64,000 nucleotides of DNA, taken from assembly GCA_965178125.1 (NCBI GenBank), contig OZ237762.1:558001-622000 (forward strand), written 5' to 3'. This DNA is from Bilabrum cf. latius. Lineage: Eukaryota. The notes under the pieces are model-generated. The model worked only from the letters and a program-made list of their open reading frames with translations. It searched no databases and was not told the DNA's origin. Position 1 is the first letter of the stretch. Each line of letters starts with the position of its first letter. This document shows, piece after piece, positions 1 to 64,000 of this stretch. The position numbers were made by a program, and so were the translations under genes.

Positions 1-1475
1 CATATTGCTCGCTTGGAGTTACGCCAGCGCACTCTGCTGCGGCCGTGCCAGGCAGGGCTTGGTTGACTCTAGTCGGGCTACTACCGGGCCAACGGTTGCT
101 GCCAGTACTATCGGGGCACAGTCCGGTCGTGCGCGACCAGATGAGTCTACCCAAATTGGAAATTCGCTGCGGAGTTTTGCTTGGTAGTCTTCTCCTACCC
201 GTGGTTCAGACCATCGCAGCACAAATGGCCAGACTATGGGGGAGTCAACACTGGCTTCTGCTAGGGCTTGATCCTTATATTTGGTAAGGCTTGAGGCAGT
301 ATGGACTACGTACCTTGTACAGGGCGTCGTCGGGGTTGAAAACGGTGGGCGATCAAGACGCTGTCGACCTCCAACAGCCGCATCGTAGCCTGTCGTCTAC
401 TGGAGTCGGACCATCGAATTGGCGGCTGCTTACTGTTCTATGTACTCGGACATCAGGATTGAAGCGACGAGGAGCAGAGATGAGCCGTAAGACGAGGCGA
501 GCGGAGGAGGGCAGGTGGAGAGGGACATGAGGGAGACACCGACACAGGGCGATGATAGTGCGGTGTCAACAGGGAGAACACAACGGGATGAAGGGGGCTC
601 CAGGTGCCAGGCACAAGGGAGACGTGAGTGACAGCAAGCTGCATGGCCAGTAGCGCGCATAGGGCCAACAGGCAGGTGGATAGATGGTGCGAATGGCAGG
701 TAGGCCAGGACCTGCAAGTACAAGCTAAGAGGATAGGGCCAAGGTGGCGTTGCAGGGAGCAAAGCACACGGTCCCTAGGGCGGTGAACAGAAACTGGAAA
801 CCATATTGCGAACGAGGCCAGTCGTATGCATTCGGAAAGTGGCGTGTTCAATTGCAGTGAGCTGGAGAAGAACCAGTCGTTTGGGGTGAAGCCCAGTGGG
901 TTCGCTGGACCGGGGGCAAAAATATTTCCTTTCAAGTGTAGGATACGATTCGGTCCGAGAGCAGGGCATGCAATCGAGCGAACCTGGACACATGCTATCT
1001 CCTTTGTTGGTGAGGCCAACAAGATCTCAAAGATTGAGGTCGCGCGTTGGGCGCAGGACCCGCTCGAGGTGTAGGCTCAGATGCGACTTGGCGACGCGGA
1101 AGAGAGAGAACGGTTGAGGAGGCCAGTCCAGTGAGGTACGAGCAGGAGCGGTGGCTAGGGGTGACGGTAGGGTCATCTGGTTGATCGGATGGATACGGCA
1201 TTAGGGATAGGAGGCACAGGCCAGGCAGGTAGACATGAGGGTGTTTGGGTGACGAGTGAATCGGATCTCAGGATCGGATCGCCCGATCACACCCGGACGT
1301 GGATGAGGAAGTTGGGAGGTCACCAATAGATTTGAGCGGCAATCGATACGCGTGCTCTTCGGGCGCTGAGGGGCAGCACTGGCAAGTTTTTTTTCTAGGT
1401 ACCTTTTGCTCGAACCATGGATCCAAGTATAGCACCGCAGCAGCGCACATCCGGATAGCGCGCACCCTGACACGA

Positions 1476-4400
1476 TTACGCCTCGCTCCCAAGCGATCGC
1501 ACCAGTGCCTGCATCAGATCGGTCGGAGCCACCGCCAGCCTGGGCCGGAACTCTGTGTCCACAATGTACAGCCGCTGCGCCTTGAGTCTCACAAAACCCT
1601 TCGCCACCGCCAAGAGACTGTCCGAGAGCCTGCACCTCCCCGCCAGCCAGCGCCTCTTTGTGCTGCGCTTCTGGCCCCTTTGCAGCACGCTCGCCATGCG
1701 GTTTACCTGGCCACTCGTCACACTCCCATGCACGCCCTCATGCATGGTGCGGACTCTGCTCCTGGGACTGCCACCGCCGCCGGGGGAGCTTGCATCGCTC
1801 ACCGAATCGTACTCGAGACCTTGGGGGTCCTGCCCCGGGCCTCTCCCAGCTTTCGATGATACCGCGCCTGCGCCCGCCCTTGTCTCCGCATCCCTCTTCG
1901 GCGTTGCAAGAAACTCGCCTGCTCCATCGGCGGTTGCACTCGCCCGAGTGCTCCGCATGCCCTTGCCGGCGTCCTCAGGCAATCTCTGGGCGAATGGCAG
2001 GCTGTGGGGATCGAACTCGCGATCATTGATCCCGAAGTACTGCGCGATGGGCATCCTGAGCCTGGCCAGGTCCTCTTCGCCCTTCACGCACGTCGCACTC
2101 AAGGTGGCACGGAGCCTTCCTCGGCTGTCGACCACCACCAGCTCCGGTCGTTTCTCGTTGTGCAGTCGATTTATCCCTTCAAGCACAGAGCTGTCGAGCC
2201 CTATGGTCGCTACAAGCGACGCCGATTTCTCCACGTCGATCACCTCAGATACGGGCAGCCGACCCACGTCGTACCAAGCAGCCCAATTGCCCACTAGTGC
2301 CTTGAGCACTGCGCTGAGAGTCAGCATCGCCACCGCAAAGCCGTCATCGTTGACGACTAGGATTCTCCTGTGGCCCTGCGCCAGCACCTGCACAGCGGTG
2401 GGAAGGCTTGCCGACCGAGCCACTGCCAGCACTGGCGACTTGCCGCTGAAGTTGATCACAGACTTAGCAGTCACGTCGCAGACAATTCGCTTGATCTCCG
2501 CCGATGCATCGTGCGCCTTCTCCATCCTAGCGGTCCCGAGGACTCGCGTGTCGGACCGACGAGGCAGCGAGGATGACGCAGAGGATCTGATGGATGATTC
2601 AGCAGCTTCGGGCTAACCCGCAGCAGCAGCTTGCTCTTCTAGACCTGGGGACTCCTTCCGCCCATCATGGTTGACTTGATGCTCAGCAGGCGGCCCTAGA
2701 TCTGCACCACCGCTCGCACCTATTCTTGCTCCTGTGCTCTCGCCTGTGGCTCCAGTGGGCCCTTCAGTGGGGCACCCATCCTCCTCGCCACCCTTGCTGC
2801 TGCCAGCATGCTCCACCATCGTGCCGGTGCTGCTCCCAGCCGTCCCTGCCCTGGCCAACTCGAGGCTGCCTGGTGCCCCACTACTCGTCACACCCTCCGC
2901 GACACCGCGTAGGCTGCTGGCCAGCGAAGTGCTTCCATTGCCCTGGCCCCTTGCAGCGGAGCCACTGTTTTCCAAAGCGCTTTGAACCCTGTGCCGGTAC
3001 TGCAGCGTGGCGGACTAACTCAAGAGATCCATGTTGGCGGCCTGCAGCTGCTTGATCACGTACATGACGATGTCGATGGCAGATGCCATGCCAACCACCT
3101 TGCACACTCGTGGCGTGTCATAAAGCTGGATCAGCTTTCTCTGGGGCGTCCTTCTGTGGATCAGCCTCGGGTTGGTCCACCGCAGGTACACCGGCCGGCC
3201 CTCCAGCATGACTCGGACCTTGGTCCCGGCTCTTCGCTTGCGACCAGCATCTCCTCGTCGGGCCCCGGAGCCGACAGGCAGGATGCCACCGTTGCCAGAT
3301 GGTGAACATATACCTGCCCCACTACTTGCATCAGCATACCCTGGTCGTGGATCTAGTCTAGCACCTGGCCCCACGCTCTCTTCATCTTCCTCTGCTCCTC
3401 CCATAGCCTTCTGCGATCTGCCGTCAACCGCCGCCATGGCTGCACCCCCCGGGAGCTCCAACAGCCCGGCGACTGGGTGCCTGCTCTAGGCTGCAGAAAC
3501 ATGCGCCCCTGGATCACTCTCCATCTCTGATGCATCGGACGCAGACAGTGAGCAGTCGGACTCTCCCCCACCCGCTCCCCTCCCATCGTCCAGGTCGCTC
3601 AGAGGGTCCTCCTCCTCAGGGCCCACAATCCTCTCACGCTCCGAATACACGGGACAGCTCACCACGTGCTTGTCTGACAGCAACGCAAGCATCTCGCCCA
3701 GCTTGTCTCCCGTGCGAAAGAAGGCGATGCCGGTCGGTGACCAGTCGCTCCCGATGACCGTGTCAACACGCATGAGGCTCCAATGGCACATTGGGCTGGA
3801 AATGGCCAGGACGAGCTTGTCTCGCCTTCGCGCCATCCTCGTGTGCCGGTCTACGGATGGAGTCAGGCACCCATTGAGCACCTGGCTCGTCTTGCAGATG
3901 TTGAATCGCCGCGAAATCTGCTGGGCCCTGGACTCGTACAGGGCGAGCGTGCTCTGGCCGGGGAACTCCTCGCCCTCGATTCCTTGCAGCTCGCTCCTGA
4001 CCGCCTGTATCTTGGCAGCGAGCACCTGCTGTATCTGAAGCAGCTGCACGTCATCCGGGATCACCCTGTCGCCGTGCGTTTCGAGCAACTCTACGATGTC
4101 TGCCATCCTCGGACGGTTGCTTGCCCGCGGCGCCCAGCACCGGGTCAGCAGCCCAACGAGCACCGGCGGCATGTTCTCGCACACAATGGGCCGGTACCCT
4201 TGCATGACGCGGTCGGCAATTTCCCTGTCGGTCAGGCTAAGTATCTCTGTAAATGGCAAAACTCGAGCAATCGCTTCCCACAGCATCACGCCAAAGGCAT
4301 ACGTGTCGACCGCCGTGGCAAACTCTGTGCTGACAGACCCGCGGTGTTGCTCCGGAGCCATATAGAACATAGTCCCTGTGCTGTACCCACCCTCATCCTT

Positions 4401-6603
4401 GTCTTCATCTACAAATGCATTGCTAAGCCCGAAATCGGACAGTACCCCCCCGAATGATCGGTTGATCAGCACGTTGGCAGGCTTGATGTCGCGATGCACG
4501 TAACCGTGTGTGTGAGTGAACAAGAGACCCTTCGCCACGTCAAGAAATACCCGACGAAGACGAGCAGCTGAGTACAGCTCGCCCTGGGATGTTCGGCTCC
4601 GACTAGAGGCAGCCGAGCTCGACGAGGACGGCGACGGCAACGCAACAGCTGCAGCTGATGCGCCTGCTGCTGCCCGCCCCCTACTATCTAGAACAAGCGA
4701 GGCAGGTCCATCCTTGCTGGCAAGCCGACTGCGCAAGCTGGCAATCCCGCCTGCAGCTGCGCCTCCATGCCTCCCTTCGTGCACTAGCTTGAACAGCGAC
4801 ATGGGGTAGTGCTCCATGACGATCATCATGCGACTCGACTTGCGCTCCTGGCATATCCCGAGCAGCCTCGCGATCTGCGGGAAAGGAAGTGAGGCCATGA
4901 CGTTCACCTCGGAGACGAACTCGTCAAGGTCCATTTCGTCCGCAAGGTTCGAGAGAATCTCCTTAATCGCCACAGTGGACTTTGCGTACTTGCCTTCGTA
5001 CACGAAGCCACAGCCGCCCCTTCCGATCCTGCGTGTCTTGGTAAGCATGTTACGGGGTATCACCACGATGCTGTGGTGCAGCCGAGATAGGCTCTTCTGC
5101 ACTGACTTCTTCTCCGCTAAGGTCAGCTGGGCATCCCGAATATGCCGCCTCCAGAGCTTGCTGACCTCAGGAGCCGAGGTGATGGTAGGCGGCGGGGGAA
5201 GCGGGTCGATCTGAAGGCTCGAGCTTTGTGGAGGCCCAAAACCTGAATCGTTACTGCCGTTGTCACTTATTTTCTGGTCAGCAGCTGGATCCTTGCCTGC
5301 TCCTGACGCCCCTGATGCTGCAGCTGAAGCCCCACCACCATCGCCCTTGCCGCCAGTTGCACCTGCCGCGCTGCTTGTCTTCACCTTTGCTGCAGCCTCT
5401 GCTTGCTTGGCCATTTTTTCTATCGTCCTATTTCTGCGCAACACTGCCAGCTCGTGTAGCTTTTGCTCAATGTACGGCGGCGGTCTGTCCTGACAGTACA
5501 GCCGCAGTGTCTGCCTCTCTCTGCGTCCGTCGATGCCCGCCAGGTCGATTTCCTGGTCGCCCACCACAGACACCTTCAGGCTGTCCAACGGAAACACGGC
5601 CTCTGGCAGGACGATGGGGTGGTACGGCGGTCTATCGCCTTGATGGCCTGGACCTGGCCTGGGTGCAGGTGGCGATGGTATTCCCAAGAAGCCCATGCCG
5701 CCGCCGCCGCTGCCACTGGCTGTGCTGCTGCTATTGCCAGAGAGGGGTCCGGGCATGCCTTCTAGTAGAGCTAGCTGGCGCTATACCTCCGCCGGCGAGG
5801 CGCCCGTCTCCTCGATCTCGGTCCGGAGGGCTGCAAGCTCGCTCAACTTCTTCTTGTGCTTGCGCTCCCAAGCGGCATTGCGAGCGGCTGCTCGCAGCAC
5901 CCAGCGCACATGTACCTCGTGTATGTCGTCCAGCGTGGAAGGAGGGGCGCAACCGCGGGCGATTTTCTCTGCGTCTCTGTGCTTTCGTCGACTGTTTCGG
6001 CTGTATTCTCGTTCCGAATCCATGCTCGCAATGAAGCCACTATCGACACCGGTGGCAGGGTCTGACAAAGACTTGCCACCCGTTGGAATGCCGAGATCCA
6101 TGAATAGGCTGCTTCCACCCGTTTTTCGCGTCCCATCCCTGTTTCTGTGTCCGTGGTCTGCTCGATCCGAATCTACCGTGCTGCTATCAGAACCGGCAGA
6201 AAGCCCCCCTTTCTCAGACACAAAATGGGTACTTGTCACTTGGACGATTGAACCTCTCGCTACTAGCTCATCATCTACCTGTTGGCCCGTTAGCTCGCCA
6301 CCAACTGGTTTCCGCGAGCTTCTTGTTTTGTGCTCGTGTAGACGTCGGACGACGCCGAGGAAACTGTCCGGATTCCAATAAACCAAATGTGTTGGCGTCA
6401 AGCAGAAGACCTTTGGAGACCATCGTAGCAACATAAAACTCTGCGATGGGCAAATAACATGGCACTAATATTGGTGCTGCGTAAATCTTCCTCATCTACC
6501 TACTAAGTAGGACATTAACGTGCAAACACACCTGTTTCCTAAGGATGCCATAGCACATCACCTTCTGATGACGGCTCGGCATGCCTATTCCTTCGGCATG
6601 CAT
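1476..6603 (-). CDS. Multidomain protein kinase: N-terminal PH domain, TKL-type kinase, C-terminal CBS repeats (~1,680 aa, 4 in-frame TAG; 5' end uncertain)
   Basis: ORFs 5781-6434, 3486-5756, 3015-3461, 2613-2975 and 1476-2525 share one frame. They are separated only by TAG (5781, 3486, 3015, 2613) and end at TAA (1476-1478). Kinase motifs: IGRGGCGFVY, VAIK, HRDIKPAN, DFG, YMAPE. CBS-like segments: LALLSDKHVVSCPVY...VVGMASAIDIV, HRRILVVNDDGFAVAMLTLSAVL, ELVVVDSRGRLRATLS. Removing a GT-AG intron at 6531-6441 gives VMCYGILRKQ|SFMLLRWSPKVFCLTPTHLVYW, a typical PH start. Confidence 0.85.
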
Positions 6604-7082
6604 CTCGCCAAAGCTCAAGATGTCTGCCCACCGCAAGGAGCGGCGCCGCGCACTATACTGTGGTGACCAGTTCCGCAAGTAGCAGCAGAAATCCAGTAGA
6701 CTACGCCCAAAATATTCTTCAGTATGTCTAATATTCCTTTATGTGCCGCTACCCTTGGTTTCGTACTTGCAACTTTATCGCAAGAAGGGAGGTGCTAGCC
6801 CATAACTGTGCGATACGGCGTGTTGGCTCCATTTGAAGACGGGCCACGACAGTCGTGCTTAGAGGGATATAGTGTGCTCAATGGGGTCCTAGCAAGATCA
6901 TCTGTGGTAGCAAATTGGTCTGTTACTCAGGCTGGAGCCTCTGTGAGTTCGTTGGCTTAATATCTTAATATGGTGCTATCGAGCACTGGTGCTGACGCAT
7001 CCTGATAGTCAATATCTCATGCCTCATTTAGTACTTGATCGTTACCGCCTTTTGAAATATCAGATGACTGCATCTATCACAG

Positions 7083-10000
7083 GTAGAGGTTGTCGCGCTG
7101 CCGGCCTCGACTCCATTCCAGGCTTGGGCATCTGCAGAGCAGTTCCTGTCAGTGGATCCATGCGCGACGACGCCTGCCAACGGCACATGCAACACGGTCG
7201 TCGGCGGGATCATCGGCGCCGGTACAACGGAAGCCACGGCGCATGTGCAGCTGCTCGCAGCTCGCCACTAGGTGCCACTGATTTCCTACAGCTCGTCAGG
7301 GAGCACCCTCACTCGCGGCATTGGCGGCAACGCGCACGACAGCGCCGACAGCATGCCGTACGCCCGCACGTGCCACTCCGATGCTCTCCTCGCCCACGGC
7401 GTGTGGCGGCTCCTCCGTCACTTCGGCTGGAAGCAGGTGGCCCACCTCCATGAAGAGAGCGAGGCGGGGCGCCTATTCTCGGAGAGCTTGCAGGAGACAA
7501 TCGAGGACGACGGGAACAGCCTCGTGCTCACCTCCATGCTCGGTTTCAAGGATCCCACGGGGCTCTTCGCCGCCTCTGCGTATGATCCAGCCGCAGGTGG
7601 TGGCGAATCATCGGCTTCTTCCTCCTCTTCCCAGTCGTCGTCCTCCTCGGGAGCATCCGTTGACGTGGACTACACGTCGATTGACAAGGCACTGGATGTG
7701 TTAAAGGAGCGGCCGACGCGCGTGGTCGTGCTGTACGCGGCACCGGAGATCGCGGCGGTGGTCATGCGCAGGGCCAAGGCCAAGCACATGATCGGGAGGG
7801 GATGGACCTGGGTGGGCACGGACTGGGTAAGGGAGTACACCTGGAACCACGCCTATGCCAGCGAGGAGGGCAGTGAGGAGAGCGCGATTGATGGCATACT
7901 GGAGGGCGTGGTGGGAGTGGTGCCCGCAGAGTTGGACGTATATGAGAGAAGGCTGCGAGTGGCGTACCCCGCGGTGGACCCCAGCTCCGGCGATGTCGTG
8001 CGCCCGCCCGCGCCGTCCACCGAGGACCCCTCTGGCACGACCGCCGTGAACTTCGACCTGCTCATACCCCCTGGCTCCGCCGGCATGCCCGAGCTGCCGG
8101 CTAGGGCCGCGTGCCCTGCACTGGATGCGTGCCCACCGGAAGGCTGCCTGGTCTCACCCGACGTGTTCCTGCCATTCGCCGAGGAGGCAGCTGACGCGCT
8201 CGTAGTCTCTGCAGCAAGCCTGCTCTCCAGTCCGTACGATCGGTCGGCCTCGCCGTGCCCCAGCGCCGTTGGGCCCCTCGGCGTGGGACACCCCGCACAG
8301 GACGGCGTCAACGCCCGTGTGTGCCCTGCAGACGTTGTCAGGCGCATGAGAGATGGTACCCTGTCGGAGCAGCCGGCACCCGAGAACACGGTGATCGCCA
8401 GGTTTATGCAGGACGGAGAGAGAGCCAATGTCCCACTGCACGTCGTCAACGTGGACAAGCAGCGCCCGAGGCTTGTCGCCACGTGGCGCAGCGACTACGA
8501 TCCCAGCGTACCGAGAAGCGAGCAGCCAGACGTGCGTTTCTTCGACGGCGACTGGAAGTTCACCGCCGACGTGGTGTGGCCCGGTGGCACCACCGACATC
8601 CCATCGGACCGGGCGATCGAAAGCGAGAGCAGCGCAGCGGTGATCGTGGCAGTCTTCCTCGCCGGGATTGTGCTCTCGCTGATCGTCGGCAGGTTCGGAC
8701 AGGAGCTGACGGGTGCCCTGGTACCAGCCAGTGGAATCACCATCCTGATCGGCCTGGCCTTTGGCGGTGTCCTGCGCGCCATCAGCGACGAAGAGATCTC
8801 CCAGCTCGCCACCTTCAACGAGAGGCTCTTCCTGCTCGCCTTCCTCCCGATCATCATCTTCCAGAGCGGGTACGCGCTGGACAAGTACCCCTTCTTCGAC
8901 CAGATTGCCTCCATCCTCAGCTTTGCATTCGTGGGAACCATCCTGTCCACGTTCGTTGTGGGCGGGGCGCTCTACGAGCTGGGCACGGCAGGGTACGTGA
9001 TGCGGTTGAGCTTCGAGGAGGCGCTTGCATTTGCCTCGCTGATCTCCGCAGTGGACCCAGTGGCCACCCTGGCTGTGTTCGAGCACCTCCGAGTAGACAG
9101 CTTCCTGCACTCGCTCGTGTACGGGGAAGCGGTGCTGAACGATGCCGTGGCGGTGGTGCTCTTCCGCATGTTTACGACTTTCATGCAGAGAGAGGCCACT
9201 GGCGAGGTCATCGGGGAGCAGGTGGGCATGTTCGTACTCGTGTTTTTCGCCTCTGTATTCATCGGGGTGGCATTCGGCGTGCTCTCCACTTGGGTGTTCT
9301 GGTGCGTGCGAATCTACGGAGGCGGGTACCTGACCGAGGACCCCAGCCGGCGAGGTGTGGACGAGCAGGCGCAGAGGAGGGGCGAGGAGGAGCGGTGGGG
9401 GCCCGTTGAAGTGATCACTGTCCCGGCAGCCCACCCGACGGGACGTGGCGGCATGGATGACATGGTCGCGGCTACTGCGGCCGCGGTCGACGCCGCTACA
9501 GGTGCAGGTGCTGCCTCAGCTGCCGGCGACGGCGCGGCAGCCGTGAGTGCAGACGACATCGCATTGGCACAGGCCTAGGGTGAGGCTGCAGGGCCAGGCG
9601 AGAACCCGCTGCGGACTGTGCCCTCGACCCACGACAGGGAGTGCTTCGGGTGCGTAGCGGGATGGCGCTGCAGGCAAGAGGACGCCAACGGGACAGTGCA
9701 AACGCTGCTGGTACTTCTTCTGTCCTTTGCGGCTTTCGCGCTCGCCGAATCGGTTGAGATGAGCGGGATTGTGGCGTCGCTGTTTGCCGGCATCACCGCC
9801 AACCACATGACCTGGCGGGTCCTGAGTCCTGCTGGTCGCAAGACATCTGGTGCGGTGTTTCGGATGCTTGCCAATGCGGCAGAGACTGCGGTGTTCTTCC
9901 AGGTCGGTGCCAACATCCCTCTGCTGGGAGGCAGCGCCGGTGCACCATTCATCATCGCCACGATCGCGCTGTGCCTGGGGGCCCGTGCCCTCCACGTGTT

Positions 10001-10709
10001 TCCGCTCACCCTCATGCTGAATTGCTGCCGCAAGAAGCCCATCAAATGGTCCCACAGCATGGTGATCTGGCACAGTGGCCTTCGTGGCGCGATCGCGTAT
10101 GCCACCTGCCTGCTCTTCCCCTCCCAGCACCGCGAGGAGATCGTCGTGGCGACCTCATGGACGATCCTGTTCACCATCTTCGTGCTGGGTGGGAGCACCA
10201 AGCCGCTTTTGGACTGCCTCGGGGTGGACCGCGAGGACAACAAAAAGATGCAGCAGCAAGCGTCCAACGCTGTCTCCGGAAAGCTCACGGCAGGCAGCAG
10301 CGGCGGCGGTTCTAACGAGTCCGGCTCTGACGACGTCCGGACGCGGCAGGGCAGGCAGGCCATGGCAGCCGGGATGCGGAAGCAGTCCTGGTTCATGGAT
10401 GTGATCGCACGCGTGGACGCGTGGTTGCGCGAAGCGATGCTTCCCGGGAAGGTGCCTGGGGCGCTCCGGCAGGGCGATGAGGCAGCGAGGGAGGCAGCGG
10501 AGGAGGCAGGTAGGTGCGGGCCCGCTGCGTGCTGCGTGAGCAGCGGCGGCGGCGGCGGCGGTGGTCCTGGCGGTGCGGGTGGCTTTGCAGGCATGGAGGA
10601 CGATGTGGAGGAAGAGAGGGACGGTGCGGCTGGGTCGCGGGGCAGCAGGGCCAGAGGTGGAAGGCGGCAGGAGAACAGGACGGAGGTTGGCGATGTGGAG
10701 ATGACTTGA
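7083..10709 (+). CDS. Fusion of an ANF-receptor/Venus-flytrap (type-1 PBP) domain to a CPA1 Na+/H+ exchanger (NHE8/NHX-like); upstream exon(s) not resolved
   Basis: One frame from a likely acceptor (cacag|7083) through TAG 7269 and TAG 9576 to TGA 10707-10709. VFT motifs: GGIIGAGTTEAT...H*VPLISYSS, LLRHFGWKQVA, RVVVLYA, MIGRGWTWVGTDW. NHE motifs: LFLLAFLPIIIFQSGY, FASLISAVDPVATLAVF, LVYGEAVLNDAVAVVLF, EMSGIVASLFAGI, WHSGLRGAIAYA, TIFVLGGSTKPLL. Confidence 0.88.
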
Positions 10710-10834
10710 TCTTGCATATGGATTCTACGATGCAGATCCAATCGACTGGTGCCGTACTGTGCAGTGCAAAGAGTCTCCAGTTCATTCCCTCTCCAGTTCA
10801 TTCACTCACCAACCAACCGACCCTGGCAGGGGGA

Positions 10835-12010
10835 TCAGCGATCAACTCCGCCGTCAGGCCGCACCTCCACTTGCTCTGGCGCGCCGCTCCCTTCGGCTGG
10901 ATTGATGACACTGCTGCCAGCAATCGTGGCAGCAGCGGACTTGCCATCGCTACCCGGAGCCAAACTCGCACCTGCCTCCAGGCTCTGCTTTTCTTCCTTT
11001 TCCTACTGCATAATGCCGTTGTCCCTTCCTGGATTGCCAGTAGGACCAGCCCCGTCCCCGTCCCCGCCTACGCCCCGCTGCACTTCATCAATGGCCAACA
11101 AGAGCCAGGCAGGCAGCTCGACGCTGGCAGTGCCAGGAGCGCCTGTGTCGCTGCTGTTGCCAGCTTTAGCATCTGCATCAGCCTATTTCACGTCTCCGTG
11201 CGTGCTCCACAGCGGTCTAGCAACCGTCCCATCCCGCTCATCCCTTCTCATTCGAAGCTCTTTGGAGGCAATGAGGTGGGCAGCTCCCATTCCGCCTACA
11301 GAACGATCGGCAGGAGCATTGAAGTCGGCACCCCTCGTGCGAAATTCCTCGAGCAGTGAGATGCACGCAGGTCTTCGTGCGCAATCTATCGGGGTGAGGT
11401 GTGCAGCGGTTTCACCTGCGCGGTTTTTTGCGGCCGGGTTTGCACCTAATCTCAGAAGCTCATCCGCGGCTTCAAATGCCCCTAAATCCATGGCAAAGTG
11501 AAGAGGGGTATCACCATCATTTCCTTGAGCCGTTGGGCTGGCCCCTGCGCCAACAAGCAATGCAATCACGGTCCTATTATTAGTTGATGTTGCCCAGTGG
11601 ATTGGCTGCGAACCCGCAGAGTTTGTCACACCAGCCGAGAATGCCCCAGACTCCAAGAGCAGCATAATTACTTTGATGTTGCCTCCCTTTGCAGCCCAAT
11701 GCATAGCATTGTTACCGTGCCGGTCCGATAGCTCGCTGCACCCTACCAAATCATCGGCAAGGAACTCCCTAACGCGGTCCTCGTGCCCTTTGTAGCACGC
11801 ATACAAGAATTGTTGGTCTGTTGAAAGTACACCAGCAATCTCTACAGCAATAACAATCGCGATAAGTAAGGATGCGCACAGCCAAATACACGAGCAAGAC
11901 CGCAGCGCTCCATCCGCCCCATCAGTGCTTGTTTGCCTCTCCTTGCTATCCTGAGGTAACTTGGAGGAAGTCGTGTACTTGTCATCGTCTTCAAGAAAGT
12001 CATTAGTCAT
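10835..12010 (-). CDS. Single-pass membrane protein with ankyrin repeats
   Basis: ATG at 12010. A hydrophobic helix (IWLCASLLIAIVIAVEIAGVL) is followed by ankyrin repeats (GNNAMHWAAKGG, GSQPIHWA, GDTPLHFA, GETAAHL). The frame continues past TAG 11183 and one more TAG to TGA at 10835-10837. Confidence 0.8.
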
Positions 12011-12287
12011 GGCTATTTGTTGGTCATGGCGTGCGGCTGGCAAGATCTTTGAGCCGGCGGCTCGTCACGCTGCGCCTCTCAGGCCGGGCTGTGCAGTCAC
12101 GGTGGGGTGTGCGCGCATGCCTTTCTAGCCTGCGTGCCTTCCAATACGCTGCCTTTCCCGTAGCGACGCGCCACAGTACTCGATGACTCAATCGCTGCAA
12201 CAAGAGATAGGCGTGGTAGTATTGGCACAGGGAGAGAGTCTCGTTTTAGTCATTGCAACACTTGAGAAATCGCGCCCACTCGCGCGA

Positions 12288-12992
12288 TCAGCCCTCCTCG
12301 TCCGGCTCGGCCACCTTGTAGTCCTTCTTCGCCTTGGCAGCGTACGCATCGAAATCCTTCTCGCACTCCCCGTGCGCATCCGGATTCATTGGGCTGCCCA
12401 TGTTGGGCTCCGCAAACAGGCCCCGGATGAAGTTCGCCATGTTGATCATTGAGCAAGATGGCGCCCACTTGAGCTCCTCGGTGCACACCTGCCCGCTCTT
12501 GGACACGTTGGGGTGGTACGGGACCATCTTGAAGAGGCACTCGGGCTGCTTGAAGGGGTACTCCTTCGGCAAAGTCACGTCCACATCGACGCTGCGTCCC
12601 TTGAACGGGCTGTCGTACTCCTTGCCGGCCACCTTCATCTTGTCCTGCAAATTCATACTTAACCACGACACAAACGAAATGCAACTGCAGCAGCTGAGGA
12701 AAACCACTCATATGTAGATGACAAGTGTTAGGCTCTCACGGGAAGAGCAACATGCAGCACCAGCTGGTGCGCATCATCGCCAGCCACATCAATGGTGCAT
12801 CCATTTGTTCTGGTCTTATATACGGGGGCCTTCCACATCCTGGCCTCCTGCAAGAGTGGCGTTCTCGGAATATCGTAAACAGATTCGATCTGGATGATTT
12901 CAACGAGATACGAGAAAATCCGCATCAATCTCGGAGAGGATACTCACATTCATCAAACGAGTTGCAGCTGAAGCAGTTGCGGCGCCGGCCAT
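12288..12992 (-). CDS. Ubiquitin-conjugating enzyme E2, UBE2L3/UbcH7-like, copy 1 (3 exons)
   Basis: Exons 12992-12948 (MAGAATASAATRLMN), 12847-12740 and 12644-12288, with GT-AG introns of 100 and 95 bp. Motifs PKEYPFKQP and YHPNVSKSGQVC (HPN plus catalytic Cys). Ends at TGA. Confidence 0.9.
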
Positions 12993-13237
12993 ATTTCTTG
13001 ATTGTTCAATATATCGAGTTGCCGCCTTCTCGAGCTAGATCTAAACCAAAGAAAATGGTAACTGTACGCTACAAATAGGGTGTGATGAGTGATGCAGACG
13101 AACAGGGTTCTGCTCGCACACCCGCTGCTGCTGTCTTTCGCCGCCGTCGCTCCAGATTTGCCGAGCCAAGGCAATCGCAAGATCCACAACGCTGCCCCAT
13201 AGCTTGCGATCGCTAATACGCCATCTGCTTGCCTAAC

Positions 13238-13861
13238 TCACGCAGCATAGCATGACCTCCACCCGAAGGAAACCGGACCGCCGCTGTTGCACGCCACAGG
13301 GAGTTCGCCGTTGAGGGTTACAGCATCGTTGGCACTGGGAATTCCGATCCACACAGGCAGGACCGCATAAGTTGAACCTTGGTAAATCTAAACCATGGTG
13401 CCATCCAGCGCCGTAGCCATGCATAGATCGCCCGAACACGCGAAGTCACTCGGTGTGAGGGTCACTGTGTATAGAGGTTTAGGGTAGGTTGGTGCGGTCT
13501 TCACCACCAGCTCGATATTCTTGGATGACTTGAAGCACCAGAAACGGACGTTTTTTGACTCTTGAAGTCGGCCATCGTCGCAGATCTTCTGGCCGTTGCA
13601 CCGGGTGACAACGTTGCCGCCGCAGTTGAACAGGTTGCAGCCGTCGACGAAGCGCACCTTGTAGAATGGCGGCTATGCCACGGTAGCGCCGTCAGTGCGA
13701 TTAAGAACTACCGCATGGGTGATGTACTGATTGTACCCGGCGCATAAAGCGGCGTCGTCCGGAGTATGTACGCTGGAATTCGCGTTCAGTACTGCCGTAG
13801 CTGCGGCTCGCGCAGAAGCGGCGGCTGTGGCGAAAATTGAGAGCATGGTAGCGACACGCAT
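13238..13861 (-). CDS. Hypothetical secreted Cys-containing protein (~207 aa; 3' end may be spliced)
   Basis: ORFs 13673-13867 and 13388-13657 share a frame joined by TAG. The frame reads through TAG 13388 to TGA 13238, which overlaps a gtgagt donor-like site. The N-terminus looks like a signal peptide (MRVATMLSIFATAAASARA). No family recognised. Confidence 0.55.
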
Positions 13862-14093
13862 CTTCAAATTCTAGCAATCCTTCACCTGCGGAAGCTTACT
13901 GGGAATCAGACATTCAATGACAGCTCCAGATACAGGAAAGGGAAGCGAGGCGTTCGCCTCTCTGCTTTCGTTTCGAGCAGGCAAGGTACCATCGTCGTTT
14001 CTTATCCCCAAGGCCGAAAAGTACACTTTGCTTTAATCTTCGACCTGGGAGCCAGCACGCAGGCATGGTCAATCAACCCGGGCTTTAGGGAGG

Positions 14094-14123
14094 TGATTGC
14101 CGCTGATTGCCGCTGATTGCCGC
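14094..14123. repeat. Tandem repeat (TGATTGCCGC)x3
   Basis: Three perfect 10-bp units read directly from the sequence. Confidence 0.9.
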
Positions 14124-14361
14124 CCTACGTTCGGACATGCCGCGCCAGTGGTTGGCCCCGCCTTGAAGTTGAGGCCGCCAGGGAAAATACACGTGATTTA
14201 GGAGCAGTAGCAGCGATCGAGTACGACAAGGAAGTCATGTTTGTTTACCTTACACTTTCCGGTCGAATGAGCCAAAAGATCCTGTCTGTAAAAAAAGGAT
14301 TGAGATAATCACACACAACAAAATCTGTCGAAAGTTCTTCAACCAGACCCCGCCAAAGGGG

Positions 14362-15544
14362 CAGACCTCGGGGCCCAGGGGGGGTACGGCGAGGGTACGG
14401 CGGGGGTACGGCGCCCCTCGCCGCACCCCCATTCGCCGTACCCCCCCATAAATCTATCAGGACCGGGAATTAAATAGATCTGAGCACACCAATCGACGTA
14501 TCTCGTCGTGAGGGTTCAAGATCTGTTCGAATTGGCTGCTTGCGACCAGCGAACGCAAAGATTCATAATTGCACGTTACACGCGAAATATGATATAATTT
14601 GCTGTAAAAGCAGACGTTGACCATTCCTCCCCCTTTGATGAATGTAAATGAGTACGCACGTAATTCATATAAATGATACATTATTGTTTGGATGAGAGGG
14701 TTGGATTGTCTGATTATTTCTAATGTGTAGGCTAAGTCGCCGGTCTGCAAAACACGGCTAGGGACTTCGCTTTGAAGGAGATGATCCAGGTCGAGCGCAA
14801 GTACGACGAGTCTATGGAGTACTCTCTTGATGTGTTTAACAAGGCATGGGAGCTTGGTCTCGTGAACTCTCACATTCCCGAGGTCAGAACCGAATCCAGT
14901 CGTTGCCAGTCGCCCACATCAATCACGACACTTCGCCTAGTTTGGAGCCCATTTTATCGTTTCTGTGCTCGACTACTACGCAGGACTGTGGAGGACTTGG
15001 ATTGCATTCTCTTGAGGGTGTGATTATTGGCGAGGAGATGGCATACGGGTGCACTGGCATGATGACTGCCATTGCAGACCGTCTTGCCCACTGCTACCAA
15101 CTCTCATTTCCCCAAGGTAGTGTCGTAGAGCCCTTCAAGATGTATCTAAGTCGAGACGCATTCTTGTTTCGTGCAACCGAGCTCCGGAGCCAAGGCTGCT
15201 TCGACGGGGATCCGACCCGGCCTTCATCACTAGGGCCTACGAGAACGTGCGCTCGACCTCACTGCCAGTGTGGCACTGGCAGCACTGCGGCTGCTGCGAT
15301 CAGGCTTATCGGATAAGCCACGTGGAGAATTCAGAAATGAGCCGGCCTAAACATAGGTTTACACTAAAAATCACGCGATTATCCCAGTTCATAATAGTTT
15401 ACTTACATACTACTGGGGAGGGAGGCGCCAGCCTCCAGAACACGGGGTACGTACAAAATTGTCTCCGCAGGGGCACCCCTGCGCCGTACCCCCAAAACCG
15501 GAAGTAGGGTACGGCGCGGCGCCGTACCCCCCCTCCGAGGTCTG
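14362..15544. mobile_element. Non-autonomous hAT-type DNA transposon (1,183 bp) with captured gene fragment
   Basis: Terminal inverted repeats CAGACCTCGG (14362-14371) and CCGAGGTCTG (15535-15544). Identical 8-bp flanks CAAAGGGG at 14354-14361 and 15545-15552. Clustered GGGTACGGCG/CGCCGTACCC subterminal motifs at both ends. No transposase inside. Confidence 0.85.
14736..15076 (+). pseudogene. ACADM: N-terminal fragment of medium-chain acyl-CoA dehydrogenase with one intron
   Basis: LQNTARDFALKEMIQVERKYDESMEYSLDVFNKAWELGLVNSHIPE, then a GT-AG intron at 14883-14983, then DCGGLGLHSLEGVIIGEEMAYGCTGMMTAI. This matches the MCAD N-terminal domain. It is preceded by an in-frame TAA, and similarity stops after MTAI. 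Confidence 0.85.
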
Positions 15545-16539
15545 CAAAGGGGGTTGCCTACATAGGGGTGCCTGCACGGGTGCCTACATGAAATTCACTA
15601 ATATTTGTGCAAATGTAGGCACCCCCCTGTCTTGCTCTGCGCTCAGAGGACATCTCAAAAAAGGACACGCAGAAAATGAATATTATTTATTTGTTTATTT
15701 CTATTATCTACTTCAGATGCACGTCAATACGGCGCTTCAAAAAATTGTAGCGTGTAATTGTATAATCAAGCGGCAGATCTGTATTGATCTACCTGGTTGC
15801 AGATCAGCGGTCAGCCCCCGCTCCGCTGCTCCAACTGCAACTTCGTCACCTGAACTCGAATCATCAGCCAACATGGACTCTTAGTCGGTATCATCTTCAG
15901 CAAGATATCTATCTGGTTCGTACGGTAGGTCTGCACAGCCAGTAAACATGTGCTGCAGCTTGCGAAGGCTCTCACGGTCGTAGAGCAAAATCTAGGCCCC
16001 AATATCTACCAGCATTGCTTCGGGTACTGCGATCGGTGTCTCTCAATCGCATCTAAGCATGCCCTCCACAAGTCACTAGTTATGCGAAAGCCCTGTCCTT
16101 CTGTCGTCCCTGCACGTTTTCAGTGCCGAGAAGAGCCGTTCCACCTCCGCTCGCACAGGCTGGTATAAAAGATGTCCAGCCTGGACTACCGATAATGCGT
16201 CGCTGCTTTCGTAATCTAGCGCTCCCATTTCCGCACAGTTGCTAACACTTCTCCCTACTTGCCTCTTGCCTTGCGTATCTCGGCTAGTCGCTTCAGTACC
16301 CCTCTGCTCTGCTTTGCTACACGTCCAGTGTGGAGGAACACGAAAGGTTGGAAATCGTATAGATCCTGTTCCTCCAATGGATGTTTCTGGTTCCGTTAGT
16401 GTGATGATTGCTTGCCGACAATCAAGATTCGTATGCTCGCCCGCAACCCCGGATCCCCGGCGGGGAAAAATGCTGCCACTGCCAGTGGCACTGGCGTCAA
16501 CTTCTGGGGTTCACCCCAATCCGCGGGGGGTGCATCGAA

Positions 16540-16830
16540 ACCATCCACCAGCAGGTGGACACCCGCCACGGATGGAAGTATATCGCCAGCGGACACGATC
16601 CGCCCCGGATCCTCGTCCGCTCCCATCCGCGGTGGACGGCGCCGAGATTCCGCCGCGGATGGGAGCGGACCGCAGGACGCCGGTCCGCTGTGGACGGCAG
16701 CGGACGAAGATCTGATGGTGGTTGATTCTGATGACTGTGCGCCGGGGATTGAGTCCGACACAGCTCGGACGCGGATTGGCCCCGATGGCGATCGGCGGGG
16801 GATCGAAACCAACCGGGGACCGAGTGAATG
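16540..16830. repeat. GC-rich quasi-palindromic repeat cluster (CCGCCGCGGATGGGAGC family), probable transposon subterminal region
   Basis: Several direct and inverted copies of a CCGC(C)GCGGATGGGAGC-like motif; the same motif recurs at 20560-20760. Confidence 0.55.
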
Positions 16831-16849
16831 CTGAACGAAACAAACGCTA

Positions 16850-17384
16850 TGAAATCAATGGCAGCCAAAATAACAAACAGCTTGAAGGCAACGCGAAGCT
16901 GCTCGCTCGTCAATTCGTTCCTAACGGAATCGACGGACGAGCAGGATCCGAGATGCAGTCGGTGGGGCTGTGCTGTGTCCTCCTCGATGCAGTCGGTGGG
17001 GCTGTGTCCGGGCAAGACCCAGGGCAAGACCAAGGGCTAGGCGTCAGGCGCAAGGTCAGAACGGAAGCGCAGCGTAGGCCAGAACTCCCTAGCCTCGTCT
17101 GCCGAGCAGGACGTGCTAGCCGATGCTTTGCGATATGTGGTGGAGAGTAAGTGGAGCTCCAGCCGCCCCGCCAAGAGCAGCAGGGCGATGAAGGCGTCGT
17201 GCAGCGTCTCCGCAGCAGCGAGCACCGCCGCTGCGTCGTAGACCAGTGCCCAAGCATAGGCATCAGCCATTGGCCCTCCCGATACATAGGAGGACACGTT
17301 CGAGGACGATGCGGATCTCCCCCCAGTGGAGCAGGAAGATGTCGCCGGCCTTCTGCAAGGATGCGCAACTGACCGCATAGGCAC
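16850..17384 (-). pseudogene. Possible degenerate hAT transposase C-terminal dimerisation region
   Basis: Reading through TAG 17037 gives EAREFWPTLRFRSDLAPDA*PLVLPWVLPGHSPTDCIE...RNELTSEQLRVAFKL. This loosely resembles the hAT pattern FW...LA...S...ER...R.rL..e.l. The match is weak. Confidence 0.35.
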
Positions 17385-18172
17385 AAGCGACCAATTGCGT
17401 GCTGCAATGGTCGCATACTATGTAGTACTGGCTGCAGCCCATGCTCGCCTTCCTCGTGGCCGTTTCGAAGTTGGCCATCCTGTCCCCGCTGGCCTTTTAA
17501 GTATGTCTCAAGTGCTCATAGATAAGAGTAATCTGGTTGTTGAGAAGTTGTGCTCCTGCCTAGAAGTCTTGAGCAGCAAGACAAAGGACTGCTGCACCTC
17601 CTTTTTGTTGCATCCGGCTGCCTGCGTTTAAGGTGAAGCTAGGAGTGGAATCATTGTATGTGAGGACAAATAAGCAATTCTGTAGCAATAAAAGGTTTTA
17701 GTCTTGCAAATGCATTGAAACTGAGTCGTCCAAAGCGGTCGAATATTGCATAGATGTCTAAGCGGAAGCCACGCAAGCACAGCAGGAGATATGCTCACTC
17801 AAGCCGTATACTCGAATACGGCTCACGCATGGGGTTTAAGCACATACAAAACCCCCCAATCGAGGCCACAAACTCACTATATCTTGATGTACAACCTACA
17901 AGCAGTTACATGGGCAATTGCTCCAAGCTACGCTGCCTTGCCGCATTCAGGTCATTGCAAGCTGGTGCTCACCACTCGGCGGTGGAAGAGTGACAAATTG
18001 CAGTTGTTTCGCAACTGTTCGGCAATCAAATTCCATACAGTGCAATTAGTACACACTCTAGCTGGCAGAGTTCGACGCCGCCCATTCCGAATGAAATTGT
18101 AGTGACGTAGTTGTATCGATTGTGTGGCTGTGGGTTTGATCCGATCAATTCGATATATTAATTACAACGTAA

Positions 18173-19228
18173 CAAAATAGACTGGCCGCCAAGCAGGGCA
18201 AGGTAGTCGAACTGATCTAGTCAGTTCGCCACGGTGCCACGTGCAAGGACAAGCGTGTCTGCGGAGGCCTTTCAGGCCGCAGGCACTTCCGGGTGCTCAA
18301 CGTGCTCGAGCAGGTGGTCCGCGAGGCCACGGGCAGACGCCCTATCCGGGAGCCAGAGGGCCAAGTGGCCCGGCTGCCGGGTCGGCGCGGTCCGCTCGTG
18401 CCACGAGGCGACCTGTTCTTTGAGCACGAGGGGACGGCTTATCTCATCGATGTCACGGTGGTTGATTCCACTGCGGCAACTTACCGGTGGGACCGCTCGT
18501 CGTGGAGGATTGGCAGCGACTGGCAAGAGGGGTCTGCTTTGCGGGCCGCGCATGCCACGAAGCTGGCCAGCTACGGCAGGCCCGTCGACCTCGGAGCGCT
18601 CGGCGTCCGGATCGGAGGAGAAGACAAGTGGTGTCCTGGGACCATGAGGACGCAGAAAGGGGCGGTACGCAGTGGCGTGCGGGTCGTACCCTTTGTGGTG
18701 GACGTGTTGGGGGGAATCGGGGAGGAGTCGGTCGAGTTCCTGCAGGTGCTCGACAAGTTGCGGAAGAAGAGGTAGGAGGACAAAGGGCGGCGACTTTCGA
18801 CTCGTCAGGCCAACGCACGCCTCTCGTGGTCTTCTGTGGCAAAGGCTCGCCTCTCCGTTGCCGCCTAGCACCAGCACGTGCGCGGGGAACAGCGTGTGTA
18901 CCACACTATGTACTCACGGGTCATGCAGGACCACTCAAGGATCCTCGATTTTGTCTCGAAGGGATCGAGGAGGGCTGCAGCGAAGGCCAAACGGGCGCTC
19001 GCAAGGGCGGTCCGGGAGGACTTTGCCAGCCTGGCTGTAGGGGCAGCCGAAAACAACAACCTCGCCGTGGCGATCGCCAACGTCAAGGCAGGGTTGGCTC
19101 AGAACGGGCAGCAGGACGGGGTGCCGGCAGCGGGCGCCGGAGGGAACGTGAACGCTGACGCTCCCCAGGGGGAAATGGGTCCCCAGGGTGGAGCTTAGGT
19201 GGTTTAGGCCATTGCAGCTGAAGCGTGA
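18173..19228 (+). mobile_element. Restriction-like endonuclease (RLE) C-terminal region of a CRE/R2-type non-LTR retroelement, no RT visible
   Basis: 351-codon frame between TAA 18170 and TGA 19226, interrupted only by TAG. Motifs: HGATC...RRHFRV (end of a zinc knuckle plus RH), GDLFF...LIDVTVV, AAHATKLASY, VVPFVVDVLGGIG, RLSVAA*H. Confidence 0.7.
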
Positions 19229-20559
19229 AGTCTGGTAGGTCCCGGGCCCTCGTTCCAGATGTTTCTTCGTGATAGCGTGCGCTTTTGAGTTGAGTCCACA
19301 AAATATCAGATCCCCCGCCGCCTGGCCGCAGCATCGGATCTCGTAGGCATCGACGGAATTGAGCTCCCAGCCAATCACGTGCAACGAGTTTGCTTCTTGG
19401 ATAGCCTGCACCATTCACAGGTCGCCAGCGCCCCTCGGGCGGAACGGAGCAGATTCGAGATGGGCTATCGATACGAATGCTGTCGGGCATGGCACTACAG
19501 CTTTGGCCACAGGGGATAGGGTGTTGGCCTCGTCCTCGCATTCCACTTCCACCGCGCACGCCATCCTTGCAAGCTCGCTGGGACTCATGATCACGGGATC
19601 GAGGCTGTAGACCTTGGTCTTCGTGATCAGCTCCCTTCTGCCCCCCTATGCCGGCTCTTGCGCCGGTGTCTGCTGCCGGCGCCGATGCAGGCGTGTAAGA
19701 TCACGTTGCCTCCAAGCTGAAGACCACGCATGACCTGCTGAAGTCAGCGCGAAGAGTGCGGGTAGGCATGCTGTCGAGGTGAGCCAAGCTGGCCGGGGTC
19801 ATGGGTCATGATATGCACGGACAGGCCCGAGGAGGACGACACGGAACCTGCGCGCGTGACGCTGCTGGCAAGCTCCGTGCGATTGCGTGCAATGGTGGAA
19901 TCATCAGCGGGCAGCCACCCCGGCTCCTCCTGCCAGTGGGCAACGTGGTGCCGGCGTGCAAGGACGCCGGAGACGCTCGGCTCGCCTCAGTCGCGGTCGG
20001 ATCCGGATCAAGAGCCATGCTGGTCGATGCTATTATGCAGGAATTCATCGAGTCCCAGGCGAGAGGCGGAGGCGTGCTGGCGGGCCGGGTGACCGGCCAG
20101 GCACCCCAGCAGGCAGATGCCGCGCAGCGTGCTATGGACGATGGGGGCGAGGACGAAGATGAAGATGAAGATGATGACGAGGAGGAGTAGTAGTAAGCCT
20201 GCCAGGCAAGAAGGCAGCGTCAAGGGCACGACTGGGATCCCATGGACGCGTTGGGGTGACCAGTGGCGCGGGGAGGACGGTGGAGGGGTGCTCGGACGTC
20301 GCGGAGGAGGCTGCCCTAGCGGGCTTCCACGGTTTTCAGTGACTGAATCAACTCAACTTTGACTTAAGCTACTACCCCCCTGCGCCGTATGGGGGGGGCG
20401 TCCCTGATAGCGGCTGCAGCGGCACCGACGCGGCTGTCGCCCTCTGGGCTGTGGGGCCACCCATTCGTGTTATTTGTGCCTGGTCCGCCTCAAGATAACC
20501 ACAGCAGCATCAGAACGGCGGGCGTTCTCGAGAGGACAATGTTTTAAAAAAATGGTGGG

Positions 20560-20760
20560 GCTCCGTCCCCGGCGGACGGCCTCGGGTCGGGTCCGCCGCG
20601 GATGGGAGCCGACGGCCTCGGCACCCATCCCCGGCGGACGGCTCAAGGCCGTCCGCGGCGGACGATGGCGGACGGCTATTCCCGGCGGATGGCATCCGAT
20701 GGGTCCGCCGCGGACGGGAGCCGACGGCGGCCCCCGCCGGTCCACCGGAACCGGAACTTT
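20560..20760. repeat. GC-rich quasi-palindromic repeat cluster related to 16540-16830
   Basis: GTCCGCCGCGGA(T/C)GGGAGCCGACGGC occurs twice, and CCCGGCGGA occurs three times. Confidence 0.6.
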
Positions 20761-21674
20761 TGGACGTAGTAAAACCGGCCGGCCGATGAGTGGACGTAGG
20801 GTGGACGGTTGGACATTTCTGGGCGCCGGTGTAGGTTGTCGGCCAAACCCTCATGCCGTGTTTCGAAACTCGTAAAACTACACCCAACCCCCCTTAAAGA
20901 CAACGCCTGGGTTGTCTTTTTGATTTGGGCCCGGGGACCGAAACCCAAACGACAATCAAAAATGCATTGGCAAACGATGTCCTAACGGCTGCGAAGCAGC
21001 CGGCGTCTCAAATACACTTCTCATGCAAGCCGAGCCATAAATAAACATTAACATGTTTCAATTATGATTGTGGCATTTGATTTGGTGTAAGGGTTTAAAT
21101 CGGCACGCGAGGTACGGAGAGAGCCCATGCTCGACGGATGGTGATGCCTGCCAACCTCGCGAAGTGACTTTGAGTGGTGCTTGTTGGGAGCGATGCAACT
21201 TAAATCAATCGAATATCAGTATGAGTCGCTTTGATTGCCCGAAATGGAGCGATGTATCCTTTTGTGATTCCACGCAGCGAGTGCCAGCGGCTGCAGTTGA
21301 GGCATGAGAGTCGCATCAAACTTGCACAACCAAGCCAGTTCTCCATTTATAATGTCATTTCCACTGATTCATGCAGTCTGAGTGCTCTTAAGTACATCAA
21401 TTGCGAACTTGGGTCGTTGACGTTTATAGACGCTGTTTGCAGAAAAATGTGTGTTTCAATTTTCAACTTGCACCTCACTTTTACACGGCATCATCAGCAG
21501 GGGTTGCGGGCGAGCATTGTGTGCTCATTGTCTCTGTTCTGTCGGTCCTGTGATGCATACGATGACCAAGAATTCACCACCAACCTAATTTCTGTGCCCA
21601 TAGTTGATCGACCTACACCGCAGACCAAGCCTGCTCCAAGTTTCTCGCCGGTATCACTGGCGCGATTCTGGCGA

Positions 21675-22241
21675 TCAGCCCTCCTCGTCCGGCTCGGCCG
21701 CCTTGTAGTCCTTCTTCGCCTTGGCAGCGTACGCATCGAAATCCTTCTCGCACTCCCCGTGCGCATCCGGATTCATTGGACTGCCCATGTTGGGCTCAGC
21801 AAACAGGCCCCGGATGAAGTTCGCCATGTGGATCATTGAGCAGGCCGGCGCCCACTTGAGCTCCTCAGTGCACACCTGCCCGCTCTTGGACACGTTGGGG
21901 TGGTACGGGACCATCTTGAAGAGGCACTCGGGCTTCTTGAAGGGGTACTCCTTCGGCAAAGTCACGTCCACATCGACGCTGCGTCCCTTGAACGGGCTGT
22001 CGTACTCCTTGCCGGCCACCTTCATCTTGTCCTGCGCACAGCGGTGGGGATTAGAAACGAGATCCCTACAGGTCACGGTGCGTGCTCCATGAACGGCAAG
22101 CAAACAATGTACGGTACATCAGGCCAGACTCACAGGGAGAGACACATGCAAGACGATGTGGTGAAGATCCTCGCCGGTCACGTCGATCGTGCATCCGCTC
22201 GTTCTCGACTTGAACATTGGCGACCGCCACATTTTGGCACG
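21675..22241 (-). CDS. Ubiquitin-conjugating enzyme E2, UBE2L3-like, copy 2 (first exon not identified)
   Basis: Exons 22241-22134 and 22031-21675 with a 102-bp GT-AG intron; exon lengths match copy 1. YHPNVSKSGQVC is intact. Ends at TGA. Confidence 0.8.
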
Positions 22242-22615
22242 CTGCGGGATCGAAAATATTATGAATCTCAGAAAGAATGTATCTGAAAATGTTCGAGCGT
22301 GAGAAGGGTGCGAGCCACTGCATAAACGCTGACCAATGATTTGGTGCTGCTGTTATGTGCTTCAAACTTTCCAACAAACGATTATACGCAAAAATTTAGT
22401 TCATTTCTCACGTTTATTAGTGCATCTGATTTTACTGACGCCATTTACAGCGAAACACGTCCGACTTAGTGGCACCAATGCAGCAAAACCCTAGGTGGCT
22501 ATTCGCGAACTCTTTTTCAATTCCGAATGTAATTCTGATTAAAAATAAAATGCACGGAACAAATCACAAACGAAGTTGTAGGTGCGCTGGCCTCCGGACA
22601 CTTACCTCAGTAACC

Positions 22616-24831
22616 ATGGGTTTGTTTACCTCGGCAAGCAAGGCATGGCATGGAATCAAAGGGTGGATTCATGATCAAGTGATGTGGCTGCTCATCGGAC
22701 AGTCGATCATCTACAATATGGTTAGATATTTGTTGGAATGTGCCCTGAGGCAACGTGGATCAATGTGTGTTTGCTTTCCGTAGCTCCAACAAATGTAATG
22801 AAATGGACATCAAGGATAACTACTTGCTATTTTCTTGCCTGCCTATCGTGCTTCTCTCGGCGAGATGGAGCGCTTCGCAAAGCATTATTCCAGTTGACCT
22901 GCACCAGACACCTCATGCTTTTCTCGGCCACTTTTGGATCGCAGAGCTGGGAAGATCCACGAATCGACCACGAGCTATTTAAGTTTAACGGAAGCGACGT
23001 TATCGTAACGTTGACCTCGGCAGGAGACCAGGTGCTCGACTACCTGCTGGCGTCGCCCAAGAAGGTAATCTCCGTGGACCTCAACGAGCGCCAGAACGCC
23101 CTGCTTGAGCTCAAGCTGGCATCCATCCGCGAACTTTCGTACGAAGAGTTCTTCGCCATCTTCGCTTCGAGCGACGGCGACGTGTTCAAGAAGAACTACC
23201 AGACCAAGCTCCGCAAGCACCTGACGGCCAAGAGCAAGGCCTTCTGGGACGCGAACCAGACCATTTTCGACAACTACTTCTTCTGGTCCGGCGCGTGCGG
23301 CAACCTCGTGCGCTACGGCATGCTTGTGATGCGCTACGTCTTCGGCCTGAACGGCCTCCTGGACGAGCTGGAGCACTGCGAGTCCTTGGAGAAGCAGAGG
23401 CAGATTGTGGAGCAGTACCGCGGCCGGCTCGAGAACGTGTACTGGTTCCTGCACGCGACGAGCAGGCTTTGGGCGCCCTTCATCGCCGTGCCCGCCTCTC
23501 AGCTTGACCTGTACGAGGGCAACATCATGAAGGAGGCCCTGGACTCTATCCTGAGCAAGACCCACCTCGCGTCTGACAACTACTTCTTCTTCGGGCAGTT
23601 CTACGGGTACTGGACCAAGGAGTGCTGCCCTAGGTACCTCAAGGAAGAGCATTGGGACACTCTCGTGCGCAACGTGGACCGCGTGGAGGTGCACCACGCC
23701 CTCCTGGGCGAGGTCATCGGCAAGTGCCCCGACAAGAGCATCACGTGCATGTCGCTGCTCGACCACATGGACTGGATGTCCGATGAGATCATCCTGGATT
23801 GCTTCAAGGACTACGTGAAGAAGCTCGCCCCCGGCGCGCGCATCTTCTGGCGCAGCTTCAGCGACTTCCAGCACATCGCGCCCTTGCAGTACCTCCACTT
23901 CCACCAGAAAGAGGTGGAGCAGGTCATCGAGGAGAACCCCGACCGGGTCATGATGTACAAGAAGACCTTCTTCGCGACCGTGCCCGACGAGTTCGATGTG
24001 CTCCCCCGCACCAAGTACGAACCCCAGGCGACCATCACCCAGGACCTCAGCGTGCTCTTCAACATGTACGTCAAGCCGATCTCGGGGACCGACCACAAGG
24101 CCCGCCTCGAGAGCTTCTACGAGAACCAGAAAGACAACTACGACGTGTTCAGGCACAGGTTCCTCCACGGCCGCTGGCCCATGGCGTGCGCCATGCCCTC
24201 CCCCAAGGACGCCGTGTGGGTGGACATCGGCGGCGGCACGGGCAGCAACCTCGAGTTCTTCGGCAAGGAGGGCATCCGCAACTTCAAGCAGGTGTACATC
24301 CTGGACCTCTGCGAGCCCCTTTTGGAGGTCGCCGAGAAGCGCGTCAAGGCCAACGGCTGGGAGGACAAGGTCAAGTGCGTCATGGGAGACGCGTGCGACC
24401 AGTCCCAGGACGGTGCGGAGGGCAAGCTCCCCGCACCCGGCACCGTGGACGTCATCACCTTCAGCTACTCGCTTACCATGATCCCCGATTGGAAGGCTGC
24501 ATTGGACCACGCCTACTCTCTCCTCAAGCCCGGAGGCATCATCGCCATCGGCGACTTCACCGTCACCAAGCAGCACAGCTGGTTCACCCGCAGCCTGTGG
24601 CCCGCCATCTTCAGCCTGGACGGCATCAAGCTCTCCACCGAGCACATTCCCCAGCTGGAGACCATGTTCAAGCGCCTGGCCTGCAAGGTGCGAAGGGGGG
24701 GGTTCCCCTACCTCAACTGGATCCCCTTCGCCCAGTGCCCGTTCTACCATTTCATCGGGCAGAAGCCCGGTGGCAAGCAGTTCGGACCCAACGGTGACAC
24801 GGACAGGATTCCCCCCCTGGACGTGGAGTAA
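22616..24831 (+). CDS. BTA1: Betaine lipid (DGTS) synthase: BtaA/DUF3419 domain followed by BtaB SAM-methyltransferase domain
   Basis: Exon 22616-22720, GT-AG intron 22721-22944 and exon 22945-24831 join as IIYNM|SWEDPRID. BtaA motifs: LTSAGDQVLDYL, VDLNERQNALLELK, DNYFF, LLDHMDW, IFWRS. BtaB motifs: HKARLESFYENQ...YD, WVDIGGGTG, ITFSYSLTMIPDW. Ends at TAA. Confidence 0.9.
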
Positions 24832-25446
24832 GCAGGGCGTTCGTTCCTGTTTGAGCTAGATTTTGCATCTTGGGAGGATGGGTTTTGAGGCAGAGTCGAG
24901 GAGGAGGATCTGGAATCTGGACGGCGGGTCTGGATAGGAGGAGTTGAGACTGTGCTTGTGCTTGGCAGCTGGTTGGCGATGAACGGGGCAGGGAGTGGGT
25001 GCGAGTTTGGCTGGCCAGCTGTCTTTGGCGTCGATCATTGTGTTTTTGCTCGGGTGGTTTGGGGCGGTGGCTTGCGGGGCTGTTCGGCAGGATGACCAGT
25101 TGGTGTGGCGTGTGCCGCGGTGGTGGCAATCACGGACTGCGATGGCTTGTTGGTTGCGCGGGTTTTCTCTCGCTGGCATTCGTGGATGGAGACACCTGTG
25201 CTTGGGATCCACTGGGTTCTTTTGAACCCGGTGTGAGGTTGCTTGCGTCGGGAGGCGGATGGTGTTTTGGACCCGGTTGGCGGCTTGATTTGATCGTGTG
25301 ACTAGCAAGTGGAAAGATCTTGTAAATTCCGTTGGCTGAAGACGGCATTAGCCTTGACCGTGATCCACCAGTTGTCAAACGGAGGAACCCGGAACCATCA
25401 GGCCGAAGCTAACCATCGCGCATATAATCACGCCAGGCAAGGACAA

Positions 25447-28400
25447 ATGGAACGAAGAAGACTGCGGTTTGGTCTAAAAGAACGCATATGGACTTCGGCA
25501 GCATTTGTAGGGCAGTTTGCGGACCCTTATGCAAGTGGTGAGACTACGCATGAGTGGCAGTCAAGGATCGTTAGCTTGCGGATTTCGCATTTTCGAGATG
25601 TTCAACCGATTCCTTAAGGTGACGCGCAGGCACTGGATGCGAAGGTGGTCACATGGCACCATCCCTGCGGACTCTTGCTCGCATTCTCAGAGGCTTAGTG
25701 TCCAATTCCTGCGGTGATCCACCAGTCACTGATGAAGTTTGCTAGGCCCTGCGTTCCATTGCAGATAAAATGGTAGTAGCCGCTCGCTATGGGGAATAGC
25801 TTCTAAAGGGCGCCAACGAACCGCAAGTGCTAATGCGCGTGGCGGCGCGTGCTGCGGACGAATGCGCATAGCTTGCGGTTGGTGCCAGCATGCTGCTGCC
25901 CGGGGGATGGAGATCCGCAAGTGGTGGTCACGCAATCATGTTTCTTATCGAGCGGCAGGCACACGATTCGTATCTATTTGCTGTCATTAACACTGGGTCG
26001 GGCGCTGAGCATCATCCGAGGACTAGACTGAAGCATCCTCTGGAATCGGAGCAAGCGAGAACAGCAATTGCCCTCAAGAACATACCGCTATCGCGCATCT
26101 CGGACCGTGGAATTTGGTTCATGATGCATGGTATGTCATTTTCTTCGTCAACTCCATCGACCAAGAACGACCTGTACGAGGTGCTCCTCCCGCACCTGGC
26201 GGGCAAGACGACCCTTCGGGAAGCGATGATCGAGGCTGCGGGCGAGCACGGGCCCTTCGCGACCCTGCAGCGGGCGGGGTCCTGCTACTACAGGTGCGTG
26301 CTGCACGCGCTGCGCTACATGATGCAGCGGATGGCATTCGCGCCTGATCAGATCAAGCAGGTGACCTTCGCCGTCCGCCTGCAGTACCTTCGTGTGGCGC
26401 TGCGTCAGCTGCGTGCAGGTGTCGGTGACGAGGCCCCGGCAGTGGACGAAGAGAGGGACGAGGACGATGACGTGGAGGAGAAGGACTGGGAGGAGATCGA
26501 GGACGAGCAGGACGAGGAGCTCAAGGCGCTCGAGGCAGAAGTGGGCATCGAGGCGCCCAAGAGCTCCGACGTGCCGACGTCGGAGGGTGGCAAGGGGGCG
26601 GTTGGTTCCGCAAGCAGCGGCGCCGCGTCGGGCGCGGGCGCATCTGAGAGCAAGACGAGCGAGGAGGAGGCCCCTCTGGGCAGGATCGTGCTGCTGCCCT
26701 GGGAGGTCCGTATCCTGGACATCGCCTGCAGGCAGACTGCGCGGGCCGCTGCCAAGAGGAGAACCACGGGGCTGCTGGACGACGCAGGCACTCGTCACAC
26801 ATCGGAGCTGATCCGGGAGATTCGATTCCGGACAGCCTTGCTTGACCACACGGGGGCCATGGGGCTTACCCCTGACGAGGCCTCTGAGCTGGGGCCCGAG
26901 GTGGTGGCCATGTGCGAGAGGCAGGCCCTGGTGCTGGGCCCTCCCAAACTGGGGCTGGGCGCGTCTATCCCTGCGGAACCGGTGCGCGGCTTCCATGGCT
27001 GGGACGCAGTGGCTGACATGCGCTCCACGGACGTGTTCGCAGGCGGCGAGGCAGCTACGAGCGCTGATCCGTTCCTGGACCTGACCGAGCCCAGCAAGCC
27101 CAAGCGGGACAGCTGGGGCCGCGTGCTTGTGGGAGCAGAGGCGCGGGAGGACGTCGAGGAGCTGGGCCCCGAGGACTACGTGAAGGCTCAGCGCTAGCAG
27201 TTTTAGAAGACATTCAAAGCGCTGACAAGGGCTCAGGGACGCTGCGTGCAGATGATTCGGCAGGCGCATGGAGGCCTGGGTGACTCTGCGAAGATGCTGC
27301 TCCGCGCCTACATCGAAGAGGTGATCCTGGAGCGGGTGCCGATCCCTCAGGCCCCGGTGGTGCTGTCGGGCAGCGAAGATGACGACGAAGACGACAAGAA
27401 GAAGGAGGAGGGAGAGACCTCGGGTGCTGGTGACTCGGAACGCAAGACGGCAGAGGGCAAGCAGGACGACGAGGACACCGGTGATGCACCTCCCCTTGTC
27501 AAGTCCACCGATGACGGCGGGCCACTGCGGCCCGGAGTGGACCCGCAAGCTGTGCCCTAGGACGTGGTGGCTGCACATGGAGATGCAGCTGCATCCAGGG
27601 ACGCGGCCCGCAGCCTCAAGAACAGGCCTGACGTGTTCGACTGCGCCGAACTCTCGCAGCTGGAGCAGAGGACCCTCCTCTCCACAATTTTTGCCATACT
27701 GCAATCCTACCTGTGCGTCACTTGCAGTCTTGAGCACATTCGGCAGTACGGTGGACATGTGCATCTGACTGTCGCTGCCCTGCACGCGCTGTGGGAGCGG
27801 GTGGCACGGATTGAGGCCACTGACGGTCCGCTGGGCGTGACGACTGTGCTGAACCACGGATCCAGGCACAGCACCCCGGGGGGGCAGGTGGACAAGTCCG
27901 CCGGCGATGCCGATGGAGGTGCTGCAGCAGGTGCATCCTCTGGCGCAGGCGCAGACGATGCTGCTCCGAGGGGAGGCGTTGATCACAAGACCTGGGGCCG
28001 TCTTTACGGGTTGGTGCCCATTGAGCCAGCGATCCACATCCGGTTGGATGCGTGCGGTACTCGTTCCTTCCGCTATCACATGCAGTACGGGCTGATGAGC
28101 ACCCCTGCAGCGGTGGCAGCGCGCCCGCTGGTGCTGGAGTACTTTAGGGGCATGGAAGAGCAGTCGCACGGGTTTGCCTTCCACTACCCTCTGAAGCGCT
28201 TCAACAAGATCACGAGGGAGTACTCTCTCGAACAAGTACATCTCTGTTGGAACGCCAGCTTGTCTCTACTTGACCTTACTCCAGAGGCTGAAATCACCGA
28301 TGGCGATATCTACGTAGATAGGAAGCGAGAACGCCCTCGCGGGTAGCCGAAGCCTGTTGTAGACGAGCTTCCAACGCTTGAATAGCTATCCGAGAAGCAA

Positions 28401-31400
28401 AAGATCCGGATCTTCATGGCAACGAAGTGGGCCTACCGTGACTGTCCTGAGCTAGACCAACTAAGGTGCCTTGCCATCCTATCGCACATTGGGCTTCAGT
28501 ACTCCCCAAATGCTTCCAGCAGTGCTGGGAGAATTCCAGGGTAGGTAGTAGCAAGAGCAATACCCAGATATCCGGACCCGGATCCTAAGTCCCCGTTGCA
28601 TCTCCGGATTCACATGTACTCTGGTTCTATCCCGATTTCGGGATCAACAGACTTGCGCGACAAGCTGACTGAGCCTGGCTTTATCCTGTACCGCGCTGAT
28701 CCCACCCATGGCAGCCTCGACGATTTCAAGCTGACAGGCAGGGGCGAAGGAGCAGAAGAGATGGTGCTGCGTGCGGTAAACCTGCCCGACTACGATGGAT
28801 CTGTCTCACCTCAGGACGCCGAAGGGCTCCTGCTGTCCCTGTGCGCGAAGTACATGCGGATCCCTATGCTGCTGCGGTTCCTGGCGGGAGGCAGGCTGGG
28901 CGCACTGTCCCATCCTGAGGTGCAGCGACTGGTGGAGCGGGTGCTGTTTGAGCCATACCACTACTCTGATGCCGCGAGAGAGCGCAAGAATCGTGCTCTC
29001 AAGTTCGCCCATGCCGTGGATGCAGACGTGTCGGCCAGACAGAGGCGCGAGGAGAAGGCAAAGAGGAAGGCAGAGGCAGAGGCAGGGCCTCAGGAGACGC
29101 GCACCACAGTTGGCGATGTGGCAAATGATTCTGGTGAGCAGAAGGGAAGCGATTTTGTGCGCAAGGGTACAGCTAAGGAAGATGAACCGGAGCTTCCCTC
29201 GCTGGAGCTGATCGAGCGTGTTCCTCTACAGGGCCCGGTTGAGCGTGATGTGCTGGGCACGAGGCAGAGCTTCCTGGTGAACGAGCTGAGGGTGGCTCCT
29301 GGCGGGGTGATTGACCCGCTGCTGGCCATGGCGCACGAGGTGGTGCGGATGTGCACGGACCAACCCACCGGTGGATTCAGCTCCACGTTCCTGTTCCTGA
29401 CAGGCGCCATCAGCAAGGTGCTTTCGTTCCTCAAAGACGTGGGCCAGTGCAGTGCATTCACATCGACCCTCGCGCAGCAAGCTGGCAAGAGGGCCATGGA
29501 GCGTGCGGCTCTCTTTCTTCAGGGCACCGCGAGAGCAAAGCTGCTAGACATGATTCGCAAGCAAGTTCAGGTTTGCGCCGCAATTCGTACGAATGCAAGG
29601 AGCAAGGAGCATTCATCTAGGACCTTTTCGACAATGGGTGGTACTACAGCCAAGCAGTCTCTCTTGGCACTACTGAGGCTGCATGCGCACCAAGTGATTT
29701 TGATCGAGGCTGCATCTGGAGTATTGTCAGAGCTGAGCGTGTCCGATGCAACACAATTCCTGGGGTCAGCAGCACTTGTCCGCTCCTGGACGACCAAAAT
29801 AAGTTTTATTGTGGGACCAGGAACGAGCAGTATATCTTCAAATGTGTCTTTGACAGATGGCAGGGACGTGCAAGTACCCGCACTTGATGTATTTAACGCG
29901 ATGCTTCGCTTGAGGCAAAGCGCCATGCGTGCGATCTCGCTGGCCCCGTTGACAGAGCGCCTGGCCTGCTTGTCCTCTATCGCCGCCACTGCACTGCGGC
30001 AGGATTCCACGGCTATTGGCAAGTGGAGGCCCGCACAGAAGGATGATATGGTGTGCGAACGGACGCTAGAGTCGCAGCATCCCATCGTTGCCTCAAGTTC
30101 TGCCACGGAAATAGTTCGCTTTCCGGGGGCCAAGAGCATCACAGTATCATTTGATGAACGAATGCACATGGATGATACAAACGAAGTGCACTTGTACAAG
30201 AGTGAAGACCTTGATGAGACCTGGAGCCCCTCGGGAGGGTACGGTTCCCAGGAATCGAAACTACCTGGTGTAGGTGGTCAGCCTCCACTCGTTATCCCCG
30301 CCGATCATGTCGTGGTTGTGTATAGCACGAAAATTAAAAGGCAGCTTAAGAGCACGAATTATTCTACAAAGCTGCCTTGGGGAGTTCGGTGCACACTAAC
30401 TGCCGAAGTCTCCGAGCAGACTGCGAATGTCCTGGTTGAGTCGTTCGGCACCGGAGAAGACGGCAAGCCCAAGGCACAGCTGAGGTGGTGCAAGCGCGCC
30501 CTGGCCAAGTGCAACAACGACGAGGACGCTGCCCGCGAGTGGCTGGAGGCGAACTTGGACGACATGCGCGAGATGGACGAAGCCCGCAAGCGCAACCTTG
30601 AGCAGCAGGCAGAGGAAAGCGAGGCGGCAGGGTTCTACCGCGACAGCAAGTCAGGCATGGAGCTCAACGTGCAAACGGCAGAGGTGTACGTCCAGGGCAG
30701 GTCCATGTTCCCCATTCCCAGCTCGGTGTCAAGCCACACCCGCTTCTAGAGCATTTTCGGTAGCGACACGCCCCTGTGTGCATTGATCGACACGTCCCAG
30801 TACCGGACTAGGTACGAAATCCGGCACCAGGTGCACAGGATGACGATTTCCGCATGGACGGCGGGATACAAGATGAAGCCGCAAGCGCTGCCACCGCCCA
30901 AGGGAGCCATCCTGTCAGAGGCGGCCCTGAGGCCTCCAGTAGAGGTGCCCAGGCCTGTGCTGCAGAACTCGAACACAACCGCAGGGATCGTTAACGAGGA
31001 CTTCAGGAACGAGTCCATCCTTGAGCTCGTGCCCTCTACTCACATTGCACGGGAGGGCGAGGGCTGGACCCCTGGCGTGGATCCCCCGCTGCCCATTGGC
31101 GATGTGCCTGTGGACATGAGCAACCCTCTTGAGGACCAGGGGGAGGCATCGGCTGACGTGTTCTACTGGGGCCAGCCGGTGCTGCGGGAAGGCGTCGTGT
31201 ACTTCCGTGGGCAGCGATACAAGCAGGAGTACGTGAAGGAGGACGCCGGGTGGCTGGGCGAGATCTTTGGCGAGTCTAGCCACCTGCCCCTGCCCGGTGG
31301 TGTTGACCTGAAGGCTGCCAAGATCTGGGTCAGCGACAAGTTGGCTGCAGCGATGGAGGACGGTGGTGCACTGGGCAAGACTGCCGGTGACTCTGCGATC

Positions 31401-34400
31401 GACGATGCCATCATGGCCAGTCGTGGACCAGGCGACCCATCTGAGGACACGGCCGATGGGCAGGCAAGGCTTCGGCAGTACTAGTACATGGCCATGGTGG
31501 CGAGATAGGCCTTGGGCGCGGAAGGCAAAGAGGACGATCACGGATCAGAGGAAGCGCGGGACAGTTCTGTGCCCAGCCCTGTGCTCGGAACGATGCTAGT
31601 AGAATTCCTCAAAGCTCGATATGCGGGTGGAGGCTGCCATCCCGCAGTTTGGATCGAAGCCGAGGTTCTCAGCGACCGCAAGACGGTACTCATGTACCGT
31701 GTTGTCGAGCAAAACAGACAGACGGAACGACGCTTCCTGTCTACCTCTGACGAGCGATTTGCGCTCAGTACCTCTACTTACACTGCAAATTGCCTACGCA
31801 AGAAACGTTTGCCGCATCCTCTAGCGCAGTACATGGCAGAAGACACTTGTCTTAGCGGATACGGTGCTGTATTTGGATCTTTCACTAGAAAATAGGCGGC
31901 GGTTTACTACGAAGGTGATACCGTGTGGTCGGTGGACATGGAGCGACAGTGCCTCCTGGACCTACCTGCCGTGGACAGGCTTGTCAACCTGAGCTATGCC
32001 GACGGCAAGGGACTAGAGGACGATGAGCCAGCTGAGGAAGACGCGGCTGCACAGGCAGGCGACGATGATGAGGACGAGGACTTGGCTGGCATCGATCGGG
32101 TGGCGAACAACCCGCTCCTGTATCCCCGCACGCAAGAGAGGTATGTGTCTGAGGGCCAGCTGGCCAACCTGATCCCTGCCGCGCTGTCGGACAGCTACGA
32201 GTTCTGGGGTGCGGCAGGCGACAAGTACTTCGGATCAAGCATAGGAAGCGCCGCGGCTTGGCGCGCTGCATCGTTCCTATCCGTGGCAAGTGCCGGTGGG
32301 GATGGCCACAGGGGGGCTGATGCTGTGCCTGAAGCCGTCTTTACAGGCTATCCGCTGGTGGATGCGTTGCGAGACTCGCACCAGGATGCAGACACTATCA
32401 CCCTTGTGAGGGTATTCCGGCGTTTCTACAGCAAGGAGCATTCCGCGGGTCTGCCTATCACTCTGCAGGACATGGCTTCCGGCACCGAGATTGCGAAGCA
32501 GATCCTGGGGAGCTCTGGTGCGCGAGTGGATGTGGAGGCCGTGGTGACCCGCATGTCTCTGTCGAACTTCTTGGAGTTCAAACGACTGTCGTCTATCATT
32601 GCAGTGGTGGCTGACAAGAGAGCGAGCGCCGCAGATGGCGCAGCAGCTGGCGATGGTGCTGTTGTGGTGTCTCCAGAGGAGGCCACGGCGGAGGCAGAGG
32701 CACGCGAGCTGGCTGCCCGCATCCCGTGCCAGACGCTGATCAACCCGCTTCGGGTGCAGTCCGACACGATGAAGAAAGTGGTGGATCTGATCGTACGTAT
32801 CGAGCCTCTATCTGGATCGTTGATCTGGTCAAGTGGGGCTGGGCTGGCCCTGCTGGGCGACTCGCTGTCGTTGAGCCGCATCGAGTGCGTGAGGCTAGGC
32901 ACCGCTTTCGAGCCCAAGGTGGTCAGCGCCAATGCAGCAGTGGCCGAGAAACTATCCAAGGGCCAGACAGTGGACTGGGGCACGGAGCAGCCAAAGTATG
33001 TGAAGCAGGTGCGGCTGATGAGCACGGATGTCTCTGGGGCGTACATCAGCGATCGGCGCGACAGCAGCATGGCCAAGGTGCTGGCATCCCTGCCGCACGG
33101 AGTTGTACTAGAGAATGACATGCACCAGCTGTTTGTCATGCATCCAGGGTGCCATTATCAAATTTTGAGCATTGGGGAAGCGCCCTTATCTACAGATAGG
33201 CGAATGCGTTGGGATTGGTCTCCGCTTGTGAGAGCGGGTGCAGACAAGGGCTTCTACGTGTACCGCCTACACGAGGCCAACGCATTCGTGCACTTCAATA
33301 GTCCCGAGTCTGCTTTCTTCATGGCTGCCTCAGCTGTGGGTGCCCAGGTATTCGACTTGGCCTCGTACAGCATCCGTGGCTGCAGGATAGAGGGTGCCAT
33401 GTCAAACCCGATGAGTTATGCTGCGCGTATGGCGCTTAGTGTGCAGGCTGAGCATCCAGACGCAGTAGCAATTTTGATTCGTTTGCATCATCAGCGACTT
33501 CAAGCTTCCCAAATGACGCTGGGCGGAGATTTGGGTGTGTCCACCGGTGAAGTTGACAAGCTACTCCGACAGTACGACGTTAAACGATCGGCTATGCGCC
33601 CTCAGCTGGCTCCTAACCCAGAGGAGGAGCTAGCCCTGAAGCTCTTTGCTGGGAACGTTAATGACGGAACGGCGCACCTACTTCAAGCTGCTCTTTAGCA
33701 CAACAAACACACAGCAGCGGGCAGCCAGTCATCAGGGTGTTCAGCATCTGTCTCAAGAAATCAAAGAGTCGATGTCGAATTCCAGATTCGCAAAAGGCCA
33801 AGTTTTTCACCAGGCATGGCCCGGCAGCTGCTTCGGGTACATGTACCAGGAGCCTCTGTTGTATACTTCGCAGCTGCATCCGGTGGCTATCTGAAGAAAG
33901 GTAGGCAAGTGGTCAAGGTCTGGCACGATGAAGCTTGTACGATCCCAGTCCGCTCTCGGTGGGACCCGAATGAAGAATCGCCGAGGCTGCTGCAGTTGAC
34001 CGGAAATAGCAAATTCAATGATATTTCCACCCGCACATCACCCTGGCCAAATGGTTTCAGCGTTGATCGATGCGCTGTGATACTTGGTGATACGTTTTAT
34101 ATTGAGTATATCGACAACGGCCGTGACAGCTCTGATGAGGACTAGAGAATGTTCGAAGAAGCCAATTTGCGCAAAGACATCACGGGTCACACTGTGCGCA
34201 CGCAGATTCGAGACATGGATTCATAGAAAGAGCCGTACGTGTACGTCAATGGTTGTCAGATCAAGATTTAGGCATCTGTCCCGCTCAAGAGCCTGGGCGA
34301 GATCCGCGAGGCGATCAAGCACGACGCAATCGCGTGCCGTGCCGACTTGGAGACGAGAGACGAAGATTGCGGGGGGGGCAAGTCTGCCCTGGCTGCTGTT

Positions 34401-37400
34401 GGCGGGGCTAGTGATAGCATTGAGGCCTCTGAGTCTGGCGCTGACTCCGACTCGAGCTGGAAGGTGTCAAACTACACGGAGATCTTGCTGTCTGAGGGCA
34501 AGCCCTGGGACAGCCATTCTCGGCGTGTAATGAGCGGGGAGCTGAAGCTCGTGGATGACATGAGTCTGGTGCAGGGTGTGGATTACGACCACGAGTACCC
34601 AACCAGCAGCTCGATTGAGGCTACTGGGGGCATCCCAGTGGTCATGCCTGCGAGCAAAGTCACTACGCCTGGTGCGGTTGTAGCACATCAGGCTTTCCGC
34701 ACGATCGGCAGCGCTTTGGAGCTCGATTTCGAGGAGAGCTTGAGGAGGAAGAAGGTGTATGACAAGTATCTTGAGGACCAGAAGAGGGCTAAGAAAGATG
34801 CAGTTGCGAGTGCTGCAGAGTTAACAAAACATGACGCCTGTCTCCAGACAGGCTCTCCTGGCAGTGGCAAGACGAATGTTTCAAGCACCAAATCAGCAGA
34901 AGATGCTCGGAACGAGTAGAACACAGTCATTGGGCTGGGCCTATTTGATAAGCTTTCGTCGTCAATGGGCACTACCATAGCGTCTTGGATGTGCAACACA
35001 GCTCCTGATGACACAAGTGGATTCTCTGGCTCCGCAGATTCCGCTGGATATAGTGATGGTGAGCTAAGTGACGCACAGCTCCGGCAGGGTCTTGCGTCAA
35101 AGTGCCACTTGCTAGGTAACGGTCTTCAGTTTGGGGCTTTCAGATGGTTGTACAACTTAGCTACAGGTCGAAGTAGATGCGATTATCTTGAGGGCAAGCC
35201 CATACGAACGCCCAGATTCATTCGCGCCAGAGCTGCGCAAGTTAGGCAGCAAGTAGAGGCCCACAAGGAAGAATAGAAACAGGAATTGAGTGGTGTATCT
35301 GCTGAAAAAAGGCTTGAAATCTCAAAGAGGAGAAGGGCAGAGGAAGAGGCCCGGAGAACCACACCGCGGCAGGTAGCCGTTCCGCACGCAAGTTCAGACT
35401 CAATCCTCGCAGTTGCTATTCGCTCAACGGTCCGTCAGATCAATGAACAAGCACGCCATTATGAGGATCAAGATGGAACTATTATGGCTGCTCTTCTTAT
35501 TTTGGCAGCGAGCACGCTTGCACGGCGGGTCCGTGAAGCAGGTGGCCTCTCTAAAAGCTTCGTTGCTCAGGGACCCGACAACTTTGACCATCAATCTGCT
35601 TTGAAAGACACTTTTATTGGGCTGCATCGCCTCGGTGAGGGATCTAGCATGTCCGATGAGGATCTCATGGCCATGCTCATCGACTTAGATGTTGCATTTG
35701 AGCTCAAGGCTCGTGAAAGGGTAGCAGCAAGTGGCGGGGAAGTCCGCAAAGCTTCTGAACTGCTTCGACCTCAGTACGCGACCAAGCTGCTCGACCATGA
35801 TCGTAATTTTATCGGTCCGCTTCCTATTGTAATACGATCGGTGATGATTCGCTACATCGTGGGTGAGACTTGCCGCACCACAAGCACGAACCACTGGCCC
35901 CCCTTCATGGCAGACCTGCCCGGCCAGGTGGTCGATGCCACGCAGGTGCTGGGCAGCCTCAACACCAGGCCCATGATCGTCGCGAGAGGTTCCAACGAGA
36001 TCGGAGTGTCGCCAGTCGACGGATCTGGAATGACTGACGGCGAGACAGGCACAATCGTCACGCCGGAGCAGTACGCAGCCTACCGCTCGCAGCCAGTGGC
36101 AGACTACATCCGTAAGCAGTTTACCACTGCAGCTGGATGTGCGGTGGTGGATCTCGGTGAAGCTGACCCAATCGTGCTGGCCCCAGCGGAGGGCCATCCA
36201 GACCACCCGGACGGTGCCTTCAGCGAGGATGCTCCCTTCGCCTTGCCCGAGGACACACCTGAGGCGCAGTCGGGCGTGGGCAAGAAGCTGCTGGACCGCA
36301 TCAAGAACGACGTGAAGACCAGTGCAGTGGCAGCCAGGGAGCAGATGGAGAACCAGCTGAGGTGCATGACTCACGACAAGCTGCAGGTGCTCAGGGACTT
36401 CGTGCGAAGCTTCGGAAGTGATGGCGCTGCAAGGTCTGTGCTGACAGCGCCCTCCACCGAGGCAATGCAGCGGGTGTGTCTGGACGCTGCTGGCGTGCTG
36501 TGGAAGATCGACGGCATGTGCTCCTCGCTGGGCTTCACAGAAGGCCAGGCGTCTCAGCAGGGCCTGTCTAGCCTGCTGCAGCTGTACGGGGATAGGCAAG
36601 TTCAGGCCACTGGAGCCATGAGCCCCGGTGCCTCTGTCGATGGCACAAGCAACCTGAGCCAGTTGGCGGGACTCAAGTCGCGGCCCACCTTCGAGATCGT
36701 TGTGCAGTCGATGCTGACTCAGGGAGGGAGAGATGATCTGCTGTCCGCGATTGGCCTGCCTCTGGAAGACAGCACCAGGCGCACTGCAGAGACCGGCGAG
36801 CAGATCGTGATGTCGGCCATGCTGCGTGCATCTCGCAGTCTGCACGCTCGTCGCAGCAGTCAGATGGCCCGTGGGCTGTTCAAGAAGCTTGAGTCTATCC
36901 TGGTGGCATCTGTCCGCAGCACCTTCGCTCTGTCGGTGCTTCCTGCAGAGGGGGGGGGCTCGACGGAGGTGCTTGCCAGCATCGAGGGCAGCTTGATGGC
37001 CGCTGCAGGCATGGCATAGTGGGTGCATGGTGGCTGGATCTCCAGCGGCGGGCCAGTGGTGCTGCCCACGAGGAAGCAGGCACAGCTGGCGGTGTAGGCA
37101 TCCCGCATGAGCGTGCAGGAGGCAGTGGCTCGGCTATCGGCTTGGCAGCTGACTGCATGTGCGTGTGCCGGTGCACTCGGACCTGTGGGCAGCCCGATGG
37201 CAGCTCGGAACGCGAGGCTTGGTGCACTGCTGGCGAACATGTCCAGCGTGGTGACGCATGACTCCGTTGAGGGCAGGCTGTCAGCTGCGAAGACGGCAGT
37301 GGCAGTGGCTATGCACCTGGCCAAGGAGGCTGGAGGTGTGTCTGCTGCTCACGTGCACGCGCTATCCATCAGCGATGCCAGCGGGCTGGATGAGAGCTCT

Positions 37401-40400
37401 GTGGAGGGCGTGCTGTCACCCGCCATCGTGCTGCAGTTGAATGCTGCAGGGAGACCCATCCATGGCGCTGTGCCCGACGCGGTAGGCAAAGCAGTGCTGA
37501 TCGATGCCGCCGACGACGCTGTTGCTGGTGAAGGCTTGAACGATGCCACGCACGTGATCGCGGCTCGAGGCGCTGCCCATCGGGCGCTGGGTCTGCTGTC
37601 GTCTGAGATCACACTGCTTGGTATTGCCGCCAACAAGTTTGCAGCCGTGCTTGCAGCAGAGAGGACCTACCTGCCTGAGGCCGGCCAGCCGTTCAACCCG
37701 TGCTTCCTGGTGTTTGAGTTCCTGAGCGGCTTCGTGCTGTGGCCTCGGCAGGTGCAGATGGTGCACCAATTCCTGGAGCGCGTGAGAGAGCCTTCGGGCA
37801 ACCGAGTGATCCAGGCCCTGATGGGATCTGGCAAGTCGGCTGCTTTGAACCCGCTGCTGTCTGCGATCCTTGCAGACGGGTCGCAGGTGGTGACATCGGT
37901 GGTGCCTGCCGCACTGACTGACATGTCCCGCATGCACCTGACTCGGTCGCTGTCCACCATCTTGGGTCGGCGCGTGGTGACTCTGCAGTTTGAGCGATTC
38001 GCTCTGCCGCCCGTAAAAGTACTCGATGAAGATTTTGACCAGCTAATTATCAACGAGCTTGATGCAGTTGGCATTGATGACGATGATACAGCGCAGGTCT
38101 CTCAATCGAAGGTGGCAAGTACAGGACATCGCGACGCAGCGTGCGGAGCTGGCGAATCTGAGCAAAACGAGCACACAAGCAGTTCCGCCCAACAGCCGAA
38201 CAAACGTAAAGTTGACGAAAACGGACAAGGATCGGGCAAACGTGAGCGTCCAGCGTAGCAAAAGCCCAAACTTAGTACTCGACCGGAAGACGTGCTGTCT
38301 CCCGAAGATCTTGAATTTCTCAAAGGGATAAATCGATGTGGCCTTGGCTCTGTCAGTGTACGTGCACGTGAAATAGAGCGGAAGATGCGGGCTGCCTACA
38401 TCCGCAGGGATAGATACAAGTAGGAAAGGTATGGCGAGCAATGCGCCTTACCTAGCAGGTACAGAGCCATCCACTCAGCCCAACGAATGCAAGATTACTT
38501 GGACTACTTGCAAAATTGGGTGCGCACTGCGCATGATGTGCGCCGTGATTGCGGGGTGTTCACAACCACGCCCGAGTCCATCAAGTGCGTGATGCTGCAG
38601 TACCTCGACATGATGCATGAGGTGCGCAGTGCGCCCCCAGAGGTGTTCAAGTCGCCTGCCAGCTTCCAGTCCACCAGGTCCAGGAGCAAAGCAGCTGATG
38701 AGGCGGCCAGGCTGCGAGCCACTGCCAAGGCAGCTGACCTGCTGGCCGAGCTGCTGCACTGCCTGGGCGTGTAGCCCAGAGATGGAACGGCTGCATCTGG
38801 GGCGGGCGCTGGAGATGGAGCCGCTTCGCAGGCCGTGGTGAAGGCAGACAGCAACAAGGCAGGCACTGGTGTGGTGCTGCTGGATGAGGTCGATCTTCTA
38901 TTGAATCCGATGCTGTCCGAGCTGAACTTCCCCATCGGACCCAAACGGCCTCTGGAGCTGTCGCCGGATCGGTGGAGACTGCCGCTGCACATCATTGACG
39001 CGATCCTATCGTGCGTGACAATGGGCGTGCAGGTGGACAGGTCTGCAGGGGGTGCCGATGCCGAGGCAGCGGCCGGTGGCAGTCTGGACGTGCCTGCTGC
39101 TGCTGCCCGCGAGATGTCTTCTGTCGGGTCTGAAGGCAGTGGGCTCGAGGGTGGCAGCGACAAACAGGGCTACCAGAGCGTGGGCATGTCATTCCTGGAC
39201 CTGATCGGGAAGCTGGAGGCAGATCCGCTGGAGGCATCAGACGCCATGAGCACGCTTCGGTCCCTACAGCAGGCTCTGCGGAGGGGTGTCCGGCAGTACG
39301 CGCTGCAGGTGAACCCGCATCTGATCTTGCTGGACGAGGACTACTACCACGAGGACATCAAGCCTCACCTGGCTCACTGGCTGTTGTTCTGGCTGCGGCG
39401 TGACCTGAACTATGCCACGGAGGTGGGTTACGTGACGAAGCCACCTGAGCTGGAGGGCGAGGGCGAGGCTCAGGGTGACGGTGACGACACCGAGGACGGA
39501 CAGACGCCTGGAAGTGCGTCTGGTGGCGGCGTGGATGAGGGTGAGTTTACCCGCAAGGAGAAGGCCGTGGAGGCTGTGCTGCTGGGTGCCTCGGAGGAGT
39601 CGGAGGAGGCTAAGATGCTGAATCGTGAGCTGGGCCCAGCTGTGCTGCGGCTGATCAACTTGGGCCGGGCATGGTGCAATGTGTTTACGGCGCATGTGAT
39701 CAGCAAGATTGACCGTGTGAGCTACGGGCTGCTGCAGCCCGGAGACATCGCAGCCTTGGAGGCCGGTGCGAAGGGACAGCACAAGGAGCCTCCAAGCCGG
39801 CTGCTGCTTGCGGTGCCATTCGTGGGTAAGGACTCGCCATCGCAGAGCAGCGAGTTTGCGCATGCCGAGGTGCTGATCGGTCTGGCGGTGCTGGCGTACA
39901 GGTACGAGGGTCTTCGTAAGGAGGACTGCAGTGTGATGTTGAAGGAGATGAAGCGGTCGCTGATGTACGAGGCAGGCAACCCTGACAAGCGGCCATCTGC
40001 GGTGAAGTTCAAGTCATGGCTAGACGCTGCAGCAGCCAGCCAGTAGGAGGTAGATGCACCCGGGCTAGAAAGGATATCATCGCATGGCTCAGCCAGTGTT
40101 CTATCGCCGATTGCTGCAGAGCGGCAACCCTCAACAGCCTCATTAAGATCAATTAATTCGTCATCAGGGCTTCCGCCTAAGCTGCGGCGCCAGCAGAGCG
40201 CCAGCGACCTCAACGTGCAGAAGCGCAAGCGCCGCGCCAGGGCTCGTCGAGAGGCTGCCCTGTCCGTGTTGCCGCTGCCCCTGTTCCAGCCCACCGACCA
40301 GGAGCAGATGGCGGCTGCATTCGCGGCCCTGCGAGACGTGCCTGCGGTGGTGGACCACTTCGTACTGAACCATGTGTTCCCCAAGGTGATGAACCACCAG

Positions 40401-43400
40401 AAGCAGAAGCTCATGGCATCCGGCATTGATATGGGCAGTGACATGCTGTTCGAGAAGCGGCTGGGTTTCTCAGGCACCACGTCGGACCTGCTGCCCACCG
40501 GCATGACTTGCGATTTTGAGCCTGGGAGCGAGGCCAAGATCGTGCGCACTCTGACAAACCCGTCTGTGATCTCCACGATGGATCTGCGAGGCGACTGGGA
40601 CTCTCAGTTTATCCTGAGGACCATCGCCACGGCCAAGCCCCGGTTCCACGCGCTGATCGACGTGGGCGCTCTGGTGACGGGCATGACGAACTAGGAAGTG
40701 GCTGCGTACCTGCTGGAGCATGGGCTGGAGGGTATGCAGGGCGTGGTGTACTTCGATGACGTGGGCCGACACATGGTGCTGATGCGCGGGTCGAATGAAG
40801 GTATTCAGCTGGACCAGTGCGGCATCGAGCCCAGCGAGCGTTTCACGTTCTTCAACCAGACGAATGCCACGGGCACGGACTGTCCGCAGGTGATGGACGC
40901 CCGCGCGGCGGTGACGCTGGGCAAGGACATGACACTGCGCGAGCTTGCGCAGGGGTCGTGGCGCATGCGTGGTCTGGGTGTGGGCCAGACACTGACTGTG
41001 CTGGTGGTCCCTGAAGTGTCTCGGCTGGTGCAGCAGGCGGTACGTACAGACAAGTCGGACAAGGGAAGCAGTAGTGCAGCCGCGGCCGCCATGCACATGC
41101 TTGGGTCTGCAGGAGCAAGTGCGAGTCGCACGAAGCCTGAGCACATTGTGACTTGGCTGCTGGCTGCATCGATCCGATCTGAGCAGCTGCAGCACATGTA
41201 GCTGTGCGCTCAGCGTATGTCGTTCGTTTGGCGACGGCAGGCACTGCGCAATCTGGTGTCCTCGAGGCATCCGGCTGGCGGGTATGGGTATTCATGCGGT
41301 GACCTTCACATGGAAACTTTGGTTCTACAACCGAGGCAAAATTCGCTACGAACGCGATTCCGGTACGGAATAATTGACTCCACGCTGGACAACCACGAGC
41401 TGCATGAGTCGAGGGCGAGAGAGAAGCGGGAGGCGCATGAGAAGGAGATGGAGAAAGAGGCTGCCCTGCGCAAGCGAGGGCTGAAGAAGGAGGAGTCCGC
41501 TGAGAGCGATGCCAAGAAGAAGGAGGAGGAGGAGAGGGAGAAGAAAGCCAAGAAGATGGGCTTCGATGAGGAAGTGCCCGAAGTGACGCCGGAAGCGCTC
41601 AAGGCTGCCTAGGACAAGGAGGCCTCGTCCATTGCCTACACCGTCCGCCAGTCGATGAAGGCGTTCATGGATCCTCTGGACAGCTCCATCGGGGCTCAGA
41701 TCGAGGCGCCTGAGACGTTCGTGCAGCGGCTGACCAAGGAGCTAGAGGCGTGGTCGAGCTTGATCCAGACGGACAAGCAGAAGGCAGAGGTGCAGGCCGT
41801 GCTGGCGGAGGCAGGCAAGGCCGAGCGTGACGCTGAGAGTACAGCGCCGAGCAAGGCCGGCGGCAAACGACTTGACTTCGACAAGCAGTGCGTGGCTCAG
41901 GTGGAGCAGGAGTCGGAGCTGATGCTTGAGAAGGAGCAGGAGAGGCAGAGGGAGGTGCAGATGCAGAAGGAGAAGCAATCTCAGTTTGCCGACAGGTCCA
42001 CGGCCGCACGAGCGTGGGCCATGCATCAGCTGCGGCAGCCGTCCACTCTGCTGCAAGAACGTGATTTCTACCCATTGGACCAGTTCCGCTTCTCGCGATC
42101 GGCAGGCGCTCTGACCGTGGAGGGCGGGCATCGGCTGTGGCTGTCTGACAACCACACGGAGCTGTCGGCCCCGACCACTCTGCCGCGGCGACTGAAGAAC
42201 ATGGAGGTGGTGCTTCGGCTGATCCCGCCACCGGGTCAGGAGCTGGATGCGGCGAAGGTGGCTGCGTTGATCGGTACGGAGGCGGATGGTTCGGCTGCTG
42301 GGAAGAGCGGGCCCGAGTTGCGTGACCTGGTGATGGTGGTGTCACTGGCGGAAGCAGAGACTCTGCGGCGGGCTCTGCATGTGGGCCAGGATGACATCGC
42401 GGCTCTGACGAGCGATGTGCTGCAGGGCAAGGTGGATCCTGTGTCTCGGGCATATGTGGGACTGTACACGATGGATGGATTCCCATTGGACGCGGTGTTT
42501 GCGCCATCGACGCAGAGCGATGAACGCGCGGTGGTGAAGGGCGACAGTGCGCAGGACGTGCATTCGCTGTTGGGCCTGGCTCAGGTGTGTCGCTTCGTGG
42601 ACAACCGGGTGTCATTCACGCTTGCCGAGATGCGAGCCCTGCATCATCTGCTGAATAGATCTACGGCATCCGAACGTCGGACATTTTTTGAAGCCTGCAG
42701 AATGGGTCGTCGTCGCGACATTCCGTCGTGGGAGGAGACGGTGCTTGCCCCGCTGCTGTCACTCCGAGCCGAGAAGGCCTTCTTGCGGACTGAGGGTGTG
42801 GTGACCCGTATCCGCGAAGCAGTCAAGGCTCGCTTCGGCTCCATTGAGGAGGCCTTCGCTGCCTTCAACACGGATCGGTCCATGGCACTCGAGCCCAAGC
42901 ATCTGCAGGCAGGCCTTGGGTCGCTGGGCATGGAGCAGCTGTCATTGCGCGACCTGAGCGCAGTTGTGCGTCGCGCGGACTCGAACGGGGACGGGCAGCT
43001 GTCCATGGAGGAGCTGGGCAACCTGTTTGACATGCAGCCATCGGAGGTGGATGGCGGGGAGGGCGGGCAGGAGGACCCTGTGGCGCGACTGCGGCGGGGA
43101 GCCGACGAGTAGATCGGGGCGCGTCTGAAGTTCCGGCTGGCGATGGACATGCAGGAAGATGTGACTGCTCGAGCGCTTCTGGCGGGTCTTGCATCGAGCA
43201 TGAGTCCGCTGGAAGCCCAGCTTGCGGAGCAGGCAGTGGAGCTAATGGCGTCTGGCGAGATGTCTGCGGATCGACTGGACGAAGCGGAAGCAAAGGCAGC
43301 CGAGGATGCTGCTGCAGAAGGAGAGAAGCAGCAGTTCATGCCTCTGTCGCTGCGCCGGCAGGAGAGCTACTCGCCGGAAGAGTCGCCGATGATGTGTTTG

Positions 43401-46220
43401 CGCAAGATCCGTCAGCTTGGTAGCCTAATGATATCGAGTGGAGGCAGCTACAAGACAACTGAGTACTTGCAAGTTGCCGGTCATGATGAATCGCTTGTGA
43501 CAGTTGTGCAGCGTGGTCTTGCGATGAAGCCTGATGCCGGAACCTTCTTTGCGGAAGCGACCGTCTTGTGCACAGAGCAGGCGGCAGCAGCTGTCCGTGC
43601 TGCTTCCAAGGTCAAAGCAGCCAAAAAGACGTGGGGCCCGGATGCGGTGGGCGGAGCGTCAGTGCCGGATGGGCCGCTGGGTCGCGTGGGTGTGAGCGGG
43701 ATCAACTTCCGCGGGTCAGCGCGGCGGTGCATTGGCGTGGGCGATGCAGCGTGCACGTGGTGCATCCGGACGGACGGGGCGATCCTGTCTGAGGGTGATG
43801 AGGTAGCTCGTGCGAGCCCGCTGCAGATCGGCGACACGGTGGGCATGGCTGTGGACACGGTCAGGAAGAGCGTGCATTTCTATGTGAACGGGTAGGAGGC
43901 ATGTGATGCGCTTGTGGAGGGAGTGTCTGAGGCCCTGTAGAGCCACGGCGCGCTGACGATCGCAAAGTCTGTATCATCAATGTCGGCTTTGATGTGGAAC
44001 ATAGGAGGAACTTCCTTTTCGAATCCGCCGTCAATCGACTTTGCGAGCTGGAGGCAAGCTCGAGAGGCTATTCGGAGGCGATTGATGGCAAAGGCGGCAG
44101 GCTACAATCTGGGGTCTCTGATTCTGCCACCGACGTCAAACTATCAAACAGAGATCATCAATGGAGAAGTCGTCTACAACAAAAGCGAGGCTCGTAGCAC
44201 AGCGTCCGGTGTTGCTATGGCCGGCGTGCAGCTGTTCCGTGGTCGTTGGTTCTTTGAGGTGGAAGCTGTTGAACTGCCTGGAGCCAGCAAGGAGCTGACA
44301 AAGAAGATCAACAAGGCCCGCAAGGAGTCGCAATCGTATTTCGATCCTAGCCAACGAGGCAGCGCCCACCTATGTGATATGGCGATTGGCTGGACAGAGC
44401 AGTCCAAAGTTCATGGAGTTTCGGCTGTGACTCGACCCTTCTCAAGCCATGCGATCGAATGGACTAATGGTGTTTTTAGAAGCATCAGTGGTCATGGCCG
44501 CATCTTGCCAAACACAGTCTCATCCCGCAGTTCGTCGTACGGCAAGGACTGGGGCAAGCCAGGCGACGTCGTTGGCACCGTCATCGACTTGGACCAGGGC
44601 ACAGTCGCATTCGCCGTGAACGGGGACTGGTCCGAAGGTATCGCGTACCGATGTGTCACGACCTCCATAGGAATGAAGCCTGCAGTCGTCGTGTGGCAGG
44701 GGCGCGCTCTTCGTGTGAACACTGGCACCAAGCCCTTCAAGTACGGCCCCCCTGCCCTGCAGGTCCCCGACATCATGCACCCTGGCACGTGGGACAAGGA
44801 GAACAAGGAGCAGATGGCGCTGGCGGTGGCTGCGGGTCGGGGCTCTCCCATCCGCAGCGTGTACTCGTCGATCGTGCGCTTGCGTCCGTCTGTGACTCAG
44901 GCGCTGCGAGTGAGTGCGGAGGAGGCGAAGGCGGTGGTGTGCCAGGGGCTGGAGGAAGGCGAGGCAGCAGCAGGTGGAGCTGAGAACTCCCCAAAGCTGT
45001 CGATTGACGGCGGTGCATCGGCGCCAAACAAGCTCATCCGTCTTCGTCCTTTAACAGTGCGTTTGTCCAATTACATTTCCACGGACAACGTCGTATCTAC
45101 CTTTGGTATATCAATACAGGCATCGGCAGAACGAGACGTTGCCGTATCAAGTGGTAAGTGGTTTTACGAAGTCAGCATTGAATTGGATGGCAAGTTCGTG
45201 CTCGGCTGGGCCAAGAAAGGATTTTATGCTACCAACTCTTCGTCAGCTCGACTTGGCTGCTGTGCAGCCAGCTGGGGTGTGGTCGGGCACAAAGGCAAGT
45301 ACTGGCACGAAGATATTCCAGAGGAATGCAGGCCAATCGAGTACGAAGAGGACGACGAGGACAAGAAGGAGTCATCGGGCAAGGACGGCTCCGACGCAGA
45401 CGGCGACGAAGCTGCTGCTGCTACTGGTGGTGCTGCATCTGGCGCCGGTGCTGATGCTGGTGCAATCTTTGACGTCACATCTGCCACTGGAGCAACGGGC
45501 GGTGAGGGAGGTGGCAAGGAAAAGAAGCAGGTCAAGCGGTGGAAGACCTGGACGGAGGGTGACGTGGTGACGGTGATGGTGGACGTGGACAAGCGCGAGA
45601 TGCGATTCGTGCTCAATGGCGACTTCGCAGACGTGACTGGCCGCATGGCAGTGGTCCGTTGTGCGCCTGAGGTGGAGGATGAGGCGGCTGATGCGGCTGC
45701 ATCTAGCGCAGCCGGTCCGGGAGAGCAGGGTGTAGGGGCCTCCAGTCTGGGCGAGGGCGAGAGCAAGGACTCTGATGAGGAGACGTACGAGAATGCATGG
45801 GATGTCCGCCAGGCGGCGCTGCGCATGTCGGGCTTTCAGGGACTTTTCCCCGCAGTGTCAGTTCTTTCTTCCAAAGCTTAGGCAAAGTTTAAGTTCGGCG
45901 GCCCGAAGGATCCTGTGTCGTTCCCTCCTCCAGCTGAGAGCGGATACCGTCCGATCGCTGAGTCGGCGGGACTCGTCAGCGACGACTCGTCAGCAGACGC
46001 GGAAGGCCCTTTGAGCAAGACTTCTGCTGCGGAGTTCGAGGCTGCGGCTGACAAGATCAGGCGGTACGTGCCTCTCAAGGCAGGCCCGGGCGAATAGAAG
46101 CCAAAGGTGAAGCAGGCCAAACCTGCCGCTGCGATGGATGTCAATCAGAGTGCTGGAGCTATGCCGCCCGGGCCCAGTGGCTTGCATGGCGCCATCAAGA
46201 CTGGCATCGACCTAGACTAA
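25447..46220 (+). CDS. Giant DUF3638/DUF3645 helicase-like NTPase protein, copy A (~6,890 aa): putative Cys-protease, UBA-like, NTPase, EF-hands, 3 SPRY-like domains
   Basis: 21 listed ORFs from 25890 to 46097 all start in the same frame. About 30 TAGs lie in this frame, and I found no TAA or TGA between 25623 and the TAA at 46218. Probable first exon 25447-25537 and intron 25538-25629. Motifs: FLVFEFLSGFVLWPRQ, QALMGSGKS, LLDEVD, LLAVPFVGKDSPSQSSEFAH, GFSGT, ALIDVGA, AQGSWRMR; WCKRALAKCNNDEDAAREWL (UBA-like); DSNGDGQLSMEEL (EF-hand); GRWFFEV/GKWFYEV...GDVVG (SPRY). Confidence 0.88.
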
Positions 46221-49200
46221 TCATCTGAAATATATCCCATTTGGATTTGAGTGACGGTAACTTTGCCATTTTCGAGGGCATAAGACCAATTTCTTGCGGT
46301 CGGATCGGGATCCGATCCTTCACCTTGAGCGGGTAATCCGGGTGCGCCCGACGTGCGACCCTTATCTGATCTCGGAGACCTCATCCATATGGATTGATTC
46401 TGATCCTGATTGAACTTTAAAGCTTGGAATTTTGATAACGAATTGCCGAATCGGATGGAGTTCGCTTTTAAAACCGAAGCTTACTTGGTTACGCACGCAA
46501 TTTGGTGAAAATGTAGAATTGCAAGCTGTACGGAATCCCTTTTCTACCATAATTCAAAGAATGCGTATGGCGGCACTTAGACCACCTGGCTCTGCGCGAC
46601 TCTAAGCTATGCCCCCCTGATCATCTTCTTCCGAAGCAGCGGCAGGTTTGGCCTGCTTCACCTTTGGCTTCTATTCGCCCGGGCCTGCCTTGAGAGGCAC
46701 GTACCGCCTGATCTTGTCAGCCGCAGCCTCGAACTCCGCAGCAGAAGTCTTGCTCAAAGAGCCTTCCGCGTCTGCTGACGAGTCGCTGACGAGTCCCGCC
46801 GACTCGGCGATCGGACGGTATCCGCTCTCAGCTGGAGGAGGGAATGACACAGGATCCTTCGGGCCGCCGAACGCCAGCTTAGCTGCTACTGTCTTCACGT
46901 CCAGTGACGTTATGCACGGGAAAAGTCCCTGAAAGCCCGACATGCGCAGCGCCGCCTGGCGGACATCCCATGCATTCTCGTACTTCTCCTCGTCAGAGTC
47001 CTTGCTCTCGCCCTCGCCCAGACTGGAGGCCCCTGGACCCTGCTCTCCCGGACCGGCTGCGCTAGATGCAGCCGCATCAGCCGCACCATCTTCCACCTCA
47101 GGCGCACAACGGACCACTGCCATGCGGCCAGTCACGTCTGCAAAGTCGCCATTGAACACGAATCGCATCTCGCGCTTGTCCACGTCCACCATCACCGTCA
47201 CCACGTCACCCTCCGTCCAGGTCTTCCACCGCTTGACCTGCTTCTTCTCCTTGCCACCACCCTCGCCGCTCATGGCTCCAGTGGCAGATGTGACGTCAAA
47301 GATTGCACCAGCATCAGCACCGGCGCCAGACGCAGCCCCACCAGCAGCAGAAGCAGCAGCTTCGTCGCCGTCTGCGTCGGAGCCGTCCTTGCCCGAGGCC
47401 TCCTTCTTGTCCTCGTCGTCCTCTTCGTACTCGATTGGCCTGCAGTTCTCCGTGTCGTCCTCGTGCCAGAACCTACCAGTCGTCCCTTCCAGACCCCAAC
47501 TAGCGGCGCATGTGCCTGTCGCCCATGCGTACTTAACGGACGCGTGGAACCCTGCCTTGGCCCATCCAAGAATGGCAGGCCCGTCCGCCTCGATGCTGAC
47601 TTCGTAAAACCACTTGCCAGAAGAGACTGACACAGAGCTCTGCGTGGCTGCAGCCATGAGTTGAGAGTTGCTGACCAAGGTCCCGTCAGTATCTACGAAC
47701 CCCAAACTCGAGTTGGTGACTGGCCTGAATCCAAGACTGTCAGACTCCTCCTTGCCCTCAGTGGTTCCCATCGTGCTCACCCCACGGCGCAAGACTGGAG
47801 CTCCTAGGTCAGCTCCGGTCGCAGCTCCACCTGCTGCTGCCTCGCCTTCCTCCAGCCCCTGGCACACCACCGCCTTCGCCTCATCCGCACTCACTCGCAG
47901 CGCCTGAGTCACAGACGGACGCAGGCGCACGATCAACGAGTACACGCTGCGGATGGGAGAGCCCCGGCCCGCAGCCACCGCCAGCGCCATCTGCTCCTTG
48001 TTCTCCTTGTCCCACGTGCCAGGGTGCATGATGTCGGGGACCTGCAGGGCAGGGGGGCCGTACTTGAAGGGCTTGGTGCCAGTGTTCACACGTAGAGCGC
48101 ACCCCTGCCGCACAAAGAATGCTGGCCGGAGCCCGTGCGACCCAGACAGCACCTTGCGGTACGCGATGCCTTCGGACCAGTCCCCGTTCACGGCGAATGC
48201 GACTGTGCCCTGGTCCAAGTCGATGACGGTGCCAACGACGTCGCCTGGCTTGCCCCAGTCCTTGCCATAGGCCGGGCCCTTGGATGTACGGAAGCTGGGC
48301 TCAATGCGGGACGACACCCACGTGCCATCATGCTCGGAGCGCGAGCTCGCCTGAGTGGAAAAGTCCACCGTGATGTTGCTAGATGCCATTGTATTCCATC
48401 GCTGCCCATATCCTACAGTGCCGTTGTGCATCCAGCCGATGCTCATGTCGAACACCTTGGAGTAGCCGGGCTGCTCTCCGTCATACTTTTGCTGAGCTTC
48501 CTTGCGGGCCTTGTTGATCTTCTTTTTCAGCTCCTTGCTGGCTCCAGGCAGTTCAACAGCTTCCACCTCAAAGAACCAACGACCACGGAACAGCTGCACA
48601 CCGGCCATGATCGCACCAGATGCCTTGCCCCCATCTTCGCTCTTGTTGCACACGATTTCACCATCAATGATGTCCGTGGAATCGTCCCCGCTCCACGACG
48701 GCACAATGCGACCCACATTGTATGCCGAAGCCTTCAGTACCATACGGGAGCTCGTCGCGTCAAGGATGCGCACAGTCGAAGCGGCTTGGCTCGGTGGCGG
48801 ATACTTGAACGACTTCTTCCCAATCGTCCAGCGGAAAGCCGACATTGATGACACAGACTTCGCGATCGTCAGCGCGCCGTGGCTCTACAGGGCCTCAGAC
48901 ACTCCCTCCACGAGCGCATCACATGCCTCCTACCCGTTCACATAGAAATGCACGCTCTTCCTGACCGTGTCCACAGCCATGCCCACCGTATCGCCGATCT
49001 GTAGCGGGCTCACACGGGCTACCTCATCACCCTCAGACAGAATCGCCCCGTCCGTCCGGATGCACCACGTGCACGCCGCATCGCCCACGCCAATGCACCG
49101 CCGCGCTGACCCGCGGAAGTTGATCCCGCTCACACCCACGCGACCCAGCGGCCCATCCGGCACTGACACTCCGCCCACCGCATCCGGGCCCCACGTCTTC

Positions 49201-52200
49201 TTGGCTGCTTTGACCTTGGAAGCAGCACGGACAGCTGCTGCCGCCTGCTCTGTGCACAAGACGGTCGCTTCCGCAAAGAAGGTTCCGGCATCAGGCTTCA
49301 TCGCAAGACCACGCTGCGCAACTGTCACAAGCTCGGCCTCAGCGTCACTCACAAACAAGTATTCATACCCAGTAAGGGAGCCTCCACTCGTGGCCATGGT
49401 CTTGGCAAGTGAATCCATCGTGCGCATGCACATCAACGGCGACTCTTCCGGCGAGTAGCTCTCCTGCCGGCGCAGCGACAGAGGCATGAACTGCTGCTTC
49501 TCTCCTTCTGCAGCAGCATCCTCGGCTGCCTTTGCTTCCGCTTCGTCCAGTCGATCCGCAGACATCTCGCCAGACGCCACCAGCTCCACTGCCTGCTCCG
49601 CAAGCTGGGCTTCCAGCGGACTCACGCTCGATGCAAGACCCGCCAGAAGCGCTCGAGCAGTCACATCTTCCTGCATGTCCATCGCCAGCCGGAACTTCAG
49701 ACGCGCCCCGATCTACTCGTCGGCTCCCCGCCGCAGTCGCGCCACAGGGTCCTCCTGCCCGCCCTCCCCGCCATCCACCTCCGATGGCTGCATGTCAAAC
49801 AGGTTGCCCAGCTCCTCCATGGACAGCTGCCCGTCCCCGTTCGAGTCCGCCCGACGCACAACTGCGCTCAGGTCGCGCAATGACAGCTGCTCCATGCCCA
49901 GCGACCCAAGGCCTGCCTGCAGATGCTTGGGCTCGAGTGCCATGGACCGATCCGTGTTGAAGGCAGCGAAGGCCTCCTCAATGGAGCCGAAGCGAGCCTT
50001 GACTGCTTCGCGGATACGGGTCACCACACCCTCAGTCCGCAAGAAGGCCTTCTCGGCTCGGAGTGACAGCAGCGGGGCAAGCACCGTCTCCTCCCACGAC
50101 GGAATGTCGCGACGACGACCACGAAGATTCTATTCAAAGAACTCTCTCCTTTGGCTCGTGGTGTTGTCGTGCAGCAGCTGATGCAGGGCTCGCATCTCGG
50201 CAAGCGTGAATGACACCCGGTTGTCCACGAAGCGACACACCTGAGCCAGGCCCAACAGCGAATGCACGTCCTGCGCACTGTCGCCCTTCACCACCGCGCG
50301 TTCATCGCTCTGCGTCGATGGCGCAAACACCGCGTCCAATGGGAATCCATTTATCGTGTACAGTCCCACATATGCCCGAGACACAGGATCCACCTTGCCC
50401 TGCAGCACATCGCTCGTCAGAGCCGCGATGTCATCCTGGCCCACATGCAGAGCCCGCCGCAGAGTCTCTGCTTCCGCCAGTGACACCACCATTACCAGGT
50501 CACGCAACTCAGGCCCGCTCTTCCCAGCAGCCGCACCATCTGCCTCCGTACCGATCAGCGCAGCCACCTTCGCCGCATCCAGCTCCTGACCCGGTGGCGG
50601 GATCAGCCGAAGCACCACCTCCATGTTCTTCAGTCGCCGCGGCAGAGTGGTCGGGGCCGACAGCTCCGTGTGGTTGTCAGACAGCCACAGCCGATGCCCG
50701 CCCTCCACGGTCAGAGCGCCTGCCGATCGCGAGAAGCGGAACTGGTCCAATGGGTAGAAATCACGTTCTTGCAGCAGAGTGGACGGCTGCCGCAGCTGAT
50801 GCATGGCCCACGCTCGTGCGGCCGTGGACCTGTCGGCAAACTGAGATTGCTTCTCCTTCTGCATCTGCACCTCCCTCTGCCTCTCCTGCTCCTTCTCAAG
50901 CATCAGCTCCGACTCCTGCTCCACCTGAGCCACGCACTGCTTGTCGAAGTCAAGTCGTTTGCCGCCGGCCTTGCTCGGCGCTGTACTCTCAGCGTCATGC
51001 TCGGCCTTGCCTGCCTCCGCCAGCACGGCCTGCACCTCTGCCTTCTGCTTGTCCGTCTGGATCAAGCTCGACCACGCCTCTAGCTCCTTGGTCAGCCGCT
51101 GCACGAACGTCTCAGGCGCCTCGATCTGAGCCCCGATGGAGCTGTCCAGAGGATCCATGAACGCCTTCATCGACTGGCGGACGGTGTACGCAATGGACGA
51201 GGCCTCCTTGTCCTAGGCAGCCTTGAGCGCTTCCGGCGTCACTTCGGGCACTTCCTCATCGAAGCCCATCTTCTTGGCTTTCTTCTCCCTTTCCTCCTCC
51301 TCCTTCTTCTTGGCATCGCTCTCAGCGGACTCCTCCTTCTTCAGCCCTCGCTTGCGCAGGGCAGCCTCTTTCTCCATCTCCTTCTCATGCGCCTCCCGCT
51401 TCTCTCTCGCCCTCGACTCATGCAGCTCGTGGTTGTCTAGCGTGGAGTCAACGCCGGTTACCCGGAATCGGATTCGCAAGGCCCCGCGCCTAGGCTGGAG
51501 CACCAGCGAATACATGTCGAAGCGACCGCATGAATACCCATACCCGCCAGCCGGATGCCTCGAGGACACAAGATTGCGCAGTGCCTGCCGTCGCCAAACG
51601 AACGACATGCGCTGAGCGCACAGCTACATGTGCTGCAGCTGCTCAGATCGGATCGATGCAGCCAGCAGCCAAGTCACGATGTGCTCAGGCTTCGTGCGAC
51701 TGGCACTTGCTCCTGCAGACCCAAGCATGTGCATGGCGGCCGCGGCTGCACTACTGCTTCCCTTGTCCGACTTGTCTGCATGCACCGCCCGACGCACCAG
51801 CCGAGACACTTCAGGCACCACCAGCACAGTCAGCGTCTGGCCCACACCCAGACCACGCATGCGCCACGACCCCTGCGCAAGCTCGCGCAGTGTCATGTCC
51901 TTGCCCAGCGTCACCGCCGCGCGGGCGTCCATCACCTGCGGACAGTCCGTGCCCGTGGCATTCGTCTGGTTGAAGAACGTGAAACGCTCGCTGGGCTCGA
52001 TGCCGCACTGGTCCAGCTGAATACCTTCATTCGACCCGCGCATCAGCACCATGTGTCGGCCCACGTCATCGAAGTACACCACGCCCTGCATACCCTCCAG
52101 CCCATGCTCCAGCAGGTATGCAGCCACTTCCTAGTTCGTCATGCCCGTCACCAGAGCGCCCACGTCGATCAGCGCGTGGAACCGGGGCTTGGCCGTGGCG

Positions 52201-55200
52201 ATGGTCCTCAGGATAAACTGAGAGTCCCAGTCGCCTTGCAGATCCATCGTGGAGATCACAGACGGGTTTGTCAGAGTGCGCACGATCTTGGCCTCGCTCC
52301 CAGGCTCAAAATCGCAAGTCATGCCGGTGGGCAGCAGGTCCGATGTGGTGCCTGAGAAACCCAGCCGCTTCTCGAACAGCATGTCACTGCCCATATCAAT
52401 GCCGGATGCCATGAGCTTCTGCTTCTGGTGGTTCATCACCTTGGGGAACACATGGTTCAGCACGAAGTGGTCCACCACCGCAGGCACGTCTCGAAGAGCC
52501 GCGAATGCAGCCGCCATCTGCTCCTGGTCGGTGGGCTGGAACAGGGGCAGCGGCAACACAGACAGGGCAGCCTCTCGACGAGCCCTGGCGCGGCGCTTGC
52601 GCTTCTGCACGTTGAGGTCGCTGGCGCTCTGCTGGCGCCGCAGCTTAGGCGGACCTCCAGACGATGATCGACGCATGAGTGACGCGCTGGACACTTGGCG
52701 ATCCGTGGCTGGTGCACCCATATCATCGCGATCATCCGTAAGCACCGAGGCTTCACGGGCCATACCGGGCGCCTCCTCACCCTCGAAATCACCAAGAGCA
52801 GCGTCTAGCCATGACTTGAACTTCACCGCAGATGGCCGCTTGTCAGGGTTGCCTGCCTCGTACATCAGCGACCGCTTCATCTCCTTCAACATCACGCTGC
52901 AGTCCTCCTTACGAAGACCCTCGTACCTGTACGCCAGCACCGCCAGACCGATCAGCACCTCGGCATGCGCAAACTCACTGCTCTGCGATGGCGAGTCCTT
53001 ACCCACGAATGGCACCGCGAGCAGCAGCCGGCTTGGAGGCTCCTTATGCTGTCCCTTCGCACCGGCCTCCAAGGCTGCGATGTCTCCGGGCTGCAGCAGC
53101 CCGTAGCTCACACGGTCAATCTTGCTGATCACGTGCGCCGTAAACACGTTGCACCATGCCCGGCCCAAGTTGATCAGCCGCAGCACAGCTGGGCCCAGCT
53201 CACGATTCAGCATCTTAGCCTCCTCCGACTCCTCCGAGGCACCCAGCAGCACAGCCTCCACGGCCTTCTCCTTGCGGGTAAACTCACCCTCATCCACGCC
53301 GCCACCAGACGCACTTCCAGGCGTCTGTCCGTCCTCGGTGTCGTCACCGTCACCCTGAGCCTCGCCCTCGCCCTCGCCCTCCAGCTCAGGTGGCTTCGTC
53401 ACGTAACCCACCTCCGTGGCATAGTTCAGGTCACGCCGCAGCCAGAACAGCAGCCAATGAGCCAGGTGAGGCTTGATGTCCTCGTGGTAGTAGTCCTCGT
53501 CCAGCAAGATCAGATGCGGGTTCACCTGCAGCGCGTACTGCCGGACACCCCTCCGCAGAGCCTGCTGCAGGGACCGAAGCGTGCTCATGGCGTCTGATGC
53601 CTCCAGCGGATCTGCCTCCAGCTTCCCGATCAGGTCCAGGAATGACATGCCCACGCTCTGGTAGCCCTGCTTCTCGCTGCCACCCTCGAGCCCACTGCCT
53701 TCAGACCCGACAGAAGACATCTTGCGGGCAGCAGCAGCAGGCACGTCCAGACTGCCACCGGCCGCTGCCTCGGCATCGGCACCCCCTGCAGACCTGTCCA
53801 CCTGCACGCCCATTGTCACGCACGATAGGATCGCGTCAATGATGTGCAGCGGCAGTCTCCACCGATCCGGCGACAGCTCCAGAGGCCGTTTGGGTCCGAT
53901 GGGGAAGTTCAGCTCGGACAGCATCGGATTCAATAGTAGATCCACCTCATCCAGCAGCACCACACCCGTGCCTGCCTTGTTGCTGTCTGCCTTCACCACG
54001 GCCTGCGAAGCGGCTCCATCTCCAGCGCCCGCCCCAGACGCAGCCGTCCCATCGCTGGGCTGCACGCCCAGGCAGTGCAGCAGCTCGGCCAGCAGGTCAG
54101 CTGCCTTGGCAGTGGCTCGCAGCCTGGCCGCCTCATCAGCTGCTTTGCTCCTGGACCTGGTGGACTGGAAGCTGGCAGGCGACTTGAACACCTCCGGGGG
54201 CGCACTGCGCACCTCGTGCATCATGTCGAGGTACTGCAGCATCACGCACTTGATGGACTCGGGCGTGGTTGTAAACACCCCACAATCTCGCCGGGCAGAT
54301 TGGGCAGTCTCCACCAGGTTGGTGAGGTAGATCATCCACTTGTTGAGCCTTCGCGCGGACTCGAGCGCCTTGAATTGGACCGCCGCGCCCTCCTTGCCGA
54401 ACCGCTTGGTCATGAACTTGTGCCTTCTCTGTCGTGCCTCGTTGAGCTTGCGGGAAATCTTGTTAATCTCCTCTGTGCTTCCGAGTCCCAGCCTTGCCCG
54501 GAGATTGGCCTATTTCAAGATCTTGAGCTCCTCCGCCGTAAGCACATCCTCTGGCCGCGAGCTGAGGCTCTTCAGCTTTGACTCTTTCTTCTTGTCCTGT
54601 CCAGTCTTTTCGTCCCCTGCTTTGCCTGCTTTTAGACTATCATCTGATTTGCTCTCGCTTGCACCAGCGCCTGATGCTGCATCACCATCATCTCTCTTGG
54701 CTTCCCCCTCCTTGCCATCTTCAACATCGGACCCGGCGTCATCCATTTCATCTGCAAGCTCCTGCATCATGAGCTTGTCAGAATCCTCGTCCATTGCCTT
54801 CATTGGAGGCAGAGCGAATCGCTCAAACTGCAGAGTCACCACGCGCCGACCCAAGATGGTGGACAGCGACCGAGTCAGGTGCATGCGGGACATATCAGTC
54901 AGCGCGGCAGGCACCACCGAGGTCACCACCTGCGACCCGTCTGCAAGGATCGCAGACAGCAGCGGGTTCAAAGCAGCCGACTTGCCAGATCCCATCAGGG
55001 CCTGGATCACTCGGTTGCCCGAAGGCTCTCTCACGCGCTCCAGGAATTGGTGCACCATCTGTACCTGCCGAGGCCACAGCACGAAGCCGCTCAGGAACTC
55101 AAACACCAGGAAGCACGGGTTGAACGGCTGGCCGGCCTCAGGCAGATAGGTCCTCTCTGCTGCAAGCACGGCTGCAAACTTGTTGGCGGCAATACCAAGC

Positions 55201-58200
55201 AGTGTGATCTCAGACGACAGCAGACCCAGCGCCCGATGGGCAGCGCCTCGAGCCGTGATCACGTGCGTGGCATCGTTCAAGCCTTCACCAGCAACAGCGT
55301 CGTCGGCCGCATCGACCAGCACTGCTTTGCCTACCGCGTCGGGCACAGCGCCATGGATGGGCCTCCCTGCAGCATTCAACTGCAGCACGATAGCGGGTGA
55401 CAGCACGCCCTCCACAGAGCTCTCATCCAGACCGCTGGCATCGCTGATAGATAGCGCGTGCACGTGAGCAGCAGACACACCTCCAGCCTCCTTGGCCAGG
55501 TGCATAGCCACTGCCACTGCCGTCTTCGCAGCTGACAGCCTGCCATCAACGGAGCCATGCGTCACCACGCCGGACATATTCGCCAGCAGTGCACCAAGCC
55601 TCGCGTTCCGAGCTGCCATCGGGCTGCCCACAGGTCCGAGTGCACCAGCACACGCACATGCAGTCAGCTGCCAAGCCGATAGCCGAGCCACTGCCTCCTG
55701 CACGCTCATGCGGGATGCCTACACCGCCAGCTGTGCCTGCTTCCTCGTGGGCAGCACCAGTGGCCCACCGCTGGAGATCCAGCCACCATGCACCCATTCT
55801 GCCATGCCTGCAGCGGCCACCAAGCTGCCCTCGATGCTGGCAAGCACCTCCGTCGAGGCCCCGCCCTCTGCAGGAAGCACTGACAGAGCGAAGGTGCTGC
55901 GGACAGATGCCACCAGGATAGACTCAAGCTTCTTGAAGAGCCCACGGGCCATCTGACTGCTGCGGCGAGCGTGCAGACTGCGAGACGCACGCAGCATGGC
56001 CGACATCACGATCTGCTCGCCGGTCTCTGCAGTGCGCCTGGTGCTGTCTTCCAGAGGCAGGCCAATCGCGGACAGCAGATCATCTCTCCCTCCCTGAGTC
56101 AGCATTGACTGCACAACGATCTCGAAGGTGGGCCGCGACTTGAGTCCCGCCAACTGACTCAGGTTGCTTGTGCCATCGACGGAGGCACCGGGGCTCATGG
56201 CTCCAGTGGCCTGACCTTGCCTATCACCGTACAGCTGCAGCAGGCTAGACAGGCCCTACTGAGACGCCTGGCCCTCTGTGAAGCCCAGCGAGGAGCACAT
56301 GCCGTCGATCTTCCACAGCACGCCAGCAGCGTCCAGACACACCCGCTGCATTGCCTCGGTGGAGGGCGCTGTCAGCACAGACCTTGCAGCGCCATCACTA
56401 CCGAAGCTTCGCACGAAGTCCCTGAGCACCTGCAGCTTGTCGTGAGTCATGCACCTCAGCTGGTTCTCCATCTGCTCCCTGGCTGCCACTGCGCTGGTCT
56501 TCACGTCGTTCTTGATGCGGTCCAGCAGCTTCTTGCCCACGCCCGACTGCGCCTCAGGTGTGTCCTCGGGCAAGGCGAAGGGGGCGTCCTCGCTGAAGGC
56601 ACCGTCCGGGTGGTCAGGATGGCCCTCCGCTGGGGCCAGCACGATTGGGTCAGCTTCACCGAGATCCACCACCGCACATCCAGCTGCAGTGGCAAACTGC
56701 TTACGGATGTAGTCTGCCACTGGCTGCGAGCGGTAGGCTGCGTACTGCTCCGGCGTGACGATGGTGCCTGTCTCGCCGTCAGTCATTCCAGATCCGTCGA
56801 CTGGCAACACTCCGATCTCGTTGGAACCCCTCGCGACAATCATGGGCCTGGTGTTGAGGCTGCCCAGCACCTGCGTGGCATCGACCACCTGGCCGGGCAG
56901 GTCTGCCATGAAGGGGGGCCAGTGGTTCGTGCTTGTGGTGCGGCAAGTCTCACCCACCATATATCTCAAAACACACTCTCTTACTACGACTGGGAGCTGC
57001 CCCGTCATCACAAACAGCGAGCCAAGGTCATTGGACTCAGCCAAGTCGTACATGTTGGAGCATGCTTCCTCCAGCGGCGTACCGCTTTCTTTGGACAAGA
57101 CCTGCACGCTGAGATTGTAGGCGGTCCTCAGGTCGATCATCATGCTGAACAATTCAACATCTGTCTTCTTCTCGCCTGCCTTGAGAAGCGCCAGCCCCTT
57201 GCCAGTGTCGTCAATCGCGTCCTGCATATCAGATTCCCTGGGCTTGCACGTCTTGAAGTCTTCAGGGAGTCCGCCTGCGGCGCGGATTCTCCTGCCAAGG
57301 ATGACGGCTGCCTAGATCACTAAGCTAGGCAGAAGCACAGCAGTCTCGCCCACCTTACTATTAGAGTCCCAATACGTACTCCCTCCGACGTTTGCCAGGT
57401 TCATTTGCTCGAGGAAGCTGTAGAAGCAGGGTTCAGGTAGCTGAGCAGGCCTACCCTTGAAGATTCTATCTTCTTCTTGTTGTTTCCTTCTCTTGGAGAT
57501 TTCAAGCCTCTTCTCGGCAGACACACCTTCTGTTTCTTTCTTCTTTGCCTCCTTGTGGGCATCAATGAGCCGCCTGACTTGTTCCGCTCTCGCGCGAATG
57601 AATCGAGGCGTCCTGACGGGCTTGCCCTCAAGGAAATTGCATCTTGCCCGTCCCGTAGCAAGATTGTACAGAAACAGGTAATGCTGGAACTCGTAAGAAT
57701 TGGCACTGGATCTGGTGGCTAGCACCTGCCTGAGGCAATCGTCGCCCTACTCCCCTAGAGTGGATCCCTCAATGCCTGGGTGGGCCTGCTACGGCGTCGT
57801 TCCAGCCAGCTCATCGTCCTCGTACATCTGATTGAGCCACTTGGCGATTGCACTAGCTAATCGGGTGGTTAGCACTCTGAAGTAGCCGTATCCAGTGACG
57901 TTCCTCTCATCTTCTCTAGCTTTCTTCAAGGCTTCCTTAGGATCAGCGTCAGCGTTGGCCCCCTTCTTGGCCTGATCCCCGCCCTCCTTCTTCTCAGCAT
58001 CTGCCTCTTTCTTAGCCCTCTCCTGATCCTCAAGATACTTGTCATATACCTTCTTCCTCCTCAAGCTCTCCTCGAAATCGAGCTCCAAAGCACTGCCAAT
58101 CGTGCGGAAAGCCTGATGTGTTACAACCGCACCAGGCGTAGTGACTTTGCTCGCAGGCATGACCACTGGGATGCCCCCAGTAGCCTTGATCGAGCTGCTG

Positions 58201-61200
58201 GTTGGGTACTCGTGGTCGTAATCCACACCCTGCACCAGACTCATGTCATCCACGAGCTTCAGCTCCCCGCTCATCACACGCCGAGAATGGCTGTCCCAGG
58301 GCTTGCCCTCAGACAGCAAGATCTCCGTGTAGTTTGACACCTTCCAGCTCGAGTCGGAGTCAGCGCCAGACCCAGAGGCCTCAATGCTATCACTAGCCCC
58401 GCCAACAGCAGCCAGGGCAGATTTGCCGCCCCCGCAATCTTCGTCTCTCGTCTCCAAGTCGGCACGGCACGCGATTGCGTCCTACTTGATCGCCTCGCGG
58501 ATCTCGCCCAGGCTCTTGAGCGGGATAATTGCGGCGATCTTGAGCGTAGCTCCTTGTTCGTACGAGTTCGGCTTGTCGTGAGCCATCGGGTCGTACCCGT
58601 TCGAGTATCTGTTGTTTTGCTGCATGTCTTTCCGCAGTTTTGCGGCTAGGAACATCTCATCATCGTCGGCCTCCGTGTCGCGCTCCTCGCAGACGTATTC
58701 AATGTACACCGCCTGCTTCGAGATGATCACAGAAGAATCCTGCGACCAGCCAGTAGGCCACTACAGATCTACGGCGTTTGGCCCGTATCCTCCCGGGTCG
58801 CCGGTGAGCACGACCGGCCGAGTCTCGTCGTGGTAGAAGCTCCACCTAGCACGGAGCGGCTTCGTGCATGCCTCGTCTCGCCACAGCTTCACGAACTGCT
58901 TATTGGTTTTGAGACTGCATTCATTGGGAGTAGAGAAGAACATCACCGAAGCCCCGGGCACGTTGACCTTGATGACCTGCCTGGCCTAGTTGGGCGCCAT
59001 GTTACGGTGGCACATGACCTAGAACCCAATCTGGACCTAAGTATCTTTGAATGGCAAGGGGCGCTGCACAGTCCCCGCACCGCTTGCAGCTTCCAGTCGC
59101 TCTCGGTGCTTGATCGCAGCCGCAAGCAGCTGGGTCACTCCCTTGTCGTTGGCACTGATCGACAGCCGCAGAGAAAGCTCCTCCTCTGGCTCGGGAGCTA
59201 TCTCTGGACGCATGGCGGATCGCTTTCCTTGCAAAGCATTCAGCAGTTTGAAGACCAGCTGCGACTAGAACACCCTGCCTGTCTAGACGACAAGCACCGA
59301 CCTCCCCTTCTTGCGCGCATTTCGGATCATTCGGCGCGTGGCGGCTGTGTTGCCAAGAGATGATGCGTTGGTGTGACCAGGGGGCACCAGCCTGTACGCC
59401 ATGTCCTCTTGGTAAGCAAGCCGCAACTTGATGGCGATCTCATCCGGGTGGGAGCTCCTGCCGGCTGCGGCGATGGCGGCTGCAGATCGCTGCACGTAGG
59501 ACATGGCACCCTCTATCCTGCAGCCACGGATGCTGTACGAGGCCAAGTCGAATACCTGGGCACCCACAGCTGAGGCAGCCATGAAGAAAGCAGACTCGGG
59601 ACTGTTGAAGTGCACGAATGCGTTGGCCTCGTGCAGGCGGTACACGTAGAAGCCCTTGTCTGCACCCGCAGACTCCATAGGTGATGTGTCCCACGCATTG
59701 CGCCTGTCAGTAACCAGGGGAGCCTCACCGATCCGGACGATGTGGAACTGGCATCCTGGATGCATGACAAACAGCTGGTGCATGTCATTCTCTAGTACAA
59801 CTCCGTGCGGCAGGGATGCCAGCACCTTGGCCATGCTGCTGTCGCGCCGATCGCTGATGTACGCCCCAGAGACATCCGTGCTCATCAGCCGCACCTGCTT
59901 CACATACTTTGGCTGCTCCGTGCCCCAGTCCACTGTCTGGCCCTTGGATAGTTTCTCAGCCACTGCTGCATTGGCGCTGACCACCTTGGGCTCAAAGGCG
60001 GTGCCTAGCCTCACGCACTCGATGCGGCTTAACGACAGCGAGTCGCCCAGCAGGGCCAGCCCAGCCCCACTTGACCAGATCAACGATCCAGATAGAGGCT
60101 CGATACGTACGATCAGATCCACGACTTTCTTCATCGTGTCGGACTGCACCCGAAGCGGGTTGATCAGCGTCTGGCACGGGATGCGGGCAGCCAGCTCGCG
60201 TGCCTCTGCCTCCGCCGTGGCCTCTTCTGGAGACACCACAACAGCACCATCGCCAGCTGCTGCGCCATCTGCGGCGCTCGCTCTCTTGTCAGCCACCACT
60301 GCAATGATGGACGACAGTCGTTTGAACTCCAAGAAGTTCGACAGAGACATGCGGGTCACCACGGCCTCCACATCCACTCGCGCACCAGAGCTCCCCAGGA
60401 TCTGCTTCGCAATCTCGGTACCGGGAGCCATGTCCTGCAGAGTGATAGGCAGACCCGCGGAGTGCTTCTTGCTGTAGAAACGCCGGAATACCCTCACAAG
60501 GATGATAGTGTCTGCATCCTGGTGCGAGTCTCGCAACGCATCCACCAGCGGATAGCCTGTAAAGACGGCTTCAGGCACAGCATCAGCCCCCCTGTGGCCA
60601 TCCCCACCGGCACTTGCCACGGATAGGAACGATGCAGCGCGCCAAGCCGCGGCGCTTCCTGTGCTTGATCCGAAGTACTTGTCGCCTGCCACACCCCAGA
60701 ACTCGTAGCTGTCCGACAGCGCGGCAGGGATCAGGTTGGCCAGCTGGCCCTCAGACACATACCTCTCTTGCGTGCGAGGATACAGGAGCGGGTTGTTCGC
60801 CACCCGATCGATGCCGGCCAAGTCCTCGTCCTCATCATCGTCGCCTGCCTGTGCAGCCGCGTCTTCCTCAGCTGGCTCATCGTCCTCTAGTCCCTTGCCG
60901 TCGGCATAGCTCAGGTTGACAAGCCTGTCCACGGCAGGTAGATCCAGGAGGCACTGTCGCTCCATGTCCACCGACCACACGGTATCACCTCCGTAGTAGT
61001 ACCTCTAAGACCCGTACTGAGCCTGCGATATGTCGTAGAAGTACTAGCTCTGGCCGACGAAGGCAGCGTAGGTGGCGAGTGGGTGCGGCAACAGCCTCCT
61101 GCGCAGTGACCGTGTAACCTCCAGACTGGCAGAGCCGAGGGTAAATCGCTCGTCAGAGGTAGACAGGAAGCGACGTTCCGTCTGTCTATTTTGCTCGGCA

Positions 61201-64000
61201 ACCCGGTACATGAGTACCGTCTTGCGGTCGCTGAGAACCTCGGCTTCGATCCACACTGCCTGGTGCTGACTTGTGTCAGCGTGGCGCATGTTACCACCGA
61301 GGAGGAGGATAGTGCCGAGCACAGGACTCTGCACAGTACCGTTACTTGCTTCCTCTGATCCGCGATCGTCCTCTTTGCCTTTCGCGCCCAGGGCCTGTCT
61401 CGCCACCATGGCCATGTACTAGTACTGCCGAAGCCTTGCCTGCCCATCGGCCGTGTCCTCAGATGGGTCGCCTGGTCCACGACTGGCCATGATGGCATCG
61501 TCGATCGCAGAGTCACCGGCAGTCTTGCCCAGTGCACCACCGTCCTCCATTGCTGCAGCCAACTTGTCACTGACCCAGATCTTGGAAGCCTTCAGGTCAA
61601 CACCGCCGGGCAGGGGCAGGTGACTAGACTCGCCAAAGATCTCGCCCAGCCACCCAGCGTCCTCCTTCACGTACTCCTGCTTGTATCGCTGCCCACGGAA
61701 GTACACGACGCCTTCCCGCAGCACCGGCTGGCCCCAGTAGAACACGTCAGCCGATGCCTCCCCCTGGTCCTCAAGAGGGTTGCTCGTGTCCACAGGCACA
61801 TCGCCGATGGGCAGCGGGGGATCCACACCAGGGGTCCAGCCCTCGCCCTCCCGTGCAATGTGAGTAGAGGGCACGAGCTCAAGGATAGACTCGTTCCTGA
61901 AATCCTCGTTAACGATCCCTGCGGCTGTGTTCGAGTTCTGCAGCACAGGCCTGGGCACCTCTACTGGAGGCCTGAGGGCCGCCCCTGACAGGATGGCTCC
62001 CTTGGGCGGTGGCAGCGCTTGCGGCTTCATCTTGTATCCCGCCGTCCATGCGGAAATCGTCATCCTGTGCACCTGGTGCCGGATTTCGTACCTAGTCCGG
62101 TACTGGGACGTGTCGATCAATGCACACAGGGGCGTGTCGCTGCCGAAAATGCTCTAGAAGCGGGTGTGGGTAGACACCGAGCTGGGCATGGGGAACATGG
62201 ACCTGCCCTGGACATACACCTCTGCTGTTTGCACGTTGAGCTCCATGCCTGACTTGCTGTCGCGGTAGAACCCTGCCGCCTCGCTTTCCTCTGCCTGCTG
62301 CTCAAGGTTGCGCTTGCGGGCTTCGTCCATCTCGCGCATGTCGTCCAAGTTCGCCCCCAGCCACTTGCGGGCAGCGTCCTCGTCGTTGTTGCACTTGGCC
62401 AGGGCGCGCTTGCACCACCTCAGCTGTGCCTTGGGCTTGCCGTCTTCTCCGGTGCCGAACGACTCAACCAGGACATTCGCAGTCTGCTCGGAGACTTCGG
62501 CAGTCACCGTGCACTTGTATCCCCAGCGCTGTTGTGCGTTGATCTTGGTTACACGCAGCTGGTTGCGAGACCTGATTTCCGTCACAACGACCAAATGGTC
62601 TGCCGGAATTACAAGAGGAGGGCTCCCGTTCATCCCGGGGAAATTCATTTCGCTTCCCCCAACGCCGTTGTATCCCTTACTGGAGCCCCATGTCTCATCC
62701 AAGGTCTCATCCTTGTAGAACTTGATGAAATCATTCCAAGTGAGTGCTGAGCGGGAGTCGAACGAGATCGTGATGCTCTTTGCCCCCGGAAACCGAATCG
62801 TTTCACATGAGGACGTGTTAAGCGCCACGGGGTGCTGCGACTCTAGCGTCCGTTCGCACACCATATCATCCTTCTGTGCGGGCCTCCACTTGCCAATGGC
62901 CGTGGAATCCTGCCGCAGTGCAATGGCGGCGATAGAGGACAAGCAGGCCAGGCGCTCTGTCAACGGGGCCAGAGAGATGGCACGCATGGCGCTTTGCCTA
63001 GCGCGGAGCATCGCACTGAACACATCCTGCCCCGGAACTCGCAGTGTCTTTCCGTCGGACGTGTGCGCGTTCTCACTGGCTCCGCTGTGGCGCCACATTC
63101 TACCTCTGCGGCGCCCAAAACGGTCCTTGGGCACATCGCTCTGCGACAGCCATGACCGGACCAAAGCAGCCGAGCCCATGATGACTTTTGCATCCTCTAG
63201 GGTCATGTGCCCATCGCTGCTACTAACTCCGGCAGCAGCCTCGATCGCCAGCATGAGGTGGGCATGAAGCCGCAGCAGCGTCTCAATCTTGAGCCGCTCT
63301 TTCTCAGCCTTCTTGTTGTCTTCGTCATTGTTGTTGTTCTGCTTGTTCTCCTCTTCTTCTTCATCTTCCTCCTCCGCAACAGCCTTCTTCTTCTCTAGCT
63401 GTGCGAGCATCCCCTGTAGCTTTGCTCTCGCGGTGCCCTGCAGAAAGAGAGCCGCACGCTCCATGGCCCTCTTGCCAGCTTGCTGCGCGAGGGTCGATGT
63501 GAATGCACTGCACTGGTCCACATCTTTGAGGAACGAAAGCACCTTGCTGATGGCACCTGTCAGGAACAGGAACGTGGAGCTGAACCCACCAGTGGGTTGG
63601 TCCGTGCACATCCGCACTACCTCGTGCGCCATGGCCAGCAGCGGGTCAACCACCCCGCCAGGAGCCACCCTCAGCTCGTTCACCAGGAAGCTCTGCCTCG
63701 CGCCCAGCACATCACGCTCAACCGGGCCCTGCAGAGGAACACGCTCGATCAGCTCCAGCGAGGGAAGCTCCGGTTCATCTTCCGCCTTTTTCTTCTCAGC
63801 ATCGGCGCCACTTCCACCCTTGATCGTGGTCATCTTCGTCACGACAAGAGATCCGTCTTCTGCTTCCACGATATCGATGTCACCGTCCTCGTCATCATCA
63901 GCGTCACCCTCCTGAGGCCCTGCCTCTGCCTCTGCCTTCCTCTTTGCCTTCTCCTCGCGCCTCTGTCTGGCCGACACGTCTGCATCCACGGCATGGGCGA
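29005..64000. repeat. Large imperfect inverted duplication (arms ~29005-46132 and ~46638-64000+, spacer ~500 bp)
   Basis: The window end (...ccacggcatgggcga) is the reverse complement of about 29004-29018. Long blocks are near-identical at nucleotide level in mirror order. Confidence 0.95.
46554..64000 (-). CDS. Giant DUF3638/DUF3645 protein, copy B (paralog of copy A; 5' part beyond the window edge)
   Basis: Minus-strand ORFs from 62154-63989 down to 46671-48854 are all in one frame, joined by TAG and ending at TGA 46554-46556. Colinear with copy A from about 29005 onward, with the same motifs. Confidence 0.88.

Follow-up and report, generated by a model that had tools for sequence, protein, structure and literature searches.

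The window (the whole stretch of 64,000 nucleotides that was analysed) carries on its plus strand a gene in which an N-terminal Venus-flytrap (VFT) domain is fused to a complete Na+/H+ exchanger of the CPA1 type. This receptor-exchanger architecture is real and conserved, and it is apparently undescribed. We found no description of a VFT-NHE fusion in the titles and abstract starts of the open-access papers listed by our searches, which agrees with the original prediction that no such protein had been characterised. On balance we favour, with modest confidence, the view that the product is a membrane protein of the secretory pathway, in which a VFT that faces outward or into a lumen regulates, on binding its ligand, the electroneutral exchange of Na+(K+) for H+.

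A spliced gene encodes both domains in one frame

The gene consists of two exons separated by a short intron, and its spliced product has 1281 amino acids (Table 1). Exon 1 opens with the ATG at 6724 and a hydrophobic N-terminus, which was judged to be signal-peptide-like by eye and by its resemblance to the N-termini of homologs. A GTGAGT donor follows at 6943, and a CAG acceptor directly precedes 7083. The intron was first predicted from the sequence, and the exact joint from 6942 to 7083 was then found in a contig of sequencing run X1 (record 2), which begins at 6717 and has 226 letters on the shorter side of the joint. The joint was seen in this one of the four sequencing runs compared, X2 and X3 containing short fragments only.

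Table 1. Features of the VFT-exchanger gene (positions in the window)
Feature	Positions	Strand	Details	Evidence
Exon 1	6724-6942	+	ATG; signal-peptide-like aa 1-24; TAG (Gln) 6796-6798; first VFT strand ITVRYGVLAPF; one Cys	ORF at 6724
Intron, 140 nt, GT..AG, phase 0	6943-7082	+	GTGAGT..CAG	Absent from one X1 contig
Rest of VFT (type 1 PBP) domain	7083-8612	+	TAG (Gln) 7269-7271; two low-confidence loops	PF01094
Putative ligand-pocket anchors	7227-7823	+	Thr 7227-7229, Ser 7296-7298, Ala 7464-7466 (Tyr in mGlu2), Asp 7821-7823	mGlu2 alignment
Junction	8577-8636	+	WPGG...PSDR and about 8 residues to TM1	Same spacing in family
13-helix CPA1/NHE exchanger	8637-10220	+	Asp 9054 (DPV), Glu 9126, Asn-Asp 9138-9143, Arg 9984, GLRG 10077-10088, FPSQH loop 10116-10130	
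Low-complexity insert, about 120 aa, between TM7 and TM8	9306-9659	+	TAG (Gln) 9576-9578; pLDDT <50	Cytosolic by NHE1 topology
Cytosolic C-terminal tail, TGA end	10221-10709	+		X1 record 5 to 10676

The second exon is an open frame of 1208 codons, with two in-frame TAGs and a TGA end. The original prediction had taken 7083-10709 as the locus; the frame stood, but only exon 2 starts at 7083, and the gene itself begins upstream. It had also described a single frame running from the VFT into a CPA1 exchanger, and a Pfam scan placed both ANF_receptor (PF01094, E = 2.8e-19) and Na_H_Exchanger (PF00999, E = 4.8e-51) in this frame, both above the cut-off and with no third family.

Record 5 of X1 covers 7817-10676 in one piece with zero differences, and thereby runs from the C-terminal half of the VFT across the junction and through the entire exchanger, including the TAG at 9576. 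At 8600-8700 and at 9576, where a transcript check had been proposed, this RNA-like contig is unbroken, and we observed no separate transcripts for the two halves. Records 2 and 5 overlap by 19 nt only, and the gene is not covered by any single RNA-like contig. X1 is labelled 'RNA? (probably DNA)' and none of the runs is recorded as RNA; that it lacks two GT-AG introns and that its listed pieces stop between genes led us to assume that cDNA is present in X1. The gene is apparently expressed.

The gene is single-copy, and a second copy of its VFT was not found in the genome. Ordinary NHE and SOS1-like paralogs lie elsewhere in the same genome, and the ordinary NHEs could handle housekeeping. 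The host assembly (48.6 Mb; contig G000:C28) gives many dynein heavy-chain matches, for which reason the host is probably a flagellate.

TAG is used as a sense codon in this genome

The spliced model has TAG at codons 25, 136 and 905. Only the last of these had been named in the original prediction, which was right about TAG inside the gene but not about the number. When TAG alone was allowed as sense, frames of 6865 and 5814 codons with 33 and 26 TAGs were opened, and these giant frames close only at TAA or TGA; allowing TAA or TGA alone gave no comparable long frames. TAG was sense in all the long genes examined.

The residue it encodes was sought in 16 dynein segments; of the 218 TAGs in them, 36 fell in conserved columns (at least 60% agreement among the other paralogs). 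These columns held Gln in 19 cases, Glu in 9, Arg in 3 and others in 5; CAG gave 66% Gln in the same test. Leu and Tyr were rejected (0 of the 36 columns), and Glu, with 9 columns against the 19 of Gln, is less likely. At high-identity mismatches between the two giant paralogs of the window, TAG stood opposite CAG three times, CAC once and GAA once, and the TAG at 7269 aligns with a Gln of mGlu2. An Rfam search in which 63 of 780 tRNA candidates were scored located the gene of a tRNA whose anticodon is CTA (CUA) at G000:C23:907607-907679; the nearest among the tRNAs compared were those for Tyr (50 identities) and Gln-TTG (49).

PMC11687900 describes NCBI table 15, in which UAG is Gln and UAA and UGA are stops. 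From the in-frame TAGs at Gln columns, the absence of TAA and TGA from the frames and the CUA tRNA, we conclude that the genome appears to use a code matching NCBI genetic code 15, with TAG best read as Gln. TAG read-through had been invoked to join two halves of the exchanger. This mechanism proved wrong: local stop-codon read-through is out because TAG is reassigned in this genome and a CUA tRNA gene is present. The codon concerned is an ordinary one, and the loop around it is enlarged in 19 of the 32 measurable family members.

The N-terminal half has a Venus-flytrap fold with a partly maintained pocket

An AlphaFold2 model on a 30-row alignment reached a pLDDT of 75 and a pTM of 0.74. Model residues 1-512 matched the GLR3.4 ATD (Z 28.2), Drosophila GABA-B (Z 27.3, rmsd 3.1-4.0, about 340 residues aligned) and LivK (Z 26.5), and the VFT fold was recovered at Z 23-28 across GABA-B, GLR, LivK, mGluR, NPR-C and T1R. 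The prediction of a PBP1 fold is thereby borne out, and the WPGG...IPSDR ending assigned to it was located at 8577-8612. The phmmer matches of the VFT included mGlu2 and GLR3.4. Folding the VFT without an alignment gave a pLDDT of 33, and that model was set aside. No GPCR-type cysteine-rich domain lies between the VFT and TM1; the VFT of GABA-B is likewise joined directly to TM1.

Alignment to mGlu2 pointed to four positions which we take to be the amino-acid anchors of mGluRs. Across the family these are Ser/Thr in 22 of 28 members, Ser/Thr in 20 of 30, aromatic in 15 of 30 and Asp/Glu in 18 of 30. All three polar anchors occur together in 10 of 30 members; the protein described here keeps all three and has Ala in place of the aromatic residue. 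Among homologs that use the standard code, P0003, P0146 and P0147 have a complete pocket. The invariant VFT residues of the family are structural or junctional, with none in the pocket, and a Cys is common to 27 of the 30 VFTs. Judged by these alignments, the pocket is partly maintained and has diversified across the family. VKR binds L-amino acids through a conserved Ser, the equivalent of the first anchor, according to PMC3703292.

The C-terminal half is an intact exchanger with a family-specific loop motif

The best sequence matches of the exchanger among solved structures were NHE9 and NHE6 (E from 1e-49 to 1e-44 for NHE9, NHE6 and NHE1). Model residues 517-1050 matched NHE1 with Z 45.9 and rmsd 2.3 over 406 aligned residues, and NHE3 and SOS1 also matched. 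The acidic motifs, VDPVA with its Asp at 9054-9056 and GEAVLNDAV with its Glu at 9126, are intact as predicted. The CPA motif of the protein reads A-V-D-P...E..ND...R and is retained across the family, and GE..ND, DP and a GLRG-type motif are kept in all fusions checked. For the electroneutral CPA1 type, PMC6181914 gives Glu5, Asn6-Asp7, Arg8 and a non-polar position 1. The CPA motif fits this type, and cation/H+ exchange is predicted.

Two features are commoner in the fusions than outside. Where NHE1 has S263, the Ser that follows the Glu and ligates the ion, this protein has Ala; the same replacement is seen in 10 of 29 fusions and in 3 of 111 sequences outside. This Ser is described as critical in NHE1 (PMC8190280), the equivalent change in PaNhaP was without significant effect (PMC4381880), and PMC4381896 names the equivalent Ser as a binding-site residue only. 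Since the change is harmless in PaNhaP, Ser to Ala does not exclude activity. In the TM12-13 loop, a motif FP[ST]x[HN] is present in 28 of 29 fusions and in 2 of 111 sequences outside the clade. The insert between TM7 and TM8 was rejected as an intron, being present and unspliced in X1 record 5; it is absent from 13 of the 32 measurable members, and its length varies widely.

The junction is fixed in length and the VFT is attached to the scaffold helix

The P, D and R of the junctional PxDR are invariant VFT columns, and the spacing from PxDR to TM1 is constant, without indels, in 30 of 30 members. As the members were cut at this motif, its presence reflects selection, and the spacing does not.

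The first helix of the exchanger aligns from NHE1 residue 98 onward. According to PMC8190280, the N-terminus of NHE1 is outside, TM1 takes part in both the dimer interface and the inward funnel, and the loop that precedes TM8 is on the inside. From this alignment and the outside N-terminus of NHE1, the VFT of the fusion is predicted to be extracellular or luminal and the TAG-bearing insert cytosolic. Most homologs that look complete have hydrophobic N-termini, which is consistent with an outward or luminal VFT, as is the Cys common to 27 of the 30 VFTs. TM1, the helix to which the VFT is attached, belongs to the scaffold and not to the moving core. Docking of the VFT against the exchanger in the homolog P0003 scored 0.00, the alignment not being used, and was given no weight either way.

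VFT-exchanger fusions form one family

The architecture search proposed for ANF_receptor and Na_H_Exchanger turned up at least 33 further database proteins with both Pfam domains. Eight of these were among the 120 matches listed, of 299, in a single-sequence search. A profile search of 1.84 billion representatives returned 150 rows, of which 40, picked by length or match start, were scanned; both domains were present in 25, with 24 above the curated VFT cut-off. Three further N-truncated fusions were recognised by a custom VFT profile, and no new fusions came from word-seeded searches that used the family alignment or a single VFT. The 29 clusters looked up led to two EukProt organisms, Platysulcus tardus and Picozoa sp. 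COSAG05; one cluster contains fragments deposited as Symbiodinium sp. KB8, and some others are labelled only NHE/NhaP.

Trees of the exchanger part only placed the fusions on one side of a branch, with a support of 97 in FastTree (29 fusions and 20 others, 159 rows) and of 96 in a quick IQ-TREE run with the C20 mixture (19 and 6 others, 50 rows), both supports being SH-type. Animal NHE8-like and NHE1-5 sequences, like the ordinary NHEs of the host, lie on the other side, and orthology to NHE8 or NHE1-5 was rejected on these grounds; the sampling is biased to matches of a profile built from fusions, and no sequence named NHE6, 7 or 9 was part of it. Five sequences with fewer than 300 aligned columns were dropped (P0153, P0175, P0218 and P0227, which are fusions or fusion fragments, and P0168). 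A root on the SOS1-like long branch fell, unsupported, within the fusion group in FastTree, so the trees establish one side of a branch, and to call it a clade requires a root elsewhere.

The non-fusions on the fusion side are fragments or apparently VFT-less proteins, and among the latter P0010, P0201 and P0186 lie within the clade of the fusions. FP[ST]x[HN] is altered in P0010 and P0201 and kept in P0186 and P0265, the latter also VFT-less. Pairwise identities of the two halves, with means of 25% for the VFT and 42% for the NHE, co-vary among 26 proteins (rho 0.61; 0 of 2000 permutations). As judged from this sequence comparison, the halves are co-inherited in one family. One old fusion with later VFT losses would be the simplest reading, though on an unrooted tree transfer from lineage to lineage is also possible. 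In a neighbouring branch we observed NPC1_N-exchanger fusions.

Discussion

The protein combines features of systems that are otherwise separate. With NHE/SLC9A members (NHE1, 3, 6, 8 and 9) it has in common the 13-TM fold (Z 40-46) and the DP, E..ND, R and GLRG motifs, but it adds an N-terminal VFT of about 560 residues, the FP[ST]x[HN] loop and the Ala at the ion-site Ser, and it belongs to a branch separate from the sampled animal NHE8-like and NHE1-5 sequences. With GABA-B and other class C GPCRs it shares the VFT fold including the C-terminal stalk, whereas their effector is a 7-TM G-protein activator and here it is a 13-TM exchanger; membership of that class was rejected because there is no 7tm_3 (PF00003) match and the membrane part is an NHE. 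Grafting of a VFT onto another effector is also seen in Venus kinase receptors, receptor guanylyl cyclases, iGluR/GLR channels and Entamoeba EhVFT, yet none of these uses a secondary transporter, as the fusion does. EhVFT affects phagocytosis in a protist (PMC12965686) and is GPI-anchored with no transmembrane domain.

Exchangers with a fused sensor are represented by SOS1 and KefC, which are regulated by such domains, and by SLC9C1, in which a voltage sensor and a cAMP-binding domain gate the exchanger (PMC10620092). For the fusion such gating is proposed. The ligand sensors of these three exchangers are C-terminal and cytosolic, while the VFT is N-terminal and non-cytosolic, following a signal-peptide-like stretch. 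The fusion may operate in the manner of SLC9C1, its sensor being placed outside, or in that of the Venus kinase receptors, its effector being a new one.

Control of the exchanger by a VFT ligand is supported by the two domains and their folds, the contiguous junction with its fixed spacing, the at least 33 fusions, the tree branch, the co-variation of the halves, the anchors, the FP[ST]x[HN] loop, the CPA motif and the presence of ordinary paralogs. Against it we count the three anchors being together in a minority of members, the aromatic lid in half of them and replaced by Ala here, the structural or junctional nature of the invariant VFT residues, the VFT-less relatives inside the clade, two of which keep the loop motif, the Ala at the ion site and the attachment of the VFT to the scaffold helix TM1. 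Several of these points suit a VFT that is a ligand-independent accessory for dimerisation, trafficking or sensing of luminal pH or ions, like GABA-B2 or many iGluR ATDs, on an exchanger that is constitutive or cytosolically regulated. The scarcity of complete pockets, the structural character of the most conserved columns and the top structural match, an iGluR-type ATD (within 1 Z of GABA-B), would all fit such an accessory, and the VFT-less relatives inside the clade suggest that the exchanger may not need its VFT. We nevertheless regard this as unlikely, given that the first Ser/Thr has been kept in most members despite the low mean identity of the VFTs and that three of the four anchors are found in this protein. 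A transceptor, passing the ligand signal to partners through the cytosolic TM7-8 insert or the C-terminal tail with exchange secondary or dispensable, is a less probable arrangement still. The long variable insert and the Ser to Ala change in a third of the fusions speak for it; the insert, though, differs widely in length and is missing from many members, and the motifs of active exchangers are retained in the fusions checked.

Binding proteins deliver solutes in TRAP and SBP-fused ABC systems, and other transporters of the same fold carry organic solutes. These facts, together with the match to the type 1 PBP LivK, would favour a tethered substrate-binding protein whose ligand is itself transported, which we consider very improbable in view of the canonical NHE cation motif, the close superposition on NHE1 and the very short stalk. 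Finally, an artefact or a broken gene, that is a pair of neighbouring genes, an assembly error or a pseudogene carrying premature TAG stops, could draw on the incomplete coverage by RNA-like contigs and on the labelling of X1. This reading is largely refuted by the sense use of TAG in the long genes, by record 5 crossing the junction without differences and by the 33 independent fusions, and we give it almost no weight.

Returning to control by a ligand, beyond two intact domains joined rigidly on the right side, every step of the following scheme is what we infer. The VFT would close on a small molecule, for which an L-amino acid or a close analogue is the most likely candidate. Closure would be passed to the elevator via the PxDR stalk of fixed length, the family-specific TM12-13 loop or both, acting either on the dimer scaffold formed by the stalk and TM1 or on the outer loop of the moving core, and would turn exchange on or off. 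As a result the pH or Na+ of the cytosol or of a vacuole would change, as might be of use when prey is sensed or a food vacuole matures. The original suggestion of a ligand-regulated exchanger or transceptor may hold at the same conditional level, backed by the topology, the conservation of the junction and the partial conservation of the pocket.

If gating is shown, the fusions would be a new receptor class. An outer VFT would add a transporter to the known VFT effectors (GPCR, channel, cyclase and kinase), and it would differ from the fused sensors of SLC9C1, SOS1 and KefC, which act from the membrane or the cytosol. An elevator transporter would then be controllable from outside via a scaffold helix. 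Homologs that use the standard code make testing in yeast direct, and the fusion could serve as a template for ligand-controlled pH tools. We hold it possible, if somewhat short of probable, that there is an undescribed receptor class, old enough to occur in both a Picozoan and a basal stramenopile, whose secondary-active Na+/H+ exchanger is gated directly by an extracellular or food-vacuole amino acid, with pH as the first output. If this is true, the NPC1_N-exchanger fusions would widen the class to a set of lumen-sensing exchangers, and microbial eukaryotes may possess a one-protein path from the detection of nutrients or prey to the control of pH.

Genes around the VFT-NHE gene

The intergenic distance between the kinase-CBS gene and the VFT-NHE (Venus-flytrap-Na+/H+ exchanger fusion) gene is only ~120 bp as measured between contig ends, and the kinase-CBS intron at 6441-6531 was found to be spliced in sequencing runs X1 and X2. 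Farther downstream, the frame with DUF3419 and methyltransferase domains has the domain layout of the betaine-lipid synthase BTA1. A Pfam search with the 351-aa frame gave no match; a portion of it resembles the end of a non-LTR retrotransposon that carries the restriction-like endonuclease. The two giant paralogs lie tail-to-tail, share 79% identity and carry DUF3638, DUF3645, EF-hand and SPRY domains. Their diverged blocks alternate with near-identical ones.

Features in the window and elsewhere in the host assembly (G000; L020 and L040, stretches of it)
Feature	Location	Strand	Remarks
Protein kinase with CBS domain	window 1476-6598	-	divergent from VFT-NHE gene
Ankyrin-repeat gene	window 10835-12064	-	convergent with VFT-NHE gene
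351-aa frame	window 18173-19228	+	
DUF3419 + methyltransferase	window 22675-24831	+	
Giant paralog 1	window 25623-46220	+	intronless; 6865 aa
Giant paralog 2	window 46554-64000	-	intronless; >5814 aa
2951-aa protein	G000:C41, L020 407-9265	-	three tandem bacterial-type PBP domains
tRNA, CUA anticodon	G000:C23:907607-907679 (L040)		

Related modules in other proteins

The sole ANF_receptor match besides VFT-NHE in the genome search was the 2951-aa protein, which also has ephrin-receptor-like Cys-rich repeats and a multi-pass membrane region. Among database proteins, the exchangers P0266, P0269 and P0191 bear N-terminal extracytosolic modules other than VFT. Two of them, in the branch that adjoins the VFT fusions, have NPC1_N (sterol-binding-like); the third has EGF-like repeats.

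Genetic code of the host

From sequence, the nuclear code of this GC-rich genome is best read as having TAG for Gln, with TAA and TGA as stops. The CUA-anticodon tRNA shows no clear derivation from tRNA-Gln, and Glu occupies 9 of the 36 conserved TAG columns of the dynein alignment. The host, probably a flagellate, seems to have a mitochondrial genome; contig C111, where tRNAs are clustered and one has a TCA anticodon, is probably that genome, with TGA read as Trp. Because the cases named in passages of PMC11687900 are ciliates and Iotanema, the reassignment in this host may be a further independent one.

Follow-up and report, generated by a model that had tools for sequence, protein, structure and literature searches.

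Very large proteins that carry the domains DUF3638 and DUF3645 are known from Thecamonas, oomycetes, trypanosomatids, and other organisms. The databases give this family the automatic name 'ubiquitinyl hydrolase 1'; in Pfam, its members are recognized by DUF3638 and DUF3645 only. A tested function for these giant proteins was not found in the searchable literature, where the original prediction's description of the family as uncharacterised holds. Two further systems are relevant here. In the available part of the AnkH report (PMC6712400), this Legionella protein is described as showing no protease activity in vitro, with its catalytic triad needed in vivo. For the related LegA15, the accessible part of PMC9757750 reports a GTPase activity that is abolished by the substitution C361S and little affected by H268A, and a Gln five residues upstream of the Cys. 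As for the genetic code, the portion of PMC5304391 consulted describes a nuclear code of Iotanema spirale in which UAG is read as glutamine, with UAA and UGA as stops.

The stretch analyzed here (the window) comprises 64,000 nt, contig positions 558,001-622,000 of the forward strand, and all coordinates are relative to it. We regard it as moderately probable, taken as a whole, that it carries a TAG-reading family member of about 6,893 aa (gene A) with a clan-CE-like head, a scaffold, an ATPase, an EF-hand region, and SPRY domains, which would act by the mechanism proposed below and which has exchanged sequence with a paralogue by gene conversion. The locus is one nuclear gene, probably with at least two exons, and its convergent paralogue B was absent from the original prediction:
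25447..25537 (+), exon 1, 91 nt, with ATG at 25447; 30 codons plus 1 nt, in another frame than exon 2, splice inferred
25538..25629 (+), intron of 92 nt, GT..AG, inferred from homology
25630..46220 (+), exon 2, uninterrupted frame to a TAA stop (46218-46220), with 33 in-frame TAG
46554..63998 (-), paralogue B, 5,814 codons seen, 26 TAG, stop TGA, 5' end beyond the window

When TAG is translated as glutamine, as had been proposed, 25653..46220 (+) becomes a single ORF of 6,855 aa; domain numbering below starts at its ATG at 25653 (protein P0001). Under table 11, the region is fragmented, with a longest in-frame piece of 717 aa. The claim that a single giant gene emerges only once TAG is taken as a sense codon is supported. 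The start proposed at 25447 is upheld as well: the ATG there opens an exon, translated as MERRRLRFGLKERIWTSAAFVGQFADPYAS, that encodes the conserved N-terminal motif of the family. Splicing across 25538-25629 joins it to ..GTGCEGGHMAPSLR and restores both the frame and the motif ..YASGTGCEGGH, so that the N-terminus fits W..GAF.G.F.D.F...T.LEGG, conserved in the family (alignment A1). The first exon and the intron, placed by homology, would give the product of about 6,893 aa; the intron, a single mRNA, and translation of TAG are predictions from sequence.

Because the gene A protein aligns collinearly with giants from Thecamonas, oomycetes, trypanosomatids, and other organisms, its sequence adds it to a pan-eukaryotic family that is known but uncharacterised. 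The best relative overall (P0003) shares only 38% identity with it. In genes A and B, recently homogenised blocks occur side by side with blocks that diverged long ago, a mosaic described here for the first time: conserved blocks show differences at 89 of 2,079 four-fold sites (4.3%), divergent blocks at 179 of 259 (69%). The two genes would be old duplicates that gene conversion keeps alike over most of their length, with certain blocks staying distinct.

The original prediction placed a putative protease at the N-terminus, and structural modelling agrees with a protease-like domain there:
25653..26438 (+), clan-CE-like, cysteine-protease-like domain, aa 1-262 (AF2 and fold comparison)
25929-25931, 25989-25991, 26268-26270, and 26283-26285 (+), its residues His93, Asn113, Gln206, and Cys211

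The AF2 model of the N-terminal 270 aa (pLDDT 90.5, pTM 0.89) resembles 7ew8 (AnkD; VIA Z 17.3, 215 aligned, rmsd 3.6) and 6mca (AnkH; Z 17.2, 202 aligned, rmsd 3.2). The next matches are RavZ (6.0), XopD (5.7), and NopD (5.5), followed at Z 3.5-5.0 by OtDUB, NEDP1, adenain, ChlaDUB, Ulp1, and SENPs; overall, clan-CE proteases match at Z 4-6. Foldseek gives E 1.7e-4. In the model, His93 opens strand 91-103, Asn113 directly follows strand 106-112, and Cys211 stands at the N-end of helix 211-226, a placement that agrees with the AnkH triad and clan CE layout as far as these are set out in the consulted part of PMC6712400. Sequence searches of this domain in Pfam, NCBIfam, and PDB returned zero matches, and its assignment as AnkH-like protease, new here, is a model-based suggestion. 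The domain yields an HSP in 31 of 32 giant relatives, including two (P0012, P0032) that are complete ORFs on single assembled transcripts. Of the 131 N-domains aligned, 80 have both His93 and Cys211, 38 have neither, and 13 have only one of the two; the Cys is missing in 19 of 31 giant relatives. The alignments thus point to two subfamilies, newly proposed here, one with and one without the His/Cys pair. Since Asn113 and His121 are retained even in members lacking His93 and Cys211, the domain has a conserved function in addition to that of the putative dyad.

Between this domain and the motor lies a conserved, unnamed scaffold of about 3,700 aa:
28707..28982 (+), short conserved block, aa 1019-1110 (BLASTP map), common to most giant relatives
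30066..30398 (+), beta-rich module 1, aa 1472-1582, taken from the original prediction
30489..30545 (+), UBA-like stretch below threshold, aa 1613-1631 (Pfam UBA)
33819..34271 (+), beta-rich module 2, aa 2723-2873, within the divergent block 2585-2873

Neither the conserved block nor beta-rich module 1, which sits in the paralogue-divergent block 1490-1578, matched a Pfam family. The supposed relatedness of the two modules found no support when aa 1460-1610 and aa 2715-2880 were compared by BLASTP (E 1.8). A weak Pfam match does fall where a UBA had been proposed (E 0.0023), but its 18.2 bits stay under the cutoff of 22.4, so that this element stands only in part. In three of the seven relatives scanned (P0008, P0014, P0005), a UBA or UBA_7 exceeds the cutoff and takes the corresponding place in the domain order. 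Ubiquitin-system modules of the relatives comprise UBA, RanBP-type zinc fingers, and, in the Leishmania protein P0021, an N-terminal ubiquitin domain.

The central part of the protein is an SF2-type motor:
37662..41195 (+), two-RecA motor with large inserts, aa 4004-5181 (Pfam, alignment A3, AF2, VIA), with DUF3638 at aa 4016-4115 (72.5 bits, cutoff 31)
37824-37838 (+), Walker A GSGKS
38883-38894 (+), DEVD, aa 4411-4414
39789-39884 (+), DUF3645, aa 4713-4744 (44.2 bits, cutoff 25)
40464-40478 (+), GFSGT, aa 4938-4942
40869-40880 (+), TGTD, aa 5073-5076
40950-40973 (+), QGSWRMRG, aa 5100-5107

The DEVD, GFSGT, GTD, and QGSWRMR motifs of the original prediction lie where it had put them: in the 33 rows of alignment A3, the columns of DEVD, GFSGT, TGTD, and QGSWRMRG are invariant or nearly so, the invariant motor columns being GxGK(S/T), DExD, FSGT, TG.D, and QG..R.RG. 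DUF3638 is RecA1; RecA2 lies downstream of an insertion of about 520 aa, which contains DUF3645 and separates Walker B from motif III. A second insert, disordered and about 180 aa long, comes after the first three strands. The AF2 model, which spans DUF3638 to DUF3645 and the next 450 aa, has a mean pLDDT of only 64.4. It matches DinG (VIA Z 14.7, 363 aligned), the SecA motor domains (14.4, 334 aligned, rmsd 3.7), SecA2 (14.0), and CHD4 (13.9), and among the best 50 VIA matches, all those with titles naming the molecule are helicase-type or SecA-type ATPases; Foldseek found nothing significant (best E 0.28). With both Pfam domains above cutoff and Z of 14-15 to DinG, SecA, and Snf2-type motors, the predicted helicase/SecA-like NTPase is well matched, and the modelled region is best described as a two-RecA helicase/SecA-type motor.

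The C-terminal part combines a calcium-binding type of motif with SPRY domains:
42843..43028 (+), EF-hand pair, aa 5731-5792 (Pfam, calmodulin matches)
43680..43901 (+), SPRY 1, aa 6010-6083, 21.6 bits against a cutoff of 26.3, weak alone
44376..44729 (+), SPRY 2, aa 6242-6359, 37.7 bits, matched by RyR SPRY chains
45156..45872 (+), SPRY 3, aa 6502 to about 6740, 46.2 bits in 2 stretches

Of the predicted EF-hand pair, the second loop, DSNGDGQLSMEE, is canonical and EF-hand_6 scores above cutoff (26.1 bits vs 25), but the first loop is degenerate; EF-hand_7 reaches 20.4 against 30, and calmodulin chains match the region at E about 5e-4. The three SPRY domains are recovered as three stretches of a joint 86.1-bit match, SPRY 1 being one of them, and SPRY 3 is split by an acidic insert (RyR1 SPRY 4p9j, E 1.6e-5). 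Most of the modules in the original prediction are recovered in this way.

The original observation is confirmed, and its interpretation, an NTP-driven, Ca2+-responsive, ubiquitin-linked machine, is partly supported. In such a machine, the SPRY domains and paralogue-specific modules would select targets, the UBA would bind ubiquitin or a ubiquitin-like tag, and the ATP motor would remodel or translocate either the scaffold or the target. The cysteine enzyme at the N-terminus would remove a ubiquitin-like modifier or cleave the target, and Ca2+ would modulate this processing via the EF-hand.

Other readings of the locus concern its coding frame. If TAG were a true stop, the region would be a series of numerous short genes, a degenerate pseudogene, or a product of misassembly, and table 11 does cut the frame 33 times; this is already very unlikely. 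TAG is the sole interrupter: TAA and TGA are both missing over 6,855 codons (log10 P = -62.7 from base composition), whereas the other two + frames contain 18/26 TAA and 176/210 TGA (194-236 per frame in total). The absence of TAA and TGA, a GC1/GC2/GC3 pattern constant over the whole frame, and collinearity with full-length relatives all the way from the N-domain to the motor together argue for one single gene. The order and content agree with full-length relatives in standard-code organisms, CAG or CAA stands opposite TAG in relatives, and the DNA is present in sequencing runs from 7 studies. None of the runs listed is recorded as RNA, and contigs from them resemble DNA. The same TAG-only pattern recurs in paralogue B and in the independent metagenome contigs L001 and L002 (16 and 10 in-frame TAG); a neighbouring kinase gene has 4. 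Granted that TAG is sense, it might specify another residue, such as glutamate, or be read ambiguously. Distant homologues fail to single out glutamine (Glu 33, gaps 26, Gln 19 in 156 pooled cells), and Glu occupies TAG site aa 5014 in 23 of 32 of them; that one column, however, supplies 23 of the 33 Glu. Close relatives speak otherwise: among 21 TAG-containing pairs aligned to L001/L002 at local identity of at least 70%, two have TAG on both sides, and the remaining 19 have CAG in 8 and CAA in 4, that is, Gln in 12, besides Glu (GAG) 2, Ala 2, His 2, and Arg 1. Between A and B, at context identity of at least 90%, TAG faces CAG in 3 of 5 pairs and GAA in 1. A non-glutamine reading consequently has a slight probability, and in the host TAG probably encodes glutamine, with TAA and TGA still serving as stops, as they do at the ends of genes A and B, respectively.

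The N-domain also allows other readings. It might be no protease but a nucleotide-binding and hydrolyzing domain, as reported for LegA15, or a regulatory or pseudo-enzyme module, making the protein a double-NTPase scaffold without deconjugating activity. The closest solved folds are AnkD, AnkH, and LegA15, the published accounts of the latter two (each available in part) lean this way, and Asn113 and His121 persist where His93 and Cys211 are lost. Yet the joint gain and loss of His93 and Cys211 (80/38/13) fits a dyad and not a lone Cys, Gln206 five residues before Cys211 and the strand and helix positions suit clan CE, and the relatives carry ubiquitin-system modules, so we consider this reading rather unlikely. 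Clan-CE enzymes also include acetyltransferases. A catalytic CE-like domain with such a role (YopJ family), or a protease that processes its own giant precursor into functional fragments, would be compatible with one of the weaker fold matches, the YopJ-type enzyme AvrA (Z 3.9), and with the many long disordered linkers as possible cleavage sites. The findings favour neither role in particular, and after AnkD/AnkH the CE-clan matches are headed by Ubl proteases and deubiquitinases, which makes this proposal clearly unlikely. The preferred reading thus remains a protease-like head.

Compared with AnkD, AnkH, and LegA15 (7kj6/7xql) of Legionella, this head shares the fold over about 200-215 residues (Z 17) and the order His, Asn or Asp, Cys. 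Local motifs are alike, with GGHA, NTG, and AGTC in the gene A protein and rGHa, D/NRg, and GNCSW in AnkH, and the spacing of Gln206 and Cys211 recalls LegA15, as far as the available parts of the sources show. Sequence similarity is undetectable, however, and the Legionella proteins are ankyrin effectors of about 450 aa with a disputed activity in those accounts, whereas the gene A domain is part of a giant motor protein. With clan CE (Ulp1/SENP, NEDP1, XopD, ChlaDUB, adenain), it has in common the order His-Asp/Asn/Glu-(Gln)-Cys, in which a strand bears the His, the acid or amide is placed behind the following strand, and the Cys is found at the N-end of a helix; the fold matches (Z 3.5-5.7) lie in a range the tool calls common, Pfam Peptidase_C48 or similar is unmatched, and an extra helical insert separates Asn113 from Cys211.

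The motor resembles DinG (6fwr), SecA (3bxz), CHD4 (6ryr), and DEAD-box proteins in its two RecA-like domains, P-loop, and DExD, and its columns recall motifs III, V, and VI. Unlike these proteins, it has the two large inserts, and its sequence matches neither Pfam helicase families nor PDB chains. In relation to Iotanema spirale, the code appears alike, to the extent described in the available part of that report, with TAG as sense, probably Gln, and TAA and TGA terminating genes; the organism is probably unrelated. The best named relative of a neighbouring gene is from the stramenopile Cafeteria roenbergensis (61% identity). The nearest counterparts are the giant DUF3638/DUF3645 proteins, with 41-51% identity over conserved motor segments. 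Thecamonas trahens AMSG_03687 (P0013, 4,954 aa; 'ubiquitinyl hydrolase 1' in UniRef) is collinear with the gene A protein, and giants of this type share the N-domain His-Asn-His-Gln-Cys, block 1019-1110, DUF3638, DUF3645, RecA2, the EF-hand pair, and SPRY. The gene A protein differs from AMSG_03687 in being about 1,900 aa longer, in its large low-complexity inserts, and in that TAG must be sense, and it has three SPRY stretches where the Thecamonas-type giant scanned has two.

Under translation table 11, the forward strand between 25.4 and 46.2 kb falls into pieces of no more than 717 aa. When TAG is read as a residue, a single frame of 6,855 codons with 33 TAG (25653..46220) emerges, which contains neither TAA nor TGA; the other two forward frames of the same stretch carry 18 and 26 TAA and 176 and 210 TGA, respectively. 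Given the base composition, the log10 probability of meeting no TAA or TGA in 6,855 codons is -62.7. The codon-position GC pattern is constant in all eighteen 400-codon windows (GC2 about 0.47, GC1 and GC3 0.55-0.77), so this gene, here called gene A, appears to be coding throughout. Translation under table 6 lengthens the frame by just ten codons, which makes the terminal TAA the sole in-frame TAA of the gene. Gene A is one nuclear frame, and the window is eukaryotic nuclear DNA.

The start at 25447 in the original prediction proved to be right, although it lies out of frame with the long ORF. The ATG at this position opens MERRRLRFGLKERIWTSAAFVGQFADPYAS, and a GT..AG interval of 92 nt (25538-25629) links this exon in frame to ..GTGCEGGHMAPSLR.., which makes it a putative intron by homology. 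The joined reading restores the N-terminal family motif W..GAF.G.F.D.F...T.LEGG, carried by many rows of A1, our alignment of the N-terminal domain (N-domain). With this putative splice the protein comes to about 6,893 aa, the length originally predicted; residue numbers used here count from ATG 25653.

TAG codons also occur inside other genes of the window, namely 26 in ORF B, which is a convergent paralogue of gene A, and 4 in the neighbouring kinase gene.

Genes and open reading frames of the window
1476-6434, reverse strand: TKL-type / Tyr/Ser-Thr-type kinase domain, then a CBS domain, 1,652 aa, 4 TAG
7353-10709, forward strand: ORF with ANF_receptor (E 8.7e-12) and Na+/H+ exchanger (E 3.9e-51) matches
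22738-24831, forward strand: DUF3419 and methyltransferase gene (betaine-lipid-synthase-like), no TAG, stop TAA
25447-46220, forward strand: gene A, giant DUF3638/DUF3645 protein
46554-63998, reverse strand: ORF B, running off the window

The receptor match in the ORF at 7353-10709 does not start until profile position 97, which makes an upstream exon likely. The window also holds an ankyrin protein gene.

Two independent metagenome contigs with relatives 63-66% identical to gene A, L001 (relative at 620-6379) and L002 (relative at 2-3601), need 16 and 10 TAG to be read through. Gene A and these contigs share 21 aligned codon pairs in which TAG occurs (local identity at least 70%); the two contigs overlap along part of the gene, so some sites may be counted twice. 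In 2 of the pairs TAG stands on both sides; opposite the other 19 stand CAG 8, CAA 4, GCC 2, GAG 2, CAT 2 and CGG 1, i.e., Gln codons in 12/19. Between A and B, CAG is found in 3/5 TAG-versus-other pairs (context identity at least 90%). Distant homologues, pooled over 156 cells at TAG sites, give Glu 33 (23 of them in one column), gaps 26 and Gln 19, which is not decisive. Gene A ends with TAA and ORF B with TGA. CAA and CAG are used 50 and 219 times in gene A, next to the 33 TAG; by our own arithmetic, about seven in-frame TAA would be expected in it if TAA also encoded Gln, and neither A nor B shows one. The presence of TAG in several genes, the CAG and CAA opposite it and the absence of TAA thus indicate that TAG is probably read as Gln, with TAA and TGA as stops.

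No tRNA gene, and hence no suppressor tRNA, was found within the 64-kb window. The sole taxonomic hint comes from the betaine-lipid-synthase-like gene, whose best named relative is from Cafeteria roenbergensis (61% identity over 89% of the query). The locus documents a TAG-only reassignment next to a gene closest to that of a stramenopile; since a literature search found no published description of UAG as Gln in this group, the lineage with this code may be undescribed. TAG-containing genes such as gene A escape standard annotation, and databases seem to keep only fragments of them. P0035 (117 aa) shares 95% and P0036 (209 aa) 60% identity with parts of the N-domain; both appear to be pieces of this gene or of a sister gene that gene callers have cut short. 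Another database fragment, P0181, is 100% identical to 62% of the betaine-lipid-synthase-like gene.

The window's protein is a new member of a known, uncharacterised family. Its motor region, which extends from DUF3638 to the second RecA-like domain (RecA2), is matched by 32 giant proteins of 3,888-7,343 aa at E 1e-53 to 1e-172, found in Thecamonas trahens, Hondaea, Achlya, Saprolegnia, Aphanomyces, Leishmania, Leptomonas, Trypanosoma, Aureococcus and Durusdinium as well as among unnamed metagenome proteins. DUF3638/DUF3645 giants occur across eukaryotes. The named relatives bear the automatic UniRef name 'ubiquitinyl hydrolase 1'. BLASTP blocks common to the giants are collinear in the order aa 30-260, 1019-1110, 1190-1750 (in some), 2360-2620, 3983-4115, 4295-4794, 4870-5210 and 5331-5800, and 31/32 relatives have an N-domain match; two proteins with this domain, P0012 and P0032, are each a complete ORF on one assembled transcript. 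Pfam searches with seven relatives revealed UBA, RanBP-type zinc fingers, a thioredoxin-like domain directly after the N-domain, an EF-hand pair past the motor, and also SPRY in the Thecamonas protein and a ubiquitin domain at the N-terminus in Leishmania. In the literature we found no functional study of these giants: DUF3638 turns up in 6 papers and DUF3645 in 2, each time just in passing, and no mention of DUF6606, PF12340, PF12359 or IPR022099 was found.

A search with aa 1-270 against 1.84 billion representatives returned 668 relatives at E <= 0.001, and 33 short matches were aligned with the window's N-domain to give A1. Conserved motifs in A1 are PGGW..GGHA, NTG.G..YHP and QRAG(T/S)C. 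By sequence the N-domain has no Pfam, NCBIfam or PDB match (PDB searched with a profile), and no sequence-level link to bacterial AnkH/LegA15-type proteins was found. The AF2 model built from A1 (pLDDT 90.5, pTM 0.89) retrieved LegA15, AnkH and AnkD of Legionella in Foldseek at E 1.7e-4 to 1.1e-3. An independent aligner gave Z 17.3 to AnkD (7ew8; 215 aligned, rmsd 3.6) and 17.2 to AnkH (6mca; 202 aligned, rmsd 3.2); the next matches score far lower, with RavZ at 6.0, XopD at 5.7, NopD at 5.5, and OtDUB, NEDP1, adenain, ChlaDUB, Ulp1 and SENPs at 3.5-5.0.

The catalytic order His, Asp/Asn/Glu, (Gln), Cys is present as His93, Asn113 (invariant in A1), Gln206 and Cys211, with Gln206 five residues N-terminal of the Cys. 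The model also has the clan-CE layout, in which the His lies on the central strand, the acid or amide ends the next strand and the Cys stands at a helix N-terminus: His93 stands third in strand 91-103, Asn113 directly follows strand 106-112, and Cys211 starts helix 211-226. According to passages of the AnkH paper (PMC6712400), the cysteine-protease-like domain of AnkH is likewise of clan-CE type, and its triad His243-Asp258-Cys324 falls within rGHa, D/NRg and GNCSW motifs; a strand starts at the His, the acid ends the next strand and the Cys precedes a helix. The N-domain of the window's protein would therefore be a clan-CE-type, AnkH-like cysteine-protease-like domain as well as a putative Cys enzyme. 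'Viral tegument-like' deubiquitinases had also been considered as its family and were dropped; the part of the paper describing them places them in Helitrons and herpesviruses and draws no link to this architecture.

The N-domain may act as an active Ubl-type isopeptidase; the main rival is that it acts in the manner described for LegA15, or that it is regulatory. Parts of the LegA15 paper (PMC9757750) report this protein, which is among the nearest solved folds, to be a GTPase that needs the Cys and hardly the His, and AnkH is described in the corresponding passages of PMC6712400 as showing no protease activity in vitro. Against this rival, however, stands the joint fate of the two residues. 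When the proteins of this analysis were realigned to the A1 profile, 131 domains had both columns aligned; 80 of them carry both His93 and Cys211 and 38 carry neither, with 11 having just the His and 2 just the Cys, a joint loss expected of a catalytic pair; Asn113 and His121 are retained almost everywhere in these domains.

The same residues divide the giant proteins. His-Asn-His-Gln-Cys is found in ten relatives, P0033 has His-Asn-Asn-Gln-Cys, and P0003, whose N-terminal end is cut, has Gln-Cys; in the other 19, which include oomycetes, trypanosomatids, Hondaea, Durusdinium and Aureococcus, the Cys is absent. None of the 7 SPRY-bearing relatives has lost Gln or Cys. Judged by these residues, the N-domain splits the family into members keeping and members lacking the His/Cys pair, and the window's protein is of the intact, SPRY-bearing type. 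In the subfamily without His93 and Cys211 (P0014, P0021 and rows of A1), a thioredoxin-like domain (Thioredoxin_8) comes directly after the N-domain, with CPPC in some rows.

In the motor, DUF3638 (PF12340) matches aa 4016-4115 with 72.5 bits (cutoff 31), and DUF3645 (PF12359) follows downstream at aa 4713-4744 with 44.2 bits (cutoff 25). A protein search with the 1,200-aa motor found no match of near length at E <= 1e-10, probably being swamped by low-complexity words. When the motor piece was aligned to entire giant proteins (A2), its first 400 residues were misplaced, and A2 was used solely as the query for a locus search. A metagenome scan seeded by two conserved peptides matched at least 739 stretches, of which at least 606 were confirmed as motor relatives and 80 kept; under table 11, 34 of the 37 loci checked had stop-free match ranges, and 32 of these were aligned with aa 3990-5189 to give A3 (33 rows). 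The invariant or nearly invariant columns of A3 include Q..MG.GK(T/S), DE.D, FSGT, D.GA, TG.D and QG..RMRG.G, and they contain the SF2-type motifs GSGKS, DEVD, FSGT, TGTD and QGSWRMRG of the window's protein. In our own reading, the last three would correspond to motifs III, V and VI.

The AF2 model predicted from A3 has a mean pLDDT of 64.4, low in inserts and 75-94 in the strand-helix core; the relative on metagenome contig L004 has a motor free of these inserts. In model numbering, the RecA1 strands are 62-65, 90-94, 119-122, 313-316, 417-422 (DEVD) and 946-951 (GFSGT); the last two are separated by about 520 mostly helical residues containing DUF3645, and RecA2 occupies residues ~984-1129. 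Foldseek gave no match at E <= 0.001 (best E 0.28), and its top rows were UvrB, CasDinG, Cas3, DEAD-box proteins and SecA. The full aligner recovered a tandem-RecA fold, with alignments covering model residues 15 to ~1190: Z 14.7 to DinG (363 aligned), 14.4 to SecA motor domains (334 aligned, rmsd 3.7), 14.1 to CasDinG, 14.0 to SecA2 and 13.9 to CHD4. Among the 50 fold matches listed, every molecule named in a title is a helicase-type or SecA-type ATPase, and a few matches are unnamed chains in ribosome or spliceosome assemblies.

The original description of this region as an 'SF2/SecA-like' NTPase is thus upheld at the level of fold and motifs; however, none of the curated helicase models (DEAD, Helicase_C, SNF2, SecA and so on) matches the window's protein in Pfam. 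Besides DUF3638 and DUF3645, the lone P-loop family at E <= 0.01 is AAA_22 (E 0.0085; 16.8 bits, cutoff 27), and the A3 profile found 0 chains among PDB sequences. With no helicase model and no PDB chain recovered by sequence, the motor is filed as SF2-like: it appears to work and fold like an SF2 motor and not to be a member of a named helicase family.

Past the motor, the EF-hand loop DSNGDGQLSMEE is canonical and fits D-x-N-x-D-G-x-x-x-x-x-E, and its partner loop is degenerate. EF-hand_6 scores 26.1 bits on a 631-aa piece (cutoff 25) and 22.8 on a longer one, the EF-hand pair model stays under its cutoff in the window's protein, and the region retrieves calmodulin chains at E ~5e-4; together, the 12-residue Ca2+ loop and the Pfam match place it among EF-hands. 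SPRY (PF00622) reaches 86.1 bits over three stretches, which when scanned singly give 21.6 (under the cutoff), 37.7 and 46.2 bits. The UBA match at aa 1613-1631 (E 0.0023) has 18.2 bits and lies below the cutoff of 22.4; among relatives, UBA passes its cutoff in P0008 (24.9 bits) and P0014 (23.6), and UBA_7 in P0014 (30.7) and P0005 (30.1). No Pfam family matches the first 3,000 aa at E <= 0.01, and the ~3,700-aa middle region has no match at E <= 1 except this weak UBA and chance-level ones. The two beta-rich modules in this part (aa 1472-1582 and 2723-2873) had been proposed to be related, which was not borne out by their mutual BLASTP E of 1.8. In the mechanism that we envisage, the motor would hydrolyse ATP and so remodel a target, targets would be selected by UBA, SPRY and the variable blocks described below, and Ca2+ would gate the machine.

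ORF B lies tail to tail with gene A, their ends 333 nt apart, and when aligned they make up a mosaic. In blocks where local identity is at least 85%, 61 of 3,754 aligned residues differ, and in blocks under 60%, 818 of 1,308 do.

Divergent blocks of gene A relative to ORF B
aa 1297-1411
aa 1490-1578, beta module 1
aa 2044-2087
aa 2585-2873, beta module 2
aa 3048-3398
aa 4127-4292, RecA1 insert
aa 4795-4831
aa 6119-6178
aa 6226-6294, start of SPRY 2
aa 6442-6547, start of SPRY 3

At four-fold degenerate sites, A and B differ at 89/2,079 positions (4.3%) in the blocks of at least 85% identity and at 179/259 (69%) in those under 60%, so that the divergent blocks must be old and the remainder recently homogenised. 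Partial gene conversion between the inverted paralogues would explain this pattern better than a recent duplication followed by fast change. None of the public runs listed with this DNA is recorded as RNA, and they carry variants that are 95-99% alike. Contigs from four public runs, DNA-like, break at paralogue-specific blocks; their joints at 33403-34279 and 38008-38547 fit B-type versions of two divergent blocks. Antisense ORFs of up to 817 aa (with TAG as Gln) lie opposite the giant genes, among others at 26148-28601 (reverse), 41665-42615 (reverse) and 50210-51160 (forward), and mirror each other between A and B. Those searched had no family match, and such ORFs appear to arise as by-products of a coding strand rich in G+C.

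The frame, code pattern, domain folds, conserved residues, family membership and paralogue mosaic are documented here; a much broader reading, which we regard as rather unlikely, goes further. In it, the giants would make up a class of eukaryotic machine that has so far escaped recognition, with an SF2 ATP motor and a clan-CE Ubl protease in one chain. The AnkH/AnkD/LegA15 effector domain, injected into amoebae by Legionella-like bacteria, would stem from this eukaryotic protease head, and the convergent pair would be a constant-plus-variable system. If so, gene conversion would keep the enzymatic core identical between A and B, the beta modules, together with the first halves of SPRY 2 and SPRY 3, would be held apart as alternative target-recognition cassettes, comparable to SPRY-based immune sensors, and the machine would have a role in sensing or restricting invaders.

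The findings are of moderate interest for the anatomy of the family and for its structural link to a Legionella effector domain. This anatomy is now testable, with named residues for a clan-CE-type Cys enzyme, named motifs for an SF2-type motor and a split between members that keep and members that lost His/Cys. Because the chemistry of the AnkH/LegA15 domain is disputed, the fold link makes the eukaryotic family an independent system for that question. The architecture of the window's protein is already present in AMSG_03687 of Thecamonas trahens (P0013). The code inferred for the window's organism has the same pattern as that of Iotanema spirale, for which PMC5304391 describes TAG as Gln with TAA and TGA as stops.
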